Counted from the first letter of the stretch, positions 1 through 64,000 are shown. The stretch is DNA of 64,000 bases from Desulfobacteraceae bacterium Eth-SRB2 (GCA_004193595.1 RPGQ01000080.1:132307-196306), one strand, 5' to 3'. Numbers and translations are program-made. Notes: a model not told the origin generated them from the sequence alone.

Positions 1-204
1 GCGGTTCGCTTCCGGCCGATGATGTTGACGGCCGCAGCCGTGGTGGTCAGCGCCTCGGTTATTCTGTTTGATCCGATTTTCCAGGGCCTTGCCATATCCC
101 TGATGGCAGGGGAGGTGGCATCACTCCTGTTTTCAAGAATGACGGTTCCGATCCTTTATTTTCTCGACAAACGATGGGAGTTTGCTCATAAACGGGGGGT
201 ATGA
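1..204 (+). CDS. C-terminal end of an RND (AcrB-type) efflux permease; the gene starts upstream of the window
   Basis: The open frame runs from base 1. The tail ...[50 protein letters not shown] resembles the last TM helices of RND permeases. Confidence 0.55.
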
Positions 205-575
205 TCTAAAGGAGATATTGGGTTGGAAAAAATGGAAATGAGTTGTGCCTGACCACAAGAAGTTTTTTTTGGAGGAAGCGTTGTACAAAATGAGTCTGAA
301 AGTTGCAACTAAAGAACGAAAATAATAAAATGTAAAAATTGAGGTATTTTTTCGTGCTTTTTTTTAAAAGATGTAAGATTCCACTCACGATTTATTCACC
401 TAATGTATTAAAACAATCTATGATTTCGGCTGCTGTCTTTAATCTTTGTTTATTAACATTTTCGTTACAGGAAGATCAGATTTCAGCAGAATTCCTTTGG
501 CCCTTTAGATGCAAAGAGCAATTTCCTTTCCGGTCATGTTCTTGCACAGTTCTTCAAGTTCAGGCGTCGTTTTGA

Positions 576-2582
576 TTACCTCTCGGGGTTGGCTGCTACC
601 CATGCTCTAATTTTATTCATATTGATGTTGGACCGATTAGATACTGGCGATATCCGGGATGAAAAATATTTTTTTACTGAATTTTCTTCGTATAATACTT
701 TTGGAAAAGTCACTTTCTCGTTAAGAGCAATATTCAACCGGCGGTCCCTTCCATATATGTCATCCCTAAAGTTAATAATACCATCTTTGTCAACCCAGAC
801 TGTCCAATAAAGTATATAAATTTTTATGGGGTCTGATAATAATATGGTTTTGTTTTTTTTGCGGTTGACCGCAGCAACTAATTTTTCGAGACTCCATTTT
901 GAATTATTTTGTAAAAGGTAAGCTGCAAGTTCCATGGGTTTTTCAATGCGAATACAACCGGAACTAAAGGCGCGTTTTGTCATATTAAATAAGTTGCGAG
1001 CCGGCGTATCGTGTAAATATATGCTGAACTCATTTGGAAAAACAAATTTTACTCGTCCAAGGGCATTTAAAATTGCCGGATCCTGGCGGAGCTTATAGAC
1101 AAATTTTTTCTTGGTTATCGCAGTCCAGTCAATAGATTCAGGGTTCAACTCCCTTGCATCTTCTTCCCAGTTTTCAAAAACCCTGATGTTATGATCAGCC
1201 AAGTAGCCTGGGTCTTCTTTAATACAGGGTAATATGTCATTGAGCGCAATGGTGTGGGGAATATTCCAATAGGGATTCAATTCAAGATATCTTATTTTTC
1301 GTGATAAAACAGGAGTGGGTCGCTTCATTTTTCCCACAATAGCTCTAATCGATTTTATGGTTTGCTCATTTTCAATAACATTAAGTTTAAAATCGGCAGT
1401 GTTAACTATGATATGGCGGTTTCCCAAGTCTTGAGGAAGCCAACGCCAACGTTCCATATTCAATCTGATTTGTCTGATACGATCTTCCACCGGAACGTTT
1501 AGTGCGAATAGTGTCTTTGATCCCACAATTCCATCGACCTTAAGCCCGTGTCTTGCCTGGAATCTTCTGATTCCATCTTCCAAGACTTCATCAAAATAGT
1601 CTTGATTGATGTTGGTTGAGTCTGTCAGATCACCTGAAATGGTCAGGCGTGATCGTAAATCGGCAACCCGTGTTCCATAATCGCATTTCCGCAGTTTCTT
1701 CCCGGCAGGCACTTCATGCCAGCCACCCGACTTTTTTATCTTTTGGTATTTTAATAATGTCTGTTTTAACCTTAGGTATCCGGAATGATGGGGTTGCAGA
1801 GCGTCAACAAATCCTTCTATTTTGTCATCATACAAAACAGCCTGAAAAATTTTTCCCAGCTTTCTCCTTGGTTTTTTTATGTACCAATTCAAATTGTTGG
1901 AATAAGGATCTACGACCCCTTCTGACAGATGAAATGCATATGAAAAAAAAGCATCCGCTAAGAGTATATCAAGCTCTGCCAACTTTTCAGGTTTAGGCAT
2001 ATCTGACAGTAGGTTAGATTTAATATCCGTCAGCAAGGTCAAAATATTTTTCCGGTGATAGGTTTCGGAGTCGAGTCCTTCATGGTCTGCTTCAATAATA
2101 GTCTTTATGAGAACTTCCGCTTTACTTTTCAACCCATTTTTAAAAACCCATACCGGTTTAACTTCCCGATGAAGATAAAAAGCGAGAAGTAGTTTTGGAT
2201 TGCAAATCAGTGTGGTTTTAGGGTCTATTTTATTTTGGATGACCAGGTAACCAAGCAGCGATATCAAACACTCACGCACCTCATCCGTAAAATTGAAACG
2301 ATTATGGTTCTCCATATGTTGCATGGGAATATTTATCAGGCTTTGATAAAAATTGTCGATGAATCCGCAGGGATTGTTGCACCTAATCAAGGAAAAAGAA
2401 CCGAGAATTTTGGTATTGCCGGCAAAATTAATATGATCATTTTGTTTCTTTTTAGCAAACGGAAACGAATAAATGGTTAATGAATATTTATCCAAGTGAT
2501 CGTTTAAATTCAGGGAATAACCATTTCCGAATAAGAGCAAAATGCTTCCCGACAAAATGAATATAAGTACCGATGACTTCAT
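576..2582 (-). CDS. L,D-transpeptidase (YcbB/LdtD-like) with a peptidoglycan-binding domain
   Basis: PG_binding_1-like RFQARHGLKVDGIVGSKTLFALNV and a YkuD catalytic motif HDTPARNLF...SSGCIRIEKP. The start is placed at MKSSVLIF (signal-like), preceded by GAGGA. The upstream ATG at 2621 lies inside the predicted promoter. Confidence 0.85.
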   Translation of the reverse strand: MKSSVLIFILSGSILLLFGNGYSLNLNDHLDKYSLTIYSFPFAKKKQNDHINFAGNTKILGSFSLIRCNNPCGFIDNFYQSLINIPMQHMENHNRFNFTDEVRECLISLLGYLVIQNKIDPKTTLICNPKLLLAFYLHREVKPVWVFKNGLKSKAEVLIKTIIEADHEGLDSETYHRKNILTLLTDIKSNLLSDMPKPEKLAELDILLADAFFSYAFHLSEGVVDPYSNNLNWYIKKPRRKLGKIFQAVLYDDKIEGFVDALQPHHSGYLRLKQTLLKYQKIKKSGGWHEVPAGKKLRKCDYGTRVADLRSRLTISGDLTDSTNINQDYFDEVLEDGIRRFQARHGLKVDGIVGSKTLFALNVPVEDRIRQIRLNMERWRWLPQDLGNRHIIVNTADFKLNVIENEQTIKSIRAIVGKMKRPTPVLSRKIRYLELNPYWNIPHTIALNDILPCIKEDPGYLADHNIRVFENWEEDARELNPESIDWTAITKKKFVYKLRQDPAILNALGRVKFVFPNEFSIYLHDTPARNLFNMTKRAFSSGCIRIEKPMELAAYLLQNNSKWSLEKLVAAVNRKKNKTILLSDPIKIYILYWTVWVDKDGIINFRDDIYGRDRRLNIALNEKVTFPKVLYEENSVKKYFSSRISPVSNRSNINMNKIRAWVAANPER

Positions 2583-2617
2583 ATTTTCCTCGCCCAAATA
2601 CCCTTTACAAAAAAACA

Positions 2618-2632
2618 GCAAATATGATGCCA
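2618..2632 (-). promoter_or_regulatory. sigma-54 (-24/-12) promoter-like motif upstream of the L,D-transpeptidase
   Basis: The minus strand reads TGGCATCATATTTGCT, with GG and GC at consensus spacing (TGGCAC-N5-TTGCW). It lies 36 nt upstream of the ATG at 2582. Confidence 0.5.
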
Positions 2633-2924
2633 GAATATAAATGAGATAAGTAATGTTCTGCGTCCAATTAATTTATTTCTGAGGGTAAATTCACAGGCAT
2701 TGCAATTTAATGTAGTTTTGGGTATCCTCAAGAACCTCTGTTTTAGAATGCCCGGCAACTGTTTCAATAGCCCTGTTAACCGAAATTATAATGTTTTTGT
2801 GTCCATAATTACGATCCAGTCCTGAATCGTATCTTCCATCACTGTTATCCAATATTTGTTTAATTTCTGTTCAAACATTAACACCAACTGTCCAACATTT
2901 AAACATCCACGATGTTTAGATTCT

Positions 2925-3160
2925 AAACAGTTTGACGGTTGGATAACAACAAAAAATTTAAACTCGAACTTCAATTTTACCCTGTTTTATCCAGCAACCA
3001 GCAAAGAGTAGCCATCACCCCATCTTAATTGGCATAATTATTGCTGACTTATTTACATATTAAGTGGTAAACCAATGGGGCTCAATCGGACAGGTAGTTT
3101 AGAATGGATAAAGTAGTTCTCTTAACAGATCGCCCTGAAAGCGGAACTTTGGTGTAGAGA
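2925..3160 (+). repeat. Partial third copy (right arm only) of the sigma-54 promoter cassette seen at 7117-7690
   Basis: Aligns by eye with 7460-7690: acggttg.at.aca..aaaa..tttaa...caacttcaatt...aattggcat..ttattgct...aaagt.gttctcttaacagatcg.cctgaa. It contains a 17-codon remnant ORF MDKVVLLTDRPESGTLV* (3104-3157), homologous to the start of the ORF at 7640. Confidence 0.7.
3030..3044 (+). promoter_or_regulatory. sigma-54 promoter-like motif
   Basis: TGGCATAATTATTGCT. It lies 219 nt upstream of the ATG at 3263. Confidence 0.5.
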
Positions 3161-3262
3161 GATTTTTTGGGAATGTATCGAGAAGCCAGGTTAGAAAATC
3201 ATTCCTGTTAAAACAATAAAACAAAAACACTTAGAATCATATGAACGAAGGAGGAAAATGTC

Positions 3263-3793
3263 ATGAAAAAATGCTCTATTGGTTTAATGGCTATCGCTTG
3301 TATCATCTTCTGTTTTCACAGTCCGGTGTTGGCCGGTGATACCAAAGCCGCCAACCTTTCACTGTTCGACCCTGTTCAGATTTTTGATGCCGACACTTCC
3401 ATCAAAGGGTTCCGTTTGAACCTGATCTATGGTGTTAACCAGGACATGACAGGTCTTGACATCGGTCTCGGCAACCATGCCAAAGGCAACATGAGCGGTG
3501 TACAGTTAGGCCTGGCAAATATAGTGGGCAGCGATTTTAAAGGCTGGCAAACCAGCGTGGCAAATGTGGTCTACGGTTCCGGCGCCGGTCTCCAAATAGG
3601 AGTCTATAATTATGGAGAATCATTCCGTGGAATGCAGCTGGCTGCCGTCAATCACACAAAAAAATTCAGTGGGCTGGCTATCGGTGCGGTCAACTATACG
3701 GAAGTTCTTAATGGTCTCCAGATCGGCGTGCTCAATTTCAACTGGCGTGGAGAACCTCTTAAGTTCTTTCCTGTTTTCAATTTCTCTTTCTAG
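3263..3793 (+). CDS. Secreted or lipoprotein-like repeat protein (G-x-Q-[IL]-G-x-x-N repeats)
   Basis: GGAGG RBS and a signal peptide. Tandem degenerate repeats GVQLGLANIV / GLQIGVYNYG / GMQLAAVNHT / GLAIGAVNYT / GLQIGVLNFN. The protein ends in Phe. Confidence 0.6.
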   Translation: MKKCSIGLMAIACIIFCFHSPVLAGDTKAANLSLFDPVQIFDADTSIKGFRLNLIYGVNQDMTGLDIGLGNHAKGNMSGVQLGLANIVGSDFKGWQTSVANVVYGSGAGLQIGVYNYGESFRGMQLAAVNHTKKFSGLAIGAVNYTEVLNGLQIGVLNFNWRGEPLKFFPVFNFSF

Positions 3794-4468
3794 ATTATTC
3801 TCTGAGAAAAAGGATTGAATGATTGAAGTAATAAGAACTTGTTTTTTGAAGGCCAGGTGAGCAAAAATTTAAACCTGTGTACGAGCCGGTATAAAATCAC
3901 AAACCATGGTATGAGTCCTTCCTATTTTCAGAGAATGAAACTATTTTACGAGAGTTTAGTTTAGGATTCAGTCGTTTCATTGATTGTTAATAGTTTTCTA
4001 TAATTGAGTGCAAAATTAAAGGCTGCTCCTAAACAAAAATTATTTTGACGAATAGGTTGGTGATCAATCATGTTTAAAATATTACTGATCATTGCACTAA
4101 TGATGGCTATTTTTTGTATGTGTGTTGCTATAGTTGCCTTATTTGCTGCATCTCGTGAAAACGAATTGCCGGATATCGAGGATGTTGAATTCAATTGAAT
4201 AGCTCCATGAATAATCGGCCAACCATATCCCCGATACGCAGGAAAGGGAAATGCCGGTGCAACCAAAAAATCGTCACTGCTTCCGATGGTGTTGGATCAA
4301 CGGAGTTTTTCTTGCAGTGGTGGCATTGATCAGGACGGCCGGGACGATGTGTCTAAGCATAGAAAAGTTATTCAGCGGTTTGACCCGAAGACCAGTCAGA
4401 TGTTGAGTGAGACGTCAGCCGAGGACCTGGAAAATAACGGTATCGTGCTTTTGATGAGCTACAATCTT

Positions 4469-4702
4469 GACGGCTTCGTAAAAAGTCCAATTTCTGCGTT
4501 GCGCTTCATTTCGTGTTCACTGCTGCGTACATAAGTACGCCTCATTTTACGAAATTCGCGACGCCTTGAACTTGAACTTTTTACTTTGCCGTCTCAATTT
4601 TGACTTTCAAATAACTAAATCATAACTTGTTGATTTGATTGATAAGTTATTTTCGGTTACAGTACCGCGATGCGGCATAATCTAGCTTTTTACGAAACCA
4701 TC
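4469..4702. mobile_element. MITE-like element, family A, copy 1 (composite)
   Basis: Terminal inverted repeats gacggcttcgtaaaaagtc ... agctttttacgaaaccatc, flanked by a direct 6-bp AATCTT duplication (4463-4468 and 4703-4708). An internal third TIR-like sequence (gaactttttactttgccgtc, about 4571-4590) suggests nesting. Confidence 0.6.
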
Positions 4703-4952
4703 AATCTTACCCATGGAATAAAATGCGCGAATCTATGCAGGGACAATCATCCCGTGGACGTTAGTCTGGGGTTCGGCCTTGCCAAGCGCTGGTCTAAAAG
4801 ATGGTACAACTATGCATCGTTGGGATACACTCTGTATGAATCCCGAGAAGTTCTGGAGCCGGCAACATCAGTGACTGGATGATTTAAAAGAATTGATCGG
4901 TTATAGCTTATCCTTCTTCCTGTAAACCGTTCCTGTAAAAAGGGCGATTAAA

Positions 4953-7040
4953 TCATTGTTTTATTTTTACACTCGGGAATGCATTAAGATTAGTATGCGG
5001 CAAAAAAAGTGCCGATGTAAATTCATCCATAAACCGGTTGTTACTGCTAAAGTCTATGTAAGTCATATTATTTGAAACTTCCCTGGCTTCATTTCTGTAA
5101 TCATCTGAGAGCAGGGCCATGTAAGCGCCGGCAATTGAGCTGTTACCTAAGTATTTGAATTTGTCGTGGTCTATGTCCGGAAGCAGACCGATGGTTATCG
5201 CCTTTTCAACATTAAGATACTGGCCGAATCCGCCGCTGATTAGAATCCGGTCTATCATAGAAAAATCGAGCCCCGCCTGCTCCAAAAGAACCATAAATCC
5301 GGCATATACAGCTCCTTTGCTCAAAGTTAAACTGTGAATATCAATTTCAGTAAAGACAATATCCTCTTGCATAGGCGTCTCATCCGCAAATGCTATGATA
5401 TAGGCCAGGTCTTCACCATCCTGTTTCATTCTATAATGATTTTGATCAATTTTATATTTTCCGTCCTGGCCGATAACACCCGTGAGCAGCATTTCGGATA
5501 TTAAATCGATCATGCCGGAGCCGCAAATGCCGCGGGGTGAAACATCGCCAACTGTGGAAAGAGTCGGATCAAGGGTTTCCGGATCTATGGATACTTTTTC
5601 AATGGCTCCCTCTTCTGCACGCATGCCCCAGCGGATCCCCCCGCCTTCAAATGCCGGACCGGCCGAGCAGGAGGCCGTCATCATCCAGTCCTGGTTGCCC
5701 AGAACGATTTCCCCATTGGTCCCCACATCAATAAACAGGGTTAAGGCATCCTCGCGATGAAGCCCTGAGTAAATCATACCCGATACGATGTCTCCACCCA
5801 CATAGCTGGCCGGACCGGGCATGATAAATACCGCTGCAATGGGATTGGCTTTTATGCCGATATTACCGGCCTTTAAAATCGGAAATTCTGAAACCGAAGG
5901 AACATAAGGCTCTCGCCGAATATACCTTGGTTCGATTTTCAAAAGCAGATGTGTCATGGTGGTGTTACCGGAAATCACCACATTTTTAATATCTTTAAAA
6001 TTCTTGTCTACACTGTCAAGTGCTTCGTTTATTAAATTGTTAATGGTTGATAGGGCCATGCGGCTCAATTTGGCAACCCCGTCTTTTTCAGCGCAAACAA
6101 TCCGGTTAATCACATCATCTCCACAGGCGCACTGTCTGTTATGGCCCGAGGTGGCTGCAATGATGGAACCATCGGTCATATCAATAAGATAAACCACGAT
6201 AGAGGTTGTGCCCACATCGATAGCAAGTCCCAATGATTTTTCCTGGCCGTTCCCAGGTCTGACATTTAGGATCTCATTTGAACATTTTTTCCGCATAACA
6301 GATGCCGTGATGTTCCAGTTCTCCTCCCGCATGGCAGTTGCTAATTCTCTCATCACTTTAATTCCCACACTCAATCTGTCAACATCACAACAACCGGTTT
6401 TTTTCAATCCACGGTTGAGCCGGTCCAGATCGCTGGACGAATCGTCCAAGGTAGGCGGCTCAAGCTCAAGGGGAAGCTCTATGAGCATGGGCTGAATATC
6501 TTTCACTAATCCTTTAAACCGATCTGTAGCTTTCCGGCCCATACCGGCAACTTTAAGTTTACGCTCTATAGTTTCTTCCGGAATTTTTACGGTAACATCA
6601 CCAAGCACCTTGGTTTGACAGGCAAGAATATAATTTTTTGCCTTTTCCTGGTCGCTGAGCAAAGTCGTGGGTTCGCTTTTAATATTACCGGATTCTATGA
6701 TCAATTTGCATTTGCCGCATGATCCTTTGCCGTTACAGGAGGCATTAATATGTACATCCGCAGCAACGGCTGCTTCCAACAGGGTGCTTCCTTCAGGCAC
6801 TGAAATTTCTCTATCTTCAGGTTTGAAGATAACCTTAAAGGTTTTTACATCTTCTTGGGCTCTGGTTTCCAGGTCCCAGTCCTTTTGCTTTTTATCTATA
6901 AACCAGATCGGACATGATGAACGAAATTTACAGAATATTTCCGGGTCTGGGCATTTTAGACATTCCTCACACATATAAGTATTGTACTTTAGACATAAAA
7001 AACTGGTTTCCCTGTCTGGATGATTTGCACATTTACCCAT
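4953..7040 (-). CDS. RACo-like ASKHA ATPase (DUF4445-type) with a plant-type 2Fe-2S ferredoxin domain and an N-terminal Cys/His cluster
   Basis: 2Fe-2S motif CNGKGSCGKCKL...ACQ. ASKHA phosphate motifs LAIDVGTTSIV and LFIDVGTNGEIVLG...CSAGPAFEGG. N-terminal cluster CANHPDRETSFLCLKYNTYMCEECLKCPD. AGGAGA RBS. Confidence 0.8.
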   Translation of the reverse strand: MGKCANHPDRETSFLCLKYNTYMCEECLKCPDPEIFCKFRSSCPIWFIDKKQKDWDLETRAQEDVKTFKVIFKPEDREISVPEGSTLLEAAVAADVHINASCNGKGSCGKCKLIIESGNIKSEPTTLLSDQEKAKNYILACQTKVLGDVTVKIPEETIERKLKVAGMGRKATDRFKGLVKDIQPMLIELPLELEPPTLDDSSSDLDRLNRGLKKTGCCDVDRLSVGIKVMRELATAMREENWNITASVMRKKCSNEILNVRPGNGQEKSLGLAIDVGTTSIVVYLIDMTDGSIIAATSGHNRQCACGDDVINRIVCAEKDGVAKLSRMALSTINNLINEALDSVDKNFKDIKNVVISGNTTMTHLLLKIEPRYIRREPYVPSVSEFPILKAGNIGIKANPIAAVFIMPGPASYVGGDIVSGMIYSGLHREDALTLFIDVGTNGEIVLGNQDWMMTASCSAGPAFEGGGIRWGMRAEEGAIEKVSIDPETLDPTLSTVGDVSPRGICGSGMIDLISEMLLTGVIGQDGKYKIDQNHYRMKQDGEDLAYIIAFADETPMQEDIVFTEIDIHSLTLSKGAVYAGFMVLLEQAGLDFSMIDRILISGGFGQYLNVEKAITIGLLPDIDHDKFKYLGNSSIAGAYMALLSDDYRNEAREVSNNMTYIDFSSNNRFMDEFTSALFLPHTNLNAFPSVKIKQ

Positions 7041-7117
7041 TTTGCTTATCTCCTATATTTATTTGCTAAAAAGATACTCCCGCATATGCGGTTGTCAATA
7101 TAACCCCCTAAAAAATA

Positions 7118-7159
7118 GCAAATCGACCCTAAGGACCTATCCCTTAGGGGCCGATTTGC
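7118..7159 (-). promoter_or_regulatory. Conserved leader hairpin between the minus-strand sigma-54 promoter and the RACo-like gene
   Basis: gcaaatcgaccctaagg...ccttaggggccgatttgc forms an imperfect stem of about 16 bp. On the minus-strand RNA it is followed by UAUUUUUU, which is terminator-like. Confidence 0.45.
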
Positions 7160-7226
7160 CAATTAAAAAGGGGAGAAATATGAAAATAGAGGTTGCCAAC
7201 TTAACCTCTAATTAAATCAAATAAAA

Positions 7227-7242
7227 GCAAATAATATGCCAC
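7227..7242 (-). promoter_or_regulatory. sigma-54 promoter-like motif facing the RACo-like gene
   Basis: The minus strand reads GTGGCATATTATTTGCT. It lies 187 nt upstream of the ATG at 7040. Confidence 0.55.
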
Positions 7243-7564
7243 AAATCAGGTTTAATGGATTTTTTTAAAATTAATGTTAAATGGCTTCATATGGCTCCGG
7301 ACGCTCGTCCTTAATATGCTCGCAATTCGCGCCGCTTCGGATAGGTTGACTCCTGAATCGTGTCCACCACGGTTTTTCAATAATTGTTAAGCTCATGTAC
7401 AAACCCGAGCCCCTTCTTGTCCAAAATATAAACACTTATGCTGTTCAATTGCTTAACACATTACGGTTGAATGACAACAAAACTTTTAACTCCAACTTCA
7501 ATTCTACACTTTATTTATCCATCAACCCGCAACCGGCAAGCAAAAACCCTTACCCAGTCTCAAT

Positions 7565-7579
7565 TGGCATCATTATTGC
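7565..7579 (+). promoter_or_regulatory. sigma-54 promoter-like motif facing the small-protein operon
   Basis: TGGCATCATTATTGCT. It lies 61 nt upstream of the ATG at 7640. Confidence 0.55.
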
Positions 7580-7639
7580 TGTATTATTAATTGAACCGAT
7601 GGGTAAGCCTAAAGACCTCAAGTGGACAGGGGGTTTACA

Positions 7640-7804
7640 ATGAATAAAGTTGTTCTCTTAACAGATCGTCCTGAAGAATGTGAAACCCTGATATCATGCC
7701 TTAAGATACTGTTTCCCGAGTGCGAGGTTCAGATTCAGCCAAAGCAGGTAGCCAAGTTGCAGCGTACGTCTTTGGCTTTAGAACCTTCCACATCTAAAAA
7801 ATAA
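7640..7804 (+). CDS. Small hypothetical protein (54 aa)
   Basis: MNKVVLLTDRPEECETLISCLKILFPECEVQ..., with a purine-rich stretch upstream. A truncated paralogue start is conserved at 3104. Confidence 0.35.
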   Translation: MNKVVLLTDRPEECETLISCLKILFPECEVQIQPKQVAKLQRTSLALEPSTSKK

Positions 7805-7879
7805 TGGCGGAAAACAGTGCATATGGCTAAGGAGCAGTGACAAATGACCAAGGGGGGAGCAGCGATAAGGAGGATAACA

Positions 7880-8296
7880 ATGGCATCAAACTTCAGAATT
7901 TATTGCCATCAAACCAGGGATAACCTTCATCTTAAGCTTATGGGAGACTTTGACGGTTCATCCGCCTATGAACTGATCAATACCCTAAAAAAATATCGCG
8001 GCATTGCCCGAAGAGTTTTTATCCACACATGCTTTCTTTCTTCGGTTTATTCTTTTGGTTTGGATGTATTTCAAAAAAGTTGTACGATCAAAAAACTGTC
8101 GCGGATACTGACCTTTACTGGTGAATATGGGAACGAATTGGCGCCTCATGGGAGTATTTTACTAAAACCCAAATCGGAGGTATTTCATGACAACGATGAT
8201 CGGTATCATATCAAAAAAGCTTCAGGACAGAGGACTGATTCCCCTGGAAATAAACCGGCTTATAAAGGATGTGGCCAACGTAATGAGCAGTGGTAA
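7880..8296 (+). CDS. STAS-like (anti-sigma-antagonist-fold) small protein
   Basis: MASNFRIYCHQTRDNLHLKLMGDFDGSSAYELINTLKK...FTGEYGNELAP resembles STAS-type proteins. The 3' end overlaps the next ORF by 110 nt, so the true stop is uncertain. Confidence 0.45.
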   Translation: MASNFRIYCHQTRDNLHLKLMGDFDGSSAYELINTLKKYRGIARRVFIHTCFLSSVYSFGLDVFQKSCTIKKLSRILTFTGEYGNELAPHGSILLKPKSEVFHDNDDRYHIKKASGQRTDSPGNKPAYKGCGQRNEQW

Positions 8297-8444
8297 GTAT
8301 TGTACACCGGTTTGCGTTAAGCAGAATTTGGAGCGTCTGGGATGGGAAGGTTATGTTTTAGATAATAATATATTGGAACTTATTTCTTTATTCCTTAGCG
8401 ATCAAAAAATGTATCGAAAAGAATGTAATTTTAATAGGTTTTAG
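8187..8444 (+). CDS. Hypothetical protein (85 aa)
   Basis: GGAGG lies 6 nt upstream of the ATG. No family was recognised. Confidence 0.4.
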   Translation: MTTMIGIISKKLQDRGLIPLEINRLIKDVANVMSSGKYCTPVCVKQNLERLGWEGYVLDNNILELISLFLSDQKMYRKECNFNRF

Positions 8445-8464
8445 AAATTCTGAGATGCAAGGTC

Positions 8465-8662
8465 ATGGGGATATTTATCAAAAATAATGCGGACAGGCGT
8501 TCAGGAATTGAAAGAAGGGTATTTTCATACACCCTCCATATTTCGGAACGAAGATCGGGCAAAGAACGAAGGAGAAGTTTAGGCCGAAGAAGTGGAAGGG
8601 GCATTAAGTTCCCGATCATTTTTGAACAGGCTCCATTCTCTCAGGATTTGGATAATACCTGA
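8465..8662 (+). CDS. Arg-rich small protein with RRSG-x-ERR repeats
   Basis: DRRSGIERR, ERRSGKERR and GRRSGRG repeats within 65 aa. It is the last ORF of the sigma-54-driven cluster. Confidence 0.4.
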   Translation: MGIFIKNNADRRSGIERRVFSYTLHISERRSGKERRRSLGRRSGRGIKFPIIFEQAPFSQDLDNT

Positions 8663-8952
8663 CGGCCTGAAAAAACTATTTTTTCATATTAAAAACCCCC
8701 AGATTTTTCAGACTTTAGGTAAATGTAAATAACAACAGCAACATAAAAAATTGTGATGCCAAAAATTATATACACTAACATATCATTCCGCCTATTAATA
8801 TTTCATGTATCGGCAAATATATTTAAAATCTGAACCTCTCTGGATAGATGCGTACGGTTAAAGGGTGTTCCAGCCCCTGACCATGGAAAAACTCAGGGAG
8901 GAAATGATAGGATTTATGGGCGATGGTGTAAGATATCTGCCCAATTATTTTG

Positions 8953-9480
8953 TTATGCCTTTCCTTTTATTCCCTCTATTTTCTTCATTTCCTTCTCAAA
9001 GCATTCCGGACAGACGCCATGAGAAAATTCCACATCGGCCCTTTTAGAAATAAAATTCTCAATTCTCTTCCACGCCCGCGGATCTTTGGGATTCCCACCA
9101 TCAATTCGAATCTTCTTGCACTTAAAGCAGATCGGAAGAATACCGTGTAAAGTCGTTTGAACTTCAGACAAGAGTCGTGATTGAACGTCTATGCCAATGA
9201 ACACAAATAAGGCTCCGAAGAGGAATATGAGGCTCACGAACGTCTCACTGATTAATGAATATTTAAAAACAAATGCCGTCAGAGTCACTAAATAGCCGAA
9301 GAAGAAAAATATCATGAGTCCACGATGCAGTAATATGTATCGCTTAATATGTTTTCGTTGGCGTTCAGGGACAAACGGCAAGGCTTCCATAAGCCCCTTT
9401 GCCCTGATAATACTGGTCAGCATAATGATTGCGCCAAAAAATATGAAAAGGCAGTTCCCAATTGTCTGTATGCTCATCAT
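8953..9480 (-). CDS. Four-TM membrane protein with a C-terminal CxxC...HGxCPxC motif
   Basis: Hydrophobic N-terminal 110 aa, then CFKCKKIRIDGGNPKDPRAWKRIENFISKRADVEFSHGVCPECFEKE. Confidence 0.6.
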   Translation of the reverse strand: MMSIQTIGNCLFIFFGAIIMLTSIIRAKGLMEALPFVPERQRKHIKRYILLHRGLMIFFFFGYLVTLTAFVFKYSLISETFVSLIFLFGALFVFIGIDVQSRLLSEVQTTLHGILPICFKCKKIRIDGGNPKDPRAWKRIENFISKRADVEFSHGVCPECFEKEMKKIEGIKGKA

Positions 9481-9533
9481 CCAAAATCCTCTTCGTGTTT
9501 CTTGCTGTCATTGCGTATGATCTTTGGCCTTCA

Positions 9534-9575
9534 GCAAATCGACCCAGAGGACCTATCCCTTAAAGGCCGATTTGC
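9534..9575 (-). promoter_or_regulatory. Conserved leader hairpin (copy B)
   Basis: gcaaatcgacccagagg...ttaaaggccgatttgc. There is no U-tract in this copy. Confidence 0.4.
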
Positions 9576-9637
9576 CGATTAAAAGAGGAGTAATATGAAA
9601 ATGGAGGTTGCCAAGTTAAACACCAAAAAGATAAAAA

Positions 9638-9653
9638 GCAAATAATATGCCAC
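9638..9653 (-). promoter_or_regulatory. sigma-54 promoter-like motif facing the gene at 8953-9480
   Basis: The minus strand reads GTGGCATATTATTTGCT. It lies 158 nt upstream of the ATG at 9480. Confidence 0.55.
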
Positions 9654-9974
9654 AAATCAGGTTTAATGGATTTTTTTAAAATTAATGATGAATCGCTTCA
9701 TCTGGGTCCAGACGCTCGTCCTTATATGCACAAAATTCACGCCGCTTCGGACGGGTTGACTCCTAAATCGTGTCCACCACGGTTTTTCAATAATTGTTAA
9801 ACTTTTGTACAAACATGCCCCCCCCTCTTGTTCAAAATATAAACACTTATGCTGTTCATTTATTTAACAGATTAACGGTTGGATGACAAAAAACTTTTAA
9901 CAGGAACTTCAATTCTACACTATTCTATCCATCAACCCACAACCGGAAATCAAAAACCAGCAGACAATCTTAAT

Positions 9975-9989
9975 TGGCATATGTATTGC
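9975..9989 (+). promoter_or_regulatory. sigma-54 promoter-like motif facing the cytochrome gene
   Basis: TGGCATATGTATTGCG. It lies 263 nt upstream of the ATG at 10252. Confidence 0.5.
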
Positions 9990-10251
9990 GGCATCGGAAT
10001 GAAAAACACAAAAATAAACAGGCTTGAAAGAGATAGCAATTTACAACCTCGATCTTAACTGCTATCGTGTTAAAGGCAATTTAATAGTGACAAGATCATG
10101 GTGTAAGATGATCCAAAAACCAATTTTTAATTTTGAGAAATTCTTGATCAATAAGGTTCTGCATCAATTTTGTCTGCACCTTAAGTATTGTCAATGAAAT
10201 CCATTTTTGGGGTGTATTTCCTATTTGGAATTTAACTGGAAGGAGATTTAG

Positions 10252-11562
10252 ATGAAATCATTAAAATTTTTCTCGTTTGCCATGCTTTTTTTAGGAGTTG
10301 TTTTTTTATTTGCTTCCCCAAACAATGCCGGAAATAGCGATAAATTTAGTGCCATGGATTATAACCGCCCTCTTGAGCACCAAGAATTGGAAGAATATGT
10401 TGGGCCATCCACATGCGCTGAGTGCCACGAAGATGCCATAGATGATTTAATGAGCTCCAGTCATTACACATGGGATGGGAAATTTAAAAAGGGCGGGAGA
10501 TACTCCAAATGTCGAATGTCAGCCGTGCCAATCAACTGGTTGGGCGTTGTGTTCAAAAACAATCACATGCATGATAGATGCGGGCTTTGCCACATTGGTG
10601 GCGGACCCATGCCCGTGGATCCTGCAAAAGCTACAGATGAGGACAAGGATAAACTGGACTGCCTCATCTGTCACGCCACAACGTATGACACAACCGTGCG
10701 GGTTCCAAAGCAAGTAAACGGGAAATGGATTCTGCCCCAGGACAGGAGCCTGGAAGCAGCAAAAAGTGTTGGAAAACCTACCCAGAACAACTGTTTGCGC
10801 TGTCATTATGTTGCTATTTGCGATTACAAAAGGGGAGCTGACATAAAAAATGACATCCATTTTAGGAGTAATATGAGTTGCACAAAATGTCACAGAGTGG
10901 AAAATCACAGATTTCCGGGATTTGGCCCGACCATGTCACGAGAAGTGTCACAACGCGTTCGGTGTACAGATTGCCATGCTCAATCACCGCACGGAAATGA
11001 AACATTAAACAAACATGTACGGATTGACTGCCGAACATGTCACGTGGTTTCCGCAGGGGGAGTTTTCTATAAAAATTCAACAAAAAACAGTATATTTATA
11101 GAGAAAAAAGGCATTTACAAAATTGAAGAAAAGTTTGGTATAACACGCCCCGTGTATTTTTGGTACGATGGTGTTTCCCGGGGGCCGGTACCCAAGGGAA
11201 GTATTGATGATCCGTCATCCAAAATCCAACCTTTTAAGAATTACACGGGTGTTGCCCCGGTGGATAAGAAAACCGGAGATTTTCTATGGCTCGACCTCGG
11301 TATGTTTACCAAAACAGGTGATATAGAAAAGGCAATTAAGGCAGGTGTCGATGCAAACGGCCGACTTTACAGCGGGTCATGGGAACCAAAAAAATATGAC
11401 GTTTACTTTCAACTCAGTCATGGTGTAACCGTAGAACGATCTCTGCAATGCAATGACTGTCACAAACCATCCGGGATTATGGATTTTAAAGCACTTGGTT
11501 ACACTGAAGAAAAAGTAAAGGAGCTAACCAAAAAAAGAGAGTCCATAAAGGTGCAGCTTTAA
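10252..11562 (+). CDS. Periplasmic octahaem c-type cytochrome
   Basis: Signal peptide plus eight CxxCH motifs (CAECH, CGLCH, CLICH, CLRCH, CTKCH, CTDCH, CRTCH, CNDCH). GGAGA RBS. Confidence 0.85.
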   Translation: MKSLKFFSFAMLFLGVVFLFASPNNAGNSDKFSAMDYNRPLEHQELEEYVGPSTCAECHEDAIDDLMSSSHYTWDGKFKKGGRYSKCRMSAVPINWLGVVFKNNHMHDRCGLCHIGGGPMPVDPAKATDEDKDKLDCLICHATTYDTTVRVPKQVNGKWILPQDRSLEAAKSVGKPTQNNCLRCHYVAICDYKRGADIKNDIHFRSNMSCTKCHRVENHRFPGFGPTMSREVSQRVRCTDCHAQSPHGNETLNKHVRIDCRTCHVVSAGGVFYKNSTKNSIFIEKKGIYKIEEKFGITRPVYFWYDGVSRGPVPKGSIDDPSSKIQPFKNYTGVAPVDKKTGDFLWLDLGMFTKTGDIEKAIKAGVDANGRLYSGSWEPKKYDVYFQLSHGVTVERSLQCNDCHKPSGIMDFKALGYTEEKVKELTKKRESIKVQL

Positions 11563-11616
11563 AAAATGAAATTCCTATACTACAGATTATAGGGTGAAGA
11601 TGCGGAAATACCATAA

Positions 11617-11826
11617 ATGAGTCTGTTGATTAATGGTCTTTTCGCACAATCTCTGCGTTATGCTCAAAAAATAATCCTCGGAATATCAAATATATGCCTG
11701 CCTGCCCCGTAGCTCCGGCAGATGGTACTGGGGTGGTTATTTTTTTCGCATGCCCCTCCGGGGCGTAGGCCCTACGGGCCGGAGGCTTGATCTTAAACGA
11801 AAATCCTCATTAATCAACTGACTCAT
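11617..11826. mobile_element. MITE-like element, family B
   Basis: 19-bp terminal inverted repeats atgagtctgttgattaatg / cattaatcaactgactcat (1 mismatch) enclose a GC-rich palindromic core (ccccgtagctccggcag..., ccggggcgtaggccctacgggccgg). Confidence 0.5.
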
Positions 11827-11846
11827 AACTATAGGAGGTGAACACT

Positions 11847-12203
11847 ATGAAAAAGTTTCTGTTCGTTATTTCCAATGGATTTGAAAAGGCAGGTCGTGCG
11901 ACCCGTGCTTTCCAGTTTGCCCAAGTGGCCTGTGAGAAGGGACACGATGTTAAAGTATTTCTTGTGGATGATGCGATTCACTGGGCTCAATTTGGCATGG
12001 CTGAAGGGGTAAAGGCATCTACCGGCGAAGAAATGAAGCCTTTTATTGATTACTTAACGGAACATGGTGCTACGATATATGTCTGTAAAGCCTGAGTGGA
12101 CCACCGGTATTTATCCCCCGACGAAATGATTCCGGGGGTAGAGATGGAAGGGGCACCCTTTCTGATTGATTTATTAAACGAATATCAAGCATTAACCTTT
12201 TAG
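11847..12203 (+). CDS. DsrE-like protein with in-frame UGA (predicted selenocysteine, CxxU motif)
   Basis: AGGAGG lies 7 nt upstream of the ATG. MKKFLFVISNG...DVKVFLVDDAI...TIYVCKA-UGA(12093-12095)-VDHRYLSPDEMIPGVEMEGAPFLIDLLNEYQALTF*. The same frame stays open for 35 more codons. The post-UGA sequence continues the DsrE-family C-terminus, and the UGA sits where DsrE-family proteins carry a Cys. Confidence 0.7.
12115..12138 (+). promoter_or_regulatory. Candidate bacterial SECIS hairpin
   Basis: Stem cccccg(12115-12120) / cggggg(12133-12138) with a 12-nt G-containing loop. The loop lies 26-37 nt downstream of the UGA, within the range typical of bacterial SECIS elements. Confidence 0.45.
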
Positions 12204-12303
12204 TCGGCAAAGTTCAATAAGATACTTTAAGCAAACCTTTTTTCAATTTTTTAAGTCATAACAGCATGGTCTGAAATATCCAAAACTGCAGAGACGTAAT
12301 CGG

Positions 12304-14022
12304 TTACTTTATACTTTTTTGAAGTACGTTCATGGGTACTGCAATAATATGGGTTTTGCCCTGGCCGGTAAAGATGTTTCCTTCAACAACAGCAATGTAA
12401 AGTTCGTTATCATACATAAAAATTGATTGGACCGGCCCCTGGAACTTTGTGGTCAGCAACCTGAAGGCGTATGTTCCGTTACCGGGGCAAAGGAGGCCAA
12501 GTCCGCCGTTTTTGGATCTGCCGCCGACAACGCTCCAGATACCGGTCTGGTTGGCGGGTACTACTGCAAAAAGGACATGGTCTGAGCTAAACAAGGCCGA
12601 TTGAGGCCATACCGGTGCATCTCTAGGTGCATTGGATTTATTGACCATGTCGTCAATAAGCATGATTTTTACGGGGTCAAAACGTGAGGGTGATTCCCAT
12701 TTCTGTTTGCTGGCTTCATATACAACCAGCTTTCCCCCAGGATTATAGTAAGCGGTTTCTTTAATTTTGTTTTTGTCCAGGTCAGCCATAATCGCTCCAA
12801 GCAAATTGAAACCCGTCGGAGTATCGATGGAATCCTGTTGCGTTATTCTGCCTGAATCATCCATGGAAAGGCGAAAAACTCCGGAACCGAAAAAACTCTC
12901 CGCATCAAACTCCTGGCCGATTAAATATTCATTAACCCCGTTTCCGTTCATGTCCAGAAATTCCAGAATATAGCCGATGTTCTTTGCAAGGACGGTAAAT
13001 CCATGTTTTGTAAATTTGAGAAGTTGCGATTCCATACCTTCGCCCTTAACATAAATGTTAAGAGCTATGAGTCCGTTGGGCTCCAATGACATATTAATCA
13101 CATCACCAAAACCTTTATAGTCGTACTGATATCTTTCCCCGGTTCCGACGGCCCGGGCATAAAGGGTTTTATTGCTGAGGTAAATAAAATAGGGTCTTTT
13201 TGCTCCATCAGATTCTATTATTCCCACGCTGTCGACGATATGGTCAATGCTGGTGACGGCTCTGTAATTTTCTATTTTCAGATTTGTACTCAGACCAGGG
13301 ATCATTATTCCCGGAGGGCTGGCGACGGTTTCTTGCTTTTGGTCGCCTTCTTTTGTTTCAGCCACGGGTTGCGTCGATTGGGTAGGCGCAGGTTGGGACA
13401 GACTTCGGGCAGAGGTCAATTCATCATATATCGACAATATCTCACCCCCACTCCAGATAGTAACTCTTCCCTTATCTGCGACGATCATCACACCTTCAGG
13501 AAGTTGTGTGACATCAGCGGAGTTTTCAATGCTCTGGTATCCCTGCCAGTCAAGTGAGGGAAGTTTGGCCCTGATCAGTTCATACAGGCGGAACGAGGAA
13601 CCGTTAACATCCTGAAAAATGGTTCTGATCTCTCGGTAGCGTATGGCCGTGATTCCTGATTTAATGTCGCATGATTCCTTAAAGCACTTAACTGATATTT
13701 CCGAAAAGTGTTTTTCTACTCTAGTAACTTTGCAAATCGCAAGAGGCACATGAAACACCCCGAGTTTTTTTCCTGTGACAGGTTCAATTACCTGCTCATC
13801 TGTGGAATACACGGTCCAAAGATTGCCCTTTTTAACGTTATTGCCGGATCCCATATTGATCAGGTATCGTCCGTTGGGACTTTTAATTACCTTGGCTTCC
13901 AAGGTGCCAAGCTCTTTTACGATTTCGCCCACAGTAATCTTTTCGGCATAAACGATGTTCAAAGAAAGAGAGAAAAAAAGTATTGCTGATAAAATTGTGA
14001 CACGCATAAAAAGGTTGTTCAA
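12304..14022 (-). CDS. Secreted hypothetical protein with an FG-GAP-like segment
   Basis: TTG start 7 nt after AGGAGG, and a signal peptide. There is an LDMNGNGVNEYLIGQ calcium-binding-like loop and a Pro/Gln-rich linker. No specific family was recognised. Confidence 0.6.
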   Translation of the reverse strand: MNNLFMRVTILSAILFFSLSLNIVYAEKITVGEIVKELGTLEAKVIKSPNGRYLINMGSGNNVKKGNLWTVYSTDEQVIEPVTGKKLGVFHVPLAICKVTRVEKHFSEISVKCFKESCDIKSGITAIRYREIRTIFQDVNGSSFRLYELIRAKLPSLDWQGYQSIENSADVTQLPEGVMIVADKGRVTIWSGGEILSIYDELTSARSLSQPAPTQSTQPVAETKEGDQKQETVASPPGIMIPGLSTNLKIENYRAVTSIDHIVDSVGIIESDGAKRPYFIYLSNKTLYARAVGTGERYQYDYKGFGDVINMSLEPNGLIALNIYVKGEGMESQLLKFTKHGFTVLAKNIGYILEFLDMNGNGVNEYLIGQEFDAESFFGSGVFRLSMDDSGRITQQDSIDTPTGFNLLGAIMADLDKNKIKETAYYNPGGKLVVYEASKQKWESPSRFDPVKIMLIDDMVNKSNAPRDAPVWPQSALFSSDHVLFAVVPANQTGIWSVVGGRSKNGGLGLLCPGNGTYAFRLLTTKFQGPVQSIFMYDNELYIAVVEGNIFTGQGKTHIIAVPMNVLQKSIK

Positions 14023-14396
14023 AACGATACCTCCTGGGATTTTTAAATATTTAAAGACAATTTACTCAGGATTTAGGAAGTAAATATAGGGTTGTAAGAG
14101 ACCTTAGTCAAGAAGAAACTGGGCGGATGTCAATAGTTTAGGAATTTCTTTTTTTGGACTCAGATGAACACAGATTTTTAAGATTCTCAAATTGCAAAAC
14201 AACAATATTATCTGTATATACCTGCCCGCTTGTGCCTCGCATGGCAGGTGGGTCTGCGAAAATCTGCGTCCTATTTAACTTGATATTGACTATTTTGTAA
14301 AAAATCCGTTATAATTCATTATGTGAGTATTGTGGGATTAATGGTATGCTTTACCAAATAATATGATGCAATAACTTCCGAAATAGGCTTTTCTTA

Positions 14397-16958
14397 GTGC
14401 TATTAAAAAACTTATTTAAATACTGGACGTATCAGGTATTTTTACCTGGGACGGTTTTAAGAGAAAAGTATGAAGCGTTTAAATCACTGCTGGTCCATGA
14501 CAAGTGCGCCCATGAAGTGATGGCTGAGCTGGAAGAGATCTATTATAACCAGATCAGGGTTGACTTTCAGGTAATTGCGAAAAAATATGACCGTCTGGCT
14601 GAGTGTGTGTCAGGCATCATAAAAGACCTGTCCAGGATGTGCCCTTCCCGTTATCTGAATCTCAAGGACTATTTCAAGAAGTTCGATTTCTATATCAGAT
14701 TCATGCTCGCACCGCCGGAATATAACTTTTCTCCTCCATTTACCGTTCAATTAGATGAGATACCATCAGACTGCCGTTTATTGATTGGAGGAAAAGCACT
14801 ACAACTGTCTGTTATTAAAAGAGACCTTGAGCTACCCATACCCAGTGGTTTTGTGATCACCACCAATGCCTTTTATTATTTGATTGAACATAATGATTTG
14901 AGAAAAATAATCGACGAGAAACTTGCCGGTCTTGATATCAATTCCACTCTATCCCTGGACCACACATCTGATGACCTAATGGCCTTAATCATGAACTCCC
15001 GGATTCCTCCGGATATCGAAAATGCGGTTCTAAATGCATTCAAAGCCTGTCAATGGACAAAAAATAGGGATATCAGGATTGCCATGCGGAGTAGTGCTGT
15101 GTGTGAAGATGAACAATCGTCATTTGCAGGACAGTATCTGACGGTTTTAAATGTTAAAGAAGAGAGCATCCTAAATGCCTATAAAAAGGTCATCGCAAGC
15201 AAATATTCTCCAAGAGCCCTTTATTACCGAATCAACTATGGTCTGTCAGACATTGAAACACCCATGGCCGTTTTAGCCCTTGAAATGGTGGATTCAACGG
15301 CAAGTGGTATTATCTACACCCGGGACATTGACGATCCCACATCAAATTATTTAAATATTCATTCTGTATGGGGGTTGGGTGAATTACTGGTAAGCGGAGA
15401 AGTTTCACCGGACATCATAACAATAACTAAAGAGGAAAAACCCACAATTATCATGGAAAAAACCGGAGTTAAACATGAGCAGATGATCTTGGCGCAAAAC
15501 AGGTCAACAGAAGTTATCCCGGTTTATGATAACAAAAAACAGATCTGCTCCATTGACCGTGACTCTGTCTTGACTCTGACAAAGTGGGGAGCCGCACTCG
15601 AAAGTTTTTATGGAGTTCCGCAGGATATTGAATGGTGCAAGGATAATTTAGGCCGGCTTTTTATTCTTCAATCAAGACCCTTAAAGATAGAAGAAGTTCA
15701 CAGCCCTACAGAGGAGTGCAAGTTTGATAATATCAAAAATGCCGTGCTAATTTCTGGTGGAGAAACGGCGTCATCAGGAATCGGGGCAGGACGTGTCTTT
15801 AAAATCGACCGTAAATCAGATTTGAAAAACCTGCCCAAAGGTGCCGTCCTTGTGGCCAGAAATGCTTCTCCTTATTATGTAACCGTTATGGATAGGCTAA
15901 CCGCTGTTGTAACCGATACGGGAAGTGCCGCCGGGCATTTTTCGTCTGTTGCCCGGGAATTCGGTGTGCCAACCCTGGTAAATACGGATGTTGCCACTAC
16001 CAATTTGCTTCCGGGAAGGGAGGTTACTGTCCATGCGGATGGCAAAATTGTTTACGACGGTATTGTCAGCTCATTGATTGAAAGTCCCCGTGCACAAAGG
16101 GATCTTTTGTCAAACAGTCCCTTTATGCGTAAACTAAGATATGTCATAAGCTTTGTCTCTCCATTGAAACTTGTGGATCCGGCTTCCAAGTCCTTTAAAC
16201 CGGAAGAGTGCAGATCGCTGCATGATATTATCCGATTTTCCCACGAGAAAGCGGTACAGGAGATGTTTGCCATGGGCGACAGAAAGGGAGGACGAAAAAA
16301 GGGGGCGAAAAAACTCATATCCAAGATCCCCATGCTGTTTTATGTCCTTGATGTGGGCGGCGGCATCGAGCAGAAAGTTTCCAACGAGCAAGAGGTGATG
16401 ATGGAAGCTATTACAAGTGCTCCCATGAGGGCGGTCTTTAGCGGACTGAATCATCCTGATATACAATGGTCGGAATTTACCCATTTCGACTGGGAAGAAT
16501 ACGATAAAATTGTCATGGGTGGTGGAATAATAAGCGCAGATTCAGCCCGATTCGGAAGTTATGCTATACTTGCCAGTGATTACCTTAATCTTAATCTGCG
16601 TTTCGGCTATCATTTTGTTATTCTGGACACGATCTGTGGAGATAAGGCAGACGAAAATTATATTTTGTTCAGGTTTTCCGGTGGAGGCGGAGATTCCCAC
16701 GGCAAATCTTTAAGGGCCGGTTTTATAGGCGGTGTTTTGGAACGTCTTGGATTTATGGTGGATATAAAAGGGGATCTTATAGACGGCCAGTTAAAGGAGG
16801 GTGACCGGAAAACCATAGCTGAAAAACTGGACATGGTGGGGCGCCTTCTGGGTGCAACCCGATTGATGGATATGTATCTTAAAGATGCCTCCCTCGTTGA
16901 AGGTTTTGTGGATAATTTTATGAACGGGCGGTATCATTTTAGTTCAATTGAAGATTGA
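14397..16958 (+). CDS. PEP-utilising-enzyme family dikinase-like protein (PPDK_N ATP-grasp plus phosphohistidine swivel domain, non-canonical C-terminus)
   Basis: PEP-synthase-like N domain (GGKALQLSVIK..., RSSAVCEDEQSSFAGQY, DIEWCKD..LFILQSRP). Mobile His domain TDTGSAAGHFSSVAREFGVPTL. The roughly 290-aa C-terminus does not look like the PEP/pyruvate TIM barrel. The GTG start is uncertain. Confidence 0.8.
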   Translation: MLLKNLFKYWTYQVFLPGTVLREKYEAFKSLLVHDKCAHEVMAELEEIYYNQIRVDFQVIAKKYDRLAECVSGIIKDLSRMCPSRYLNLKDYFKKFDFYIRFMLAPPEYNFSPPFTVQLDEIPSDCRLLIGGKALQLSVIKRDLELPIPSGFVITTNAFYYLIEHNDLRKIIDEKLAGLDINSTLSLDHTSDDLMALIMNSRIPPDIENAVLNAFKACQWTKNRDIRIAMRSSAVCEDEQSSFAGQYLTVLNVKEESILNAYKKVIASKYSPRALYYRINYGLSDIETPMAVLALEMVDSTASGIIYTRDIDDPTSNYLNIHSVWGLGELLVSGEVSPDIITITKEEKPTIIMEKTGVKHEQMILAQNRSTEVIPVYDNKKQICSIDRDSVLTLTKWGAALESFYGVPQDIEWCKDNLGRLFILQSRPLKIEEVHSPTEECKFDNIKNAVLISGGETASSGIGAGRVFKIDRKSDLKNLPKGAVLVARNASPYYVTVMDRLTAVVTDTGSAAGHFSSVAREFGVPTLVNTDVATTNLLPGREVTVHADGKIVYDGIVSSLIESPRAQRDLLSNSPFMRKLRYVISFVSPLKLVDPASKSFKPEECRSLHDIIRFSHEKAVQEMFAMGDRKGGRKKGAKKLISKIPMLFYVLDVGGGIEQKVSNEQEVMMEAITSAPMRAVFSGLNHPDIQWSEFTHFDWEEYDKIVMGGGIISADSARFGSYAILASDYLNLNLRFGYHFVILDTICGDKADENYILFRFSGGGGDSHGKSLRAGFIGGVLERLGFMVDIKGDLIDGQLKEGDRKTIAEKLDMVGRLLGATRLMDMYLKDASLVEGFVDNFMNGRYHFSSIED

Positions 16959-17089
16959 TGGCTTCGTAAAAAGTCCCAACACCGTCATGCCGGACTTGAT
17001 CCGGCATCCAGAACTTATTGAAAATACTGGATTCCGGCTTTTGCCGGAATGACGATTCCAAGAGATTCTCGACTTTTTACGAATTCATC
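16957..17089. mobile_element. MITE-like element, family A, copy 2
   Basis: TIRs gatggcttcgtaaaaagtc / gactttttacgaattcatc. Direct repeat AAGATT (extendable to 9 bp, aagattgat) at 16951 and 17090. The core carries gtcatgccggacttgatccggcatccag...ctggattccggcttttgccggaatgac palindromes. Confidence 0.6.
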
Positions 17090-17234
17090 AAGATTGATTG
17101 TTGAAAATTGAAGATTTATGGAATTGCTTGGCGCTGTCTTTTTAATAAAATTGAATACCTTGGATAGTGGCCGAAGTTATAACAACGTCCAAATAACCAA
17201 TGACAAACAACTAATAACCAATAACTAATAATAA

Positions 17235-18332
17235 ATGACTAATTCAGAATATCAGCTTACGTGGATAACACCCGATCTGGCCGTGGGCTACGCACCCATG
17301 TCGTATGCCGAACTCGAATCTCTAAAATCACAGGGCATCAATGCCATCGTCAATCTTTGTGCGGAGTTTAGTGATCTGCATGAAATTGAGGAAGCAAGGG
17401 GCTTTGAGGTCTATTATCTGCCCATAGTGGACGAAACCGCGCCCGACATGGAGGAGATGGAAAAGGGGCTTGCCTGGCTGGATGAGGCTATCTATCTGGG
17501 CAAAAAGATCCTGGTGCACTGTCGCCACGGGATCGGGAGGACCGGCACCTTTGTCACATCCTATCTTCTAAGGAGAGGGCTCGGTTTAAAAGTCGCATCC
17601 AAAAAGCTAAAATATACGCGTGCAACTCCGGCAAGCTACAGCCAATGGAGGCTTTTGAAAAAATATGGTAAAAAATCCGGTGTATTAAAGATAAGAGAGC
17701 CCTCACTGGAAAGCAAAAATGTTGTTGATTTGAGCACCTATTTTGGAGAATATGAGGCCTTGGCTCAAAAAATAGATGAGGATGTCAAGAAGGCCGGTAA
17801 AACCATCGAAGAGATTAAGAGTTGCGGGCTTGAAACAGATGAATGCTGCTTACATTATTTTGACCTCCAGTTAATAGAGGTGATCTACTTGAACAATAAA
17901 ATGAACAGGACGTTAAAAAGTAATGTAAGGTCGGAAGTTATTCAAGAAGCTGTTGAAGTTTATAAAAAGACAAGGGCGTTGCAGCGCATTCTGGATAATA
18001 AAGGAGATGCTCCGGAGGCAAACAAAAAGAGCTTGATTGACGTTTACAACAAAGAGAAGATTTTGTGTCCGTTAAACAGAGAGTCAAAATGCTGCCTGTA
18101 CCCATACAGACCCATAAGGTGCAGATTTTATGGCATGCCCGACAATCAGATTGATCTTGATCTTGTTAATAACATGCTGTCCGATATCTCCCGAAACGTC
18201 TTCTTTGCATTTTCCGGATCATTTCTTGAAGAAGACGCCCTTACTTTTTCTATGGCGGAAACGGTTTCAGGTAAGTTTGTACAAGAATATTTTCATTACC
18301 TGGCCTATCTGGCAACCGGTACAAACGATTAA
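17235..18332 (+). CDS. Dual-specificity (CX5R) protein phosphatase fused to a YkgJ/UPF0153-type Cys-cluster domain
   Basis: P-loop VHCRHGIGRTG. The C-terminal half carries CGLETDECCLHYF ... CPLNRESKCCLYPYRPIRCRFYG. Confidence 0.75.
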   Translation: MTNSEYQLTWITPDLAVGYAPMSYAELESLKSQGINAIVNLCAEFSDLHEIEEARGFEVYYLPIVDETAPDMEEMEKGLAWLDEAIYLGKKILVHCRHGIGRTGTFVTSYLLRRGLGLKVASKKLKYTRATPASYSQWRLLKKYGKKSGVLKIREPSLESKNVVDLSTYFGEYEALAQKIDEDVKKAGKTIEEIKSCGLETDECCLHYFDLQLIEVIYLNNKMNRTLKSNVRSEVIQEAVEVYKKTRALQRILDNKGDAPEANKKSLIDVYNKEKILCPLNRESKCCLYPYRPIRCRFYGMPDNQIDLDLVNNMLSDISRNVFFAFSGSFLEEDALTFSMAETVSGKFVQEYFHYLAYLATGTND

Positions 18333-18688
18333 TCTTTTAACACATTTGCCACCTTTTCCTCCAACTCATCCTTGTCTATGGGTTTGACGCAGTATTCGTT
18401 TGCACCCAGCTTTAAAGATTCCCGGGCAGTCTCTATGGTCGGATAACCGGTCAGCATAATAACACGTATCGAGGGCGCTATCTTTTTTAGCTCTTCCAAC
18501 ACCTCGACACCACTAATCTTTTTTAACTTAATATCTAAAATAGCAAGATCTACCTCATTGGATCGAGCATAATTTAATGCCTCTTCTTCTTCTGTAAAGG
18601 TAAAAACCTCATGCCCTTTTCTTTGTAAAATTCTTTTGATGAGATTTGCAGCATCCAACACATCATCCAATGCCAATATTTTAGCCAT
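18329..18688 (-). CDS. Single-domain CheY-like response regulator
   Basis: MAKILALDDV...DLAILDIKLKKISGVEVL...IMLTGY...A.ESLKLGANEYCVKP. Confidence 0.85.
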   Translation of the reverse strand: MAKILALDDVLDAANLIKRILQRKGHEVFTFTEEEEALNYARSNEVDLAILDIKLKKISGVEVLEELKKIAPSIRVIMLTGYPTIETARESLKLGANEYCVKPIDKDELEEKVANVLKD

Positions 18689-18710
18689 TACCTCTCTCCT
18701 TTTATATTTT

Positions 18711-18930
18711 GTAACCGTTCACGGTTCAGGGGTTCAAGGTTTCATTCTTGTCCCCGGACTACATTTGAGATGCGTATTTACGAGAAAAGTGTCAGTTTCG
18801 TCAGTCCTAATCCAAAATTTTATGCTAAATTAGCAATTACTTGGGAAAATGAACATTTGTAAAAAGGACTTCATATCTTCAATGCCTTCTTTGTCCTTAA
18901 CCTTGAACGTTGAACCTTGAACCGTGAATG
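18711..18930 (+). mobile_element. MITE-like element, family C, copy 1
   Basis: Termini rich in ttcacggttcaaggttca-type inverted repeats. The reverse complement of 57425-57654 aligns over the full length at roughly 88% identity by eye. Confidence 0.65.
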
Positions 18931-18966
18931 GATACTATATTCTTATACCATCCCATTTATTCTCAT

Positions 18967-20979
18967 TTATTGCATATGGCCGGCAACGGGTAAGTGTACA
19001 ATAAAAACAGTGCCTGGCTTATCCACGCCATTTTTCTCTTTTGCAAACCGTGGCGGACTTTGGACTTCTATGGTTCCTTCATGCTCCTTAATAATACCAA
19101 AGGTTACCGATAGTCCCAGACCCGTGCCTTTACCTACCCCTTTGGTCGTAAAAAAGGGGTCAAAGATTTTTTCCATATTCTCAGATGAAATGCCTGTACC
19201 CGTATCGGCTACAGAAATTATCACCTCATTGTTGTGCTCATTAAAAGTGGTTGCAATACTTATGACGCCGTCACTTCCAATGGCATCATGGGCATTGTTA
19301 AGCAAGTTAACAAAAACCTGCTTGAGTTTTTCTTTGTCTCCCATAACCGGAGGTAAATTCAAGCCATAATTTTTTTCAATAATAACCCGTTCTAATTTAA
19401 AAGTATGTTCCACAACAGCCGCCACTTCCTCAATAGACTGATTTATGTCAAGCGTGGTCACAATATTTTCCATACGCCTGGAAAATCTTAAAAGATCAGC
19501 CACAATTTTGCGGCATATTTTTGCCTGTTTCTCAATGGTCTTGATATCTGCATATATCTGGCCATCCTCCTCCACATCTTCAAGAAGAAGCTGGGCATAT
19601 CCCAAAATAACACCAAGGGGAGTGTTAATTTCATGGGCGACACCCGCGGCCAACTGTCCTATGGACTCCATCTTCTGTGCCTGGGTAAGCTGTTCCTGTA
19701 CCCGTTTGAGTTCCGTAATATCCCGTCCGCTACACAAAAGCCCCGCAACATTGCCGTCTGCTTCAAAAACCGGAATTTTTACCACATGAAGCCATTTTTC
19801 ACCTTTGGGACTCGAGATTTTATCTTCTTTAATCAGGGGCTTGCCTGTATTGAATATCGCATGGTTCTCTTGATGATAGATTTGGGCCTGCTTACCGGGA
19901 AAGAGGTCAAAGTCGGTCTTCCCGACGATTTCATCTTCCTTTTTGCCAACTATTTTACAAAATGCCTTGTTTACGGACCGGTATACGGATTGGTGACCCT
20001 GGAGGGATACGAAATCGGGTATGGCATCCAGTATGGTCTGAAGCAATTCTCTTTGTTCATTTAATATTTTTTCTGCATGTTGCAAATCAGAAATATGAAT
20101 TTTTAACGATTGTGTCATGGTATCGAAACTCTCGGCAAAACTCTGGATTTCATCTCCCGAGCATTTTCGATAAACCGGACATTTTTGACAACTGGTTATC
20201 TTTTTGGCATATTCGCCTTCCACACAGGTTGGGCACAGGGTTCCTGCAATATACCAGCAACGATGATGTAAATTTCCGTATGCAGGGCACTCCTGTTTGT
20301 TACAATTCATGATGTCCCAGCAGTTTTTTTTTAACAACGGCGCCGTGTGGATATCCAGATTTCCCCGCAATGCCTTCTCTGATGACTCATGAAGGATTTT
20401 TATGCGCCGGGTTACGGGGCGGGCAAGGAACGCTCCCACAAACCCGGCAATCAGAATGACAAATCCGGTAGACAGGAATGCAATCAACATGATGCGGTTT
20501 ATTGCTTTCTGGATTCTAATTCGAAGCAGCCCCAGCCGTACGGTTCCGAGCCGGTCCTCACCGATAAGAACAGGAACAGCATAATCATAAATAAGCTGCT
20601 CACCGGTATCCAGCAGTCGCATGGAAAATTTCTGGTGTTCCGAGACGCTATTCGCGGTTTTTAAATCCGCCGGGAAACCGCCTTTAAAAGTATGAACAAG
20701 GGGTTTTCCACCAGCGTCCAGGACAAAGATATAAAAAATATCATCACTGAGTTGGACTGTTTTATCAACGAGGGTTTTCATTCTCAAAAAATCCATAGCC
20801 AGAATGGGTTCTGTTATGCGGGCCGAAAGATTAACACCTATGGAAACGCCACGATTTCGGTTCTCTTCCAGCAGAGATTCTGTCATGACCCCGCTGACGA
20901 CAAATAAGATGACGATCCCTAAAAGCAGGAGCAGAGAAAACATCCCAAAATAAATCTTACTGCGTAATCCTAATTTCAT
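18967..20979 (-). CDS. Sensor histidine kinase (TM, HAMP-like, Cys-rich module, PAS, HisKA, HATPase)
   Basis: H-box AAGVAHEINTPL and N/G boxes [23 protein letters not shown]. The Cys-rich insert is NCWDIMNCNKQECPAYGNLHHRCWYIAGTLCPTCVEGEYAKKITSCQKCPVYRKC (aa 219-273). Confidence 0.85.
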   Translation of the reverse strand: MKLGLRSKIYFGMFSLLLLLGIVILFVVSGVMTESLLEENRNRGVSIGVNLSARITEPILAMDFLRMKTLVDKTVQLSDDIFYIFVLDAGGKPLVHTFKGGFPADLKTANSVSEHQKFSMRLLDTGEQLIYDYAVPVLIGEDRLGTVRLGLLRIRIQKAINRIMLIAFLSTGFVILIAGFVGAFLARPVTRRIKILHESSEKALRGNLDIHTAPLLKKNCWDIMNCNKQECPAYGNLHHRCWYIAGTLCPTCVEGEYAKKITSCQKCPVYRKCSGDEIQSFAESFDTMTQSLKIHISDLQHAEKILNEQRELLQTILDAIPDFVSLQGHQSVYRSVNKAFCKIVGKKEDEIVGKTDFDLFPGKQAQIYHQENHAIFNTGKPLIKEDKISSPKGEKWLHVVKIPVFEADGNVAGLLCSGRDITELKRVQEQLTQAQKMESIGQLAAGVAHEINTPLGVILGYAQLLLEDVEEDGQIYADIKTIEKQAKICRKIVADLLRFSRRMENIVTTLDINQSIEEVAAVVEHTFKLERVIIEKNYGLNLPPVMGDKEKLKQVFVNLLNNAHDAIGSDGVISIATTFNEHNNEVIISVADTGTGISSENMEKIFDPFFTTKGVGKGTGLGLSVTFGIIKEHEGTIEVQSPPRFAKEKNGVDKPGTVFIVHLPVAGHMQ

Positions 20980-21905
20980 TATTTCTCCAGGCTTATGCCC
21001 ACCCTGGCAGCCAATTCTCTTACCGGGTTAAAATCTCGATCTTCTGAAGGTATCACTTTGATGAAGTCTGCCGCTTCTAATATTTGTTGGTACTCTTTTT
21101 GATTAAAATCAAGCTTCAATAGTGCTTTTCTTATCTTTTCCACAATCTTTGGGTCTAGACCCGCCCTGGCAGCATAAACCCAGCCCGGATACCAGCGGGT
21201 ATTGGCGATGACCCGAATTTCGTTGATATCTATTTTATCTGCAACCACGTTCAGAGTTCCCTCCCGGATGGTGCCTATATCGTATTTCCCGGCATAAACC
21301 GCCAGAACCACTTTTTCCTGCTTGCCACCGGGACCGGGGCTAAAGGCAATTTCACTGAAATCCGTTTTTTGAATGCCATGGTCAATAAAATAACCCAGGG
21401 GGTAAAGATAACCGCCGGCAGAAGTGGAATCAACGGCTAACCAGCTTTTGCCACGGCAATCGGCAATCGTCTTGATGAGCCGGTTGTCCGCCCGGCAAAT
21501 GATCTGGCCCCGGAAATTTTCCTGATTATAAATTTCGGCGATACGCGCAAAAGCTCGTGCGCCGTATCGGTGAGCAATTTTGATATATATAAATGGATTC
21601 GAATAAGAGATATCAATCTTACCCTGACCGACCATTGTCATGTGCTGGTCAAAAGTGTCCGGAAATATCTGTTTTATATTGAAACCTGTTTCCTTGCGCA
21701 AAAATTCTACCAGCAGGTGGTGTCTCTGGTAGGATACCGTATGTGAGTATTGGGGAAGATAGGCATAGGTGATAACATCTGCTTCTTCTTTGAGGCTTAC
21801 CTGTTCTTTTTTATCCAGGTCAACTTTAATCGCCGGCTCATCCTGACTGCAGCCAACAAATATAAAAAGGCAAATGAAAATGACACTGAAGATTTTTTTT
21901 GGCAT
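20979..21905 (-). CDS. PhnD-like (phosphonate/phosphate-type) periplasmic substrate-binding lipoprotein
   Basis: Lipobox FVGCS after MPKKIFSVIF. PhnD-family-like body (YAYLPQYS..., SAGGYLYPLGY). It is translationally coupled to the kinase downstream. Confidence 0.7.
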   Translation of the reverse strand: MPKKIFSVIFICLFIFVGCSQDEPAIKVDLDKKEQVSLKEEADVITYAYLPQYSHTVSYQRHHLLVEFLRKETGFNIKQIFPDTFDQHMTMVGQGKIDISYSNPFIYIKIAHRYGARAFARIAEIYNQENFRGQIICRADNRLIKTIADCRGKSWLAVDSTSAGGYLYPLGYFIDHGIQKTDFSEIAFSPGPGGKQEKVVLAVYAGKYDIGTIREGTLNVVADKIDINEIRVIANTRWYPGWVYAARAGLDPKIVEKIRKALLKLDFNQKEYQQILEAADFIKVIPSEDRDFNPVRELAARVGISLEK

Positions 21906-21964
21906 TTTGAAATTTCTCCACCATGAGTTAACCATTGGGTATATAAAGACGATTACAGTGACCC

Positions 21965-23405
21965 TCATTTTTTTCTAAAGGCATTCGCCTTTACCTTATA
22001 CCGACGCATAATTTGCTGTAACGCCTGACGTTCCAGTCCGCAAGATCGTGCGGCCTGTGTCACATTACCGTTGTTTGCCGCAAGCAGATTGCCGATATAG
22101 CCGGCATTAAAATGCTGCAACGTCTGCTCTTTGGCTTCTTTATAGGGCAATCGTTGGAAAGAATTTTCCATACGTGAATCATCTGGCAGGATTTCATTAA
22201 AATTAATGTCACGAGGTCTGATTTCATCGGTAGTGGAAAATAGTATTCCCTGTAAAATAATATTTTCCATTTCCCTCACATTCCCAACCCAGGTCCTTTT
22301 TAAAAAGAGATTCATCAATTCCGGAGACAGCCTTTTTAAAGGTTTATTTAATTTAGCGCAATGTTTTTCCAATAAATGGTTGGCAATCAAAGGGATATCC
22401 TCTGGACGATCCCTTAACGCCGGCAGTTCAATGGACACCACATTCAAGCGATAATAGAAATCTTCCCTGAACTCGTTGTTTGAAATTTTTTCAGCCAGGT
22501 TCTGATTTGAAGATGAAATTATCCGGACATCAACCCGGATAACCCTGGTATCTCCCAATGGCTTTATCTCTTTTTCCTGTAATACCCGCAGCAGTTTGGT
22601 CTGAATGGTGGGGCTGATATCTCCGATTTCATCTAAGAAAATAGTACCCTTATGAGCTTCTTGAAAAAGACGCCTGCCTTTGGGTGCGCCGAGTAAAACG
22701 CCCCTGCATTTGGTTCCACCACCTCTTTGCGATATTCTCCGGCACCGTAGGGCAGTTTACCGCTACATAAGGGCCCCGACTGCGGTTACTCAGAGCGTGA
22801 ATAGCTCTGGCCGTCAAATCTTTTCCGGTGCTCACCGGTAATAAGCACCGTTAAATCTGTTTTGGCTACGGTCTGAATGGTTTCATAGACCTTCTTCATG
22901 AGGGTACTCTTCCCCACCAGGATCCTGAATATGCGAACACCCCGCACTTCTTTCTGAAGTCCTCAAGTTTTCGTATGCGTTTCTTTCAAAAAAGCCTTTT
23001 CGAGTCCTTTCAACAATTCAGGCATCATGGCTCAAAGGGTTTCGAGATAAAATCATAGGCCCCCAGTTTCATGGCTTCAATGGCTGTTTCTATGGTGGCG
23101 TATCCTGTGATCACGATGACTTGAATTGCCTGGTCCATCTCACGAATGTGTTTAAGAACCTCCAGTCCGTCCATACCCGGCATTCTCAAATCTAGAAGCA
23201 CAATGGAAGCTTTCTCCTTTTCCAGGACAGCCAGCCCCTCATCCCCGCGAGATGCCTTTAGAACCTGGAAACCGATTCGGGTAAGGATTCGTTCAGATGC
23301 ATCCCGGATATCCTGTTCATCGTCCACAACCAATATTATAGCGTCAGATTTTATCTCCACTTTCTTCTCCTTGGTTTTCCTTGTCCGCAACGGGAAACTC
23401 AACAA
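21965..23405 (-). pseudogene. Decayed NtrC-type sigma-54-dependent response regulator (enhancer-binding protein)
   Basis: The receiver domain (23025-23405) and the AAA+/HTH C-terminal part (LFQEAHKGTIFLDEIGDIS...RVDVRIISSSN...FREDFYYRLNV...TQAARSCGLERQAL) are readable. The middle is broken into at least 3 frames. Walker A reads GGTGAG-C-ACCGGAAAAG (GE.TGK instead of GESGTGK), and the ESELFGH/GAFTGA region is scrambled. Confidence 0.8.
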
Positions 23406-24750
23406 TAAATGTCGTTCCTTGTCCCGGCTTGCTTTTTGCCATGATATTGCCGCCGTGATTTTTCACGATACTGTAAGCCAGACTGAGCCCCAGACCGGTC
23501 CCTTTCCCTTCTTCCTTGGTGGTGAAAAATTGTTCAAAAATCTGGGGAAGAATATCCTCGGGTATTCCAGGACCTGTATCGGCTATTTCTATGCAGACCC
23601 GGTTGCCATCCGGCATCAGGCGGCTTTTTACCGTGAGTCTCCCCTTTTCCTCCATGGCCTGGGCCGCATTGAGGATGATGTTCATAAACAAATGATTAAG
23701 CTGCTGGATATCAGACTGAACAAGGGGGAGTGAAGCGTCCAGGTCTGTTTCTATCTCTATATTCTGGAACAGGGTCTGGCTCTCGAGCAAAAACAGAGTC
23801 CGGGAAATCGTCTGGTTGACGTCATGAGGTCGCATTAAATGGCGGGTCTGTCGCGTGAATTCCAGCAGTTCCTTCACCGTATCACGGCATCTTTGGGCAT
23901 CTTTCAGGATGCGGCTTAAGTCTTCCTGAGCCCCCTCTTCAAGATCATATTCTTCCTGGATAAGCTTGGCAAACAGCGTAATTCCTAACGGATTATTGAT
24001 TCCGTGGGCAATACCCGCCGAAAGCTGTCCAATGGAAGCCAGTTTGTCTGTTTGGGCTATCCTGTTTTCGATTAATTTTTTTTGTTCAATATCTTTCACC
24101 AGAAAATGAATGGTGTCTTGTGTCTCGGATGAATCACTTCTATCCAGACTTCCGCTGAGCAAACAGCGAATATAGTTATCGACTTTACGCTTTAACTCAA
24201 TTTCAAAACTTGAAATAAATCCCTTTTCTTCAAGAGTGTTCTGAATTGTTGTCCAATCCGGGTAATCCCGGTCGCATATTTCTGGCATTTTAACAAAAAT
24301 TCGGATTCATTATAACCCAGCATTTTATATCCGGCCGGATTCATCCACAATCGTCCGGTTTTTTTCAACCGGTGACTCATGTTCCCGGAAACCCTTGGTA
24401 CGGCGGTACTTGCTTCGGATGCAGCCGGTGATTCCCGGCCCGCTACCAGGGGATTCGATTTTGATTCAGATAAAAAAGTGTTTTATGCGCCGACTGCAAA
24501 TCCTGCTTATCTTTTAATACCTGCTGGTGAATCTTCCATATGTGTTCAAAAAGAGTTTCATGAATTTAAACAAACAGGCAATCGTGGCCTAATAGCTCCT
24601 GCCAGCGAAGTGATTAGAGTCCCAGCGGCGAACTCACGCCCGGAAAATAAAAATTGATGTTTTAAAATATGTCCTACGGATCGGGAGATGGCAAAAGCTG
24701 TAAGCCCGAAACAAAGCCATAAAAGATACGTCCAGATGACGTTGTATTGG
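23344..24750 (-). pseudogene. Histidine kinase with an intact catalytic core but a frameshifted or truncated sensor region
   Basis: 23344-24288 encodes PAS-tail/HisKA/HATPase ([26 protein letters not shown]). Upstream PAS (NPAGYKMLGYNESEFL) and TM/HAMP-like (IWTYLLWLCFGLTAFAI...) pieces lie in other frames with stops. Confidence 0.55.
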
Positions 24751-25715
24751 TCACTTCTCTTTAGCTCAAAGACGACCCCTGCGCATGAGGGTGCTGAGGA
24801 CGGCTTCCAACAATACGTTAATCCACGCCTGATTTGCGAGGGTCATAACTATCCATTCTTGATTTTCATAGTCTTTAGATCTCTTGAATGGTTTGTTTTT
24901 GAAAAGACGCCCAAACCGGAACAAGTACCGCAACAGACGATCAAGCTCTGCACGAAAACAACAGCCACGTCGCTGCTGGCAATATCTATACTTGAAATGA
25001 ACATGCATTTTAAATCACCGCAGTACCCGAACTACGCTGTTGATTTACTCAAAAGCGCACCCCAAAACGCATTCATATCTGAGACCCGCAAGAACGCCGT
25101 GATATTGTATAAACCGCCATCCGGTTTCTTTAACAAGTTTTTTGTCCCTCAACCAGGATGAAAACCCTATGGAAAGTGCTACAAAAAGATGAGGCCATCT
25201 GGAAGTACAACTTCCGGCGTACTATTATGAGATTGGTGAAGCCAGGGCCTTTGGTTCGGGGCTTGATAAATCAACTTCAACGTACCGACAGGAAAAAAAA
25301 TGCGATAGTAATTTCTTTTCATATTATTCATTGACAGAGTTACCAACCCCCACGCTTCAGCAAACAAAGATTACTTGTAAATATTCCAAAATTTGCGCAT
25401 CGGTTCGGCTTTTTAATTTTTCGGCCATTATTTTGAACCAGCCAGTTCTCAACGGTAAAGGCGGCGTTATCGCCGCCGAGATAACTCAGCCCTCGTATCC
25501 GCATAAATAAAACGCTAAATGATGAAAAAATCACGATGAAAACGAGGCTGCGGCGCTGGCTGCTCGTACGAACCCGCAATAGCGAACCGTGCGGTACAAT
25601 AAAGCATTACACACCGCCTCCAATAATCTAAAGTCCGCCATGGAAACCCTACGCCATACACCACCTACCTCCTCCTCCATTAATCTCGGCGAAACGAACC
25701 CGCGTAGCGATCCCT

Positions 25716-26078
25716 TCACCACCTTTGAAAGTTAAGCAATTTTATTACCGGCGTCAAAAATATAACTAGTGCCAGAATACCGGTAAAAGCATCCATGTTA
25801 ATTCGGGCTGTTAGCATTGCTCCCGGAGGAGCACAAAGTGTAGATGCGACCAGCAGGGGCAGGCCGGTCTTTATATCCCCCATTCTTTTACGAATGTAGT
25901 TTATGGATGCAGAAAAAGCGGCAATACCGTTCAAAAAAAGAGATGCTGACACGGCTGTGGTCACAGGAAATTTAAGCAAAACAAAAAGGGGCGAAAAAAT
26001 AAGTCCACCCCCCAGCCCCACCATAGTCAGGACGAAAGATGCAAGAAAAACGATCACAAGTAGCAGAGCAAGAGGCAT
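25716..26078 (-). pseudogene. N-terminal half of a TauE/SafE-family anion exporter (truncated)
   Basis: MPLALLLVIVFLASFVLTMVGLGGGLIFSPLFVLL... is the typical TauE first repeat. Homology ends near 25745, and full-length family members are about 250 aa. Confidence 0.6.
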
Positions 26079-26183
26079 AGGTATTAATCTTCCTTCTTTG
26101 AATCAACACAGGATTGTTCCTCAATTCCCCCATTAACTCCATGAACTTTTATATCAAGATTATATTCATATTTCAATTGACCT

Positions 26184-26768
26184 TTACAATATAGCTGTTT
26201 GTTTTTTTACTGTTAATCTTTTAATAATAAACCAGCCCAGATATATTAACAGGATTGAGAATACAAACCATAAACCGGCTCCGACAAAAAGCGGTTCTCT
26301 GTTTAACCCTGTAAATTTAAAAACATATTCCCTTCCGAAAAGTTTTATAAGATTTTCAAGTTTATATGCTTCATTGATATATGCGAAAAATAAAGAAATG
26401 GGTAATAACCGGGTTACGAGGCTGATTAAAAATCCTTCAAGAAAGTAGTCCCAATACACCTTATTCAGTCTTGCCTGATCTATGTTTTTGGCAAGAAGTT
26501 TAGCCTTTTCCGGATCATCACATTTTAGTGCTTCCTGGCGAATATTAAACCAGTGTTCAAACTCTTTTTTTAATTCCCGGTATCGCCTTGGTTTTGAAAC
26601 GTTTGGTCACCTCTTGCTATGACCTCACCGTAAGTAATGCAATTGTGAATATAGTAAAGCCCGAGCCCAGAGAATTGAGGGGAGAGAATATTGCATCAAG
26701 AAGATTTGAGATATGATGAAATAAATCTATAATCTTAAACCATACAATATCTAAAAAGTCTTCCATAA
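26184..26768 (-). pseudogene. Membrane protein with a TM - charged coiled segment - TM layout, interrupted by a stop and a frameshift
   Basis: MEDFLDIVWFKIIDLF...TIALLTV (stop near 26610), then RYRELKKEFEHWFNIRQEALKCDDPEKAKLLAKNIDQARLNKVYWDYFLEGFLISL... in another frame. The architecture is reminiscent of DUF106/YidC-like insertases, but the assignment is weak. Confidence 0.35.
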
Positions 26769-26938
26769 TATATATTACTTATCATAATTTGTTTTTATTT
26801 TTCAACGTAAAAGACCAAGAGCATGCCTCCAATAAAACCGCCACTCGCCGATACCGAACGGTCTTGCAAGTGCACCGGCAAAAAGACTGACAATGCCGAA
26901 GACAAGCGGATTTGTCCAAAATGTTGAGTTACGACAGT

Positions 26939-28354
26939 TTATATGACGGCAGCCACCGCTTCTTGGGCAAAATCGATAAATCCCTGGGGAAAGGTTCCAA
27001 GATAAAGAATGACCACGATGAAAAAGATTCCTAAAAGGGTTGTGGAAAACTTCAAGCGGATTTTTGGCATGGGGGATTGGACGCTGGAATAGGACGCCCT
27101 CACCATCTTCAAATAGTAAAACACCGCAACACCGGTATTGATGACCGCCAGAATGACCAGCGCGTACATGTCCTTTTTAATTGCAGCGGTAAACAGGAAA
27201 AGTTTTCCGGTAAACCCGATGGTAGGGGGGATGCCGGCCATGCCGAAGGCGCCCACGGCCAGGGTAAAAGCCAGCAGGGGCGACCGCTTGTATAGCCCCT
27301 TAAGGTCATCAAAACTGATGTTTTCCCCGTTGGGAGCCAGGTTGTATATGACGAAAAAGCAGGCCAGATTCATCACAAGATAACCGGCGATATAATAAAT
27401 GCCGGAGACAAACCCGAGTTCAGTGGCACAAACCAGACCCACCATGATATAGCCCGCATGGGCGATGCTGGAGTATGCCAGAAGACGCTTGATATCGTCC
27501 TGCACCAGTGCCGACAGATTTCCAAAGGTCATGGAGAGCACGGCAAGGATGGCCAGGACCCAGGCAAACTGGCCCGAATCCACGCCGGCCAAAAAAATCA
27601 GCCGGATCAACAGGGCAACGGCCCCCACCTTGGGAAGGGTGGCCACAAAAGCTGACGTCTCGTTGGCCGCCCCCTCGTACACATCCGGAGCCCAGAAGTG
27701 CATGGGAAAAAGCGCCAGCTTGTAAAAAAAGCCGCAAAGCAGCATAACCAGACCGATCATTATGAGAGGCTTTTTAAAGATCATGCCCGGAATGATAGTT
27801 ACCAGATCGGCAAGATAGGTGGTGTGGGTCATGCCAAAGATATAGCTTATCCCATAAAGGGTGATGCCCGATGCCGCCGCACCGAAAAGCACATACTTGA
27901 TTCCGGCTTCCATGGGCTTCCGGTACGCCCCGTGTTTCCGGAACGGAATGATGATAAAAAGGGCAAAAGAAGCGATCTCGAGACACAGGATGATGGTAAT
28001 CAGTTCCACCGCGCTGCTCATGCATGCCAGACCGAAAGCGCTCAGCGTAAGGAAAAAATAATACTCGGGTTTAAGGGTGTTGCCGATGCCGGACAGACCC
28101 TCTCCCAGATAAATTACGATAAACAGCCCCAAGGTGATGATGATCTTGAATAGTTGTGAAAACGCATCAACGCGGTAAGCGTCAAAGAAAAGGGTGCCTT
28201 CCTGTCCATAAGTATATACGGATGCCGCCACAGCCAGCGCGGACAGGAACAGCCCCATTCCTTGCAGTTGGTTCTGGCTCGGCTTTGCCAACGACACAGA
28301 AAAAAAGACCAGAATCATAACGATCAATGCCAGTTCGGGTAGAAACAATATCAT
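26939..28354 (-). CDS. nuoN: NADH-quinone oxidoreductase subunit N
   Basis: 471-aa polytopic antiporter-like protein, last in the nuo cluster, with NuoN-like motifs (LLAYSSIAHAGY). Confidence 0.85.
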   Translation of the reverse strand: MILFLPELALIVMILVFFSVSLAKPSQNQLQGMGLFLSALAVAASVYTYGQEGTLFFDAYRVDAFSQLFKIIITLGLFIVIYLGEGLSGIGNTLKPEYYFFLTLSAFGLACMSSAVELITIILCLEIASFALFIIIPFRKHGAYRKPMEAGIKYVLFGAAASGITLYGISYIFGMTHTTYLADLVTIIPGMIFKKPLIMIGLVMLLCGFFYKLALFPMHFWAPDVYEGAANETSAFVATLPKVGAVALLIRLIFLAGVDSGQFAWVLAILAVLSMTFGNLSALVQDDIKRLLAYSSIAHAGYIMVGLVCATELGFVSGIYYIAGYLVMNLACFFVIYNLAPNGENISFDDLKGLYKRSPLLAFTLAVGAFGMAGIPPTIGFTGKLFLFTAAIKKDMYALVILAVINTGVAVFYYLKMVRASYSSVQSPMPKIRLKFSTTLLGIFFIVVILYLGTFPQGFIDFAQEAVAAVI

Positions 28355-28389
28355 TCGATAATTTTTAAAAACTCCTTTTTACGCGTTTA

Positions 28390-29970
28390 TTAATGGTTAA
28401 ACGCCAACAGGTTTTTAACCATCTCACCCAACCCGTTCAGGACCGCATGATGCCCGGCCGGAGACGCGTGCATGCCGGACTCCACCTGTTTGACCAGATG
28501 GACGGTGCTGGCATCCATAACCTCCAGCAAGGGGGTGGGATGAAATCCGATCCAGAACACAAAAATGGTGAGAAACATCAGGGTTGCCGTCTCCCGGAAA
28601 TTCAGGTCAAACAATTCTGAACGAGCCCCGGAGTGCCGGTGCCCGTCCGAATCCGCCCAGACCATCTTTTGAACCAGTCGGAGCATATAGGCCGCTGCCA
28701 GGATTGCCCCCACCACGGCAAAACCGCCCACGATCTTGTACTTGGTGAAGCAGGCAATAAGAACCAGCAATTCTCCGACAAAGCTGTTGGTTCCCGGAAA
28801 TGCCAGGGACGACAGGGAGAAGATCACCAGAAAGCTCACATATATGGGCATCATGATCCCCAGGGCGGAATTGTCTGTAATCTCTCTGCTGTGGGTCCGC
28901 TCATAGATCATCCCCACAAGGATAAACAGAGCCCCCGTGGTGATGCCGTGGTTTACCATCTGCAAAATAGCGCCTTTGATTCCCACATTGTTGAGAAGAA
29001 AAATTCCCAGGGTGACAAACCCCATATGGCCCACGCTGGAGTAAGCAATCAGCCGCTTGACATCGCTCTGACCCAGGGCAAGATACCCGCCAAAAATAAT
29101 CGATAGTATGGAAACCGCAATCAAATAGGGCATGCAGGTAACCGTGGCCGCGGGCGCTATGGGAAGGCAGAACCGCAAAAACCCGTACCCTCCCATTTTA
29201 AGCAGAATACTTGCCAGAATAACGCTTCCCGCCGTGGGCGCCTCTACATGAGCTGCGGGCAGCCAGGTATGCACGGGAAACATGGGAACCTTTATTGCAA
29301 AGGCCAGGGTAAACGCCAAAAAGATCCATATCTGGTAACTAAAACTATAGGAGTGTGTCATTAACTCGGGTATAAAAAAGGTGCCGGTGGTCACGTAAAG
29401 CGCTATGATGGCCACAAAAAGAAATATGCTTCCGATCAAAGTGTATAGAAAAAACTTAATGGAAGCATAGTCTTTGCGCGGTCCGCCCCATACGGCAATA
29501 ATCAGGTACATGGGAACCAGCATGGCCTCCCAGAAAATGAAAAAAAGAACCATGTTGAGACTGATAAACACCCCGATCATGGAGGCTTCAATAAAGAGCA
29601 AAACGAATATGAACTCTTTAAATCGCTCTTTTATGTAAGTCCATGAGCAAAGGATGCACAGCGGCATCACCAAAGTGGTGAGAAGCACCAACAGAACGCT
29701 GATTCCGTCCACACCCAATACATAGCCGATATTTACAAACGGAATCCAGTTTCCGGACTCGGCAAACTGATATTTTGCCGTTGTCAGATCAAAAGAAAAA
29801 AACAGGGGCAATGACAGCACCGCGGTAACAACCATCACCAGCAAGCCCCAGATTTTCAGGTTCCGGTCCCCCCGTATCCCAAGGGTTATAAATGCCCCGA
29901 ACAACGGAAGCGCCACCAGAACCGTCAGAATAGGATACCATAAGGTATTATAGATCAAATATTGTTCCAT
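28390..29970 (-). CDS. nuoM: NADH-quinone oxidoreductase subunit M
   Basis: 526 aa. HTWLPAAHVEAPTAGSVILA and LIAYSSVGHMGF motifs. Confidence 0.85.
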   Translation of the reverse strand: MEQYLIYNTLWYPILTVLVALPLFGAFITLGIRGDRNLKIWGLLVMVVTAVLSLPLFFSFDLTTAKYQFAESGNWIPFVNIGYVLGVDGISVLLVLLTTLVMPLCILCSWTYIKERFKEFIFVLLFIEASMIGVFISLNMVLFFIFWEAMLVPMYLIIAVWGGPRKDYASIKFFLYTLIGSIFLFVAIIALYVTTGTFFIPELMTHSYSFSYQIWIFLAFTLAFAIKVPMFPVHTWLPAAHVEAPTAGSVILASILLKMGGYGFLRFCLPIAPAATVTCMPYLIAVSILSIIFGGYLALGQSDVKRLIAYSSVGHMGFVTLGIFLLNNVGIKGAILQMVNHGITTGALFILVGMIYERTHSREITDNSALGIMMPIYVSFLVIFSLSSLAFPGTNSFVGELLVLIACFTKYKIVGGFAVVGAILAAAYMLRLVQKMVWADSDGHRHSGARSELFDLNFRETATLMFLTIFVFWIGFHPTPLLEVMDASTVHLVKQVESGMHASPAGHHAVLNGLGEMVKNLLAFNH

Positions 29971-30005
29971 ACACGAGTTGTCCTCGATCTACGAAAATTT
30001 ACGCC

Positions 30006-31772
30006 TTATACCAATAACACCAGGATTAATACGATAAAGGTTATGGCCACGGCACCGCCGATATAATGCTGTATCTTCCCGGTCATGAACGTCCTGAGCT
30101 TGTCGCCGCCCTTAACCACCCCCCGTGCGGAGCCGTCGATCACCCAGTCAATGCCTTCCCAGTCAAACCAGGATAAGGCCCTGGCAAACGCCAGCGTCAT
30201 CTTAAACCCCACGGTCCGATACACTTGGTTTGCCCAGTTATTGACCGCATCAACCGGCCGGGAAGCGATCCACATAAATACTCCGGCGCCCTTGCGGTAG
30301 AACCAGTCAAGGTCCAGGTTCATTTTGGGTGCGGGGGTAAGTTTTTTAACCATGATGTAAAAGCCCAGGCCGGTAAATCCCATGAGTTGCAACGTCTCGG
30401 AAAGATGGTAAGCCGTATAGGGATGATAAGAAACCGGAAACGGAAGCATTTTGTAAAGATATTCGGGATAAACTCCCATGAAAAAGCACAGAAAAGCCGC
30501 AATGGCCATCCCCAGGTTCATATTCCACGGGGCCTCTTTGGCCGGAACCCCGGAATCTTTTCCGAACCAGATAAAATACGGAAGTTTGATGCCCACGGAC
30601 AGAAAGGTCCCCACGGAAGCCAGGGTCATCATGAGCATCAAAACCGTCCGGTGACTTTCGCCCGCAGCGGCGATAATCATGGATTTGCTGATGAAACCGC
30701 TGGTAAGGGGAAACCCCGAGATGGATATCCCTCCGATAACCGTAAAAATCATGGCCCAGGGCATGCGTTTATATAATCCGCCCAGCTCATTGAGTTTGGA
30801 TTTTCCGGTCATCTCCAGCACCGCCCCGGCCCCCATAAACAGCAGGGCTTTGTAAATGATATGGGCATACGCGTGGGCACAGGCCCCGTTAACGGACATG
30901 GCCGTCCCGATTCCCACCCCGCAAACCATGTATCCCACCTGGGATACAATATGATACGCAAGAATGCGTCTGGCATCGTTTTCCACCACAGCGTATCCCA
31001 CACCGTAAAGGGTCATGACCGCTCCCAGTATGGCCAGGGCCTCAAACCCCGGGAACGCCCGCGCCAAAACATAAACCGCGGTTTTTGTGGTAAAGGCGCA
31101 CATGAACACCGCACCGGTCACCGACGCTTCGGGATACGCATCCGGAAGCCATGCATGGATCGGGGGAACCGCGGCATTTAGCATAAAGCCGATCATAATC
31201 AGATAGTCGGCCACGGTAGCCCCTTCCACGGCAATGCGTACAAAACTCAAATCGTGGACATTTTTATACCGCAGAAAAATACCCGCCAGAAGGATCAGCC
31301 CCCCGGCCACGTGAACCAGCAGGTATCTGTATCCGGCCTGGACCGATCGTTTCTTCTTCCGGTACCAGATCAGAAAGGTTGATGCCACGGCCATGAGTTC
31401 CCAGAAAATGAACAAGGTCAAATAATCGCCGCAAAGGGTGACCCCCAGGGAACCGGCCACATAAAGAAAGGCGGCAATATGCTGGCCCGTCTCTTTGACA
31501 TGCAGCCCGTAAATACACCCGATAAGGGCCATGAGGGTAAACACGTGGAGAAACACCCGTGTCAACGGGTCCACTCTCCCGAAAACCAGGTCGAACCCCA
31601 GATACGAAACCTGGCCGAAACTTTCGGGCAGCCACTGAATCTGGAAAAACGCGATGAGCGGAACGGCCACGAGAACCACTTTCATCAGCCCCATTCGTTT
31701 GAAAACGGGCAGAAAAAAGGCTCCCATAAGAAACCAGGTGGCCGGATGCATAAAAATCGTACTATTTATCAT
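30006..31772 (-). CDS. nuoL: NuoL-like antiporter subunit with a C-terminal lateral-helix/anchor extension
   Basis: 588 aa. MrpD/NuoL-type core (HAWLPDAYPEASVTGAVFM, ILAYHIVSQVGYM), plus a C-terminal amphipathic segment IDWVIDGSARGVVKGGDKLRTFMTGKIQHYIGG followed by a final TM, as in NuoL. Confidence 0.75.
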   Translation of the reverse strand: MINSTIFMHPATWFLMGAFFLPVFKRMGLMKVVLVAVPLIAFFQIQWLPESFGQVSYLGFDLVFGRVDPLTRVFLHVFTLMALIGCIYGLHVKETGQHIAAFLYVAGSLGVTLCGDYLTLFIFWELMAVASTFLIWYRKKKRSVQAGYRYLLVHVAGGLILLAGIFLRYKNVHDLSFVRIAVEGATVADYLIMIGFMLNAAVPPIHAWLPDAYPEASVTGAVFMCAFTTKTAVYVLARAFPGFEALAILGAVMTLYGVGYAVVENDARRILAYHIVSQVGYMVCGVGIGTAMSVNGACAHAYAHIIYKALLFMGAGAVLEMTGKSKLNELGGLYKRMPWAMIFTVIGGISISGFPLTSGFISKSMIIAAAGESHRTVLMLMMTLASVGTFLSVGIKLPYFIWFGKDSGVPAKEAPWNMNLGMAIAAFLCFFMGVYPEYLYKMLPFPVSYHPYTAYHLSETLQLMGFTGLGFYIMVKKLTPAPKMNLDLDWFYRKGAGVFMWIASRPVDAVNNWANQVYRTVGFKMTLAFARALSWFDWEGIDWVIDGSARGVVKGGDKLRTFMTGKIQHYIGGAVAITFIVLILVLLV

Positions 31773-32010
31773 AATAATCTTCCTCTTTCTCTAACCAGAC
31801 ATGAGAAAGACCTTTGCACACGACAATCATACCCAGACATCCCAGGATTCCAAACACAGACCAGAACCCCATGATTAAATCGCCGAAAAAATGCGTGCCA
31901 TGCCGTTTTACAAAGAAATCGTAGGCCACCGTCACCAGCAAAAAGGCAAAGAACAGCCGTTTCAACACCTGCGAATGTTTATTTAAATACTCAAGTATTC
32001 TTTTCATCAT
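31762..32010 (-). CDS. Small two-TM membrane protein inside the nuo operon
   Basis: 82 aa, translationally coupled on both sides. No family was recognised. Confidence 0.5.
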   Translation of the reverse strand: MMKRILEYLNKHSQVLKRLFFAFLLVTVAYDFFVKRHGTHFFGDLIMGFWSVFGILGCLGMIVVCKGLSHVWLEKEEDYYDK

Positions 32011-33473
32011 CTTCCCAGCATTAAATTGATTATATTAATGAAAAAATCCGGATACACGCCGAACACTACGGAACCTAGGGCCGTTAAAAATAAAGGAATG
32101 ACCATAAACATAATCAACGGAGAGCCCTCAAGGAACCTGCCGTCAGTGGTGTCTCCGGGCAGCGGTTTCCCGAAAAACGACGTGAAAAAGACCGGAACAA
32201 AATACCCGGCATTGAGCAGGCTGCTCACCAGGATTACGGTCAGAAGAATCATATTATGAACATCAAGGGTGCCCAAAGCCAGATACCATTTGGTCACAAA
32301 CCCGCTGACCGGCGGGACTCCGATCATGCTCAAAGAAGCAAGACCAAAGGCAACCATGGTAAAGGGCATGCGCCATCCCACCCCGCCCATCTCCGAGATA
32401 TCTTTTTTTCGTGTGGCAACGAAAATGGCGCCCGCACAAAAAAACAGGGTGATTTTGGCGAATGCGTGGTTGGTAATATGGATAAGCCCGCCGGTAATAC
32501 TGTTGGGCGTCAGCATGGCCACGCCCAGAATAATATAGGAAAGCTGGCTCACCGTGGAGTACGCCAGCCGCATCTTAAGATTGTTTTTGGTCAATGCCAC
32601 CACCGATGCCGTGATAATGGTAAAAGACGCCAGGTAGGCGGTAAAGGTTCCCAGACCCAGAATGTCGAGCAGGTTCACCCCGAAGACCGAGAGCATCACT
32701 CTGGCCGTGCAAAACACCCCCACTTTAACTACAACCACCGCATGGAGAAGGGCGGAGACCGGGGTCGGGGCCACCATGGCCGCAGGGAGCCAGCCGTGTG
32801 TGGACTATCCCGCGTGCGTTTCGATCAGTTGTTGAAGTTTGCGTGTTGATATCTGGTGCCCTTCTCTTTGAGATTCAATATTTTGATAACAGCGGTGAAA
32901 TTATTAAGCTGTAAAGGCGCTATTTTTCAGATCTGTTTGTCGGCGGAAAGAGCCGCAGTTGAGGACTGACCTGGTGACCCTTAAGGCATTATTGCCAACT
33001 ATGGTTACCGTTCAGTATCAGGAGATCGATATTACGCCGAATTTTCAGAATAGAAGTGATCTTGTCCTGGATCGGAAATACGTTCCGGTGTATCGCCTGT
33101 GGAATATTGTGAGCGATCAAATTGTCCCTCGAGGTGTATGTGCATGCTCGTCCAGCCCGCGCATATATCCAACGCAGTAAAATCCCGCCATAATCCACAG
33201 AAAGGAAGAGGTTCCGGCAAATAGTATGCCAAGACCGTCCAGATGAAATTTGACACTGACCCCGGGATAAAGGGTGAATAACGTATATTCGTAAGATCCC
33301 TTTGCAAGAACATGCGGCAACACGTGTAGAACAGAAAGGAAGGTGAGCACCGCCCCGAATACGGAAAATGTCTCCCTTAAATTGGGTCTGTTCTTGGATC
33401 CTATGATGAGAAGGGCCGTAATCATAGGGATCATCGGTGTCAAAATAATTTTGCCGGTTATAATTGTTTCCAT
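32007..33473 (-). pseudogene. Fourth antiporter-like (MrpD/NuoM-type) subunit gene, interrupted
   Basis: The N-terminal 110 aa (33145-33473, ...FLWIMAGFYCVGYMRGLDEH) and the C-terminal 260 aa (32007-32797, GWLPAAMVAPTPVSALLHAVVV...) are recognisable. The central part, about 120 aa, is missing and is replaced by unrelated sequence (see the repeat at 32799-33139). Confidence 0.7.
32799..33139 (+). repeat. Inverted, diverged copy of the nuoH-3'/nuoI-5' junction (source 34593-34933)
   Basis: The plus strand here aligns with the minus strand of 34593-34933 over about 341 bp at roughly 80-85% identity with small indels. Example: tggac.tatcc.cgcgtgcgtttcgatcagttgttgaa.tttgcgtg ... cgctatttttcagatctgtttgtcggcggaaagagcc ... 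atggttaccgttcagtatc ... gagatcgatattacgccgaatttt ... acgttccggtgtatcgcctgtggaat. Confidence 0.8.
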
Positions 33474-33531
33474 ATTTATTCCATAAAAGCGCCTAACATA
33501 AGCTAACGTCTACCCTATTTTACGGGGTCTG

Positions 33532-33852
33532 CTATCCTTGTAATTCTATAAGATCATCAGGATCGATTGAGTGATACTTACGAAAAACAGCAATGATAAA
33601 ACTCACCACAATCGCAGCCTCCGCTGCGGCGATACCCATAATGAACAAAGTGATCACCTGACCGGTGGCCGGATCCGGGGCAAGAAAGCGGTTGAACGCC
33701 ATGAAATTTATTCCGGCGCCGTTAAGTATCAGTTCGGTGGAAACCAGCATTCCAATAAAAGTTTTGTGCTGGATTAACCCATAGATGCCGACGATCAAAA
33801 GAAACACCGCCAGAATCAAATAGGTGTAAAGATTGTCACTGATAAATATCAT
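33532..33852 (-). CDS. nuoK: NADH-quinone oxidoreductase subunit K
   Basis: 106 aa with 3 TM helices and a NuoK-like sequence (ELILNGAGINFMAF). Confidence 0.85.
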   Translation of the reverse strand: MIFISDNLYTYLILAVFLLIVGIYGLIQHKTFIGMLVSTELILNGAGINFMAFNRFLAPDPATGQVITLFIMGIAAAEAAIVVSFIIAVFRKYHSIDPDDLIELQG

Positions 33853-34385
33853 GAGGATGGTTCCCCCTTGTTTTCCTGGCCTCCTCTGGCAAGGATTATC
33901 GCGCCCACAATGGCGATAAGAAGAATCACCGAAATCAACTCAAATGCAAGGCAATACTGATAGAGGAAGCTCTCCCCCAGATGCCTGGCCGAGAAATCTC
34001 TAACTTGGGCCGGTGCCGCTATCCATTCGGTCTTTAAGATGCTGATCATGAGAAGGAAAAAAGCGGCGGCCGCTGCGGATACGGCAAGAAATATATTTTT
34101 TCGGTCTTTAATGGTTTTTTCCGCGATCTCCGTGGGGGTGGATCCCACCATAATGCCGAAAATCAAAACAATGCAGACCGCCCCCACATAAATAAGAATC
34201 TGCATAAGGGTAAGGAACATGCTTCCCAGATAAAAATAGATGCCGGCAACTCCCAAAAGTGCCACGGCAAGACCTAAGACCGTATGCATAAGAATCCTTG
34301 CCCGGATGGTGATAAAACTTCCGGCAATGATCAGCAGCACGAATACTAAAAAGAGCCCTTCGGCAATGTACTGGTAAAACGTCAT
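33849..34385 (-). CDS. nuoJ: NADH-quinone oxidoreductase subunit J
   Basis: 178-aa membrane protein between nuoI and nuoK, with overlapping stop/start codons. Confidence 0.8.
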   Translation of the reverse strand: MTFYQYIAEGLFLVFVLLIIAGSFITIRARILMHTVLGLAVALLGVAGIYFYLGSMFLTLMQILIYVGAVCIVLIFGIMVGSTPTEIAEKTIKDRKNIFLAVSAAAAAFFLLMISILKTEWIAAPAQVRDFSARHLGESFLYQYCLAFELISVILLIAIVGAIILARGGQENKGEPSS

Positions 34386-34825
34386 ATGATCCGTTCCTCC
34401 AGTCGCTTGAGAATGTCATAGTGAAACGCCTCCCTGGAAAAGGCGGCAAGATTATATTCGTTGGAAAACTCCAGGGCCTGGGTGGGACAGATTTCCACAC
34501 AGGTTCCACAAAGGCTGCATTTTGTGAAATCCAGCGTAAAAAGGGACAATGTCTTTTTCTTTTTACCTTCCACCTTTTTACCCTTGATTTGGATACACTC
34601 GGAGGGACACGATCGCTCACACATTCCACAGGCGATACACCGGAACGTATTTTTCTCCGGATCCAGGACAAGATCAATATGCCCCCTAAAATTCGGCGTA
34701 ATATCGATCTCTTCCCTGGGATACTGAACGGTAACCATGGGTTGGCACAATGCCTTAAGGGTCACCACCAGGCCGTCCACCAGGCTCTTTCCGCCGACAA
34801 ACAGATCTGAAAAATAGCGCTTCAT
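34382..34825 (-). CDS. nuoI: NADH-quinone oxidoreductase subunit I (2x[4Fe-4S] ferredoxin)
   Basis: CIACGMCERSCP and CSLCGTCVEICP motifs. Confidence 0.9.
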   Translation of the reverse strand: MKRYFSDLFVGGKSLVDGLVVTLKALCQPMVTVQYPREEIDITPNFRGHIDLVLDPEKNTFRCIACGMCERSCPSECIQIKGKKVEGKKKKTLSLFTLDFTKCSLCGTCVEICPTQALEFSNEYNLAAFSREAFHYDILKRLEERII

Positions 34826-35805
34826 AGCTTAATTACCACCGCTGTTATCAAAATATTGACCAAAGAGAAGGGCACCAGATACTTCCACGCAAAATTCAAC
34901 AACTGATCGAAACGCACGCGGGGATAGGTCCACCGAATCATGATCATAAAAAACAACAGAAAATAAACCTTTAAGAAAAACCAGACAATGCCCAGATACT
35001 CGCCATAGGGCAGGGTTGGTCCGTGCCAGCCTCCTAAAAAAAGAACCGTTGCCACGGACGCCACGGTGAACATGTTGGTATATTCTCCGAGAAAAAAAAG
35101 CGAGAACCCCATACCGCTGTATTCGGTGTGGAATCCGGCGGTGAGTTCGCTTTCAGCTTCCGGAAGGTCGAAGGGCGCACGGTTGGTTTCAGCAACTCCG
35201 GAGATAATATAGATAATAAACGCAAGGGGCTGAAGCAGAATGAACCAGATTTTCTGCTGCGCTCCCACAATCTCCTTTAAGCTGAAGGTATTGGCCATAA
35301 GGACCACCGCAAGCATGGAGAGCAAAATCGGAATTTCGTAAGCAATGGACTGGGCCACGGCCCGCATGGCACCGAACATGGAATACTTGTTATTGGAGCC
35401 CCATCCGGCCACCAAAATCGCCATGACATTTATGGAGGTCATGGAGACGATGAACAGCAATCCCAGGTTAAGATCCCTTGCCTGGAGTTTTTCACTGAAG
35501 GGAATCACAAGAAGGGGCAGAATTACCGGTGTGAATGACAGAATGGGACCAAGCCTGAAAAGGGTGCGATCAACGTTCACGGGAACGAGCAACTCTTTGC
35601 CCACAAGTTTTACCCCGTCAACAACCAACTGTAAGATGCCGTGAGATCCCACCTCCATGGGGCCGGGGCGTCTCTGCACATGGCCTGCGATCTTTCGCTC
35701 CAGATAGCCCATCATAATGGCATTGAGAAAAATAAAGGAAATGATGATGATGACGGCGAACACCATCCGGATCAATTCAGGAGGTAATGTCGAGATGATT
35801 TCCAT
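34822..35805 (-). CDS. nuoH: NADH-quinone oxidoreductase subunit H
   Basis: 327 aa. GYLERKIAGHVQRRPGP and PFDLPEAESELTAGFHTEYSGM motifs. Confidence 0.9.
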   Translation of the reverse strand: MEIISTLPPELIRMVFAVIIIISFIFLNAIMMGYLERKIAGHVQRRPGPMEVGSHGILQLVVDGVKLVGKELLVPVNVDRTLFRLGPILSFTPVILPLLVIPFSEKLQARDLNLGLLFIVSMTSINVMAILVAGWGSNNKYSMFGAMRAVAQSIAYEIPILLSMLAVVLMANTFSLKEIVGAQQKIWFILLQPLAFIIYIISGVAETNRAPFDLPEAESELTAGFHTEYSGMGFSLFFLGEYTNMFTVASVATVLFLGGWHGPTLPYGEYLGIVWFFLKVYFLLFFMIMIRWTYPRVRFDQLLNFAWKYLVPFSLVNILITAVVIKL

Positions 35806-35930
35806 AAGTTAACGTTTCGTAAGTTCTACAACTTTTTGAAAATTCACGTTTATCAATTGCAAGCAGTATGCGCTAACCCCTAACTCCAGATCTAACAATA
35901 TAAGGGGCTATAATCATTGAATTATATATT

Positions 35931-37043
35931 CTATCGGTCTATTTCCGGTATCACCAGGTCCAGGCTGCCCATGATCGACACCAGGTCGGGAAGCAGAATT
36001 CCTTCACCCAGCTCCGGAAGACAGCTTAAGTTTGAATACGACGGAACCCTGATTTTTAAACGATAGGGAACCGAGGTTCCGTCACCCACCAGGTAGTAGG
36101 AAAGTTCTCCCCGGGCGGCTTCAACCGCAAAATTGCAGTCGCCGGGAGCAAGCTTGATTTTTTTAGGAACTTTGGACCGGACCGGACCGTCCGGCAGAGT
36201 GTCAAGGGCCTGTTCGACAATCCTTAAGCTCTGCTCCATTTCGCGAACCCGCACCATATATCTATCCAGACAGTCGCCTCTTTCTCCCACAGGCACTTCA
36301 AAGTCAAATTCGGGATAGACCGAGTAGGGTTCGTTTTTTCGGATATCATACGCGATGCCCGAACCCCTGAGATTCGGACCGGTTATACCGTATCGAATGG
36401 CCATGTCCGGGGAAATAATGCCGATGTTCTCTGCGCGCTTGATGAAGATAATATTTTTTGTCACCAGCTTTTCGTAAATATCGTAGCGCTTGCGCAGCCG
36501 TTTGATAAAGGCGCGGGTGGCTTCCACAAACTTGTCGTCGATATCCCGGTAAACGCCTCCGAAACGGTAGTAACAATAGGTGAGTCTGGAACCGGTCACA
36601 TCTTCCAGAATATCCAGGATATGTTCCCGGTCGTCAAATCCATAGAGGATCGGCGTAAAGGCCCCCAGGTCCAGAAGGTATGCCCCGAGCCATAGTAAAT
36701 GACTGGCCACCCGGTTCAATTCGGAAGTGATCACCCGGATATACTCCGCCCGTTTGGGCACCTCGATGCCCGCCTTTCTCTCGATAAGAGAAACATATCC
36801 ATGATTGTAGGGCAGCGCGCACACATAATCCATGCGTGCGGTATTGGGCATAAACCCCTGGCAGGGTCTGGACTCGCCCATCTTTTCGTGCATGCGGTGA
36901 ATAAAACCTAAGACCGGCTGCGGATCTAATACATACTCCCCGTCCATCTCCAGCACCACCAAAAGAACCCCGTGAGTACTGGGGTGCTGCGGTCCCATAT
37001 TTAAAAAAAATCGGTTGGGTTCCTGAAACTGTGATTCACGCAT
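35931..37043 (-). CDS. nuoD: NADH-quinone oxidoreductase subunit D
   Basis: 370 aa. NMGPQHPSTHGVL start and VIPEIDR end, typical of NuoD. Confidence 0.9.
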   Translation of the reverse strand: MRESQFQEPNRFFLNMGPQHPSTHGVLLVVLEMDGEYVLDPQPVLGFIHRMHEKMGESRPCQGFMPNTARMDYVCALPYNHGYVSLIERKAGIEVPKRAEYIRVITSELNRVASHLLWLGAYLLDLGAFTPILYGFDDREHILDILEDVTGSRLTYCYYRFGGVYRDIDDKFVEATRAFIKRLRKRYDIYEKLVTKNIIFIKRAENIGIISPDMAIRYGITGPNLRGSGIAYDIRKNEPYSVYPEFDFEVPVGERGDCLDRYMVRVREMEQSLRIVEQALDTLPDGPVRSKVPKKIKLAPGDCNFAVEAARGELSYYLVGDGTSVPYRLKIRVPSYSNLSCLPELGEGILLPDLVSIMGSLDLVIPEIDR

Positions 37044-37060
37044 AATCTATGGGTACATGA

Positions 37061-37606
37061 CTATAAGTCGGATGAGGTTTCGGTCTGGATATCGACCATA
37101 TCCGGACGTTGGGCCGGCCAGGAAACCTCCTCAAATGATTTTAGTTTTTTCTCTTCCTTTAGCAACGGATGAAAATCTTTGTCTTCTTCACAAAGAAGAA
37201 GGGGCTCAAGATTGGGATGGTCGCTGAACCGTATCCCATAAAAGTCACGGGTCTCTCGTTCATGCCAGTTTGCGCCCTGGTAAATATGGCATATGCTGGG
37301 AACGGTCATGTCCTCGGGCACGGAAACCCGGGCTTTAACGCGACAAAGCCGGTCAAACGTTGCGAACTGGTAAACCATCTCCAGTCCGGAAGTTTTGACC
37401 CCCTCCACGGTCTCGGGCAGGACATGAATCCCGGTGACAAAAACCAGGTAAAATCCGTGATCATAGGCGGTTTGAGCAAACTTTCGAACCGTGTCCACTG
37501 TCAGCACAACCTCCAGATGATACCCCCGCTGATGAAAGTCGGTCTCCGTGACATCACCCCCGAGATTCATCACATTGGTTTTGAAATCCTCATAGGTCCC
37601 CATCAT
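37061..37606 (-). CDS. nuoC: NADH-quinone oxidoreductase subunit C
   Basis: NuoC motif [20 protein letters not shown]. The start is set at MMGTYEDF (GGAG RBS, 4-nt overlap with nuoB). The longer ORF-track start overlaps nuoB. Confidence 0.8.
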
Positions 37607-38232
37607 AACTCCAATCCTTTGACCTTCCTTTGGGGAACATCCGGGTGACGGTTCTGGGGCATGGGATGACGCACGCCCGTAATCTTTTCCTGAAGTTTCA
37701 AAATGCCCTCCAACAAACCTTCCGGCCGGGGAGGACACCCGGGAACATACACATCCACCGGGATAAGCTTATCCACCCCTTCGATAATATTATAGTTTTC
37801 CTTTACATTGAATGGACCGCCGGAAATTGCACAGTTGCCCATAGCAATCACCCATTTGGGAGAAGGCATCTGCTCATACAGGGTTAGCAAGACCGGAGCG
37901 AGTTTCCGGTTCACCGTACCGGCGACGATCATCAAATCGGACTGCCTGGGCGAAGGTCGGAACACCTCTGCTCCGTAACGGGAAATATCAAACCGGGCCA
38001 TGCCGGTTCCCATCATCTCGATGGCACAGCAGGCAATCCCGAACGTCATGGGCCATAGGGAATTTGCCTGGCACAATTTCAACAATTTGTCGGTCAGGTC
38101 CATGCGCAGTAAAGGGCCGGAATCAAGGTTCATACGGCCGTTGGAAAGGCCGGCATAACATTCCGCCTTAATCCGTTCCGTATAGGACTCCAAATCGGGC
38201 TTCACTAACGAAGGGTTTGTTTTCTCTCCCAT
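37603..38232 (-). CDS. nuoB: NADH-quinone oxidoreductase subunit B
   Basis: N2-cluster motifs [19 protein letters not shown] and VPGCPPRPE. Confidence 0.9.
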
Positions 38233-38609
38233 GTAAAGACTCCTTTGGCCCATGCATACACAATGGCCAAGGTTAAAATGCCGATAAAAATAAAGATTTC
38301 TATCACGCCACGAGCACCCGAAACCTTGTCAAAAGATGCCGCAACCGGAAACAGGTACAAAATATCAACATCAAACGCCAGAAAGATGAGGGCATAGAGA
38401 TAATATGCAATGCCGTAACGATAGTCCCAGGCTTTACCGTAAGTATCCATCCCGCATTCATAGGTGTTGAGGGATTTTTTCAGATGAGTCCGTTTCGGAC
38501 GGATGAACCAGTTCACAATGAACGGTGCAAATCCTCCGATAAAACCGACCATGAGGAAAAGAAATATATACATATAATCTATAATATTGTTTTCAGTCAT
38601 TGCCACCAC
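38205..38609 (-). CDS. nuoA: NADH-quinone oxidoreductase subunit A
   Basis: 134 aa with 3 TM helices. YECGM and [10 protein letters not shown] motifs. Confidence 0.85.
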
Positions 38610-38651
38610 GCAGTTGAGTTGTTACCACAATTAACAGATGCAATTTATTGT

Positions 38652-40343
38652 TTATATCCAGATTTCGAGCTTGAAGAAGCGGAAGAACAGGAAAAACATA
38701 ACAATTGCCAATGCAATCTTCAGGGTTTTTTCACTGAAAAGCTTCTGAGCACGGCTTCCCAGCATGCCTCCGACAAAACCGCCAATGATAATAGAAATAA
38801 AAATATACATGTCAGGCCAATATTGATTCACCGCATACCCGATGAAAGAACCGATACTGGAAAAGCACGTCCCAATAAGGGCAATGGGTACCGCCACATA
38901 CATGGGTAGAGCGGCAATTGTTGTCATGATAGGAACCAACAGGAAACCTCCGCCGATACCGAATGACCTCGCAACGACACCGACAAAAACGCCGATAATG
39001 CCGAATAGAAGGGGGTTGATTGTGAAATCTTCACCCCAGAACTTAAACTGATAATTGGTGAGGCCTGTCTTGATAGGTTCAATTTTGCCCATCACAGTGC
39101 TGCGCCCTTCAGCTTTAGCCCTGGCAACCTCTTCATTGAACTTTCTCGCCATGGCCTTGATGGCCTTTCTCTTGTCCATGACCTTCGGCGTTAGTTCATA
39201 CAGGGTTCTGATACCCATAAGCACAACCAGAACGGCCAGCCACTCCTTATATGATTTTATCGACAGATATTGGGTCACATACTTTCCCAGCCATATGGAA
39301 CCGAGTAAAATACCTGCGCCAAAGGAAAGGCCTATAGGCCATGCCACACGTCTTTCAACAATCGCATATCTGTAAAATGACCCTAAAGGAGAAAACAAAG
39401 TTAACCCCACGTTTGATGATCGAAGGACGTTGGCAGCATTGATACCGATAGGACCCATGGTATTTACAACCATAACCTGGTAGGCTGACATGAGCAGGCC
39501 GCCGGCCGCGCCGATCATAGAAAACCAGGCACCCACAATAATGGCGCCAATGATAATCCATATCGGGTTCATGTAACGCCCACCTCTTTTCAGCCAGAAA
39601 CCCTTTGGAGCCAAATTATAAGACCCAATTTTAGCGCCGTTTATCGTAACATCAAACTTATAATTGGGAGGTGTGTGTCGAAAAGACTTAAAAGAAGCCT
39701 TAAACTTTCCTGTTGCTTTGTCCAGATGGATTGACGTGCCCTTATCCCAATAATTCCCGGACTTGGCGTAATCTCCCAGAACATTCCGTGCAAAGATTAC
39801 GATTTTGCCTACTTTTGTCATTTCTTTGGTAACGGTATTAATGCCGTAATCGCTTTCATGCAGGAACTTAAAGAAATTCCACTGCTCTTTGGTATTCAAA
39901 CCCGGCAATATGCTTTTGGCTTCAGCATCAAGTTCTCCAAACGGTGATAACTTGAACATGGTGGTTGAATAAATTCCACCCATAAAAGACGGGCCGCCAA
40001 ATTTCATATCAATTTTCTTGCCAAATTTATCCGGATTAGTTGTCACCATATAGTAAAGAACAGGAACTCTTGTATCATTATTAAAACCGATTTTTTCGCC
40101 CTCTTTTTTAAACTTTTTAGTCTCATGAACCCCGGTTGTGTCTTTAGGTGCAAAGGCCTCTTGAGATGAAACAGCGATGTAAAGGTCCTGACCGGGATCA
40201 ATGGTCCCCTCTATTGTTACCATATCGCCAACCTGGTATTCCGATGCGGAAATGGTGGCCGAAGGGCTGCAAATGCCTGCACCTGTAGTAATGAAAACCA
40301 AACTGATTGACAATAATACTATAAACCATAGAGACTTTTTCAT
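38652..40343 (-). CDS. TauE/SafE-family membrane transporter fused to a 255-aa N-terminal extracytoplasmic domain
   Basis: Signal peptide and a soluble domain of unknown family, followed by two TauE repeats (IGAAGGLLMSAY..., FGIGGGFLLVPIM...) separated by a charged loop. It ends 43 bp upstream of nuoA on the same strand. Confidence 0.7.
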   Translation of the reverse strand: MKKSLWFIVLLSISLVFITTGAGICSPSATISASEYQVGDMVTIEGTIDPGQDLYIAVSSQEAFAPKDTTGVHETKKFKKEGEKIGFNNDTRVPVLYYMVTTNPDKFGKKIDMKFGGPSFMGGIYSTTMFKLSPFGELDAEAKSILPGLNTKEQWNFFKFLHESDYGINTVTKEMTKVGKIVIFARNVLGDYAKSGNYWDKGTSIHLDKATGKFKASFKSFRHTPPNYKFDVTINGAKIGSYNLAPKGFWLKRGGRYMNPIWIIIGAIIVGAWFSMIGAAGGLLMSAYQVMVVNTMGPIGINAANVLRSSNVGLTLFSPLGSFYRYAIVERRVAWPIGLSFGAGILLGSIWLGKYVTQYLSIKSYKEWLAVLVVLMGIRTLYELTPKVMDKRKAIKAMARKFNEEVARAKAEGRSTVMGKIEPIKTGLTNYQFKFWGEDFTINPLLFGIIGVFVGVVARSFGIGGGFLLVPIMTTIAALPMYVAVPIALIGTCFSSIGSFIGYAVNQYWPDMYIFISIIIGGFVGGMLGSRAQKLFSEKTLKIALAIVMFFLFFRFFKLEIWI

Positions 40344-40771
40344 TATCTTCCTCCTTTTAACTTAATAAAATTATTTGCCAATATTGCGCCAAGTCCGCTA
40401 AGGGCCGCCCCGATGGTAATTAAAAAAATTAACTCATTCATATAAATAGGATAAAACCCCATGAGATTGAAAAAAATGATATTTATGAGCACAACAGTAA
40501 TGATGACCATCAGAATACCGGAGCCTACGGCAAAGATTCGTTCATATTTTAGGCGGTTGTTTGTCCTGTTTATCAGGTTATACCCTGTTAATGTGGCATT
40601 GAAACCGATGATCCAGGGCAAAAGCTTTTCGATTGTACCGTAAGACATCAAGGTCGTAAAAAAAACCACAAGAAGCAGCGACCCCAAGCTCCCCACAATG
40701 ATAGAATAAGCAATTTTTTTGAATAGATTTGATTTATTCATTATCCGTAAACAAAGGTTTGTATATTCCAT
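40343..40771 (-). CDS. Four-TM hypothetical membrane protein
   Basis: 142 aa. Its stop overlaps the start of the TauE-fusion gene. Confidence 0.5.
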   Translation of the reverse strand: MEYTNLCLRIMNKSNLFKKIAYSIIVGSLGSLLLVVFFTTLMSYGTIEKLLPWIIGFNATLTGYNLINRTNNRLKYERIFAVGSGILMVIITVVLINIIFFNLMGFYPIYMNELIFLITIGAALSGLGAILANNFIKLKGGR

Positions 40772-40988
40772 ATGATTCGTAACCCTTCATCTTTTACCAT
40801 TCAACATTCTATGTTGGACGTTCATTTTTTTTCAGCAAACCTTCCACAGTCCATCCGACGCAAAAATAATTTAGCGCTTATGCGTGAACAGTTACCACCC
40901 GCCTCTTTTAAAGTCGCAGGTTATAGAAACCGCAGGCCTTCAAAAAAAAGTAGAAAATGGATGTAGCCGAATAGAAACTTTTTACATA

Positions 40989-41003
40989 GCAAACTATATG
41001 CCA
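40989..41003 (-). promoter_or_regulatory. sigma-54 promoter-like motif facing the membrane-protein/TauE/nuo gene string
   Basis: The minus strand reads TGGCATATAGTTTGCT. It lies 218 nt upstream of the ATG at 40771. Confidence 0.5.
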
Positions 41004-41388
41004 CCGGAAACCCGGCCCTTGTGTTTAAAAAACGAGGCCGGAGAGAGTTTAAATTTATAATGTTAAATCAATAGGATATCCTGAATTTTGGGGGGGAAGA
41101 AAAGAGTTCTAACAATTCGTGTCAAGGATCTTGAAAACATGATCGACTGCCATAAAATAATTGCGCATATTTCCATCCAGTTTATTTTATAGTTATTTCA
41201 AGAGAATATGCGCGCAATAAAAACATATCGATGCAATAAAAAATATGCACCTATTTGCACTTAACTATGGCCTTCTATGTAATTTTATCCATGGCCTTGA
41301 ATGAAAAAAACATCTTTTTATTTTGAAAATACAACATGTTCTAAAAAAGATAAGCCATAAAGAAAAATGAATCGGAAAACTTTTTTAA

Positions 41389-41403
41389 TGGTATGAATAT
41401 TGC
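41389..41403 (+). promoter_or_regulatory. sigma-54 promoter-like motif facing the molybdoenzyme gene
   Basis: TGGTATGAATATTGCT. GG/GC spacing is correct, with one departure (C to T) in the -24 box. It lies 378 nt upstream of the ATG at 41781. Confidence 0.35.
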
Positions 41404-41675
41404 TTATAAGCCTGCCACTTAAGATTTTTTTTGTTGCCGAAAAAAATACTACAATTCAATAATCCACTTGTAGAAAGACACGAAGGGTTTCATTTTTTTA
41501 TTTCTTCTTTGTGTCTATATGCCTTTGTGGCGAGAAGAAAAAAGTTTTGCCACAAAAAACATGCGTCCCTGTGGGATAAAGAAATAACTACTTGTATTTC
41601 AACACAATATTACTTTTATAAAGATTGAGCTATTTTTTTTGCCGTCCCCTCAACGGCAAAAGAAATAATTTTTAA

Positions 41676-41716
41676 CTCTGCGGCCTTTGCGTCTCAAGCG
41701 AAGCGGGCGGTGAAAC
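41676..41716 (-). repeat. Short dispersed repeat (inverted relative to 46116-46156)
   Basis: ctctgcggcctttgcgtctcaagcgaagcgggcggtgaaac is the approximate reverse complement of actcaccacccgcctcgcttgaggcacaaagggcacagagg. Confidence 0.5.
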
Positions 41717-41780
41717 AATATAAAAAAATACGTCATCGAACATACGAATTAGAGCACTAAGAATAAGAAAGGAGACAGAT

Positions 41781-44573
41781 ATGGATACAGCATATTTTGA
41801 ATCAAGGGCCGTAAGATACCAATTTCTTTCCACCCTTTATCGTGACGAAATACCTTTAGAGCTTATTGCCGCGATGCAAAAAGACGAGTTTCTCGATGGG
41901 TTATTAGAATCCGTAAAAGGTTGTGGGTTCATAGATCTTATGAGCGGGGCCGAGGGTATGAGTTCGTATTTAAAAAACAGTGACGCAGAGAACCTCTACA
42001 AGGAGTTACGCTACGATTATGCTGATCTTTTTCTTAACGCCGGTCAAAATCCCGTCTTTCCATACGAATCTGTCCACGTAACCAAAGAACCGGTGGTTAT
42101 GCAGAAACCGGTCTTTGAACTGAGAGAGTTTTTCCGAAAGGCCGGTGTGCATAAATCTCCAGAATATAAAGACCTTGAAGAACATATCGCGGTGGAGATG
42201 GAACTCCTCCGTTATCTCCTTGAGAAAGGCAAGGAAGACCTGTACAAGGATTTCTTTAAAAATAAATACTTGCAGTGGGTGGCCTCCTTTTGTGACCAAC
42301 TGGCAGCATCCGCTCAAACCGGCTTCTATCAAGCTTTGGCCCATTTCACACGGGGAGCACTGATGTGTGAAAATATGAGGATAGACGGCTTTACCCGGGG
42401 CGAAGAGACCACCCAGAAATTAGTGGGGTCGGTAGAAACACTGAATCTTGATCCGGCTTACTTTACCCTGACCCAGGGTGCCGTCGATCCGGAAGCAGAC
42501 AAGAAAATCCCAACCCACTGCTATACCTGCGGAGCGCTCTGCGGTATGACTGCCAAGTTAAAGGACGGCATCCTGACCGGCACATCCGGTCTTACCGGCG
42601 ATCCCAAGGGCGGAGGCAGGCTATGCCCCAAGGGTGGATCGGCGCCTAAGCATCTCTACTCACCATACAGGCTCAAGGCGCCGCTTATCAAAGAGAACGG
42701 ACGTTTCCGCAAGGCCACCTGGGATGAAGCCCTGGACAGGGTGGCAGAAGGTATTAAAACTATTGAACCGGCAAAACTCGGGTATTTTAGAGGCAACGAC
42801 TTTGCAAACTGGATCCACGAGGCCCTTTTCGACCATCTGGGATGTCCCAAGACCACCCATCGGCCCATGTGCGACAATGCCAACCGCATGGCCAACGAAC
42901 ATAACCTGAACGACAAGAGGCCCTGGATAAACTATCAGGATTCCGACTACATAATCCATTTCGGTATGAACGAATTTGCCAGTTCCTATGGTCAACGCAA
43001 GACCGCACAACTGAAAGCCGCTCTCAAGAGGGGCGCTAAGCTGGTTGTTTTTGATCCCCGAAGGTCTGAAACAGCAGCCGCAGCTACGGAATGGATCCCC
43101 ATAAATCCGGCAACCGACGGCGCAGTTGCCATGGCCATGTCCCATGTCATTATCGAGAATAACCTTTACAATAAAGAGTTTGTAAAAAATTGGACCCATG
43201 GATTTGATGAGTTCAAAAACAGGGTTATGGGCCAGGAGGACGGTATTGCCCGCACTCCGGAGTGGGCTACAAAAATTAGCGGTGTACCTGCCGAAACCAT
43301 AGAACGTATCGCTATGGAATTTGCCGGGGCCAAAAACAAAGGCGCTTTATCCTGGACAGGAGTGGCACAGGTCCCCAACGGCATGTACGGCACGGCCGCT
43401 CTTCAGGCCTTAAACGGCCTTTGCGGTACTTTTGATGCACCCGGGGGTCCTTCTCTTCCATTCAAAAGAAAATTAAAACCTGCCTGGGGAGAAGGGCAGG
43501 AGAAGCCGCCAAAGGGTTCCGCACCCAAGCTCAACAAATTTGACATCTGGACCGGCTGGGCGCCGGCACATCTGTTGGCTGACGTAGAAGCTGGAAAGCT
43601 CAAAGGGCTGATTATCTATTACGGCGACCCGGTGCTCTCCTGGGGGAATCAGGTGGCCATCACACAGGCTATGGAAAAGATGGAGTTCAAGGCGGTCATC
43701 GATGCTTATATGTGCAACAGCGCCCTGTTGTGCGACGTGGTTCTCCCGGATGCCACCTGGATGGAGCAAAGCCAGGTGAAGCCGGACTGGCTCTATGAGG
43801 CTTTTATCGGCTACTATGCCGAGATTGTGGCGCCCATGTATGACTCCAGGCCCATGTGGAAGATAACGGTTCAATTAGCCAGAAGGCTTAACCTGGGCCA
43901 GTATTTTCCATGGAGCAGTATGGAAGATGCTTTCAGAAATCAAATGGCCGGTACGCCCTGGTCCTTTGACGAGCTGAAAGAAAAAGGGTTCATTATTACC
44001 GATGAAGCGGAGTATTACAAATACAAAAAATGGGGCAGTATTAATCCACCCGATGGATACGGTTCCTCCGGAAACAGCAAAACCGGGAAATATAATTTCC
44101 TTAACCCCGTGGCACAAGAAAAAGGTGTGGATGCTTTGCCCGATTATAAGGAACCTGAAAAGGAACTTCAGCCTGACGATGAGTATCCCTTTATTTTCGG
44201 TAACTTCCGGGTTTTTGAACATGAACATTCTTCCACCTTCAATAATTATCAGCTTATGAAAATAATAGGGACCAACCCCTTATGGGTTAATATGATTGAT
44301 GCTAATGAACTCGGAATTGTTGAAGGAGACAAAGTTCTGCTCAAGTCACCCTGGGGAGAGGTGAAAATGACTGCCAATCCAACATGGTTCATCATGCAGG
44401 GTGTTTTGGGCTCTGCAGGAGGGTTCGGTCATGCTCGCGGACTTGAAGGAGACCCAAAGTATCCCCAGTTCGGTGGAATCAATACTCCAAGTATTATGAA
44501 GCCCAACACTACTGAAAAAGTCGGGGGCACCCCTTTGCTTAAATATATCAAAACTAAAGTTGAAAAAATATAA
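41781..44573 (+). CDS. Molybdopterin (bis-MGD) oxidoreductase catalytic subunit with a fused N-terminal TorD/DmsD-like chaperone domain; no Tat signal
   Basis: Residues 1-200 are TorD-like (YDYADLFLN...PVFPYESVH...EHIAVEMELLRYL). A 4Fe-4S motif follows: HCYTCGALCG...GRLCPKG. MopB body with a candidate Mo-ligand Cys in THRPMCDNANR, and a C-terminal Molydop_binding-like barrel (GDKVLLKSPWGEVKM). GGAGA RBS. Confidence 0.8.
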   Translation: MDTAYFESRAVRYQFLSTLYRDEIPLELIAAMQKDEFLDGLLESVKGCGFIDLMSGAEGMSSYLKNSDAENLYKELRYDYADLFLNAGQNPVFPYESVHVTKEPVVMQKPVFELREFFRKAGVHKSPEYKDLEEHIAVEMELLRYLLEKGKEDLYKDFFKNKYLQWVASFCDQLAASAQTGFYQALAHFTRGALMCENMRIDGFTRGEETTQKLVGSVETLNLDPAYFTLTQGAVDPEADKKIPTHCYTCGALCGMTAKLKDGILTGTSGLTGDPKGGGRLCPKGGSAPKHLYSPYRLKAPLIKENGRFRKATWDEALDRVAEGIKTIEPAKLGYFRGNDFANWIHEALFDHLGCPKTTHRPMCDNANRMANEHNLNDKRPWINYQDSDYIIHFGMNEFASSYGQRKTAQLKAALKRGAKLVVFDPRRSETAAAATEWIPINPATDGAVAMAMSHVIIENNLYNKEFVKNWTHGFDEFKNRVMGQEDGIARTPEWATKISGVPAETIERIAMEFAGAKNKGALSWTGVAQVPNGMYGTAALQALNGLCGTFDAPGGPSLPFKRKLKPAWGEGQEKPPKGSAPKLNKFDIWTGWAPAHLLADVEAGKLKGLIIYYGDPVLSWGNQVAITQAMEKMEFKAVIDAYMCNSALLCDVVLPDATWMEQSQVKPDWLYEAFIGYYAEIVAPMYDSRPMWKITVQLARRLNLGQYFPWSSMEDAFRNQMAGTPWSFDELKEKGFIITDEAEYYKYKKWGSINPPDGYGSSGNSKTGKYNFLNPVAQEKGVDALPDYKEPEKELQPDDEYPFIFGNFRVFEHEHSSTFNNYQLMKIIGTNPLWVNMIDANELGIVEGDKVLLKSPWGEVKMTANPTWFIMQGVLGSAGGFGHARGLEGDPKYPQFGGINTPSIMKPNTTEKVGGTPLLKYIKTKVEKI

Positions 44574-44671
44574 AAAATAAATTAGAACAACTCTGATTTT
44601 TTTGCGACAGGGTATTACTGAATGATTAAATCAAATTTTTAGAAAAAATCAGGAAAATAATGGGGGAAAAA

Positions 44672-46048
44672 ATGAAAAAAGGTTGTTTTAATCTTATCTT
44701 GGCGGCAATTTTATCTTTGGCGATTGCTGGAACGTCATACGCATTCAAATTTGATTTCCATGGTAAAATGTGGCAGACGGTCGGCGTAACCGACAACTAT
44801 GGTGCTATGGCTCCGTCCCAAAAAAGTGGTCCAACGGATTACTTCAGTTATAACGGCGGCCTTAATACAAAAGGCATGAAAAGTGGGATGTATAATGCCA
44901 TGAGCGAAAATGACGATGCCATCTTCGGCCTTACCAAGGCAAGGCTCCGCTTTGAAGGGACAACCGATGACGGACTGGCCAAGATTGTTTACGGTCTGGA
45001 AGTGGGGACCATTAACTGGGGAGACACCAATGCAGATAAAAAATTTGGCCTTTCCGGTGACGGAGTCAACCAGGAGACCCGGTTTGCTTATGCTGAAGTA
45101 GTTATGCCGGTTATCGGCGGGAAAGTCCGGGCCGGCCTCCAGCCCACCAAGATCAATCACTGGGTATGGACGGAAACCGCTGCGGGCCTCACCTACCATC
45201 GTAGTTTCGGCGGGTTGAAAACAATGGCAGGCTGGTACCGTGGTGAAGACAACGAGACAACCTCCAACATTGAAGGAGACAACGACTATTTTGTAATCAA
45301 GGCGGATAACAAACTGAATCCAAACACCACGATGGGATTTTTCGGTATTTATACGGATCTGGATAAAGATGAAACAAGCCTTGGTGATGAGTACGATGGC
45401 GAATACTATTACCTCGGTCTAACCGGCAAGTACAACAAGGGCTCACTTTTCGGCGATTTTGACTTCATCTATCAGGGCGGAGACATTGATTTCGACGCCC
45501 CTGCCATCGATGACCTTGACCGATCCGCCTGGCTGGGCAATCTGACTGTTGGATTCAAGGTCAGCGACGATTTCAAGATCTCCGGCAACATTCTCTATGT
45601 CAGCGGTGACGACGATCCCAATGACGACGATGCAGAAAATTTTGATGCTATTGATGTGGACGTCTTTATCGGCACCATCTTTTTTAAGGATTCCGTTATG
45701 GCCGACTGTGATCGGTTCATCTCGGATGCGCCGTATATCATGGATAAAGGACTGATCAACTATGCCATCCAGGGTGAATACCAGATTAATGGAAAAAACT
45801 ACCTCAGGACTGCGGTACGGTATCTCATGACCGCTGAAGATCTCGAGTTAAAACCCAATGAATCGGATGATGATCTCGGGTACGAATTTGACCTGTGGTA
45901 CACCTACAAGCTAAACAAGCATGTGGATTTGAAAATAGATGCCGCTTATCTGATCGCCGGCGACGGAGCCGACCATCTTGCGGCCAGCGATAATTATGAC
46001 AGCGATGACCTGTATAAATTAGCGGCAGGAATCAAAATCAGTTTTTAA
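44672..46048 (+). CDS. Outer-membrane beta-barrel porin-like protein
   Basis: Signal peptide ending SYA-FKF, alternating amphipathic strands, an acidic loop SGDDDPNDDDAENFDAIDVD, and a C-terminal ...AAGIKISF. Confidence 0.65.
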   Translation: MKKGCFNLILAAILSLAIAGTSYAFKFDFHGKMWQTVGVTDNYGAMAPSQKSGPTDYFSYNGGLNTKGMKSGMYNAMSENDDAIFGLTKARLRFEGTTDDGLAKIVYGLEVGTINWGDTNADKKFGLSGDGVNQETRFAYAEVVMPVIGGKVRAGLQPTKINHWVWTETAAGLTYHRSFGGLKTMAGWYRGEDNETTSNIEGDNDYFVIKADNKLNPNTTMGFFGIYTDLDKDETSLGDEYDGEYYYLGLTGKYNKGSLFGDFDFIYQGGDIDFDAPAIDDLDRSAWLGNLTVGFKVSDDFKISGNILYVSGDDDPNDDDAENFDAIDVDVFIGTIFFKDSVMADCDRFISDAPYIMDKGLINYAIQGEYQINGKNYLRTAVRYLMTAEDLELKPNESDDDLGYEFDLWYTYKLNKHVDLKIDAAYLIAGDGADHLAASDNYDSDDLYKLAAGIKISF

Positions 46049-46115
46049 TTAACCCATTAAACCATCCCCCTTTGGCGGGATGGTCCCAGCTTGCTATGCA
46101 GGCAGGTGAGTATGC

Positions 46116-46268
46116 ACTCACCACCCGCCTCGCTTGAGGCACAAAGGGCACAGAGGAAAGATTTTTTTCCTGATCGGGAGACCCCGGTACGATCTTCCGG
46201 CCTGTCCCGGTACTTCCACGGGGCAGGCGCAGGAATTGGTCAAAAGGGAGCGTTTTGCAAAGGTCTCA
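46116..46268 (+). repeat. Dispersed repeat cluster
   Basis: 46116-46156 matches 41676-41716 (inverted). 46219-46268 (cggggcaggcgcaggaattggtcaaaagggagcgttttgcaaaggtctca) matches 59371-59416. Confidence 0.55.
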
Positions 46269-46345
46269 CACTGTGACCGGTATTCCTGCCGCGACCATTC
46301 CTTTTCTGGATGGAAACTATTTAAGATCCGGGCATACCCATCTCG

Positions 46346-47314
46346 TTAGACGGCTTCGATGGTTGAAGGGGGCTTGGGCGTTATGTTGTACGTAACGCTT
46401 ACGATGCCCGGCACATCTCGGATAATCTCGCCGGCGAGCTTCTCGAGAATTTCGAACGAAAGCTGCGTCGGTGTTGCGGTCCGCGCGTCCACGCTTTCCC
46501 AGCAACGCACCTCGATCTGCTGACCGAAGTCACGCTTGCCGTCGCGCATGCCGGTGACGCGGTCTTCATGAAGTATCGCCATGTACTGAAACGCACCGGT
46601 GTCCTTGAGCAGACGCTCGACAACCCCGGTTGCCTTTCGGACCGTCCGGATACGCTCCAGAGTCACCTCGCCGATCACCCGTGCCGACAGGGCCGGGCCC
46701 GGGAACGGGATGCGCTCGAATAGCTCTGCCGGAAGCCCAAGGGCCTTGCCAACCTTTCTTACGCCGTCTTTGCGAAGCTGAATAAGGGGCTCGATGATAC
46801 GGTAACCGAAAGCTTTTTTGGGATCGATTCCCAATTGCTCAAACACATTGTGCTGCCGCTTTATCCCTGCAACGGTCTCGTCGATATCGGTCAGAATAGT
46901 TCCCTGGATAAGGTGTTTTGCGCCGCTTTCTTTGACAATGCGTCCGAATACATCTTTGTAAAAGGACTGGGTAATGGCCTCGCGCTTCTCTTCCGGGTCC
47001 GTGATTCCTTTGAGCGCAGCGAAGAACTCTTTGTTCGCATCCACTACTTCAACCGTAACGCCAAGTTTTTGGAAAAGCCTAACAACCTGTTCCGGTTCTC
47101 CCTCGCGCATGAGGCCGTTTTCGATGAAAACGGTCTTAAGGCGCTTGCCCAGGGCCCGATGGCCGAGCATCGTAACCGTAGACGAATCCACACCTCCGGA
47201 AAGAGCATTGATCGCCATCCCGTCTCCAACCATGTGCCGGATCTCTTTGACCTTATCATTGATAAAATTTTCTGTGTTAAGCTCCTGCGCGGTGATCTCC
47301 TTAATCATATGCAT
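46346..47314 (-). CDS. GMP synthase ATP-pyrophosphatase subunit-like protein (PP-loop domain plus GMPS C-terminal domain, no glutaminase domain)
   Basis: SGGVDSST PP-loop. IIEPLIQLRKDGVRKVGKALGLP...PFPGPALSARV. The dimerisation tail is ...VSVTYNITPKPPSTIEAV. GC is visibly higher than the flanks (sampled lines 53-60%). Confidence 0.7.
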   Translation of the reverse strand: MHMIKEITAQELNTENFINDKVKEIRHMVGDGMAINALSGGVDSSTVTMLGHRALGKRLKTVFIENGLMREGEPEQVVRLFQKLGVTVEVVDANKEFFAALKGITDPEEKREAITQSFYKDVFGRIVKESGAKHLIQGTILTDIDETVAGIKRQHNVFEQLGIDPKKAFGYRIIEPLIQLRKDGVRKVGKALGLPAELFERIPFPGPALSARVIGEVTLERIRTVRKATGVVERLLKDTGAFQYMAILHEDRVTGMRDGKRDFGQQIEVRCWESVDARTATPTQLSFEILEKLAGEIIRDVPGIVSVTYNITPKPPSTIEAV

Positions 47315-47527
47315 AGCTCCTTTTTCTAAATAGATACTGATTTGGAAAATACGGCATAATAAAAGCTGTAAGCAGTAACGGAAGTATCAATGCTAAAAAA
47401 AGTATTAATATGTATTTATAATTTATAGATGCTTCTGACAAAATAGCGGGAATTAACATCATCAGTGCCGTCCCAAGGGGAACAATAGACATATACTGTA
47501 TCAGAAAAATCCCTAAACCCCGCGTGG

Positions 47528-47938
47528 TTATCTTTTTTTATTTGATGACAGCTCTTTTAAACCGCAGTGCTTCGCAATAGGCTGAAAATCCTTATCATTG
47601 TGTAGAAGTGGTATATCATTTTCTATGGCAGATGAGGCAATCATGCAGTCTAAGGGTTTTCGGATAGTTATACCTTTTTTACGTAATTTTCGGTAAATCT
47701 CTGCAGAACGTAAAAAGACGGTGTAAGGCATTGGAAGCCAAATCAAAATATTGAACAAGTCTCTTGTTTTTCTGAATTCAGTGTCTTTTCGAATGCCTTG
47801 AAGTACCTCTGAAAGAATGATTCCACAGGTGCAAATGTCTTCTCTGTGTTCGATAAGATCCTCTAAAACTGCCACATGTGGTAATGATCGTGCTGCAAAG
47901 AAATCGATCCATACTGTCGTATCGACGAGGATTATCAT
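47528..47938 (-). CDS. vapC: PIN-domain toxin VapC
   Basis: MIILVDTTVWIDFF... with conserved acidic residues. 4-nt overlap with the upstream antitoxin. Confidence 0.85.
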   Translation of the reverse strand: MIILVDTTVWIDFFAARSLPHVAVLEDLIEHREDICTCGIILSEVLQGIRKDTEFRKTRDLFNILIWLPMPYTVFLRSAEIYRKLRKKGITIRKPLDCMIASSAIENDIPLLHNDKDFQPIAKHCGLKELSSNKKR

Positions 47939-48138
47939 ATATCACGACCTTGCCGCCAATCGTTAAGATCACCCTCCCAATTGATTTTGCCTTTGAGTTC
48001 AAGAATTTTAGTTTGAGATTCATGACGGTACAACTCACGCAATGCATGATCAATCAGAGCTTTACGGGTTTTTATTCCGGTCGCTCTTAAGCAATCTTCC
48101 ACAAGTTTATCATCAAGCACAATATTTGTACGTTTCAC
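47935..48138 (-). CDS. vapB: VapB-family antitoxin (DUF2191-like)
   Basis: MKRTNIVLDDKLVEDCLRATGIKTRKALIDHALRELY..., 67 aa. Confidence 0.8.
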   Translation of the reverse strand: MKRTNIVLDDKLVEDCLRATGIKTRKALIDHALRELYRHESQTKILELKGKINWEGDLNDWRQGRDI

Positions 48139-48212
48139 TTAACACCCCCTTTTCACTGTTTCATACACCTTATCATGAGGATTATGTGTATGCAAGTAAA
48201 ATTATGCGGAAG

Positions 48213-48357
48213 ATAACCAACAAACCCCGCAGTTAGCGCAGTTTGTCCATCAGCCCCTCACATCTGACCCATACAACCGCTTAATTTGCCATTTCAGTGA
48301 ACAGCCGGATTCATCTATGGGACTGAGAAATCTTATCATAATCATGCTGCATAAACC
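48213..48357 (+). mobile_element. 145-bp fragment of an IS (same sequence as 52861-53003)
   Basis: aaccaacaaacc.cgcagttagcg.agtttgtcc...ccatacaa.cgcttaatttgccatttcagtgaacag.c.gattcatctatggg.ctgag.aatcttatcat.atcatgctgcata aligns with the 5' part of the IS remnant at 52861. Confidence 0.7.
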
Positions 48358-48591
48358 CATAAATAAAAGTTTTCTTGTGACAATAACTTGCTGATATTAA
48401 ATTAAAAAATTATTTAATTCACTATTCAAAATATGACCATTCTTACTCTATTATATGATGTTAAGCGCTGGGGGCGTCTATACGGGCTTTTCTTGGCATA
48501 GAATCTCCATAGATCATCCCAATCAGTTGTCAATCAATATTCCAATGGACGTCCCGATTATCACAATATCACAATGCGTTATTTGATAAAT

Positions 48592-51564
48592 TTAACGGGC
48601 TTCAAGTCCCAGTCTGGTAATTAGGCCCGTTAACACACCCGGATTCGCCTTTTTCATTGAGATACGATTTGAATCCAGCTGACCGCTTTCAATAAGAAAC
48701 TGTTTGATCGACAACGCCCGCTGATCTGCCAGGGCAGTCAGGGCTTGCTCAGAGATCGTTTGCTTTTCGCTGGCGTCCTTAAACATCTGGTAATATGTTT
48801 TCTGTGTCAACGCTTCATCGATAAGGTGTGGTTCCGCTGCCCGTATCTCCGACTTTCGGTCAGATTCGCTCTTCAGCGCCAGGGCTTTGTTGATTTTTCT
48901 CAACTCAGATCGATTTTGACTTTCCAGCAGCCAGTCGACCGGATTGTTCACAGTGAAAGGAACATTGCGCGCGGTTGCCATCTGTGCCATGACCGCCTGC
49001 TGCTGCATTGCTTTTTTGTCTGCCTCGAATGAACTGTTTCCCTGCACCACCACCACCAGCTTCGGCCGTTTCTTCAGTGCACCAGCCAGTTGCCGCAACC
49101 GCTCCTGGTTTTCTTCATTCAATGCAACCTCACCTGCGGCAAATTCCACTTTTCCTAAGTCTTTCCGGCTACCCACCAGAGATCCCAACATTTTAAACGG
49201 TGCTGCAGCAGCCTTGGAAAGCACGTTTACGATTGCTTTCATGACAATCCCGGCCACGCTGAATTCAGGATCATCCAAGCCCCCCTGGACGCCTACATCA
49301 AGATTGATCACACCCTTCCTGTCCCGCAGCAAGGCCAGCCCCAAATGCACCGGCGCCTTGATAGCCTGATCACTTTGAACCGCCTCACCCAGATAAAGCT
49401 GGTCCGCAACAATATTATTTAGCCCTTTTAACTTACGGTCTTTCAATTCATAGTTCAGGTTGAGCGTCAATCTTCCACTGTGCAGGGAATAGCCGATGTA
49501 GGTCCCGGTATAGCTGGACAATGGCGGCATTTATAGCTCTTCCAGCTGACCTTCAAATGTGAAATTCGGCTGCTGCGCGAGCGGGGATAGGGTTCCTTTG
49601 ATCTGAAAAGGGGCATAGCGGTCCACCCTGGAATCCAATTCAAACAATGCATTTTTATCACCGCTGTCGGTCAAATTGTTGATTCGCATATTCATACTAT
49701 AGAGGCCGGCCTCAAAAGTCGGCGCCACGCTGTCATCACGTAAATGGATTGTCCCCTGTTGCATCTTGATTTCAGAAATGCGGACATTCCAGGGCGTTTC
49801 CTGTTCACCATCTCCCTTGGCTTTTTCTCTATTGCCTTGTGTGGAGGGCTCGCTCAAAGGGGCCTTAGGCAACGTAGCAAAATTCAGTTGTTTATCTTTA
49901 CTCATTTCGAGAAACAGTTCCGGCGTTATCAACTCAACATCTTTTATAGAAAGGTTTTGCTGTTTTGTGTCCAAAAGCAGTTCATCGACCTTCAGTTGTT
50001 GAAATTTCAACAGCGATCTTCCATTACGAAGGTCCTGTCCGAGAAGATTATTGACTGATGCCTTCAGTCCAATCTGCATAGGAAATCCGCCTTCCGTCGT
50101 CATATGGATTTTCCCTTTCAGATTGAGGTCACCGCCCGCCAGACGCATATGGGAAGATGCTTCAACATATTTAGAGAATCCCGCCAAATCCAATTCCTGC
50201 ACCTGGTAATTCAGGTTCGCTGAAAAAGGCACTAAAATCAGGTCGCCTGCTACCTCTACCGTCCCTTTTTCATTCAGCATCGAACTGACCGACAGCGTCG
50301 TGTTTTTGCCCGGAGTAAAAGTCAGGTTTTCGATCACGGCATTAATTCTTTCCAGATCATGATATGCATCGAGGCCTGGACGTTTATCTGCAAAATAGAC
50401 GCGGCTGTCGGTAATCAGAAACCGTTTAACGAGGATATCCCAGGGAATATTATCCCCTTCAGATGAATTGCCGGTCCCTTGTGGCTGCGTGTCCATCTGT
50501 ATGTTTTCCTTTTTGATTTCTTGAACCAATAGAGATTGAAAACGGGGAATCCCTTTTTCATCCAGCCACTGGTGTGCGGTAATCCCATCATAGCTAACCT
50601 GCTCCACAAGAACATTTCGTTTCTCCAAATTCAGGCTCAAGCCTTCTACGTGCAGGGCCTTGGCCCGCAACATGGGCGGATCCATCACAGCATCATCGAG
50701 TGCCAAATCAAGAACCGCAATGGTTCCGTTTTTGAGTTCAACCTGAATTTCATTCTGCCGGGTAATGAAAACCCCGGCCTCCATTGAAAACAGACCATTT
50801 TTGACCGTGGCCGGAATTACATTTTCAAGAAACTCGCTGTACGCTGCCAACTGTATATCCTCCCCCTGAACTTTTGCTTCAAAATACAGGGGGTCTATTC
50901 GATAATTTCCGTTAATATGAAGTGTTCCCCCACCGGGCATACTGGCCTCCACATCAAATGGATTAAACTTTTCATCGCCGGTGGCAAGGTAAAGATCTTG
51001 AAACTGAAGGTTGATATTATCCAATATTGAGGTCGCCGGCTTTTTGCCACTCAGGTCAATGAAGTGAAAACTACCCTTTTCAATCGCTATCGCCTGAATT
51101 TCCAGGGCAATGCCGCTTTTTTCACTGGGGGAATCCTTTTCTTCTGAAGCGAATCTTTCCAGTATATCGCTGAAGTTGAAGCCCTCTGTGCGCTTTTCGA
51201 TGTTAATGTGTGAACTCTTTGAAAATAGTGTCTCCAGCGCAACTTCCCATTTGAAAAGGGAGCGCCAGAAACTGAAATTCACATATAATTCCTGCCATGC
51301 CATGATCGGCTGATGCGGCTTATCATCGATAGCAAACTCGGTAACCGTCAAAGAAATACTGAATGGATTAAAGGTAATCTGTCCCACATCAATAGGATGT
51401 CCGATAAGTTCTGCAATATTTTTTTGCACAACATGCTTTAACTTGCCGGGTAGATAGAGATAGGAAGCCGCGATATAGGTTACATAGACCAGAACCATGC
51501 CTGCGAAAAGCCAATGGTACCATCTGAGATGTCTCGATTTTACAAAAACAGATGAAAGAGCCAT
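48592..51564 (-). pseudogene. DUF748 (AsmA-like) large envelope protein split by an in-frame TAA
   Basis: The 677-aa and 312-aa ORFs are in the same frame and are separated only by TAA at 49531-49533 (...GQLEEL*MPPLSSYTGTYIGYSL...). The N-terminal TM and the conserved block LPVHLGLALLRDRKGVINLDVGVQGGLDDPEFS are typical of single-chain DUF748 proteins. Confidence 0.65.
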
Positions 51565-52287
51565 AGCGTCCTCAATATATGTTAAAATGGGATATGTCGG
51601 AAGGCATGGTTGGCAGGCCTACACATTTCACATATTTCGACATTCATGAAAAATTTTGAACAAATAGGCACCCGACCTAAACTTCTATAATGCTGATTGT
51701 TTTTTGTCAACGGTGTAGGCCTGACACCCATGCCATTGCTTCCTTTACAAATATAGCAATTGATCAGAATAAGTAGTTTGTTTTGAAGATATTTTGCGCA
51801 AAACATCTATTTCTTCTCGTAGTTGTACAATGTTCTAAATGGTTTTTTCAAAAGGTATTTCATCAACAGGGTTGCCGTTTTTTAAAAGTATAACGGAAAA
51901 ATGAGAGCCCGGGCGATGTTATGCGAAAAAGGTGTTTAAACGCCCTGAAGTTGATTTTGAAAAATACGTAAACGTCGATACACAGCAATAAAGTTTGTTC
52001 GGATCTACCTCGAAATTGGATCTATCTCTTTATTAATAGGCGTTTAATGATGAAGCATGATCCTATGAAGACGGGGAGTTGCCATCATGCTTCATCGCTA
52101 TTGCAAACCGTTTTTGGATTATTGCCGATTGCCATATTTTTCAATTCGGTCCCTCCAAACTCTCAGTGCCCGAATCGATTAGCAACATCCATGAGAAGTG
52201 TCGATTCATTTTAATCAATAAACGAGGTGACCCCATTCGCAACCCTCTTACGTCCGCCTTTATTCCTATCCCGATATGCTTACCCTT

Positions 52288-52506
52288 TTAAGATGCCCAC
52301 TTAATCGAAATCTTACGACCTGATTGGACGCAGCCCCTCAAATAAAGGTTGATCAAATTCTGATAGGGTATTCCTGTATCTTCTGACATCCGTTTAAAAT
52401 AGTCAATGATGTCGACACCCATTCGAATGGTTACTTGTTTCTTCAACCTTTTCGCATAAGGATTTTTACGTCCTTTCATTTTTGAGAAATCGTATTCCTT
52501 CCTCAT
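52288..52506 (-). CDS. brnA: BrnA-family antitoxin
   Basis: MRKEYDFSKMKGRKNPYAKRLKKQVTIRMGVDIIDYFKRMSEDTGIPYQNLINLYL, 72 aa. Confidence 0.8.
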   Translation of the reverse strand: MRKEYDFSKMKGRKNPYAKRLKKQVTIRMGVDIIDYFKRMSEDTGIPYQNLINLYLRGCVQSGRKISIKWAS

Positions 52507-52795
52507 AATTTTTCTCCGGTATATGATTTTTGTTCTTTTTTTGTTGCTTTTCTATCTGAAATGATCCTGATTTCTGTCTCGTCTTCTCGTAATGTGTAGC
52601 TTACAACCAAAACTTGAATTTGGTAACTAAGCCCCAACATTAAAAACCTATCTTCAGATTCTGGGTGGGCAGGATCATAATACTCGATGGCATGTTCATC
52701 AAAAAAACTGATTGTGCTTCTTCAAATGATATTGTGTGTTTCTTTTGATTGGTTAAATTTTTCCGATTATCCCAAGAAAAGCTGATTGAATTCAT
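52503..52795 (-). pseudogene. brnT: BrnT (DUF497) toxin with a frameshift in a homopolymer
   Basis: MNSISFSWDNRKNLTNQKKHTISFEEAQSVF, then a frame change at the A7 run (52701-52707), then DEHAIEYYDPAHPESEDRFLMLGLSYQIQVLVVSYTLREDETEIRIISDRKATKKEQKSY. ATGA overlap with brnA. Confidence 0.7.
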
Positions 52796-52860
52796 AAATA
52801 CATTGGAAATACACTGTAATTTGTTGTCAAGGGGGTAATTGGGTAGGACATTAGACGCAT

Positions 52861-53586
52861 AATCAACAAACCTTGCAGTTAGCGAAGTTTGTCCCTCAGT
52901 TTCTCACACCGGACCCATACAATCGCTTAATTTGCCATTTCAGTGAACAGGCAGATTCATCTATGGGGCTGAGGAATCTTATCATCATCATGCTGCATAT
53001 AACCAAAAATCAAGGCGCCTCTTTAAAAGTGTTTATGGGGAGCAAAATGGCAATTCAAACACAGCATCCAATGGGAGTTAAACCAACAGGCACTATCGGA
53101 AGCGTCAAAAACAGATGGACTTTTCCCTTTGATCAGCAATACTACTTTGGAGGCTTGTGAAGTATTAAAAAAATACAAAAGCCAGCCATTCCTTGAAAAA
53201 CGGATGTATACGAAAAAGACTGTATTGGAAGTCGCACCTGTTTTCCTCAAAAAAGGAAAGCGAATTGAAGCCATGATGTTTCTTTATTTTGTGGCATTGA
53301 TGATCGTGTCGCTGATCGAACGAAAGATTCGTATGAATATGGCAAAGGCAAACATTGAAAACCCATTCTGCCCCAGGCGATGAATACTGAAAAGCCAACA
53401 TGGAACAACATCAGATACTTCTTTCGAAATGTCCACTACTCGGAAATTCTCCACGAGGGGAGGTGCATACAGTCAATGGTCAAAGGACTCAGTGATCTGC
53501 ATAAACAGATCAATCGACTGTTAGAGGTTCCCAACTCGGTGTACAAAAATCTTTTATCCAGTTGGTGGCAATTCAAATGCACCTGA
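52861..53586 (+). mobile_element. Degenerate IS4/IS1634-like transposase remnant (C-terminal part, at least 2 frameshifts)
   Basis: Three consecutive ORF pieces. One reads ...YKSQPFLEKRMYTKKTVLEVAPVFLKKGKRIEAMMFLYFVALMIVSLIERKIR, which resembles the conserved C-terminal region of IS4-superfamily DDE transposases. Confidence 0.55.
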
Positions 53587-54461
53587 TTTGTTTGTCACAA
53601 TATTTCCCAATAATTCCAAAAATATTTTTTCAAAGAGCGAAATGTAAGTTTTAACGCTTGCATTTCGCCGATCCTCATTTTGTCTGACTCTTACTCCCAT
53701 AATAAGTCCTCACTTTCTACCTGTTGTTAATCCGCGGGCAGGGGCCAGGGACGCCCTTTTCAGCCTACGCGCCTATCCCGTGGGGTTGACTGTAGGGATA
53801 ATTCCTACTTATAGGTTATATCCCCACTAAAATGAAGGATACTATCTATTTACATATAATATTGTTGAATTATAAATAAATTTATATTTGGGATTTCGAT
53901 TTGTCTAATCCAGTGCTCCTTATAAAAAATAAACCAGCGTGATAAAATTAAAGGCGGTCATCAAGAGAAATTCCATGAAAGATTTCATTCTTTTAACATT
54001 TTTTATAAGTTGTATAATATTTGCCTATATTTTTTCGTTTAATCCGATTATTTTCTAATAGGGCAATATATAAGCTTTTAAAAAAATCTTTTTAGTATTA
54101 GGCTATAAATAACTTCTTCGTAGCCGGATCTTCTTATAGTCCTTGGTATCGCTGCCAAGGGCTTTTTTGATGCCATAGACAAGCCCGAAAGCTCATCCGA
54201 GCATAGTAATTAGAAAGTTTCGATATACGATATCTAGAAACTTCAGGTGTTGTGTTTCGGCGTCTTTTGATGTTAATATGGTTTCAGCCATGATTCCTTT
54301 TGGAGTCATGTTTAGGGCTGTTTGTGTTGGGAGTTCCCGAAAACTTTTCCTCTTGGACAGCCCGTTATCCGTCAAGCCGTTGATAACTATCTTAAAGAAC
54401 ACGATATTGACTGGCGCAAGGATGATACCGAAGAAGCTGGAAAATAAGGAAACCCCTTTTC

Positions 54462-54773
54462 ATGACAGAACCCGAACAAACCACCCTCGCGGACCGGATA
54501 AAATTCGTACGTGGCTCACTTTCAAAAGTCGAATTTGCCAGAGCATTAGGTATTAACAGAAATACACTTCTCCAATGGGAAACCAATAAACTCTTTCCAA
54601 ATTTTGAAAAACTTCAGAAAATACACAAAACATTTAAGGTAAACATTAACTGGCTTCTTTCCGGTGAAGGCAAACCTTATCTTAAACGCTTAAAATATCC
54701 GCCAAATATCGAAAACAGGATTATCAAATTAAAGTACAGAATCACAGTCCTGGAAAAGAAGGGCAATAAATAA
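54462..54773 (+). CDS. XRE-family helix-turn-helix transcriptional regulator
   Basis: LADRIKFVRGSLSKVEFARALGINRNTLLQWETNKLFPNFEKLQKI...WLLSGEG. Confidence 0.75.
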   Translation: MTEPEQTTLADRIKFVRGSLSKVEFARALGINRNTLLQWETNKLFPNFEKLQKIHKTFKVNINWLLSGEGKPYLKRLKYPPNIENRIIKLKYRITVLEKKGNK

Positions 54774-54992
54774 CCTTTATTGGTGCTTTGAAACATGGGA
54801 GAACACACTCAACACGACTCTTACAAAAGGACAAATATATTGCTTCTATTTTCCATTCTTCTTTTTAAAATTCCACTAAAAAATAATATTCGTCATTGAC
54901 ATATACTCGTTAGTGAATATTTAAATATTACATTTTAGCATAATATTTATTTAAAATATTCAAAGAAAGACAATTCGTTGGGAGGCGTTAAA

Positions 54993-55478
54993 ATGGAAAC
55001 AAAAAAATATATATTCTTGAGTGTTTTATTAATTGCTCTGATTATCTCCGGTTGTGTTTCATGGCAAAAAAACTACGGCAAGCTTAAAACTATGCCTGAC
55101 GGCCCAAACCATCTGACCATTCAAAATTTAATCGATAAATGGGATGATTACCACATTTATAGTTCCGACCAGTATGCCGGACCTGGTTTTCGATCACCCC
55201 TGGGCATCATGTTCGATCCGAAAAATAATGATACAATGCTGGTGGGTGATCGGTGGAAAAAGGTCAGGGATCAAAAGACCTTGAAAGATATGACAAAACG
55301 GATTTTTCTGGCCACTCAGTTTGAGCCCTGGCTCAATGAAATTTTAGGGCCGGACGGACTTCTTTACGGATATCTTTATTATTCATATGGAGTTGTAACC
55401 CTTAAAGTGGTTGGTGAAAAAAAGATGTATATATTTAACCTGGAGGAACCTCCTAATGAGGGTGGTAACGATGATTAA
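54993..55478 (+). CDS. Hypothetical lipoprotein
   Basis: GGGAGG RBS. METKKYIFLSVLLIALIISGC lipobox. No family was recognised. Confidence 0.55.
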   Translation: METKKYIFLSVLLIALIISGCVSWQKNYGKLKTMPDGPNHLTIQNLIDKWDDYHIYSSDQYAGPGFRSPLGIMFDPKNNDTMLVGDRWKKVRDQKTLKDMTKRIFLATQFEPWLNEILGPDGLLYGYLYYSYGVVTLKVVGEKKMYIFNLEEPPNEGGNDD

Positions 55479-55921
55479 TTTAGGCTTCCCTATATGCGTT
55501 TCCGTATAACTGCTATTTATCCTGTATTTTGAAGTCGGTTTTTATCCATCCTCCCTCTCATTTTGCACTAATATTCTATCAGTTTCCGGGCAAGGCGGTG
55601 AAGGTCTGGATTGGCGAGGGCCGAGACTTTTTTCTTTACGGCACGGGAATAATACTCTCTCTGGGCCAGGTCAGAGCACAGAGGCTTTGCTATCTGCGAT
55701 TTATTAAACTTAACCCCTAAAATCACTATAACTAATAGATAATTTTATATATTAATTCCATCGGCGGATTTGATAATATCCACGAAAGGCTGTTCAACAG
55801 ATTGTAAACATTAAGATATTTCGCTATCACAACTTCCGGGCCAATTTCAAAACAGTTGACAATCTTTTTTTATTACGTTAACGGGTGCGATCAGCAAGGC
55901 TAACCTGAAGGCAAATAAACA

Positions 55922-56842
55922 ATGAAGGGGCAAATCCTTAAAATATTGAGAGCAGAAAATGGCGTTGTTTCCGGAGAAACGCTCAGTTCTCATTTAGGGA
56001 TTTCCAGGGTTTCCATATGGAAACATATTAAAAAGCTGCGGGAATTTGGATATAATGTCCAGGCAACACCCAAAGGATACCGTCTGATAAACGATCCCGA
56101 CATCCTTTACCCGTGGGAATTTGGGGATAGAGAATTAAATATTCATTATTTTGATGAGGTTACGTCCACAATGGATGTTGCCGGAAACCTTGCAAGAAAC
56201 GATTCTCCCCATTTTACCGTAGTGATTGCGGGACGTCAAAGCAAAGGACGGGGTCGTTTGAAAAGAACCTGGCTTTCATCGGAAGGCGGACTCTATTTTA
56301 CCATTATACTCCGGCCGCAAATACCGCCGGCGTTCATCTCACGGGTCAACTTTGCAGCATCCATGATTCTTGCCCGAACCCTGCGCAACATGTTTCATAT
56401 TGATGCCAGGGTTAAATGGCCCAACGATATCCTTGTAAATGAAAGAAAGGTTGCGGGATTACTCTCTGAAATGGAGGCTGAAACCGATATGGTTAAGTTT
56501 ATCAATATCGGTATGGGGGTAAATGTTAATAATAATCCCACCCCCCGTGAACCCATGGCCGTGTCCCTTAAGAAAATCATAGGCAGGAATATTTTGAGAA
56601 AACAGCTTTTAGCCGGGTTTCTGGATGAATTTGAAAACCGCCTTAACAAGGATACGCTGGATAATGTGATCTCTGAGTGGAAAAGCTATAGTTTGACCAT
56701 GGGCCGGCCGGTAAAAATTGTAACCACCCATGATGAGTTCAAAGGCATTGCCGTGGATGTGGACAACACCGGTGCGCTGATGTTGAAACTTGCAGACGGA
56801 TCAATAAAAAAAATTATTTATGGGGATTGCTTTCATACGTGA
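55922..56842 (+). CDS. birA: Bifunctional biotin-protein ligase / biotin operon repressor
   Basis: N-terminal wHTH (LSSHLGISRVSIWKHIKKLREFGY). BPL motif GRQSKGRGRLKRTW. Confidence 0.9.
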   Translation: MKGQILKILRAENGVVSGETLSSHLGISRVSIWKHIKKLREFGYNVQATPKGYRLINDPDILYPWEFGDRELNIHYFDEVTSTMDVAGNLARNDSPHFTVVIAGRQSKGRGRLKRTWLSSEGGLYFTIILRPQIPPAFISRVNFAASMILARTLRNMFHIDARVKWPNDILVNERKVAGLLSEMEAETDMVKFINIGMGVNVNNNPTPREPMAVSLKKIIGRNILRKQLLAGFLDEFENRLNKDTLDNVISEWKSYSLTMGRPVKIVTTHDEFKGIAVDVDNTGALMLKLADGSIKKIIYGDCFHT

Positions 56843-56892
56843 TTAGAGGACAAGCCGGTATCCCGGCATTCCAATTTTGAGCAAAGTTATAT

Positions 56893-57423
56893 ATGATTGC
56901 CGCTAAACAACTTCATATGACCGTATATGCCTCACTTCTGGCCGCACTGACCGCAGCAGGCGCATACCTGGCAATACCCATAGGTCCGGTTCCGATTATT
57001 CTTCAAAATCTTTTTATATTTCTTTCAGGCCTGTTACTGGGCTCTAAGTGGGGTGTTGCAAGTGTCGGAATTTATCTTCTGGCAGGTGCTCTGGGGCTTC
57101 CGGTATTTTCCGGCGGGGTCGGTGGAATCGGGCGATTTGCAGGACCTACGGGCGGGTACCTTTTGGGATTTCTTCCGGCGGTCTATGTGATCGGATTGAT
57201 CAGCGAAAAAACACCAAACCGCGTGGTTTTTGACGTATTGGCTATGGTCTGTGCCGGTATGATTATTTATGCTTGCGGGGTAACATGGCTGAAAGTGTTA
57301 ACCGGTATGACATTGGCCAAGACACTGGCGGTGGGAATGTATCCGTTTATTTTAGGCGATGCTCTTAAAATTGCCGCAGCCGTACCCATTGCAAAAGCAT
57401 TACGACCGGTAATAAACAGATAA
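56893..57423 (+). CDS. bioY: Biotin transporter S-component
   Basis: 176 aa with 5-6 TM helices. BioY-like PITLQN-type motif (PIGPVPIILQNLF) and GPTGGYLLGF. Confidence 0.85.
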   Translation: MIAAKQLHMTVYASLLAALTAAGAYLAIPIGPVPIILQNLFIFLSGLLLGSKWGVASVGIYLLAGALGLPVFSGGVGGIGRFAGPTGGYLLGFLPAVYVIGLISEKTPNRVVFDVLAMVCAGMIIYACGVTWLKVLTGMTLAKTLAVGMYPFILGDALKIAAAVPIAKALRPVINR

Positions 57424-57424
57424 A

Positions 57425-57654
57425 GTAACCGTTCACAGGTTCAAGGTTCAACGTTCAGGGTTAAGGACAAAGAAGGCATTGAAGATCCGAAGTCCTCATT
57501 ACAAATGTTCATTTTCCCAAGTAATTGCCAATTTAGCTTCAAATGTTGGATTAGGCCTGACGAAACTGACGCTTTTATCGTAAATACGCATCCTAAATGC
57601 AGTCCGGGGATAAGAATGGAACCTTGAACCCCTGAACCTTTGAACCCGTGAACG
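57425..57654 (-). mobile_element. MITE-like element, family C, copy 2 (inverted relative to copy 1)
   Basis: The reverse complement aligns with 18711-18930 along the entire length. It sits between bioY and the ECF ATPase gene. Confidence 0.65.
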
Positions 57655-57723
57655 CCTACCAGATAAAACTAAATTTGGAGCGGCGAAGCCGCGTTATATA
57701 AAATTGCGGAGCAATTTTATTTT

Positions 57724-58473
57724 ATGAACATCATTGAGATAATAAACCTGAGCCACCGATTTGCCGACGGTACGCTCGGCCTGGAAAATATAAATCTTAC
57801 CATCCGGGAAGGGACGTTTGTTATTATTGCCGGGCAGAACGGGTCCGGAAAAACCACTCTCTTAAAACACCTGAACGGACTTCTTCTGCCCACCGCCGGC
57901 ACGATTTATCTGGCCGGACGCCCGGTGTCGGAAAATCTTGCCAAAGCGAGGCAGATGGTTGGAATGGTATTCCAGGATGCCGACAGTCAGATTGTGGGGG
58001 AAACGGTTTGCGATGATGTGGCGTTTGGCCCGGAAAACCTTTGTCTGGACAAAAACGAGGTTAAAAGACGGGTATTCAACGCATTAAAGATTGTGGGACT
58101 GATGGATTTTGAAGATCAAAAACCCCATTTACTTTCGGGCGGGGAAAAGCGAAGGCTCGCCATTGCGGGTATCCTGGCCATGGAACCGAACGTTCTGGTT
58201 TTTGACGAACCTTTTTCCAGCCTTGATTATCCCGGTGTCAAACAGGTTTTAAAACAGATCATTTCTTTGCACCGGTCCGGCCACACCATTCTTGTTGCGG
58301 CACACGATCTAGAAAAGGTAATTGCCCATGCGGATCGCCTGGTCATAATGAAGGCCGGAAGCGTAGTAAAAGACGGAATACCCTCTCAACTGCTTGGAAA
58401 CCTTGAGGCCTTTGGCATCAGAGAGCCGTGCGCTTTTCGCCTGGGGATGGAGGTTCCATCATGGCTGAGTTGA
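57724..58473 (+). CDS. bioM: ECF-transporter ATPase component (BioM-type)
   Basis: Walker A GQNGSGKTT, signature LSGGEKRR, Walker B LVFDEP. It is the single ATPase gene next to bioY. Confidence 0.8.
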   Translation: MNIIEIINLSHRFADGTLGLENINLTIREGTFVIIAGQNGSGKTTLLKHLNGLLLPTAGTIYLAGRPVSENLAKARQMVGMVFQDADSQIVGETVCDDVAFGPENLCLDKNEVKRRVFNALKIVGLMDFEDQKPHLLSGGEKRRLAIAGILAMEPNVLVFDEPFSSLDYPGVKQVLKQIISLHRSGHTILVAAHDLEKVIAHADRLVIMKAGSVVKDGIPSQLLGNLEAFGIREPCAFRLGMEVPSWLS

Positions 58474-59216
58474 GTGCTTTCAATTTCCGACCCGGATCTT
58501 CTGTCCTTCATGGGCTGGATGTTCGATTTAAACTCTTATTTCTTGTCCTTATCAGCCTTACCAGTCTGAAAGCATATCCTTTTGCACTTTCCGTTTTGAC
58601 TTTGATGCTGGTTGCTGCACTATTTAATACCCAAGGATCTTTGAAATCTATTTTAAAAGCGTTTCGGTATGTTTTTGTTCTCCTTGCTTTTATTTTTTTC
58701 GCCCGTGCATTATCTACCCCCGGATCGGTGGTCATCGAATTTAAGGCCGTTTCAATGACCCGGGAAGGGTTCTATGAGGGCGCCGTGGTTTGCTGGCGCC
58801 TTGTGATTGTTGTCTTGACCGGCTTAGCCTTTATTTCAACCACACGGCCTTCAGAAATTAAAGCGGCTGTTGAATGGCTCCTTAACCCTTTTCCTTTTAT
58901 CCCGTCTAAAAGGATTGCCACCATGATGAGTCTGGTCGTTCGGTTTATTCCTGTTATTTTCGACCAGGCAAGGGAAACCGCTGATGCGCAGCGGGCAAGA
59001 GGCGTGGATAATAGAAAGAATCCGGTCTATCGATTGAAAAAACTCGGAATTCCCCTTATGCGACGAACCTTTGAACGGGCGGACAAACTGGCAGTTGCCA
59101 TGGAGGCCCGATGTTATTCTGAAAACAGAACAGATCCCGGGCTTTGTGCACGCTTAAGGGACTGGGCAGCTCTTTTTGTGGTCATTTGCCTTTGCATATT
59201 TATTGTTATATGGTAA
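58461..59216 (+). CDS. bioN: ECF-transporter T-component (BioN/CbiQ-type)
   Basis: CbiQ-family membrane protein with the conserved ARGV...R and RA..LA.AMEAR motifs. Its start overlaps the ATPase stop. Confidence 0.8.
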   Translation: MAELSAFNFRPGSSVLHGLDVRFKLLFLVLISLTSLKAYPFALSVLTLMLVAALFNTQGSLKSILKAFRYVFVLLAFIFFARALSTPGSVVIEFKAVSMTREGFYEGAVVCWRLVIVVLTGLAFISTTRPSEIKAAVEWLLNPFPFIPSKRIATMMSLVVRFIPVIFDQARETADAQRARGVDNRKNPVYRLKKLGIPLMRRTFERADKLAVAMEARCYSENRTDPGLCARLRDWAALFVVICLCIFIVIW

Positions 59217-59370
59217 AAATTATGTCGCAATTTTAAAAAGGGAGACCTTTGAAAAACGTTCAATTTTGTTCAAGATCAAGGAAGGCGAAGATTTTAACCA
59301 CAGGAATACATTGAGTATTTTGAGGATTAAAATTTGAGCCTGTCGAAGCGAAGCGTAGATCCCGCTCAGC

Positions 59371-59416
59371 GGGGACGCAGGGATTGAGCAAAAGGGAGCG
59401 TTTTGCAAAGGTCTCA
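59371..59416 (+). repeat. Short dispersed repeat (matches 46219-46268)
   Basis: cggggacgcagggattgagcaaaagggagcgttttgcaaaggtctca. Confidence 0.5.
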
Positions 59417-59431
59417 AAGGAGCAACGTGAG

Positions 59432-60796
59432 TTGAAAATCATAATCGTGGGGGCCGGTGAGGTCGGATTTAACATCGCAAGCCATCTGGCTTTTGAAAAT
59501 AAAGATGTTGTGGTCATTGACAATAACCTTGCTGCTATTCGATATATATCTGATAATATTGATGTTCAAGTGCTGCAAGGGTCCGGAAGCAGCCCGGTTG
59601 TTTTGAAGGAAGCAGGCATCAAAGAGGCCGATATCCTCCTTGCGGTTACAGACAGTGATGAAACCAATCTGGTGGCATGTCTGGTTGCAAATATAATTTC
59701 TCCAACAACAAAGAAACTGGCACGTATCCGCAGCGCCGACTATGATGAATATCATGATACCTTTCGTGATCATACCCCCCATATCGACACGTTAATTAAT
59801 CCGGAGATCGAAGTTGTAAAGACAATCGATAGGATTATGGATGTGCCCGGCGCGGTGGATGTGGACGATTTTGCCGATGGTCGTGTTAAATTTGTCGGGA
59901 TACATTTGGATAAGTCGGCACGGCTGGCCGGTGTCCGTCTTTCGGAAATCTCTGCTAAAATCGGAAAGAAATGCCCGCTGATTGCTGCGGTGATACGGGA
60001 TGAAGAACTGATTATACCCAGGGGAAATGACAGGCTTTTGGCGGGTGATCTGGTCTATTTTATCAGCGAAAAAGACAATTTTTTAGATTCTTTGGCAATT
60101 TTTGACAAACAGGTGGAGCCGATTGGCAGCGTTTTGATCATCGGCGGCGGGAATATCGGATTCAGGCTGGCCAACCTGCTTGAAGAGAAAGCCGTGCTTA
60201 CCAAAATAATTGAGAAGAATCCGGACCGATGCGCCCAACTTGCCGAGCGGCTTAACAAGGCGGTTATACTGCATGGCGACGGTTCTGATCAAGAACTCCT
60301 TAGAGAAGAGAACATTCAAAATATGGATGTTGTGATTACCCTCACCGACGATGAGGAAACCAATATTTTAACGTCTCTTCTTGCCAAGCGGATGGGTGCG
60401 GCCAAAACAATAACCAAGATCAGCAAGTTTAGCTATTTGCCATTGATGTCCATGATCGGTCTTGAGCAGGTGGTGAGCCCGAGACTTTCGGCTGTAAATA
60501 CCATATTACAGCACATTCGCCGGGGCAAGGTGATTTCGGCCAAAGCAATTAAAAATGAACAGGCTGAAATCATGGAGGCGGTGGCCCTGGAAACTTCGGA
60601 CGTTGTGGGAAAGCCCATAAAGAAAATTAATATTCCCAAAGGAGCCCTGATTACCGGTATCATCCGCAACGACAATGTCATTATCCCCTCCGGTGAGAGC
60701 GTCATTGAGCCCAATGACAGGATCATCATCTTCTCAACAAGACAGGCTATCCCCAAGATCGAAAAAATCCTCGCCGTAAAACTGGAGTATTTTTAG
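59432..60796 (+). CDS. trkA: Trk potassium-uptake system NAD-binding subunit
   Basis: TTG start after AGGAG. Two Rossmann motifs, KIIIVGAGEVG and VLIIGGGNIGF, each followed by a TrkA_C-like domain. Confidence 0.85.
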   Translation: MKIIIVGAGEVGFNIASHLAFENKDVVVIDNNLAAIRYISDNIDVQVLQGSGSSPVVLKEAGIKEADILLAVTDSDETNLVACLVANIISPTTKKLARIRSADYDEYHDTFRDHTPHIDTLINPEIEVVKTIDRIMDVPGAVDVDDFADGRVKFVGIHLDKSARLAGVRLSEISAKIGKKCPLIAAVIRDEELIIPRGNDRLLAGDLVYFISEKDNFLDSLAIFDKQVEPIGSVLIIGGGNIGFRLANLLEEKAVLTKIIEKNPDRCAQLAERLNKAVILHGDGSDQELLREENIQNMDVVITLTDDEETNILTSLLAKRMGAAKTITKISKFSYLPLMSMIGLEQVVSPRLSAVNTILQHIRRGKVISAKAIKNEQAEIMEAVALETSDVVGKPIKKINIPKGALITGIIRNDNVIIPSGESVIEPNDRIIIFSTRQAIPKIEKILAVKLEYF

Positions 60797-62245
60797 ATGC
60801 GGTGGCACTTTATTCTGAGTATTGTGGGAATATTACTCTTCTTTTTGGGGCTCTGCATGGCATTTCCCCTTTTTTTTGGTCTCTACTACAAGGATCAAAG
60901 TGTGATTCCGCTGCTTAAAGCCATGGGGATAACCCTGGCTGCCGGATTATCACTAATTGTTTGTTTCAGAAGTGTAAAGGTAGATTATATCAGTCATCGT
61001 GAAGGCATGGCCATTGTAGCCGTGGGATGGACAGCCATCGGTTTGTTCGGGGCAATACCCTTTTATCTGGGACCTGAATTCGACACTTTTATTGATGCGT
61101 TTTTTGAATCTGTTTCCGGATTTACGACCACCGGATCATCGATCTTGACGAATATTGAGGCGGTATCAAAAGGACTTCTTTTCTGGAGAAGTTTTATCCA
61201 GTGGCTGGGCGGAATGGGGATCATCGTCTTATCCGTGGCCATTCTGCCGTTCTTGGGTGTCGGCGGGATGCAGCTGTACAAGGCCGAAGTTCCAAGTCCT
61301 GTTCCTGATAAGCTCAAGCCTCGTATCAGAGATACCGCCATGATCCTCTGGAAAGTTTATGCGCTCATTTCTCTGGCAGAGATCCTCCTTCTCATGATCG
61401 GAGGAATGAATCTTTATGATGCCCTGTGTCACACCTTCACAACAATGCCCACCGGCGGATTTTCAAGCAAAAACACTTCTGTTGCCCACTTTAACAGTGT
61501 GTATTTAGATACGGTATTTATTTTTTTTATGCTGTTGGCCGGAATTAATTTTTCGCTTCATTATCAGTTCCTGAGGGGAAAGCCCCTTGCCTTCTGGCGG
61601 GATTCGGAGTGCCGTTTTTTTCTGTGTGCCGTTCTTGTCTTGACGGTTATTGTGACCATTAATGTCTACGGATCTGTGTATGAAACTCTGGGTCAGGCAT
61701 TGCGATTCGCTGCTTTTCAAGTGGTATCCATTGTTACCACCACAGGCTATGCCACGGCCGATTACGAATTGTGGCCGGCCATGTCCCAGATCATCTTATT
61801 GTTATGTATGTTTTTAGGGGCGTCGGCCGGATCCACCGGCGGAGGCATGAAATGCCTCCGGGTTATGCTTTATTTTAAATACTGTTATAAAGAACTGTTT
61901 TCCTTAGTTCATCCTCATGCAGTCAAGCGTATCAAAATCGGGGGCAAATCCGTTCCGGAGGATGTTATGCGGAGCGTTCTCGGGTTTATGGGCTTATATA
62001 TAGGTCTGTTTGCTTTTTCTTCTGTACTCATTGCAAGCATGGGGGTCGATTTTATGACTTCAATTGCTGCGGTCGCAGCGACAATCGGAAATATAGGACC
62101 CGGTCTGGGAATGGTGGGTCCGGCAGATAATTTTGCCCATATACCCTATCTGGGTAAATGGGTACTCATATGGTGCATGCTTTTGGGAAGGCTTGAAATA
62201 TACACGGTCATCATCCTTCTCGTACCGGAATTCTGGCGAAAATAA
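60797..62245 (+). CDS. trkH: Trk potassium-uptake system membrane subunit
   Basis: 482-aa polytopic protein with TrkH-type selectivity loops (TTTGSS, TMPTGGFS, TTTGYA, AGSTGGG). Confidence 0.9.
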   Translation: MRWHFILSIVGILLFFLGLCMAFPLFFGLYYKDQSVIPLLKAMGITLAAGLSLIVCFRSVKVDYISHREGMAIVAVGWTAIGLFGAIPFYLGPEFDTFIDAFFESVSGFTTTGSSILTNIEAVSKGLLFWRSFIQWLGGMGIIVLSVAILPFLGVGGMQLYKAEVPSPVPDKLKPRIRDTAMILWKVYALISLAEILLLMIGGMNLYDALCHTFTTMPTGGFSSKNTSVAHFNSVYLDTVFIFFMLLAGINFSLHYQFLRGKPLAFWRDSECRFFLCAVLVLTVIVTINVYGSVYETLGQALRFAAFQVVSIVTTTGYATADYELWPAMSQIILLLCMFLGASAGSTGGGMKCLRVMLYFKYCYKELFSLVHPHAVKRIKIGGKSVPEDVMRSVLGFMGLYIGLFAFSSVLIASMGVDFMTSIAAVAATIGNIGPGLGMVGPADNFAHIPYLGKWVLIWCMLLGRLEIYTVIILLVPEFWRK

Positions 62246-62329
62246 AATATCAATTAAAACTTTTATCAAATTCCGACTGATTTTTTATTGACAATCCTTA
62301 TAAATGTAGTTAGATTTCTAGACTTTTAG

Positions 62330-62405
62330 GGGCCGTTAACTCAGTTGGTAGAGTATCTGCCTTTTAAGCAGAGAGTCGCGCGTTCGAGCCGCGCACGGCC
62401 CACCA
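62330..62405 (+). tRNA. tRNA-Lys (anticodon UUU)
   Basis: Acceptor stem gggccgt/acggccc. Anticodon arm tctgc-cTTTTaa-gcaga. T-arm gcgcg-ttcgagc-cgcgc. Encoded CCA. Confidence 0.9.
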
Positions 62406-62425
62406 ATAAGAAAATTGCCATACAC

Positions 62426-62503
62426 GTCCCCATCGTCTAGCCCGGTCCAGGACACCGGCCTTTCACGCCGGCAGCAGGGGTTCAAATCCCCTTGGGGACG
62501 CCA
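62426..62503 (+). tRNA. tRNA-Glu (anticodon UUC)
   Basis: Acceptor stem gtcccca/tggggac. Anticodon arm ccggc-cTTTCac-gccgg. T-arm ggggttcaaatcccc. Encoded CCA. Confidence 0.9.
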
Positions 62504-64000
62504 CCGACACCCGTGTCAAGGGTAGGCAACTACCTTTGATTTCTAACATTCTTTCCCAGGGTTCATTTTCCTTGGGAAAGATTTTTATTTGTTCAAAGAG
62601 CGCTAAAATGGCGCTCTTTCTGACTTTAGGGTCAGCGTGGCTTATTTCCTCCGAAAAATTTTTAATCACACTCCTGATGTCGTCGTCCGAGACCTCAAAA
62701 GCACCCTTAATCACTTTCTGGTTTTCTATTTTCTTGACAATAGCCTTCTTCTGTTCTTTGATTGAAGCCAATTTTGGCTCTATGTCCTCAATTTCAACCA
62801 GTCCTCTGCTATACAAGTCCATATATTTTTGCTGTTGCTTTTCAATTTTAGCCAGGTTTTTCTCCAATGGCTGGATGTCGGACATGCCATTCTGGAACCG
62901 CTTCTTTACTCGGTCAATTACACCTTTGACATTCTTGAAATTCAGAATTTTCTGGCTCACAAGTGTGAAAATCGCGTCCTCTGCCGTAATCTGCGATATG
63001 TCGTTGTTAGGGCACTTATCGCCGGGTTTCGTTCTTGAATTACAGCGGTAAATGCCTCTATCACCAGCATAGTTAGTCCCACATTCAGAGCACTTCATAG
63101 TCCCTGATAAGGCATAGACCCTTTTTTGGGTTATGGGGGCTTCCCATATCCGTTTTTTCTTTATTTCCTTGATAATATAAGCAATATCCTCGGTAATCAA
63201 AGGTTCATGAGTATTTTCAGTGATGACCCATTCTTCCTTTGGTTTAAATTTTTTACCGTGCAAATAGCCGTTAGCCTTCCCCTTTTCCTTAATTCTTTCA
63301 TTATGTCTGTTAAAAACCGTATGACCCAAATAAACTTCAATATTATCCTCAATCGACTTAGCACTGTGTGCTGACCACCGCCTATTACCACTCGGTGAAG
63401 GAATATCCCGGACATAAAAATCGTCGAGTATGGCTCTCCGGTTTTCATATTTGGCTCGTCTCTCAAAGTATTCTTTGGCAATTTGGGCTGTATCCGGATC
63501 AGGTTCCAGTTTGGTCTTTGTAATTGGATTACCAGTTCGATGTTTTCCAACTTCTATTTTTTTCAAACGATACCCGTATGGTGCCTTTCCACCAGCACGA
63601 TAGCCACTTTTTACATTCTGTTTCATACCGGCCACACCTTTGACCTTGCTTTGTTGCGAATGGAGTTCGTCAAAGGCTGACATAATGGTTTCAAATACAG
63701 AGTCAATGTATGTATTTGTTTGTGGCATACTGGTAAAAATTACCTCTATTCCGTATTTTTTCCTTAGCGCCCACAAATAACTCTGTGTTTGATGCTGGTC
63801 TCTGCCAAATCTCGATGTATCAAGACAATAAATCTTTGGAAATGGGGATTGCTTGGTCATAGCCAAACCTAACATTTCGTCGAATTCAGGTCTTATATCA
63901 CGAGTGGATGATAGGTATTTATCGCAAAAAACACGATAGACTTGCTCACCTTTTTCCTTAACCACTTTCCTGATTTGGTCTTCCTGTGCTTTACAAGAGA
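62463..64000 (-). CDS. Large serine recombinase (integrase); the N-terminus runs off the window
   Basis: Resolvase-domain tail (...SCKAQEDQIRKVVKEKGEQVYRVFCDKYLSSTRDIRPEFDEML, DTSRFGRD), a recombinase domain, a zinc-ribbon CSECGTNY...YRCNS...KCPN, and a coiled-coil tail. The last 13 codons are antisense to tRNA-Glu. Confidence 0.85.
   Translation of the reverse strand, partial: SCKAQEDQIRKVVKEKGEQVYRVFCDKYLSSTRDIRPEFDEMLGLAMTKQSPFPKIYCLDTSRFGRDQHQTQSYLWALRKKYGIEVIFTSMPQTNTYIDSVFETIMSAFDELHSQQSKVKGVAGMKQNVKSGYRAGGKAPYGYRLKKIEVGKHRTGNPITKTKLEPDPDTAQIAKEYFERRAKYENRRAILDDFYVRDIPSPSGNRRWSAHSAKSIEDNIEVYLGHTVFNRHNERIKEKGKANGYLHGKKFKPKEEWVITENTHEPLITEDIAYIIKEIKKKRIWEAPITQKRVYALSGTMKCSECGTNYAGDRGIYRCNSRTKPGDKCPNNDISQITAEDAIFTLVSQKILNFKNVKGVIDRVKKRFQNGMSDIQPLEKNLAKIEKQQQKYMDLYSRGLVEIEDIEPKLASIKEQKKAIVKKIENQKVIKGAFEVSDDDIRSVIKNFSEEISHADPKVRKSAILALFEQIKIFPKENEPWERMLEIKGSCLPLTRVSVASPRGFEPLLPA

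Follow-up and report, generated by a model that had tools for sequence, protein, structure and literature searches.

The window analysed here, a stretch of 64,000 nucleotides from Desulfobacteraceae bacterium Eth-SRB2 (GCA_004193595.1 RPGQ01000080.1:132307-196306; positions are counted from its first letter), contains eight motifs that are best explained as sigma-54 (RpoN) promoters belonging to two different regulons. By homology, three of the four outward-facing pairs that they form (A, B and C) go back to a single regulatory cassette that has collapsed in each; its sigma-54 activator (EBP) would now be supplied in trans, and the leftward promoters of B and C probably drive a conserved RNA with no Rfam match. 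By its conservation, the fourth pair (D) is an evolutionarily stable divergent sigma-54 pair, unrelated to the other three. We assign this joint reading a probability of about 0.7, with both promoter activity and the RNA itself inferred from sequence.

Sigma-54 promoter-like motifs

An exact search of the window for TGGYAT-N5-TTGCK returned eight matches, compared with a mean of 0.19 and a maximum of 2 in dinucleotide shuffles, none of 100 of which reached eight. These are all eight of the sites listed in the first-pass annotation, whose claim of exact -24/-12 spacing is borne out: every site reads TGG(C/T)AT-N5-TTGC(T/G), with GG and GC exactly 10 nt apart as in TGGCAC-N5-TTGCW-like promoters. 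The earlier coordinates identified the right sites, with the minus-strand starts and the end coordinate each displaced by 1 nt, and the outward-facing TGG-to-TGG gaps (397, 323, 322 and 385 bp in A, B, C and D) agree with the 320-400-bp spacers originally described. Six of the eight motifs are not independent, since the spacers of A, B and C are related in sequence. The -24/-12 elements are conserved at 13 loci for pair D, and in L001, L002, L006, L022, L048 and L062 for A, B and C. Candidate upstream activator sites (UAS) are enclosed by every pair, in keeping with the shared enhancers proposed at first, and fall roughly within the expected 80-250 bp: paired palindromes in A, B and C (about 100-140 bp from the rightward promoter, P_right, and about 160-280 bp from the leftward promoters) and three conserved repeats in D. 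A ninth, near-identical motif on the minus strand (TGGCATACTATTTGCC, 33231-33216) falls within coding DNA (reading ..LDGLGILFAG..) and was rejected as a promoter in favour of a chance match, so that the motif alone is no proof of a promoter. The eight paired motifs behave like real sigma-54 promoters in being conserved at orthologous loci and in their association with EBP genes and with palindromes upstream.

Table 1. Positions of the predicted regulatory elements of pairs A to D, with adjoining genes
Feature	Position	Strand	Remarks
A, leftward motif	2617..2632	-	TGGCATCATATTTGCT; about 35 nt upstream of L,D-transpeptidase start (ATG 2582, GAGG before)
A, EBP remnant	2633..2878	-	PAS residues ~1-81; stops and frameshifts
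A, candidate UAS pair	2889..2929		TGTCCAACATTTAAACA (2889) and TGTTTAGATTCTAAACA (2913), starts 24 bp apart
A, P_right	3030..3045	+	conserved in L006
A, truncated 54-aa gene remnant	3104..3157	+	MDKVVLLTDRPESGTLV*
RACo sigma-70-type promoter	7071..7098	-	TTGACA-16-TATCTT; downstream of RNA terminator
B, predicted small RNA	7104..7215	-	~100 nt: 5' hairpin, single-stranded AUUUUCAUAUUUCUCCCCUUUUUAAUU, long terminator hairpin, U-run
B, leftward motif	7226..7241	-	precedes RNA copy B
B, EBP remnant	7261..7403	-	residues 2-19 fused to 427-458 (HTH end); E=8e-6 and 3e-3
B, candidate UAS	7385..7458		7442-7458, 7418-7434; weaker third 7385-7401
B, P_right	7565..7580	+	then 54-aa gene (7640-7804) and STAS-like gene (about 7880-8296)
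C, predicted RNA, leader variant	9520..9630	-	107 bits; no U-run after hairpin 2
C, leftward motif	9637..9652	-	precedes RNA/leader C
C, EBP remnant	9672..9816	-	same deletion junction as B, plus extra stop codons
C, candidate UAS	9795..9869		9853-9869, 9829-9845; weaker third 9795-9811
C, rightward motif	9975..9990	+	octahaem cytochrome gene (10252-11562), then DsrE-like gene
D, leftward motif	40988..41003	-	142-aa membrane protein, TauE, nuoA/B/C/D/H
D, conserved spacer blocks	41063..41249		TTAAATCAATAGGATA (41063-41078) and three GCAATAAAA-type repeats
D, GCAATAAAA-type repeats	41148-41165, 41214-41229, 41232-41249
D, rightward motif (TGGTAT...)	41389..41404	+	TorD-fused molybdoenzyme gene (41781-44573)

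A regulatory cassette and its collapsed copies

The first-pass annotation treated the four pairs as equivalent and independent, a view that does not hold for A, B and C, which are paralogous. Over about 470 bp, spacers B and C show 80-93% identity, and spacer A has about 350 bp in common with both. The intact form of the cassette comprises a 54-aa gene operon read outward from P_right, two or three 17-bp palindromes, 24 bp apart, that end about 10 bp before the EBP start codon, the EBP gene itself, and a sigma-54 promoter, 15-20 nt past the EBP stop codon, that reads outward into an RNA of about 100 nt. For example, the complete cassette in the related genome L107 contains P_right at -180, UAS at -51/-27, a 460-aa EBP, a sigma-54 motif 15 nt beyond the stop codon of that gene, and an RNA scoring 105 bits. 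P_right is paired with the 54-aa gene in five intact cassettes (L107, L113, L115, L116 and L118), and the neighbours of intact cassettes include orp-like genes (Nitro_FeMo-Co/DUF5320, MinD/ParA-Fer4 ATPases, thioredoxin, CooT and MoaA). Behind distant EBP orthologues (58-66% identity), too, a post-stop sigma-54 motif precedes an RNA of the same architecture.

In the window, deletions have left 140-280 bp of the EBP gene in each of A, B and C, so that each "spacer" is a dead EBP gene together with its control region. Remnant A was detected by tblastn of the window with the intact EBP of L055 (E=1.2e-11), and shares 77% DNA identity with the intact cassette of L039; remnant B has an internal deletion of about 1.2 kb, with a junction common to C, L001, L002, L048 and L062. 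A further frameshifted EBP copy, unrelated to the cassette family, is located at 23019-21989. Where a single activator pseudogene had been reported in the window, homology search finds four EBP remnants, and no intact EBP (Sigma54_activat with Walker A and GAFTGA, and a C-terminal HTH_8); six-frame translations of the window contain none of the EBP signature motifs. Intact homologues in relatives carry GESGTGKE, GAFTGA and HTH_8, with the domains PAS, Sigma54_activat and HTH_8 and a Cys-rich PAS domain (C53, C58, C61 and C75), and intact EBP copies occur elsewhere in the closest relatives of the window (L115, L116, L131).

The palindrome TGTTYA-N5-TRAACA, a candidate UAS of the EBP family also written as a TGTTCAAAATATAAACA-type site, has six matches in the window (0.78 expected), all within the A, B and C spacers as 24-bp-spaced pairs, and the pair still precedes EBP orthologues as distant as about 63% identity. 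Of the four spacers, in which the first-pass annotation suggested looking for shared inverted repeats, A, B and C have this palindrome in common; D has repeats of its own. No TGTTYA-N5-TRAACA site occurs within 600 bp of stand-alone RNA copies or of copies behind intact EBP genes, which makes the assignment of the RNA promoters to this EBP weaker than that of P_right.

Genes adjoining A, B and C

The gene identifications made earlier were mostly right, and several of the promoter-gene pairings recur in relatives. In L006 and L062 the leftward motif of A precedes the ldt orthologue by an unchanged distance, and on the other side of the pair a 176-aa lipoprotein gene (3263-3793) follows the 54-aa gene remnant. 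The promoter-cytochrome pairing of C recurs in L001 and L048. RACo had been named as the target of the leftward B promoter; a predicted hairpin/U-run RNA of approximately 100 nt intervenes, ending at its U-run before RACo's own sigma-70-type promoter, and that promoter is conserved in L003 and L004, where the module is missing altogether. Control of RACo by sigma-54 is improbable. The leftward promoter of C does lead into the Cys-motif membrane-protein gene (175 aa, 9480-8953), as had been suggested, though by way of an RNA leader.

A predicted small RNA family left of B and C

RNA copy B has a predicted folding energy of -38.6 kcal/mol (z -5.4) and a covariance-model score of 125 bits, and combines its own putative promoter and a covarying stable structure with an intrinsic terminator, as would be expected of a trans-acting sRNA. 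Copy C lacks the U-run and continues into the membrane-protein gene, with whose Shine-Dalgarno (SD) sequence (AAGAGGA, 9488-9494) its CU-rich stretch is predicted to pair. In the family, this CU-rich anti-Shine-Dalgarno stretch (AUUUUCAUAUUACCCCCCUU) is invariant, and the terminator helix (helix 2) is 97.6% paired, compared with 33-55% in slid-register controls, with compensatory changes that include GC/AU/GU exchange at columns 57-98 and UA/CG at columns 55-100. At least 21 copies were found in about 10 MAGs, a single genome having as many as five, and remoter relatives lie behind EBP orthologues. The sigma-54 motif is present at a fixed distance in 19/19 pattern-found copies, compared with 0 of about 45 chance matches, and in 19/21 copies overall (the two divergent covariance-model copies, L037 4353-4462 and L039 6629-6739, lack a canonical motif); a U-run follows the hairpin in 14/19.

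No Rfam family, Qrr included, matches the RNA at gathering or permissive thresholds (the best sub-threshold match is RybB, 19 bits against a threshold of 40), and at gathering thresholds the window contains two tRNAs only. Literature searches found no prior description of this sRNA. In a target scan of 199 candidate translation-initiation regions in the window, the best duplexes (-26.8 to -28.2 kcal/mol) were within the shuffled-seed range.

Pair D

Pair D is conserved in 13 orthologous loci with a constant spacing of about 385 bp. Its spacer contains no EBP remnant, and a linked EBP gene is found nearby in only two distant loci (L089, L090). Alignment of the otherwise diverged spacers shows that the repeats, which can also be written as TGCAATAAAAA..TGC-type and TGCAATAAAAAAATTGC, are conserved across the 13 loci. 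Together with TTAAATCAATAGGATA, they are candidate bending and enhancer sites for a different EBP.

Proposed mechanism and alternative explanations

Deletions in the EBP gene have brought the outward promoters within 320-400 bp of each other, with the palindromes in between. We propose that an intact EBP paralogue, encoded elsewhere in the genome (outside the window), would bind the palindromes and, through DNA looping, activate both flanking promoters. A single regulon would then take in the L,D-transpeptidase, the operons of the 54-aa/STAS-like genes and of the octahaem cytochrome, and both RNA copies. Analogy with OrpR makes redox the probable signal. The RNA most likely represses translation, its CU-rich stretch pairing with ribosome-binding sites: the terminator-ended copy B would act in trans, and copy C, without a terminator, in cis on the downstream membrane-protein gene. 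Pair D would be served by its own triple repeat and a different EBP.

The reading closest to the original one, in which four independent divergent pairs each drive their two nearest protein genes from shared enhancers as an unusual coordinating design, agrees with the cassette model that all the motifs are real and that each pair encloses candidate enhancers, and pair D and the leftward A promoter fit it as stated. We nevertheless regard it as rather unlikely, given that A, B and C are paralogous and built on EBP remnants, that a conserved structured RNA follows the leftward B and C promoters, that RACo has its own conserved promoter in close relatives without the module, and that the layout is common in Desulfovibrio (PMC4641369, PMC8359166). 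It is unlikely, too, that A, B and C hold only inert debris of decayed cassettes, with promoters, palindromes and RNA that have lost their function and await erosion by mutation. The adjoining EBP genes are dead, the region contains other pseudogenes and a MITE-like repeat, and in B-type modules segment-wise comparison finds the remnant as conserved (0.85-0.90) as the promoters, a pattern compatible with recent decay or gene conversion, such that conservation there cannot separate live from inert elements. Against inert debris, P_right, the UAS pair, the RNA and its promoter are preserved across at least three different deletion junctions (A-type, B/C-type and L022-type); compensatory changes preserve the terminator pairing; the stretch from -12 to hairpin 1 and the flanks have fallen to 0.48-0.58 identity while the elements remain at 0.83-0.96; and the promoter pairings with ldt, the cytochrome and the 54-aa gene are conserved across several MAGs.

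Two further alternatives concern the nature of the RNA and of the motifs. The RNA locus could instead be a tiny ORF on the opposite strand (SD GGGGAG and ATG; MK(M/I)EVAKLN...), the CU-rich stretch being a mere reverse complement, and the SD and ATG are indeed well spaced, with the first 9-10 codons (MKMEVAKLN) conserved in the close family. This is very unlikely: the ORF may be as short as 11 aa or exceed 36 aa and its tails are unrelated, the distant homologue L005 reads the conserved TTGCCAAG motif in another frame, the in-frame ATG is absent in L128 (sequence read by eye), there is no conserved promoter upstream on that strand, and the sigma-54 motif and U-run are specific to the RNA strand. 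That the inverted 16-nt motifs are terminal inverted repeats of a MITE-like mobile element, as the repetition of the module, its presence or absence between close genomes and the inverted copies of a similar 16-mer at its ends might suggest, is scarcely credible. The RNA lies outside the left "repeat" yet travels with it, even in stand-alone copies without a right partner; the spacing between the two outward motifs varies from 287 to 544 bp across modules; the interior is an EBP gene or its remnant; an unsystematic look revealed no target-site duplication; and the motifs match the sigma-54 consensus with exact -24/-12 spacing.

Beyond the cassette model itself, we offer only tentatively, at clearly less than even odds, the scenario that cassette duplication followed by EBP loss yields bidirectional orphan enhancer-promoter modules, which bring adjoining genes (L,D-transpeptidase, octahaem cytochrome, membrane protein) under a trans-acting EBP that probably senses redox, while multiplying a Qrr-like anti-Shine-Dalgarno sRNA. 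If true, regulons in uncultured marine Desulfobacteraceae would have grown repeatedly by this route, and the retained EBP 3' end would be explained as the upstream region of the sRNA promoter.

Comparison with known systems

The cassette model corrects the wiring of the region, with RACo probably outside sigma-54 control, two unannotated putative RNA genes, and three "spacers" recognised as dead activator genes. For a Cys-rich PAS EBP of uncultured sulfate reducers it supplies a specific enhancer motif that can be tested, and it would provide a concrete example of a sigma-54 regulon spreading via cassette duplication and activator loss.

The general layout is already documented in Desulfovibrio, and the sRNA family is not in Rfam. 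Back-to-back sigma-54 promoters, described as uncommon in the first-pass annotation, are not so in this group; they are known from the orp and T3SS divergent sigma-54 operons of D. vulgaris, in which 6/13 one-component EBP genes are divergent from sigma-54 promoters (PMC4641369, PMC8359166). OrpR (DVU2106) of D. vulgaris Hildenborough, with the PAS Cys triad C52/C61/C65 and the UAS GGGCGYRTTTTGCGCCC (PMC8359166; Fievet et al. 2011, as cited there), is like the cassette EBP a one-component PAS-AAA+-HTH protein with a Cys-rich PAS domain and a 17-bp imperfect palindromic UAS, and sigma-54 promoters flank its gene on both sides. By contrast, the cassette UAS TGTTYA-N5-TRAACA is unrelated to GGGCGYRTTTTGCGCCC, the cysteines are differently spaced (C53, C58, C61 and C75), one cassette flank is an sRNA rather than an operon, and the EBP gene is deleted in the window; the cassette EBP is OrpR-like, but its identification as an OrpR orthologue was rejected because both the Cys spacing and the UAS differ.

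Other parallels in D. vulgaris include the ncRNAs downstream of the EBP genes DVU0653 and DVU0679 (PMC4641369), which resemble the cassette in the order of EBP gene, sigma-54 promoter and non-coding RNA, although these EBPs are response regulators rather than PAS one-component proteins. The EBP DVU3142 is divergent from the sigma-54-driven ohc octahaem cytochrome operon (PMC4641369), recalling module C, and TSUP (TauE) transporters belong to the sigma-54 regulon (PMC4641369), as proposed for pair D; that study describes neither multi-copy RNA genes nor orphaned modules. The Qrr RNAs of Vibrio (LuxO/sigma-54; PMC10162802) are likewise several paralogous sRNAs of about 100 nt with a conserved single-stranded seed and their own sigma-54 promoters, one copy adjoining the EBP gene, and the expected action is pairing at translation-initiation regions. 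They differ in phylum and seed, without an Rfam sequence or structure match to the present family, and in their EBP, which has a receiver domain where the cassette EBP has PAS.

Sigma-54 motifs and the kinship of their spacers

An exact search for TGGYAT-N5-TTGCK returned eight matches in the window, whereas dinucleotide-preserving shuffles averaged 0.19 matches and never exceeded 2. These are exactly the eight sites of the first-pass annotation, which form four outward-facing pairs (A-D) and were correctly placed there except for minus-strand positions, each one base off. The flanking genes had also been named largely correctly (L,D-transpeptidase, RACo-like protein, multihaem cytochrome and DsrE-like protein; at pair D, TauE with nuoA/B/C/D/H and a TorD-fused molybdoenzyme). 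A ninth near-match, TGGCATACTATTTGCC, lies within a membrane-protein reading frame (..LDGLGILFAG..), and thus illustrates that a sigma-54-like motif can occur by chance in coding DNA; this frame seems to be truncated and represents the N-terminal part of a NuoL/M/N-like membrane subunit.

The literal reading of four equivalent pairs, one of four alternatives considered, is unlikely on comparison of the spacers. Spacers B and C are 80-93% identical over their full length and share ~350 bp with spacer A, while spacer D is unrelated to all three. A, B and C are therefore not independent, and the motif excess reflects two separate architectures, not four. A related locus, L002, has a single module between the RACo-like gene (RACo) and the octahaem cytochrome gene, where the window has two (B and C), with a 54-aa/STAS-like operon and a Cys-motif membrane gene between them; by sequence this indicates segmental insertion or recombination between module copies.

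Judged from its sequence, D is a divergent sigma-54 control region of conventional type, evolutionarily stable and probably served by a different EBP (enhancer-binding protein) from that of A-C. In 13 orthologous loci (molybdoenzyme 74-95% identity) both motifs are kept ~385 bp apart, with variable motif-to-ATG distance, and the spacers have diverged except for discrete blocks comprising both promoters, TTAAATCAAT..GATA and three GCAATAAAA-type repeats. No EBP remnant was found in spacer D, nor an EBP gene linked to D in close relatives.

Coordinates and composition of the features described
Feature	Position (strand)	Details
Pair A motifs	2617(-)/3030(+)	gap 397 bp
Pair B motifs	7226(-)/7565(+)	gap 323 bp
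Pair C motifs	9637(-)/9975(+)	gap 322 bp
Pair D motifs	40988(-)/41389(+)	gap 385 bp
Spacer B	7117-7584	
Spacer C	9533-9994	
Segment compared with L002	7585-9640	
EBP remnant, spacer A		residues 1-81; stops, frameshifts; tblastn E=1e-11
EBP remnant, spacer B		residues 2-19 joined to 427-458; tblastn
EBP remnant, spacer C		junction same as B; tblastn
L107 cassette, divergent motif		TGGCATCATTATTGCT, 180 bp upstream of EBP start
L107 cassette, palindromes		two, at -51 and -27
L107 cassette, EBP gene		460 aa; sigma-54 motif 15 nt after stop codon, then the RNA
RNA apical loops	7135-7141, 9551-9557	GGAUAGG
MITE-like repeat	4470-4610	~140 bp
EBP pseudogene	21989-23019 (-)	
NuoL/M/N-like fragment	33117-33473 (-)	holds chance site 33231-33216
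tRNA genes	62330-62402, 62426-62500 (+)	adjacent

Collapsed activator genes in spacers A-C

In a related MAG (locus L055), an intact 460-aa gene, which encodes an EBP with PAS, Sigma54_activat (GESGTGKE, GAFTGA) and HTH_8 domains, is followed directly by DNA homologous to the left end of modules B and C. Searched against the window, this protein hits three remnants, one each in spacers A, B and C, and the window modules share 77% DNA identity with the intact L039 cassette over the EBP upstream region and first codons. These alignments indicate that spacers A, B and C are collapsed activator genes. One locus, L107, holds a complete intact cassette. Deletion junctions vary by locus (A-type, B/C-type, L022-type), and all keep both promoters and the palindromes.

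The palindrome TGTTYA-N5-TRAACA (one mismatch allowed) has six matches in the 64-kb window versus 0.78 expected. All six belong to pairs whose starts lie 24 bp from each other, and all are within spacers A, B and C, with a weaker third site next in B and C. In every cassette, whether intact or remnant, such a pair closely precedes the start codon of the EBP gene, also for EBP orthologues with as little as ~63% identity. By this co-localisation the palindromes are candidate sites of the cassette EBP family, which lends support to the shared enhancers that had been suggested.

A second, more distant sigma-54 activator pseudogene shares 37% identity with the cassette EBP across the AAA+ and HTH regions; it has frameshifts and one stop codon and has lost GAFTGA. 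A MITE-like repeat with inverted termini (CGTAAAAAGTC...GACTTTTTACG) is also found in L001, L003, L004, L016 and L039; its copies in L001 and L039 break up sigma-54 modules, and in L003/L004 it lies between the -10 element and SD of RACo.

Genes behind the A-C promoters

Behind the rightward promoter (P_right), the same 54-aa gene (MDKVVLLTDRPEEC...) is found in window B and five intact cassettes, and the octahaem cytochrome in window C, L001 and L048; in window A a truncated remnant of the 54-aa gene precedes the lipoprotein gene. On the other side of A, ~35 nt separate the leftward promoter from the start of the L,D-transpeptidase gene, and L006 and L062 have the same arrangement. RACo, proposed earlier as a B target, is probably not one: the predicted RNA described below ends before RACo's own promoter (TTGACA-16-TATCTT, directly after the U-run and followed by SD and start), which is kept in L003 and L004 (RACo 91-93% identical), where the whole module is absent. 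In more distant cassettes (L117, L120, L121) the gene directly behind P_right encodes, in place of the 54-aa protein, a small protein with ..DLKRILPEaSF.., which looks TusA/SirA-like; the two may be related.

A predicted RNA family

The leftward promoters of B and C appear to drive a predicted RNA. Downstream of the B motif, the minus strand encodes two hairpins, the second of 20 bp and followed by a U-run, with a CU-rich single-stranded stretch (AUUUUCAUAUUUCUCCCCUUUUUAAUU) between them (copy B dG -38.6 kcal/mol, z -5.4). A pattern taken from the RNA core had 62 matches in the genome collection: TGGCAT-N5-TTGC lies 21-27 nt upstream in 19/19 non-redundant matches from Desulfobacteraceae-type MAGs, and in none of ~45 from unrelated taxa. 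Single MAGs carry up to five copies (e.g. L047, L048, L056, L064 and L107, all in one MAG). The long helix is 97.6% paired over the 19 copies (33-55% in slid-register controls), with compensatory exchanges at columns 57-98 (GC 10, AU 6, GU 3) and 55-100 (UA 11, CG 5). A covariance model found only copies B and C in the window and two more divergent copies elsewhere, both without a canonical sigma-54 motif, so that the RNA/sigma-54 association is 19/21, not absolute. The RNA matched no Rfam family; the sole Rfam matches in the window are two tRNA genes. Behind EBP orthologues at 58-66% identity (L005, L120, L128), a sigma-54 motif ~20 nt after the stop codon precedes an RNA of the same build (hairpin with CUUGGCA loop, CU-rich stretch, strong terminator), suggesting that the EBP-RNA linkage is old.

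Five copies, window copy C among them, lack the U-run and run on into a conserved extension, which in copy C leads into the 175-aa Cys-motif membrane-protein gene. In its predicted fold CUCCUCUU pairs with that gene's SD (AAGAGGA), which suggests that here the same anti-SD principle may act in cis.

The apical loop GGAUAGG of the long hairpin is kept even where the stem co-varies, with GGAUAG also around 1020 in the distant L005 homologue, and may be a protein-binding loop (GGA motif). Some 50-130 nt downstream of the RNA terminator lies a conserved CGTTAC/GTAACG repeat array (GCGTTACAnnATCGTTACnnnnCGTTAC...GTAACGC; L008, L028, L036, L047, L054, L055, L059, L064), upstream of moaA in several loci. 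It probably provides binding sites for another regulator; given moaA, a link to molybdate or tungstate is possible.

Proposed mechanism and alternatives

An intact PAS-EBP paralogue encoded outside the window would bind the palindromes and activate both flanking sigma-54 promoters by looping; the closest relatives of the window (L115, L116, L131) have such paralogues. The RNA is predicted most likely to block ribosome-binding sites, and a target search in the window singled none out. OrpR senses redox through a [4Fe-4S] cluster in its Cys-rich PAS domain (PMC8359166), and by analogy a redox signal may act here too. Intact cassettes sit among orp-like genes, but the Cys spacing and upstream activator site (UAS) of the cassette EBP are not those of OrpR, and thus orthology is not claimed.

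The A-C elements are unlikely to be inert debris of decayed cassettes. Conservation alone does not decide, since the EBP remnant and the promoters are conserved to the same degree, but recurrent, different deletions always spare the same elements, the RNA shows compensatory changes, and promoter-gene pairings are conserved. An opposite-strand micro-ORF (MKMEVAKLN...) in place of the RNA is disfavoured, as its length varies from 11 aa to >36 aa, the frame is shifted in L005, L128 has by our reading no in-frame ATG, and the sigma-54 motif and U-run are specific to the other strand. Nor do the motif pairs fit terminal inverted repeats of a mobile element, since the RNA accompanies a single "repeat" and an EBP gene occupies the interior.

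Comparison with known systems

In D. vulgaris Hildenborough, divergent sigma-54 operons flank or adjoin an EBP gene (orp, T3SS), 6/13 one-component EBP genes are divergent from their target promoter, ncRNAs lie directly downstream of EBP genes DVU0653 and DVU0679, an EBP is divergent from the ohc octahaem cytochrome operon, and TSUP/TauE transporters belong to the sigma-54 regulon (PMC4641369, PMC8359166). The architecture is thus already known. What is new is the RNA family, absent from Rfam and with no description found in the literature, the multi-copy, Qrr-like organisation of this predicted RNA in uncultured Desulfobacteraceae, the specific candidate UAS, and the orphaned modules that remain where the EBP gene was lost.
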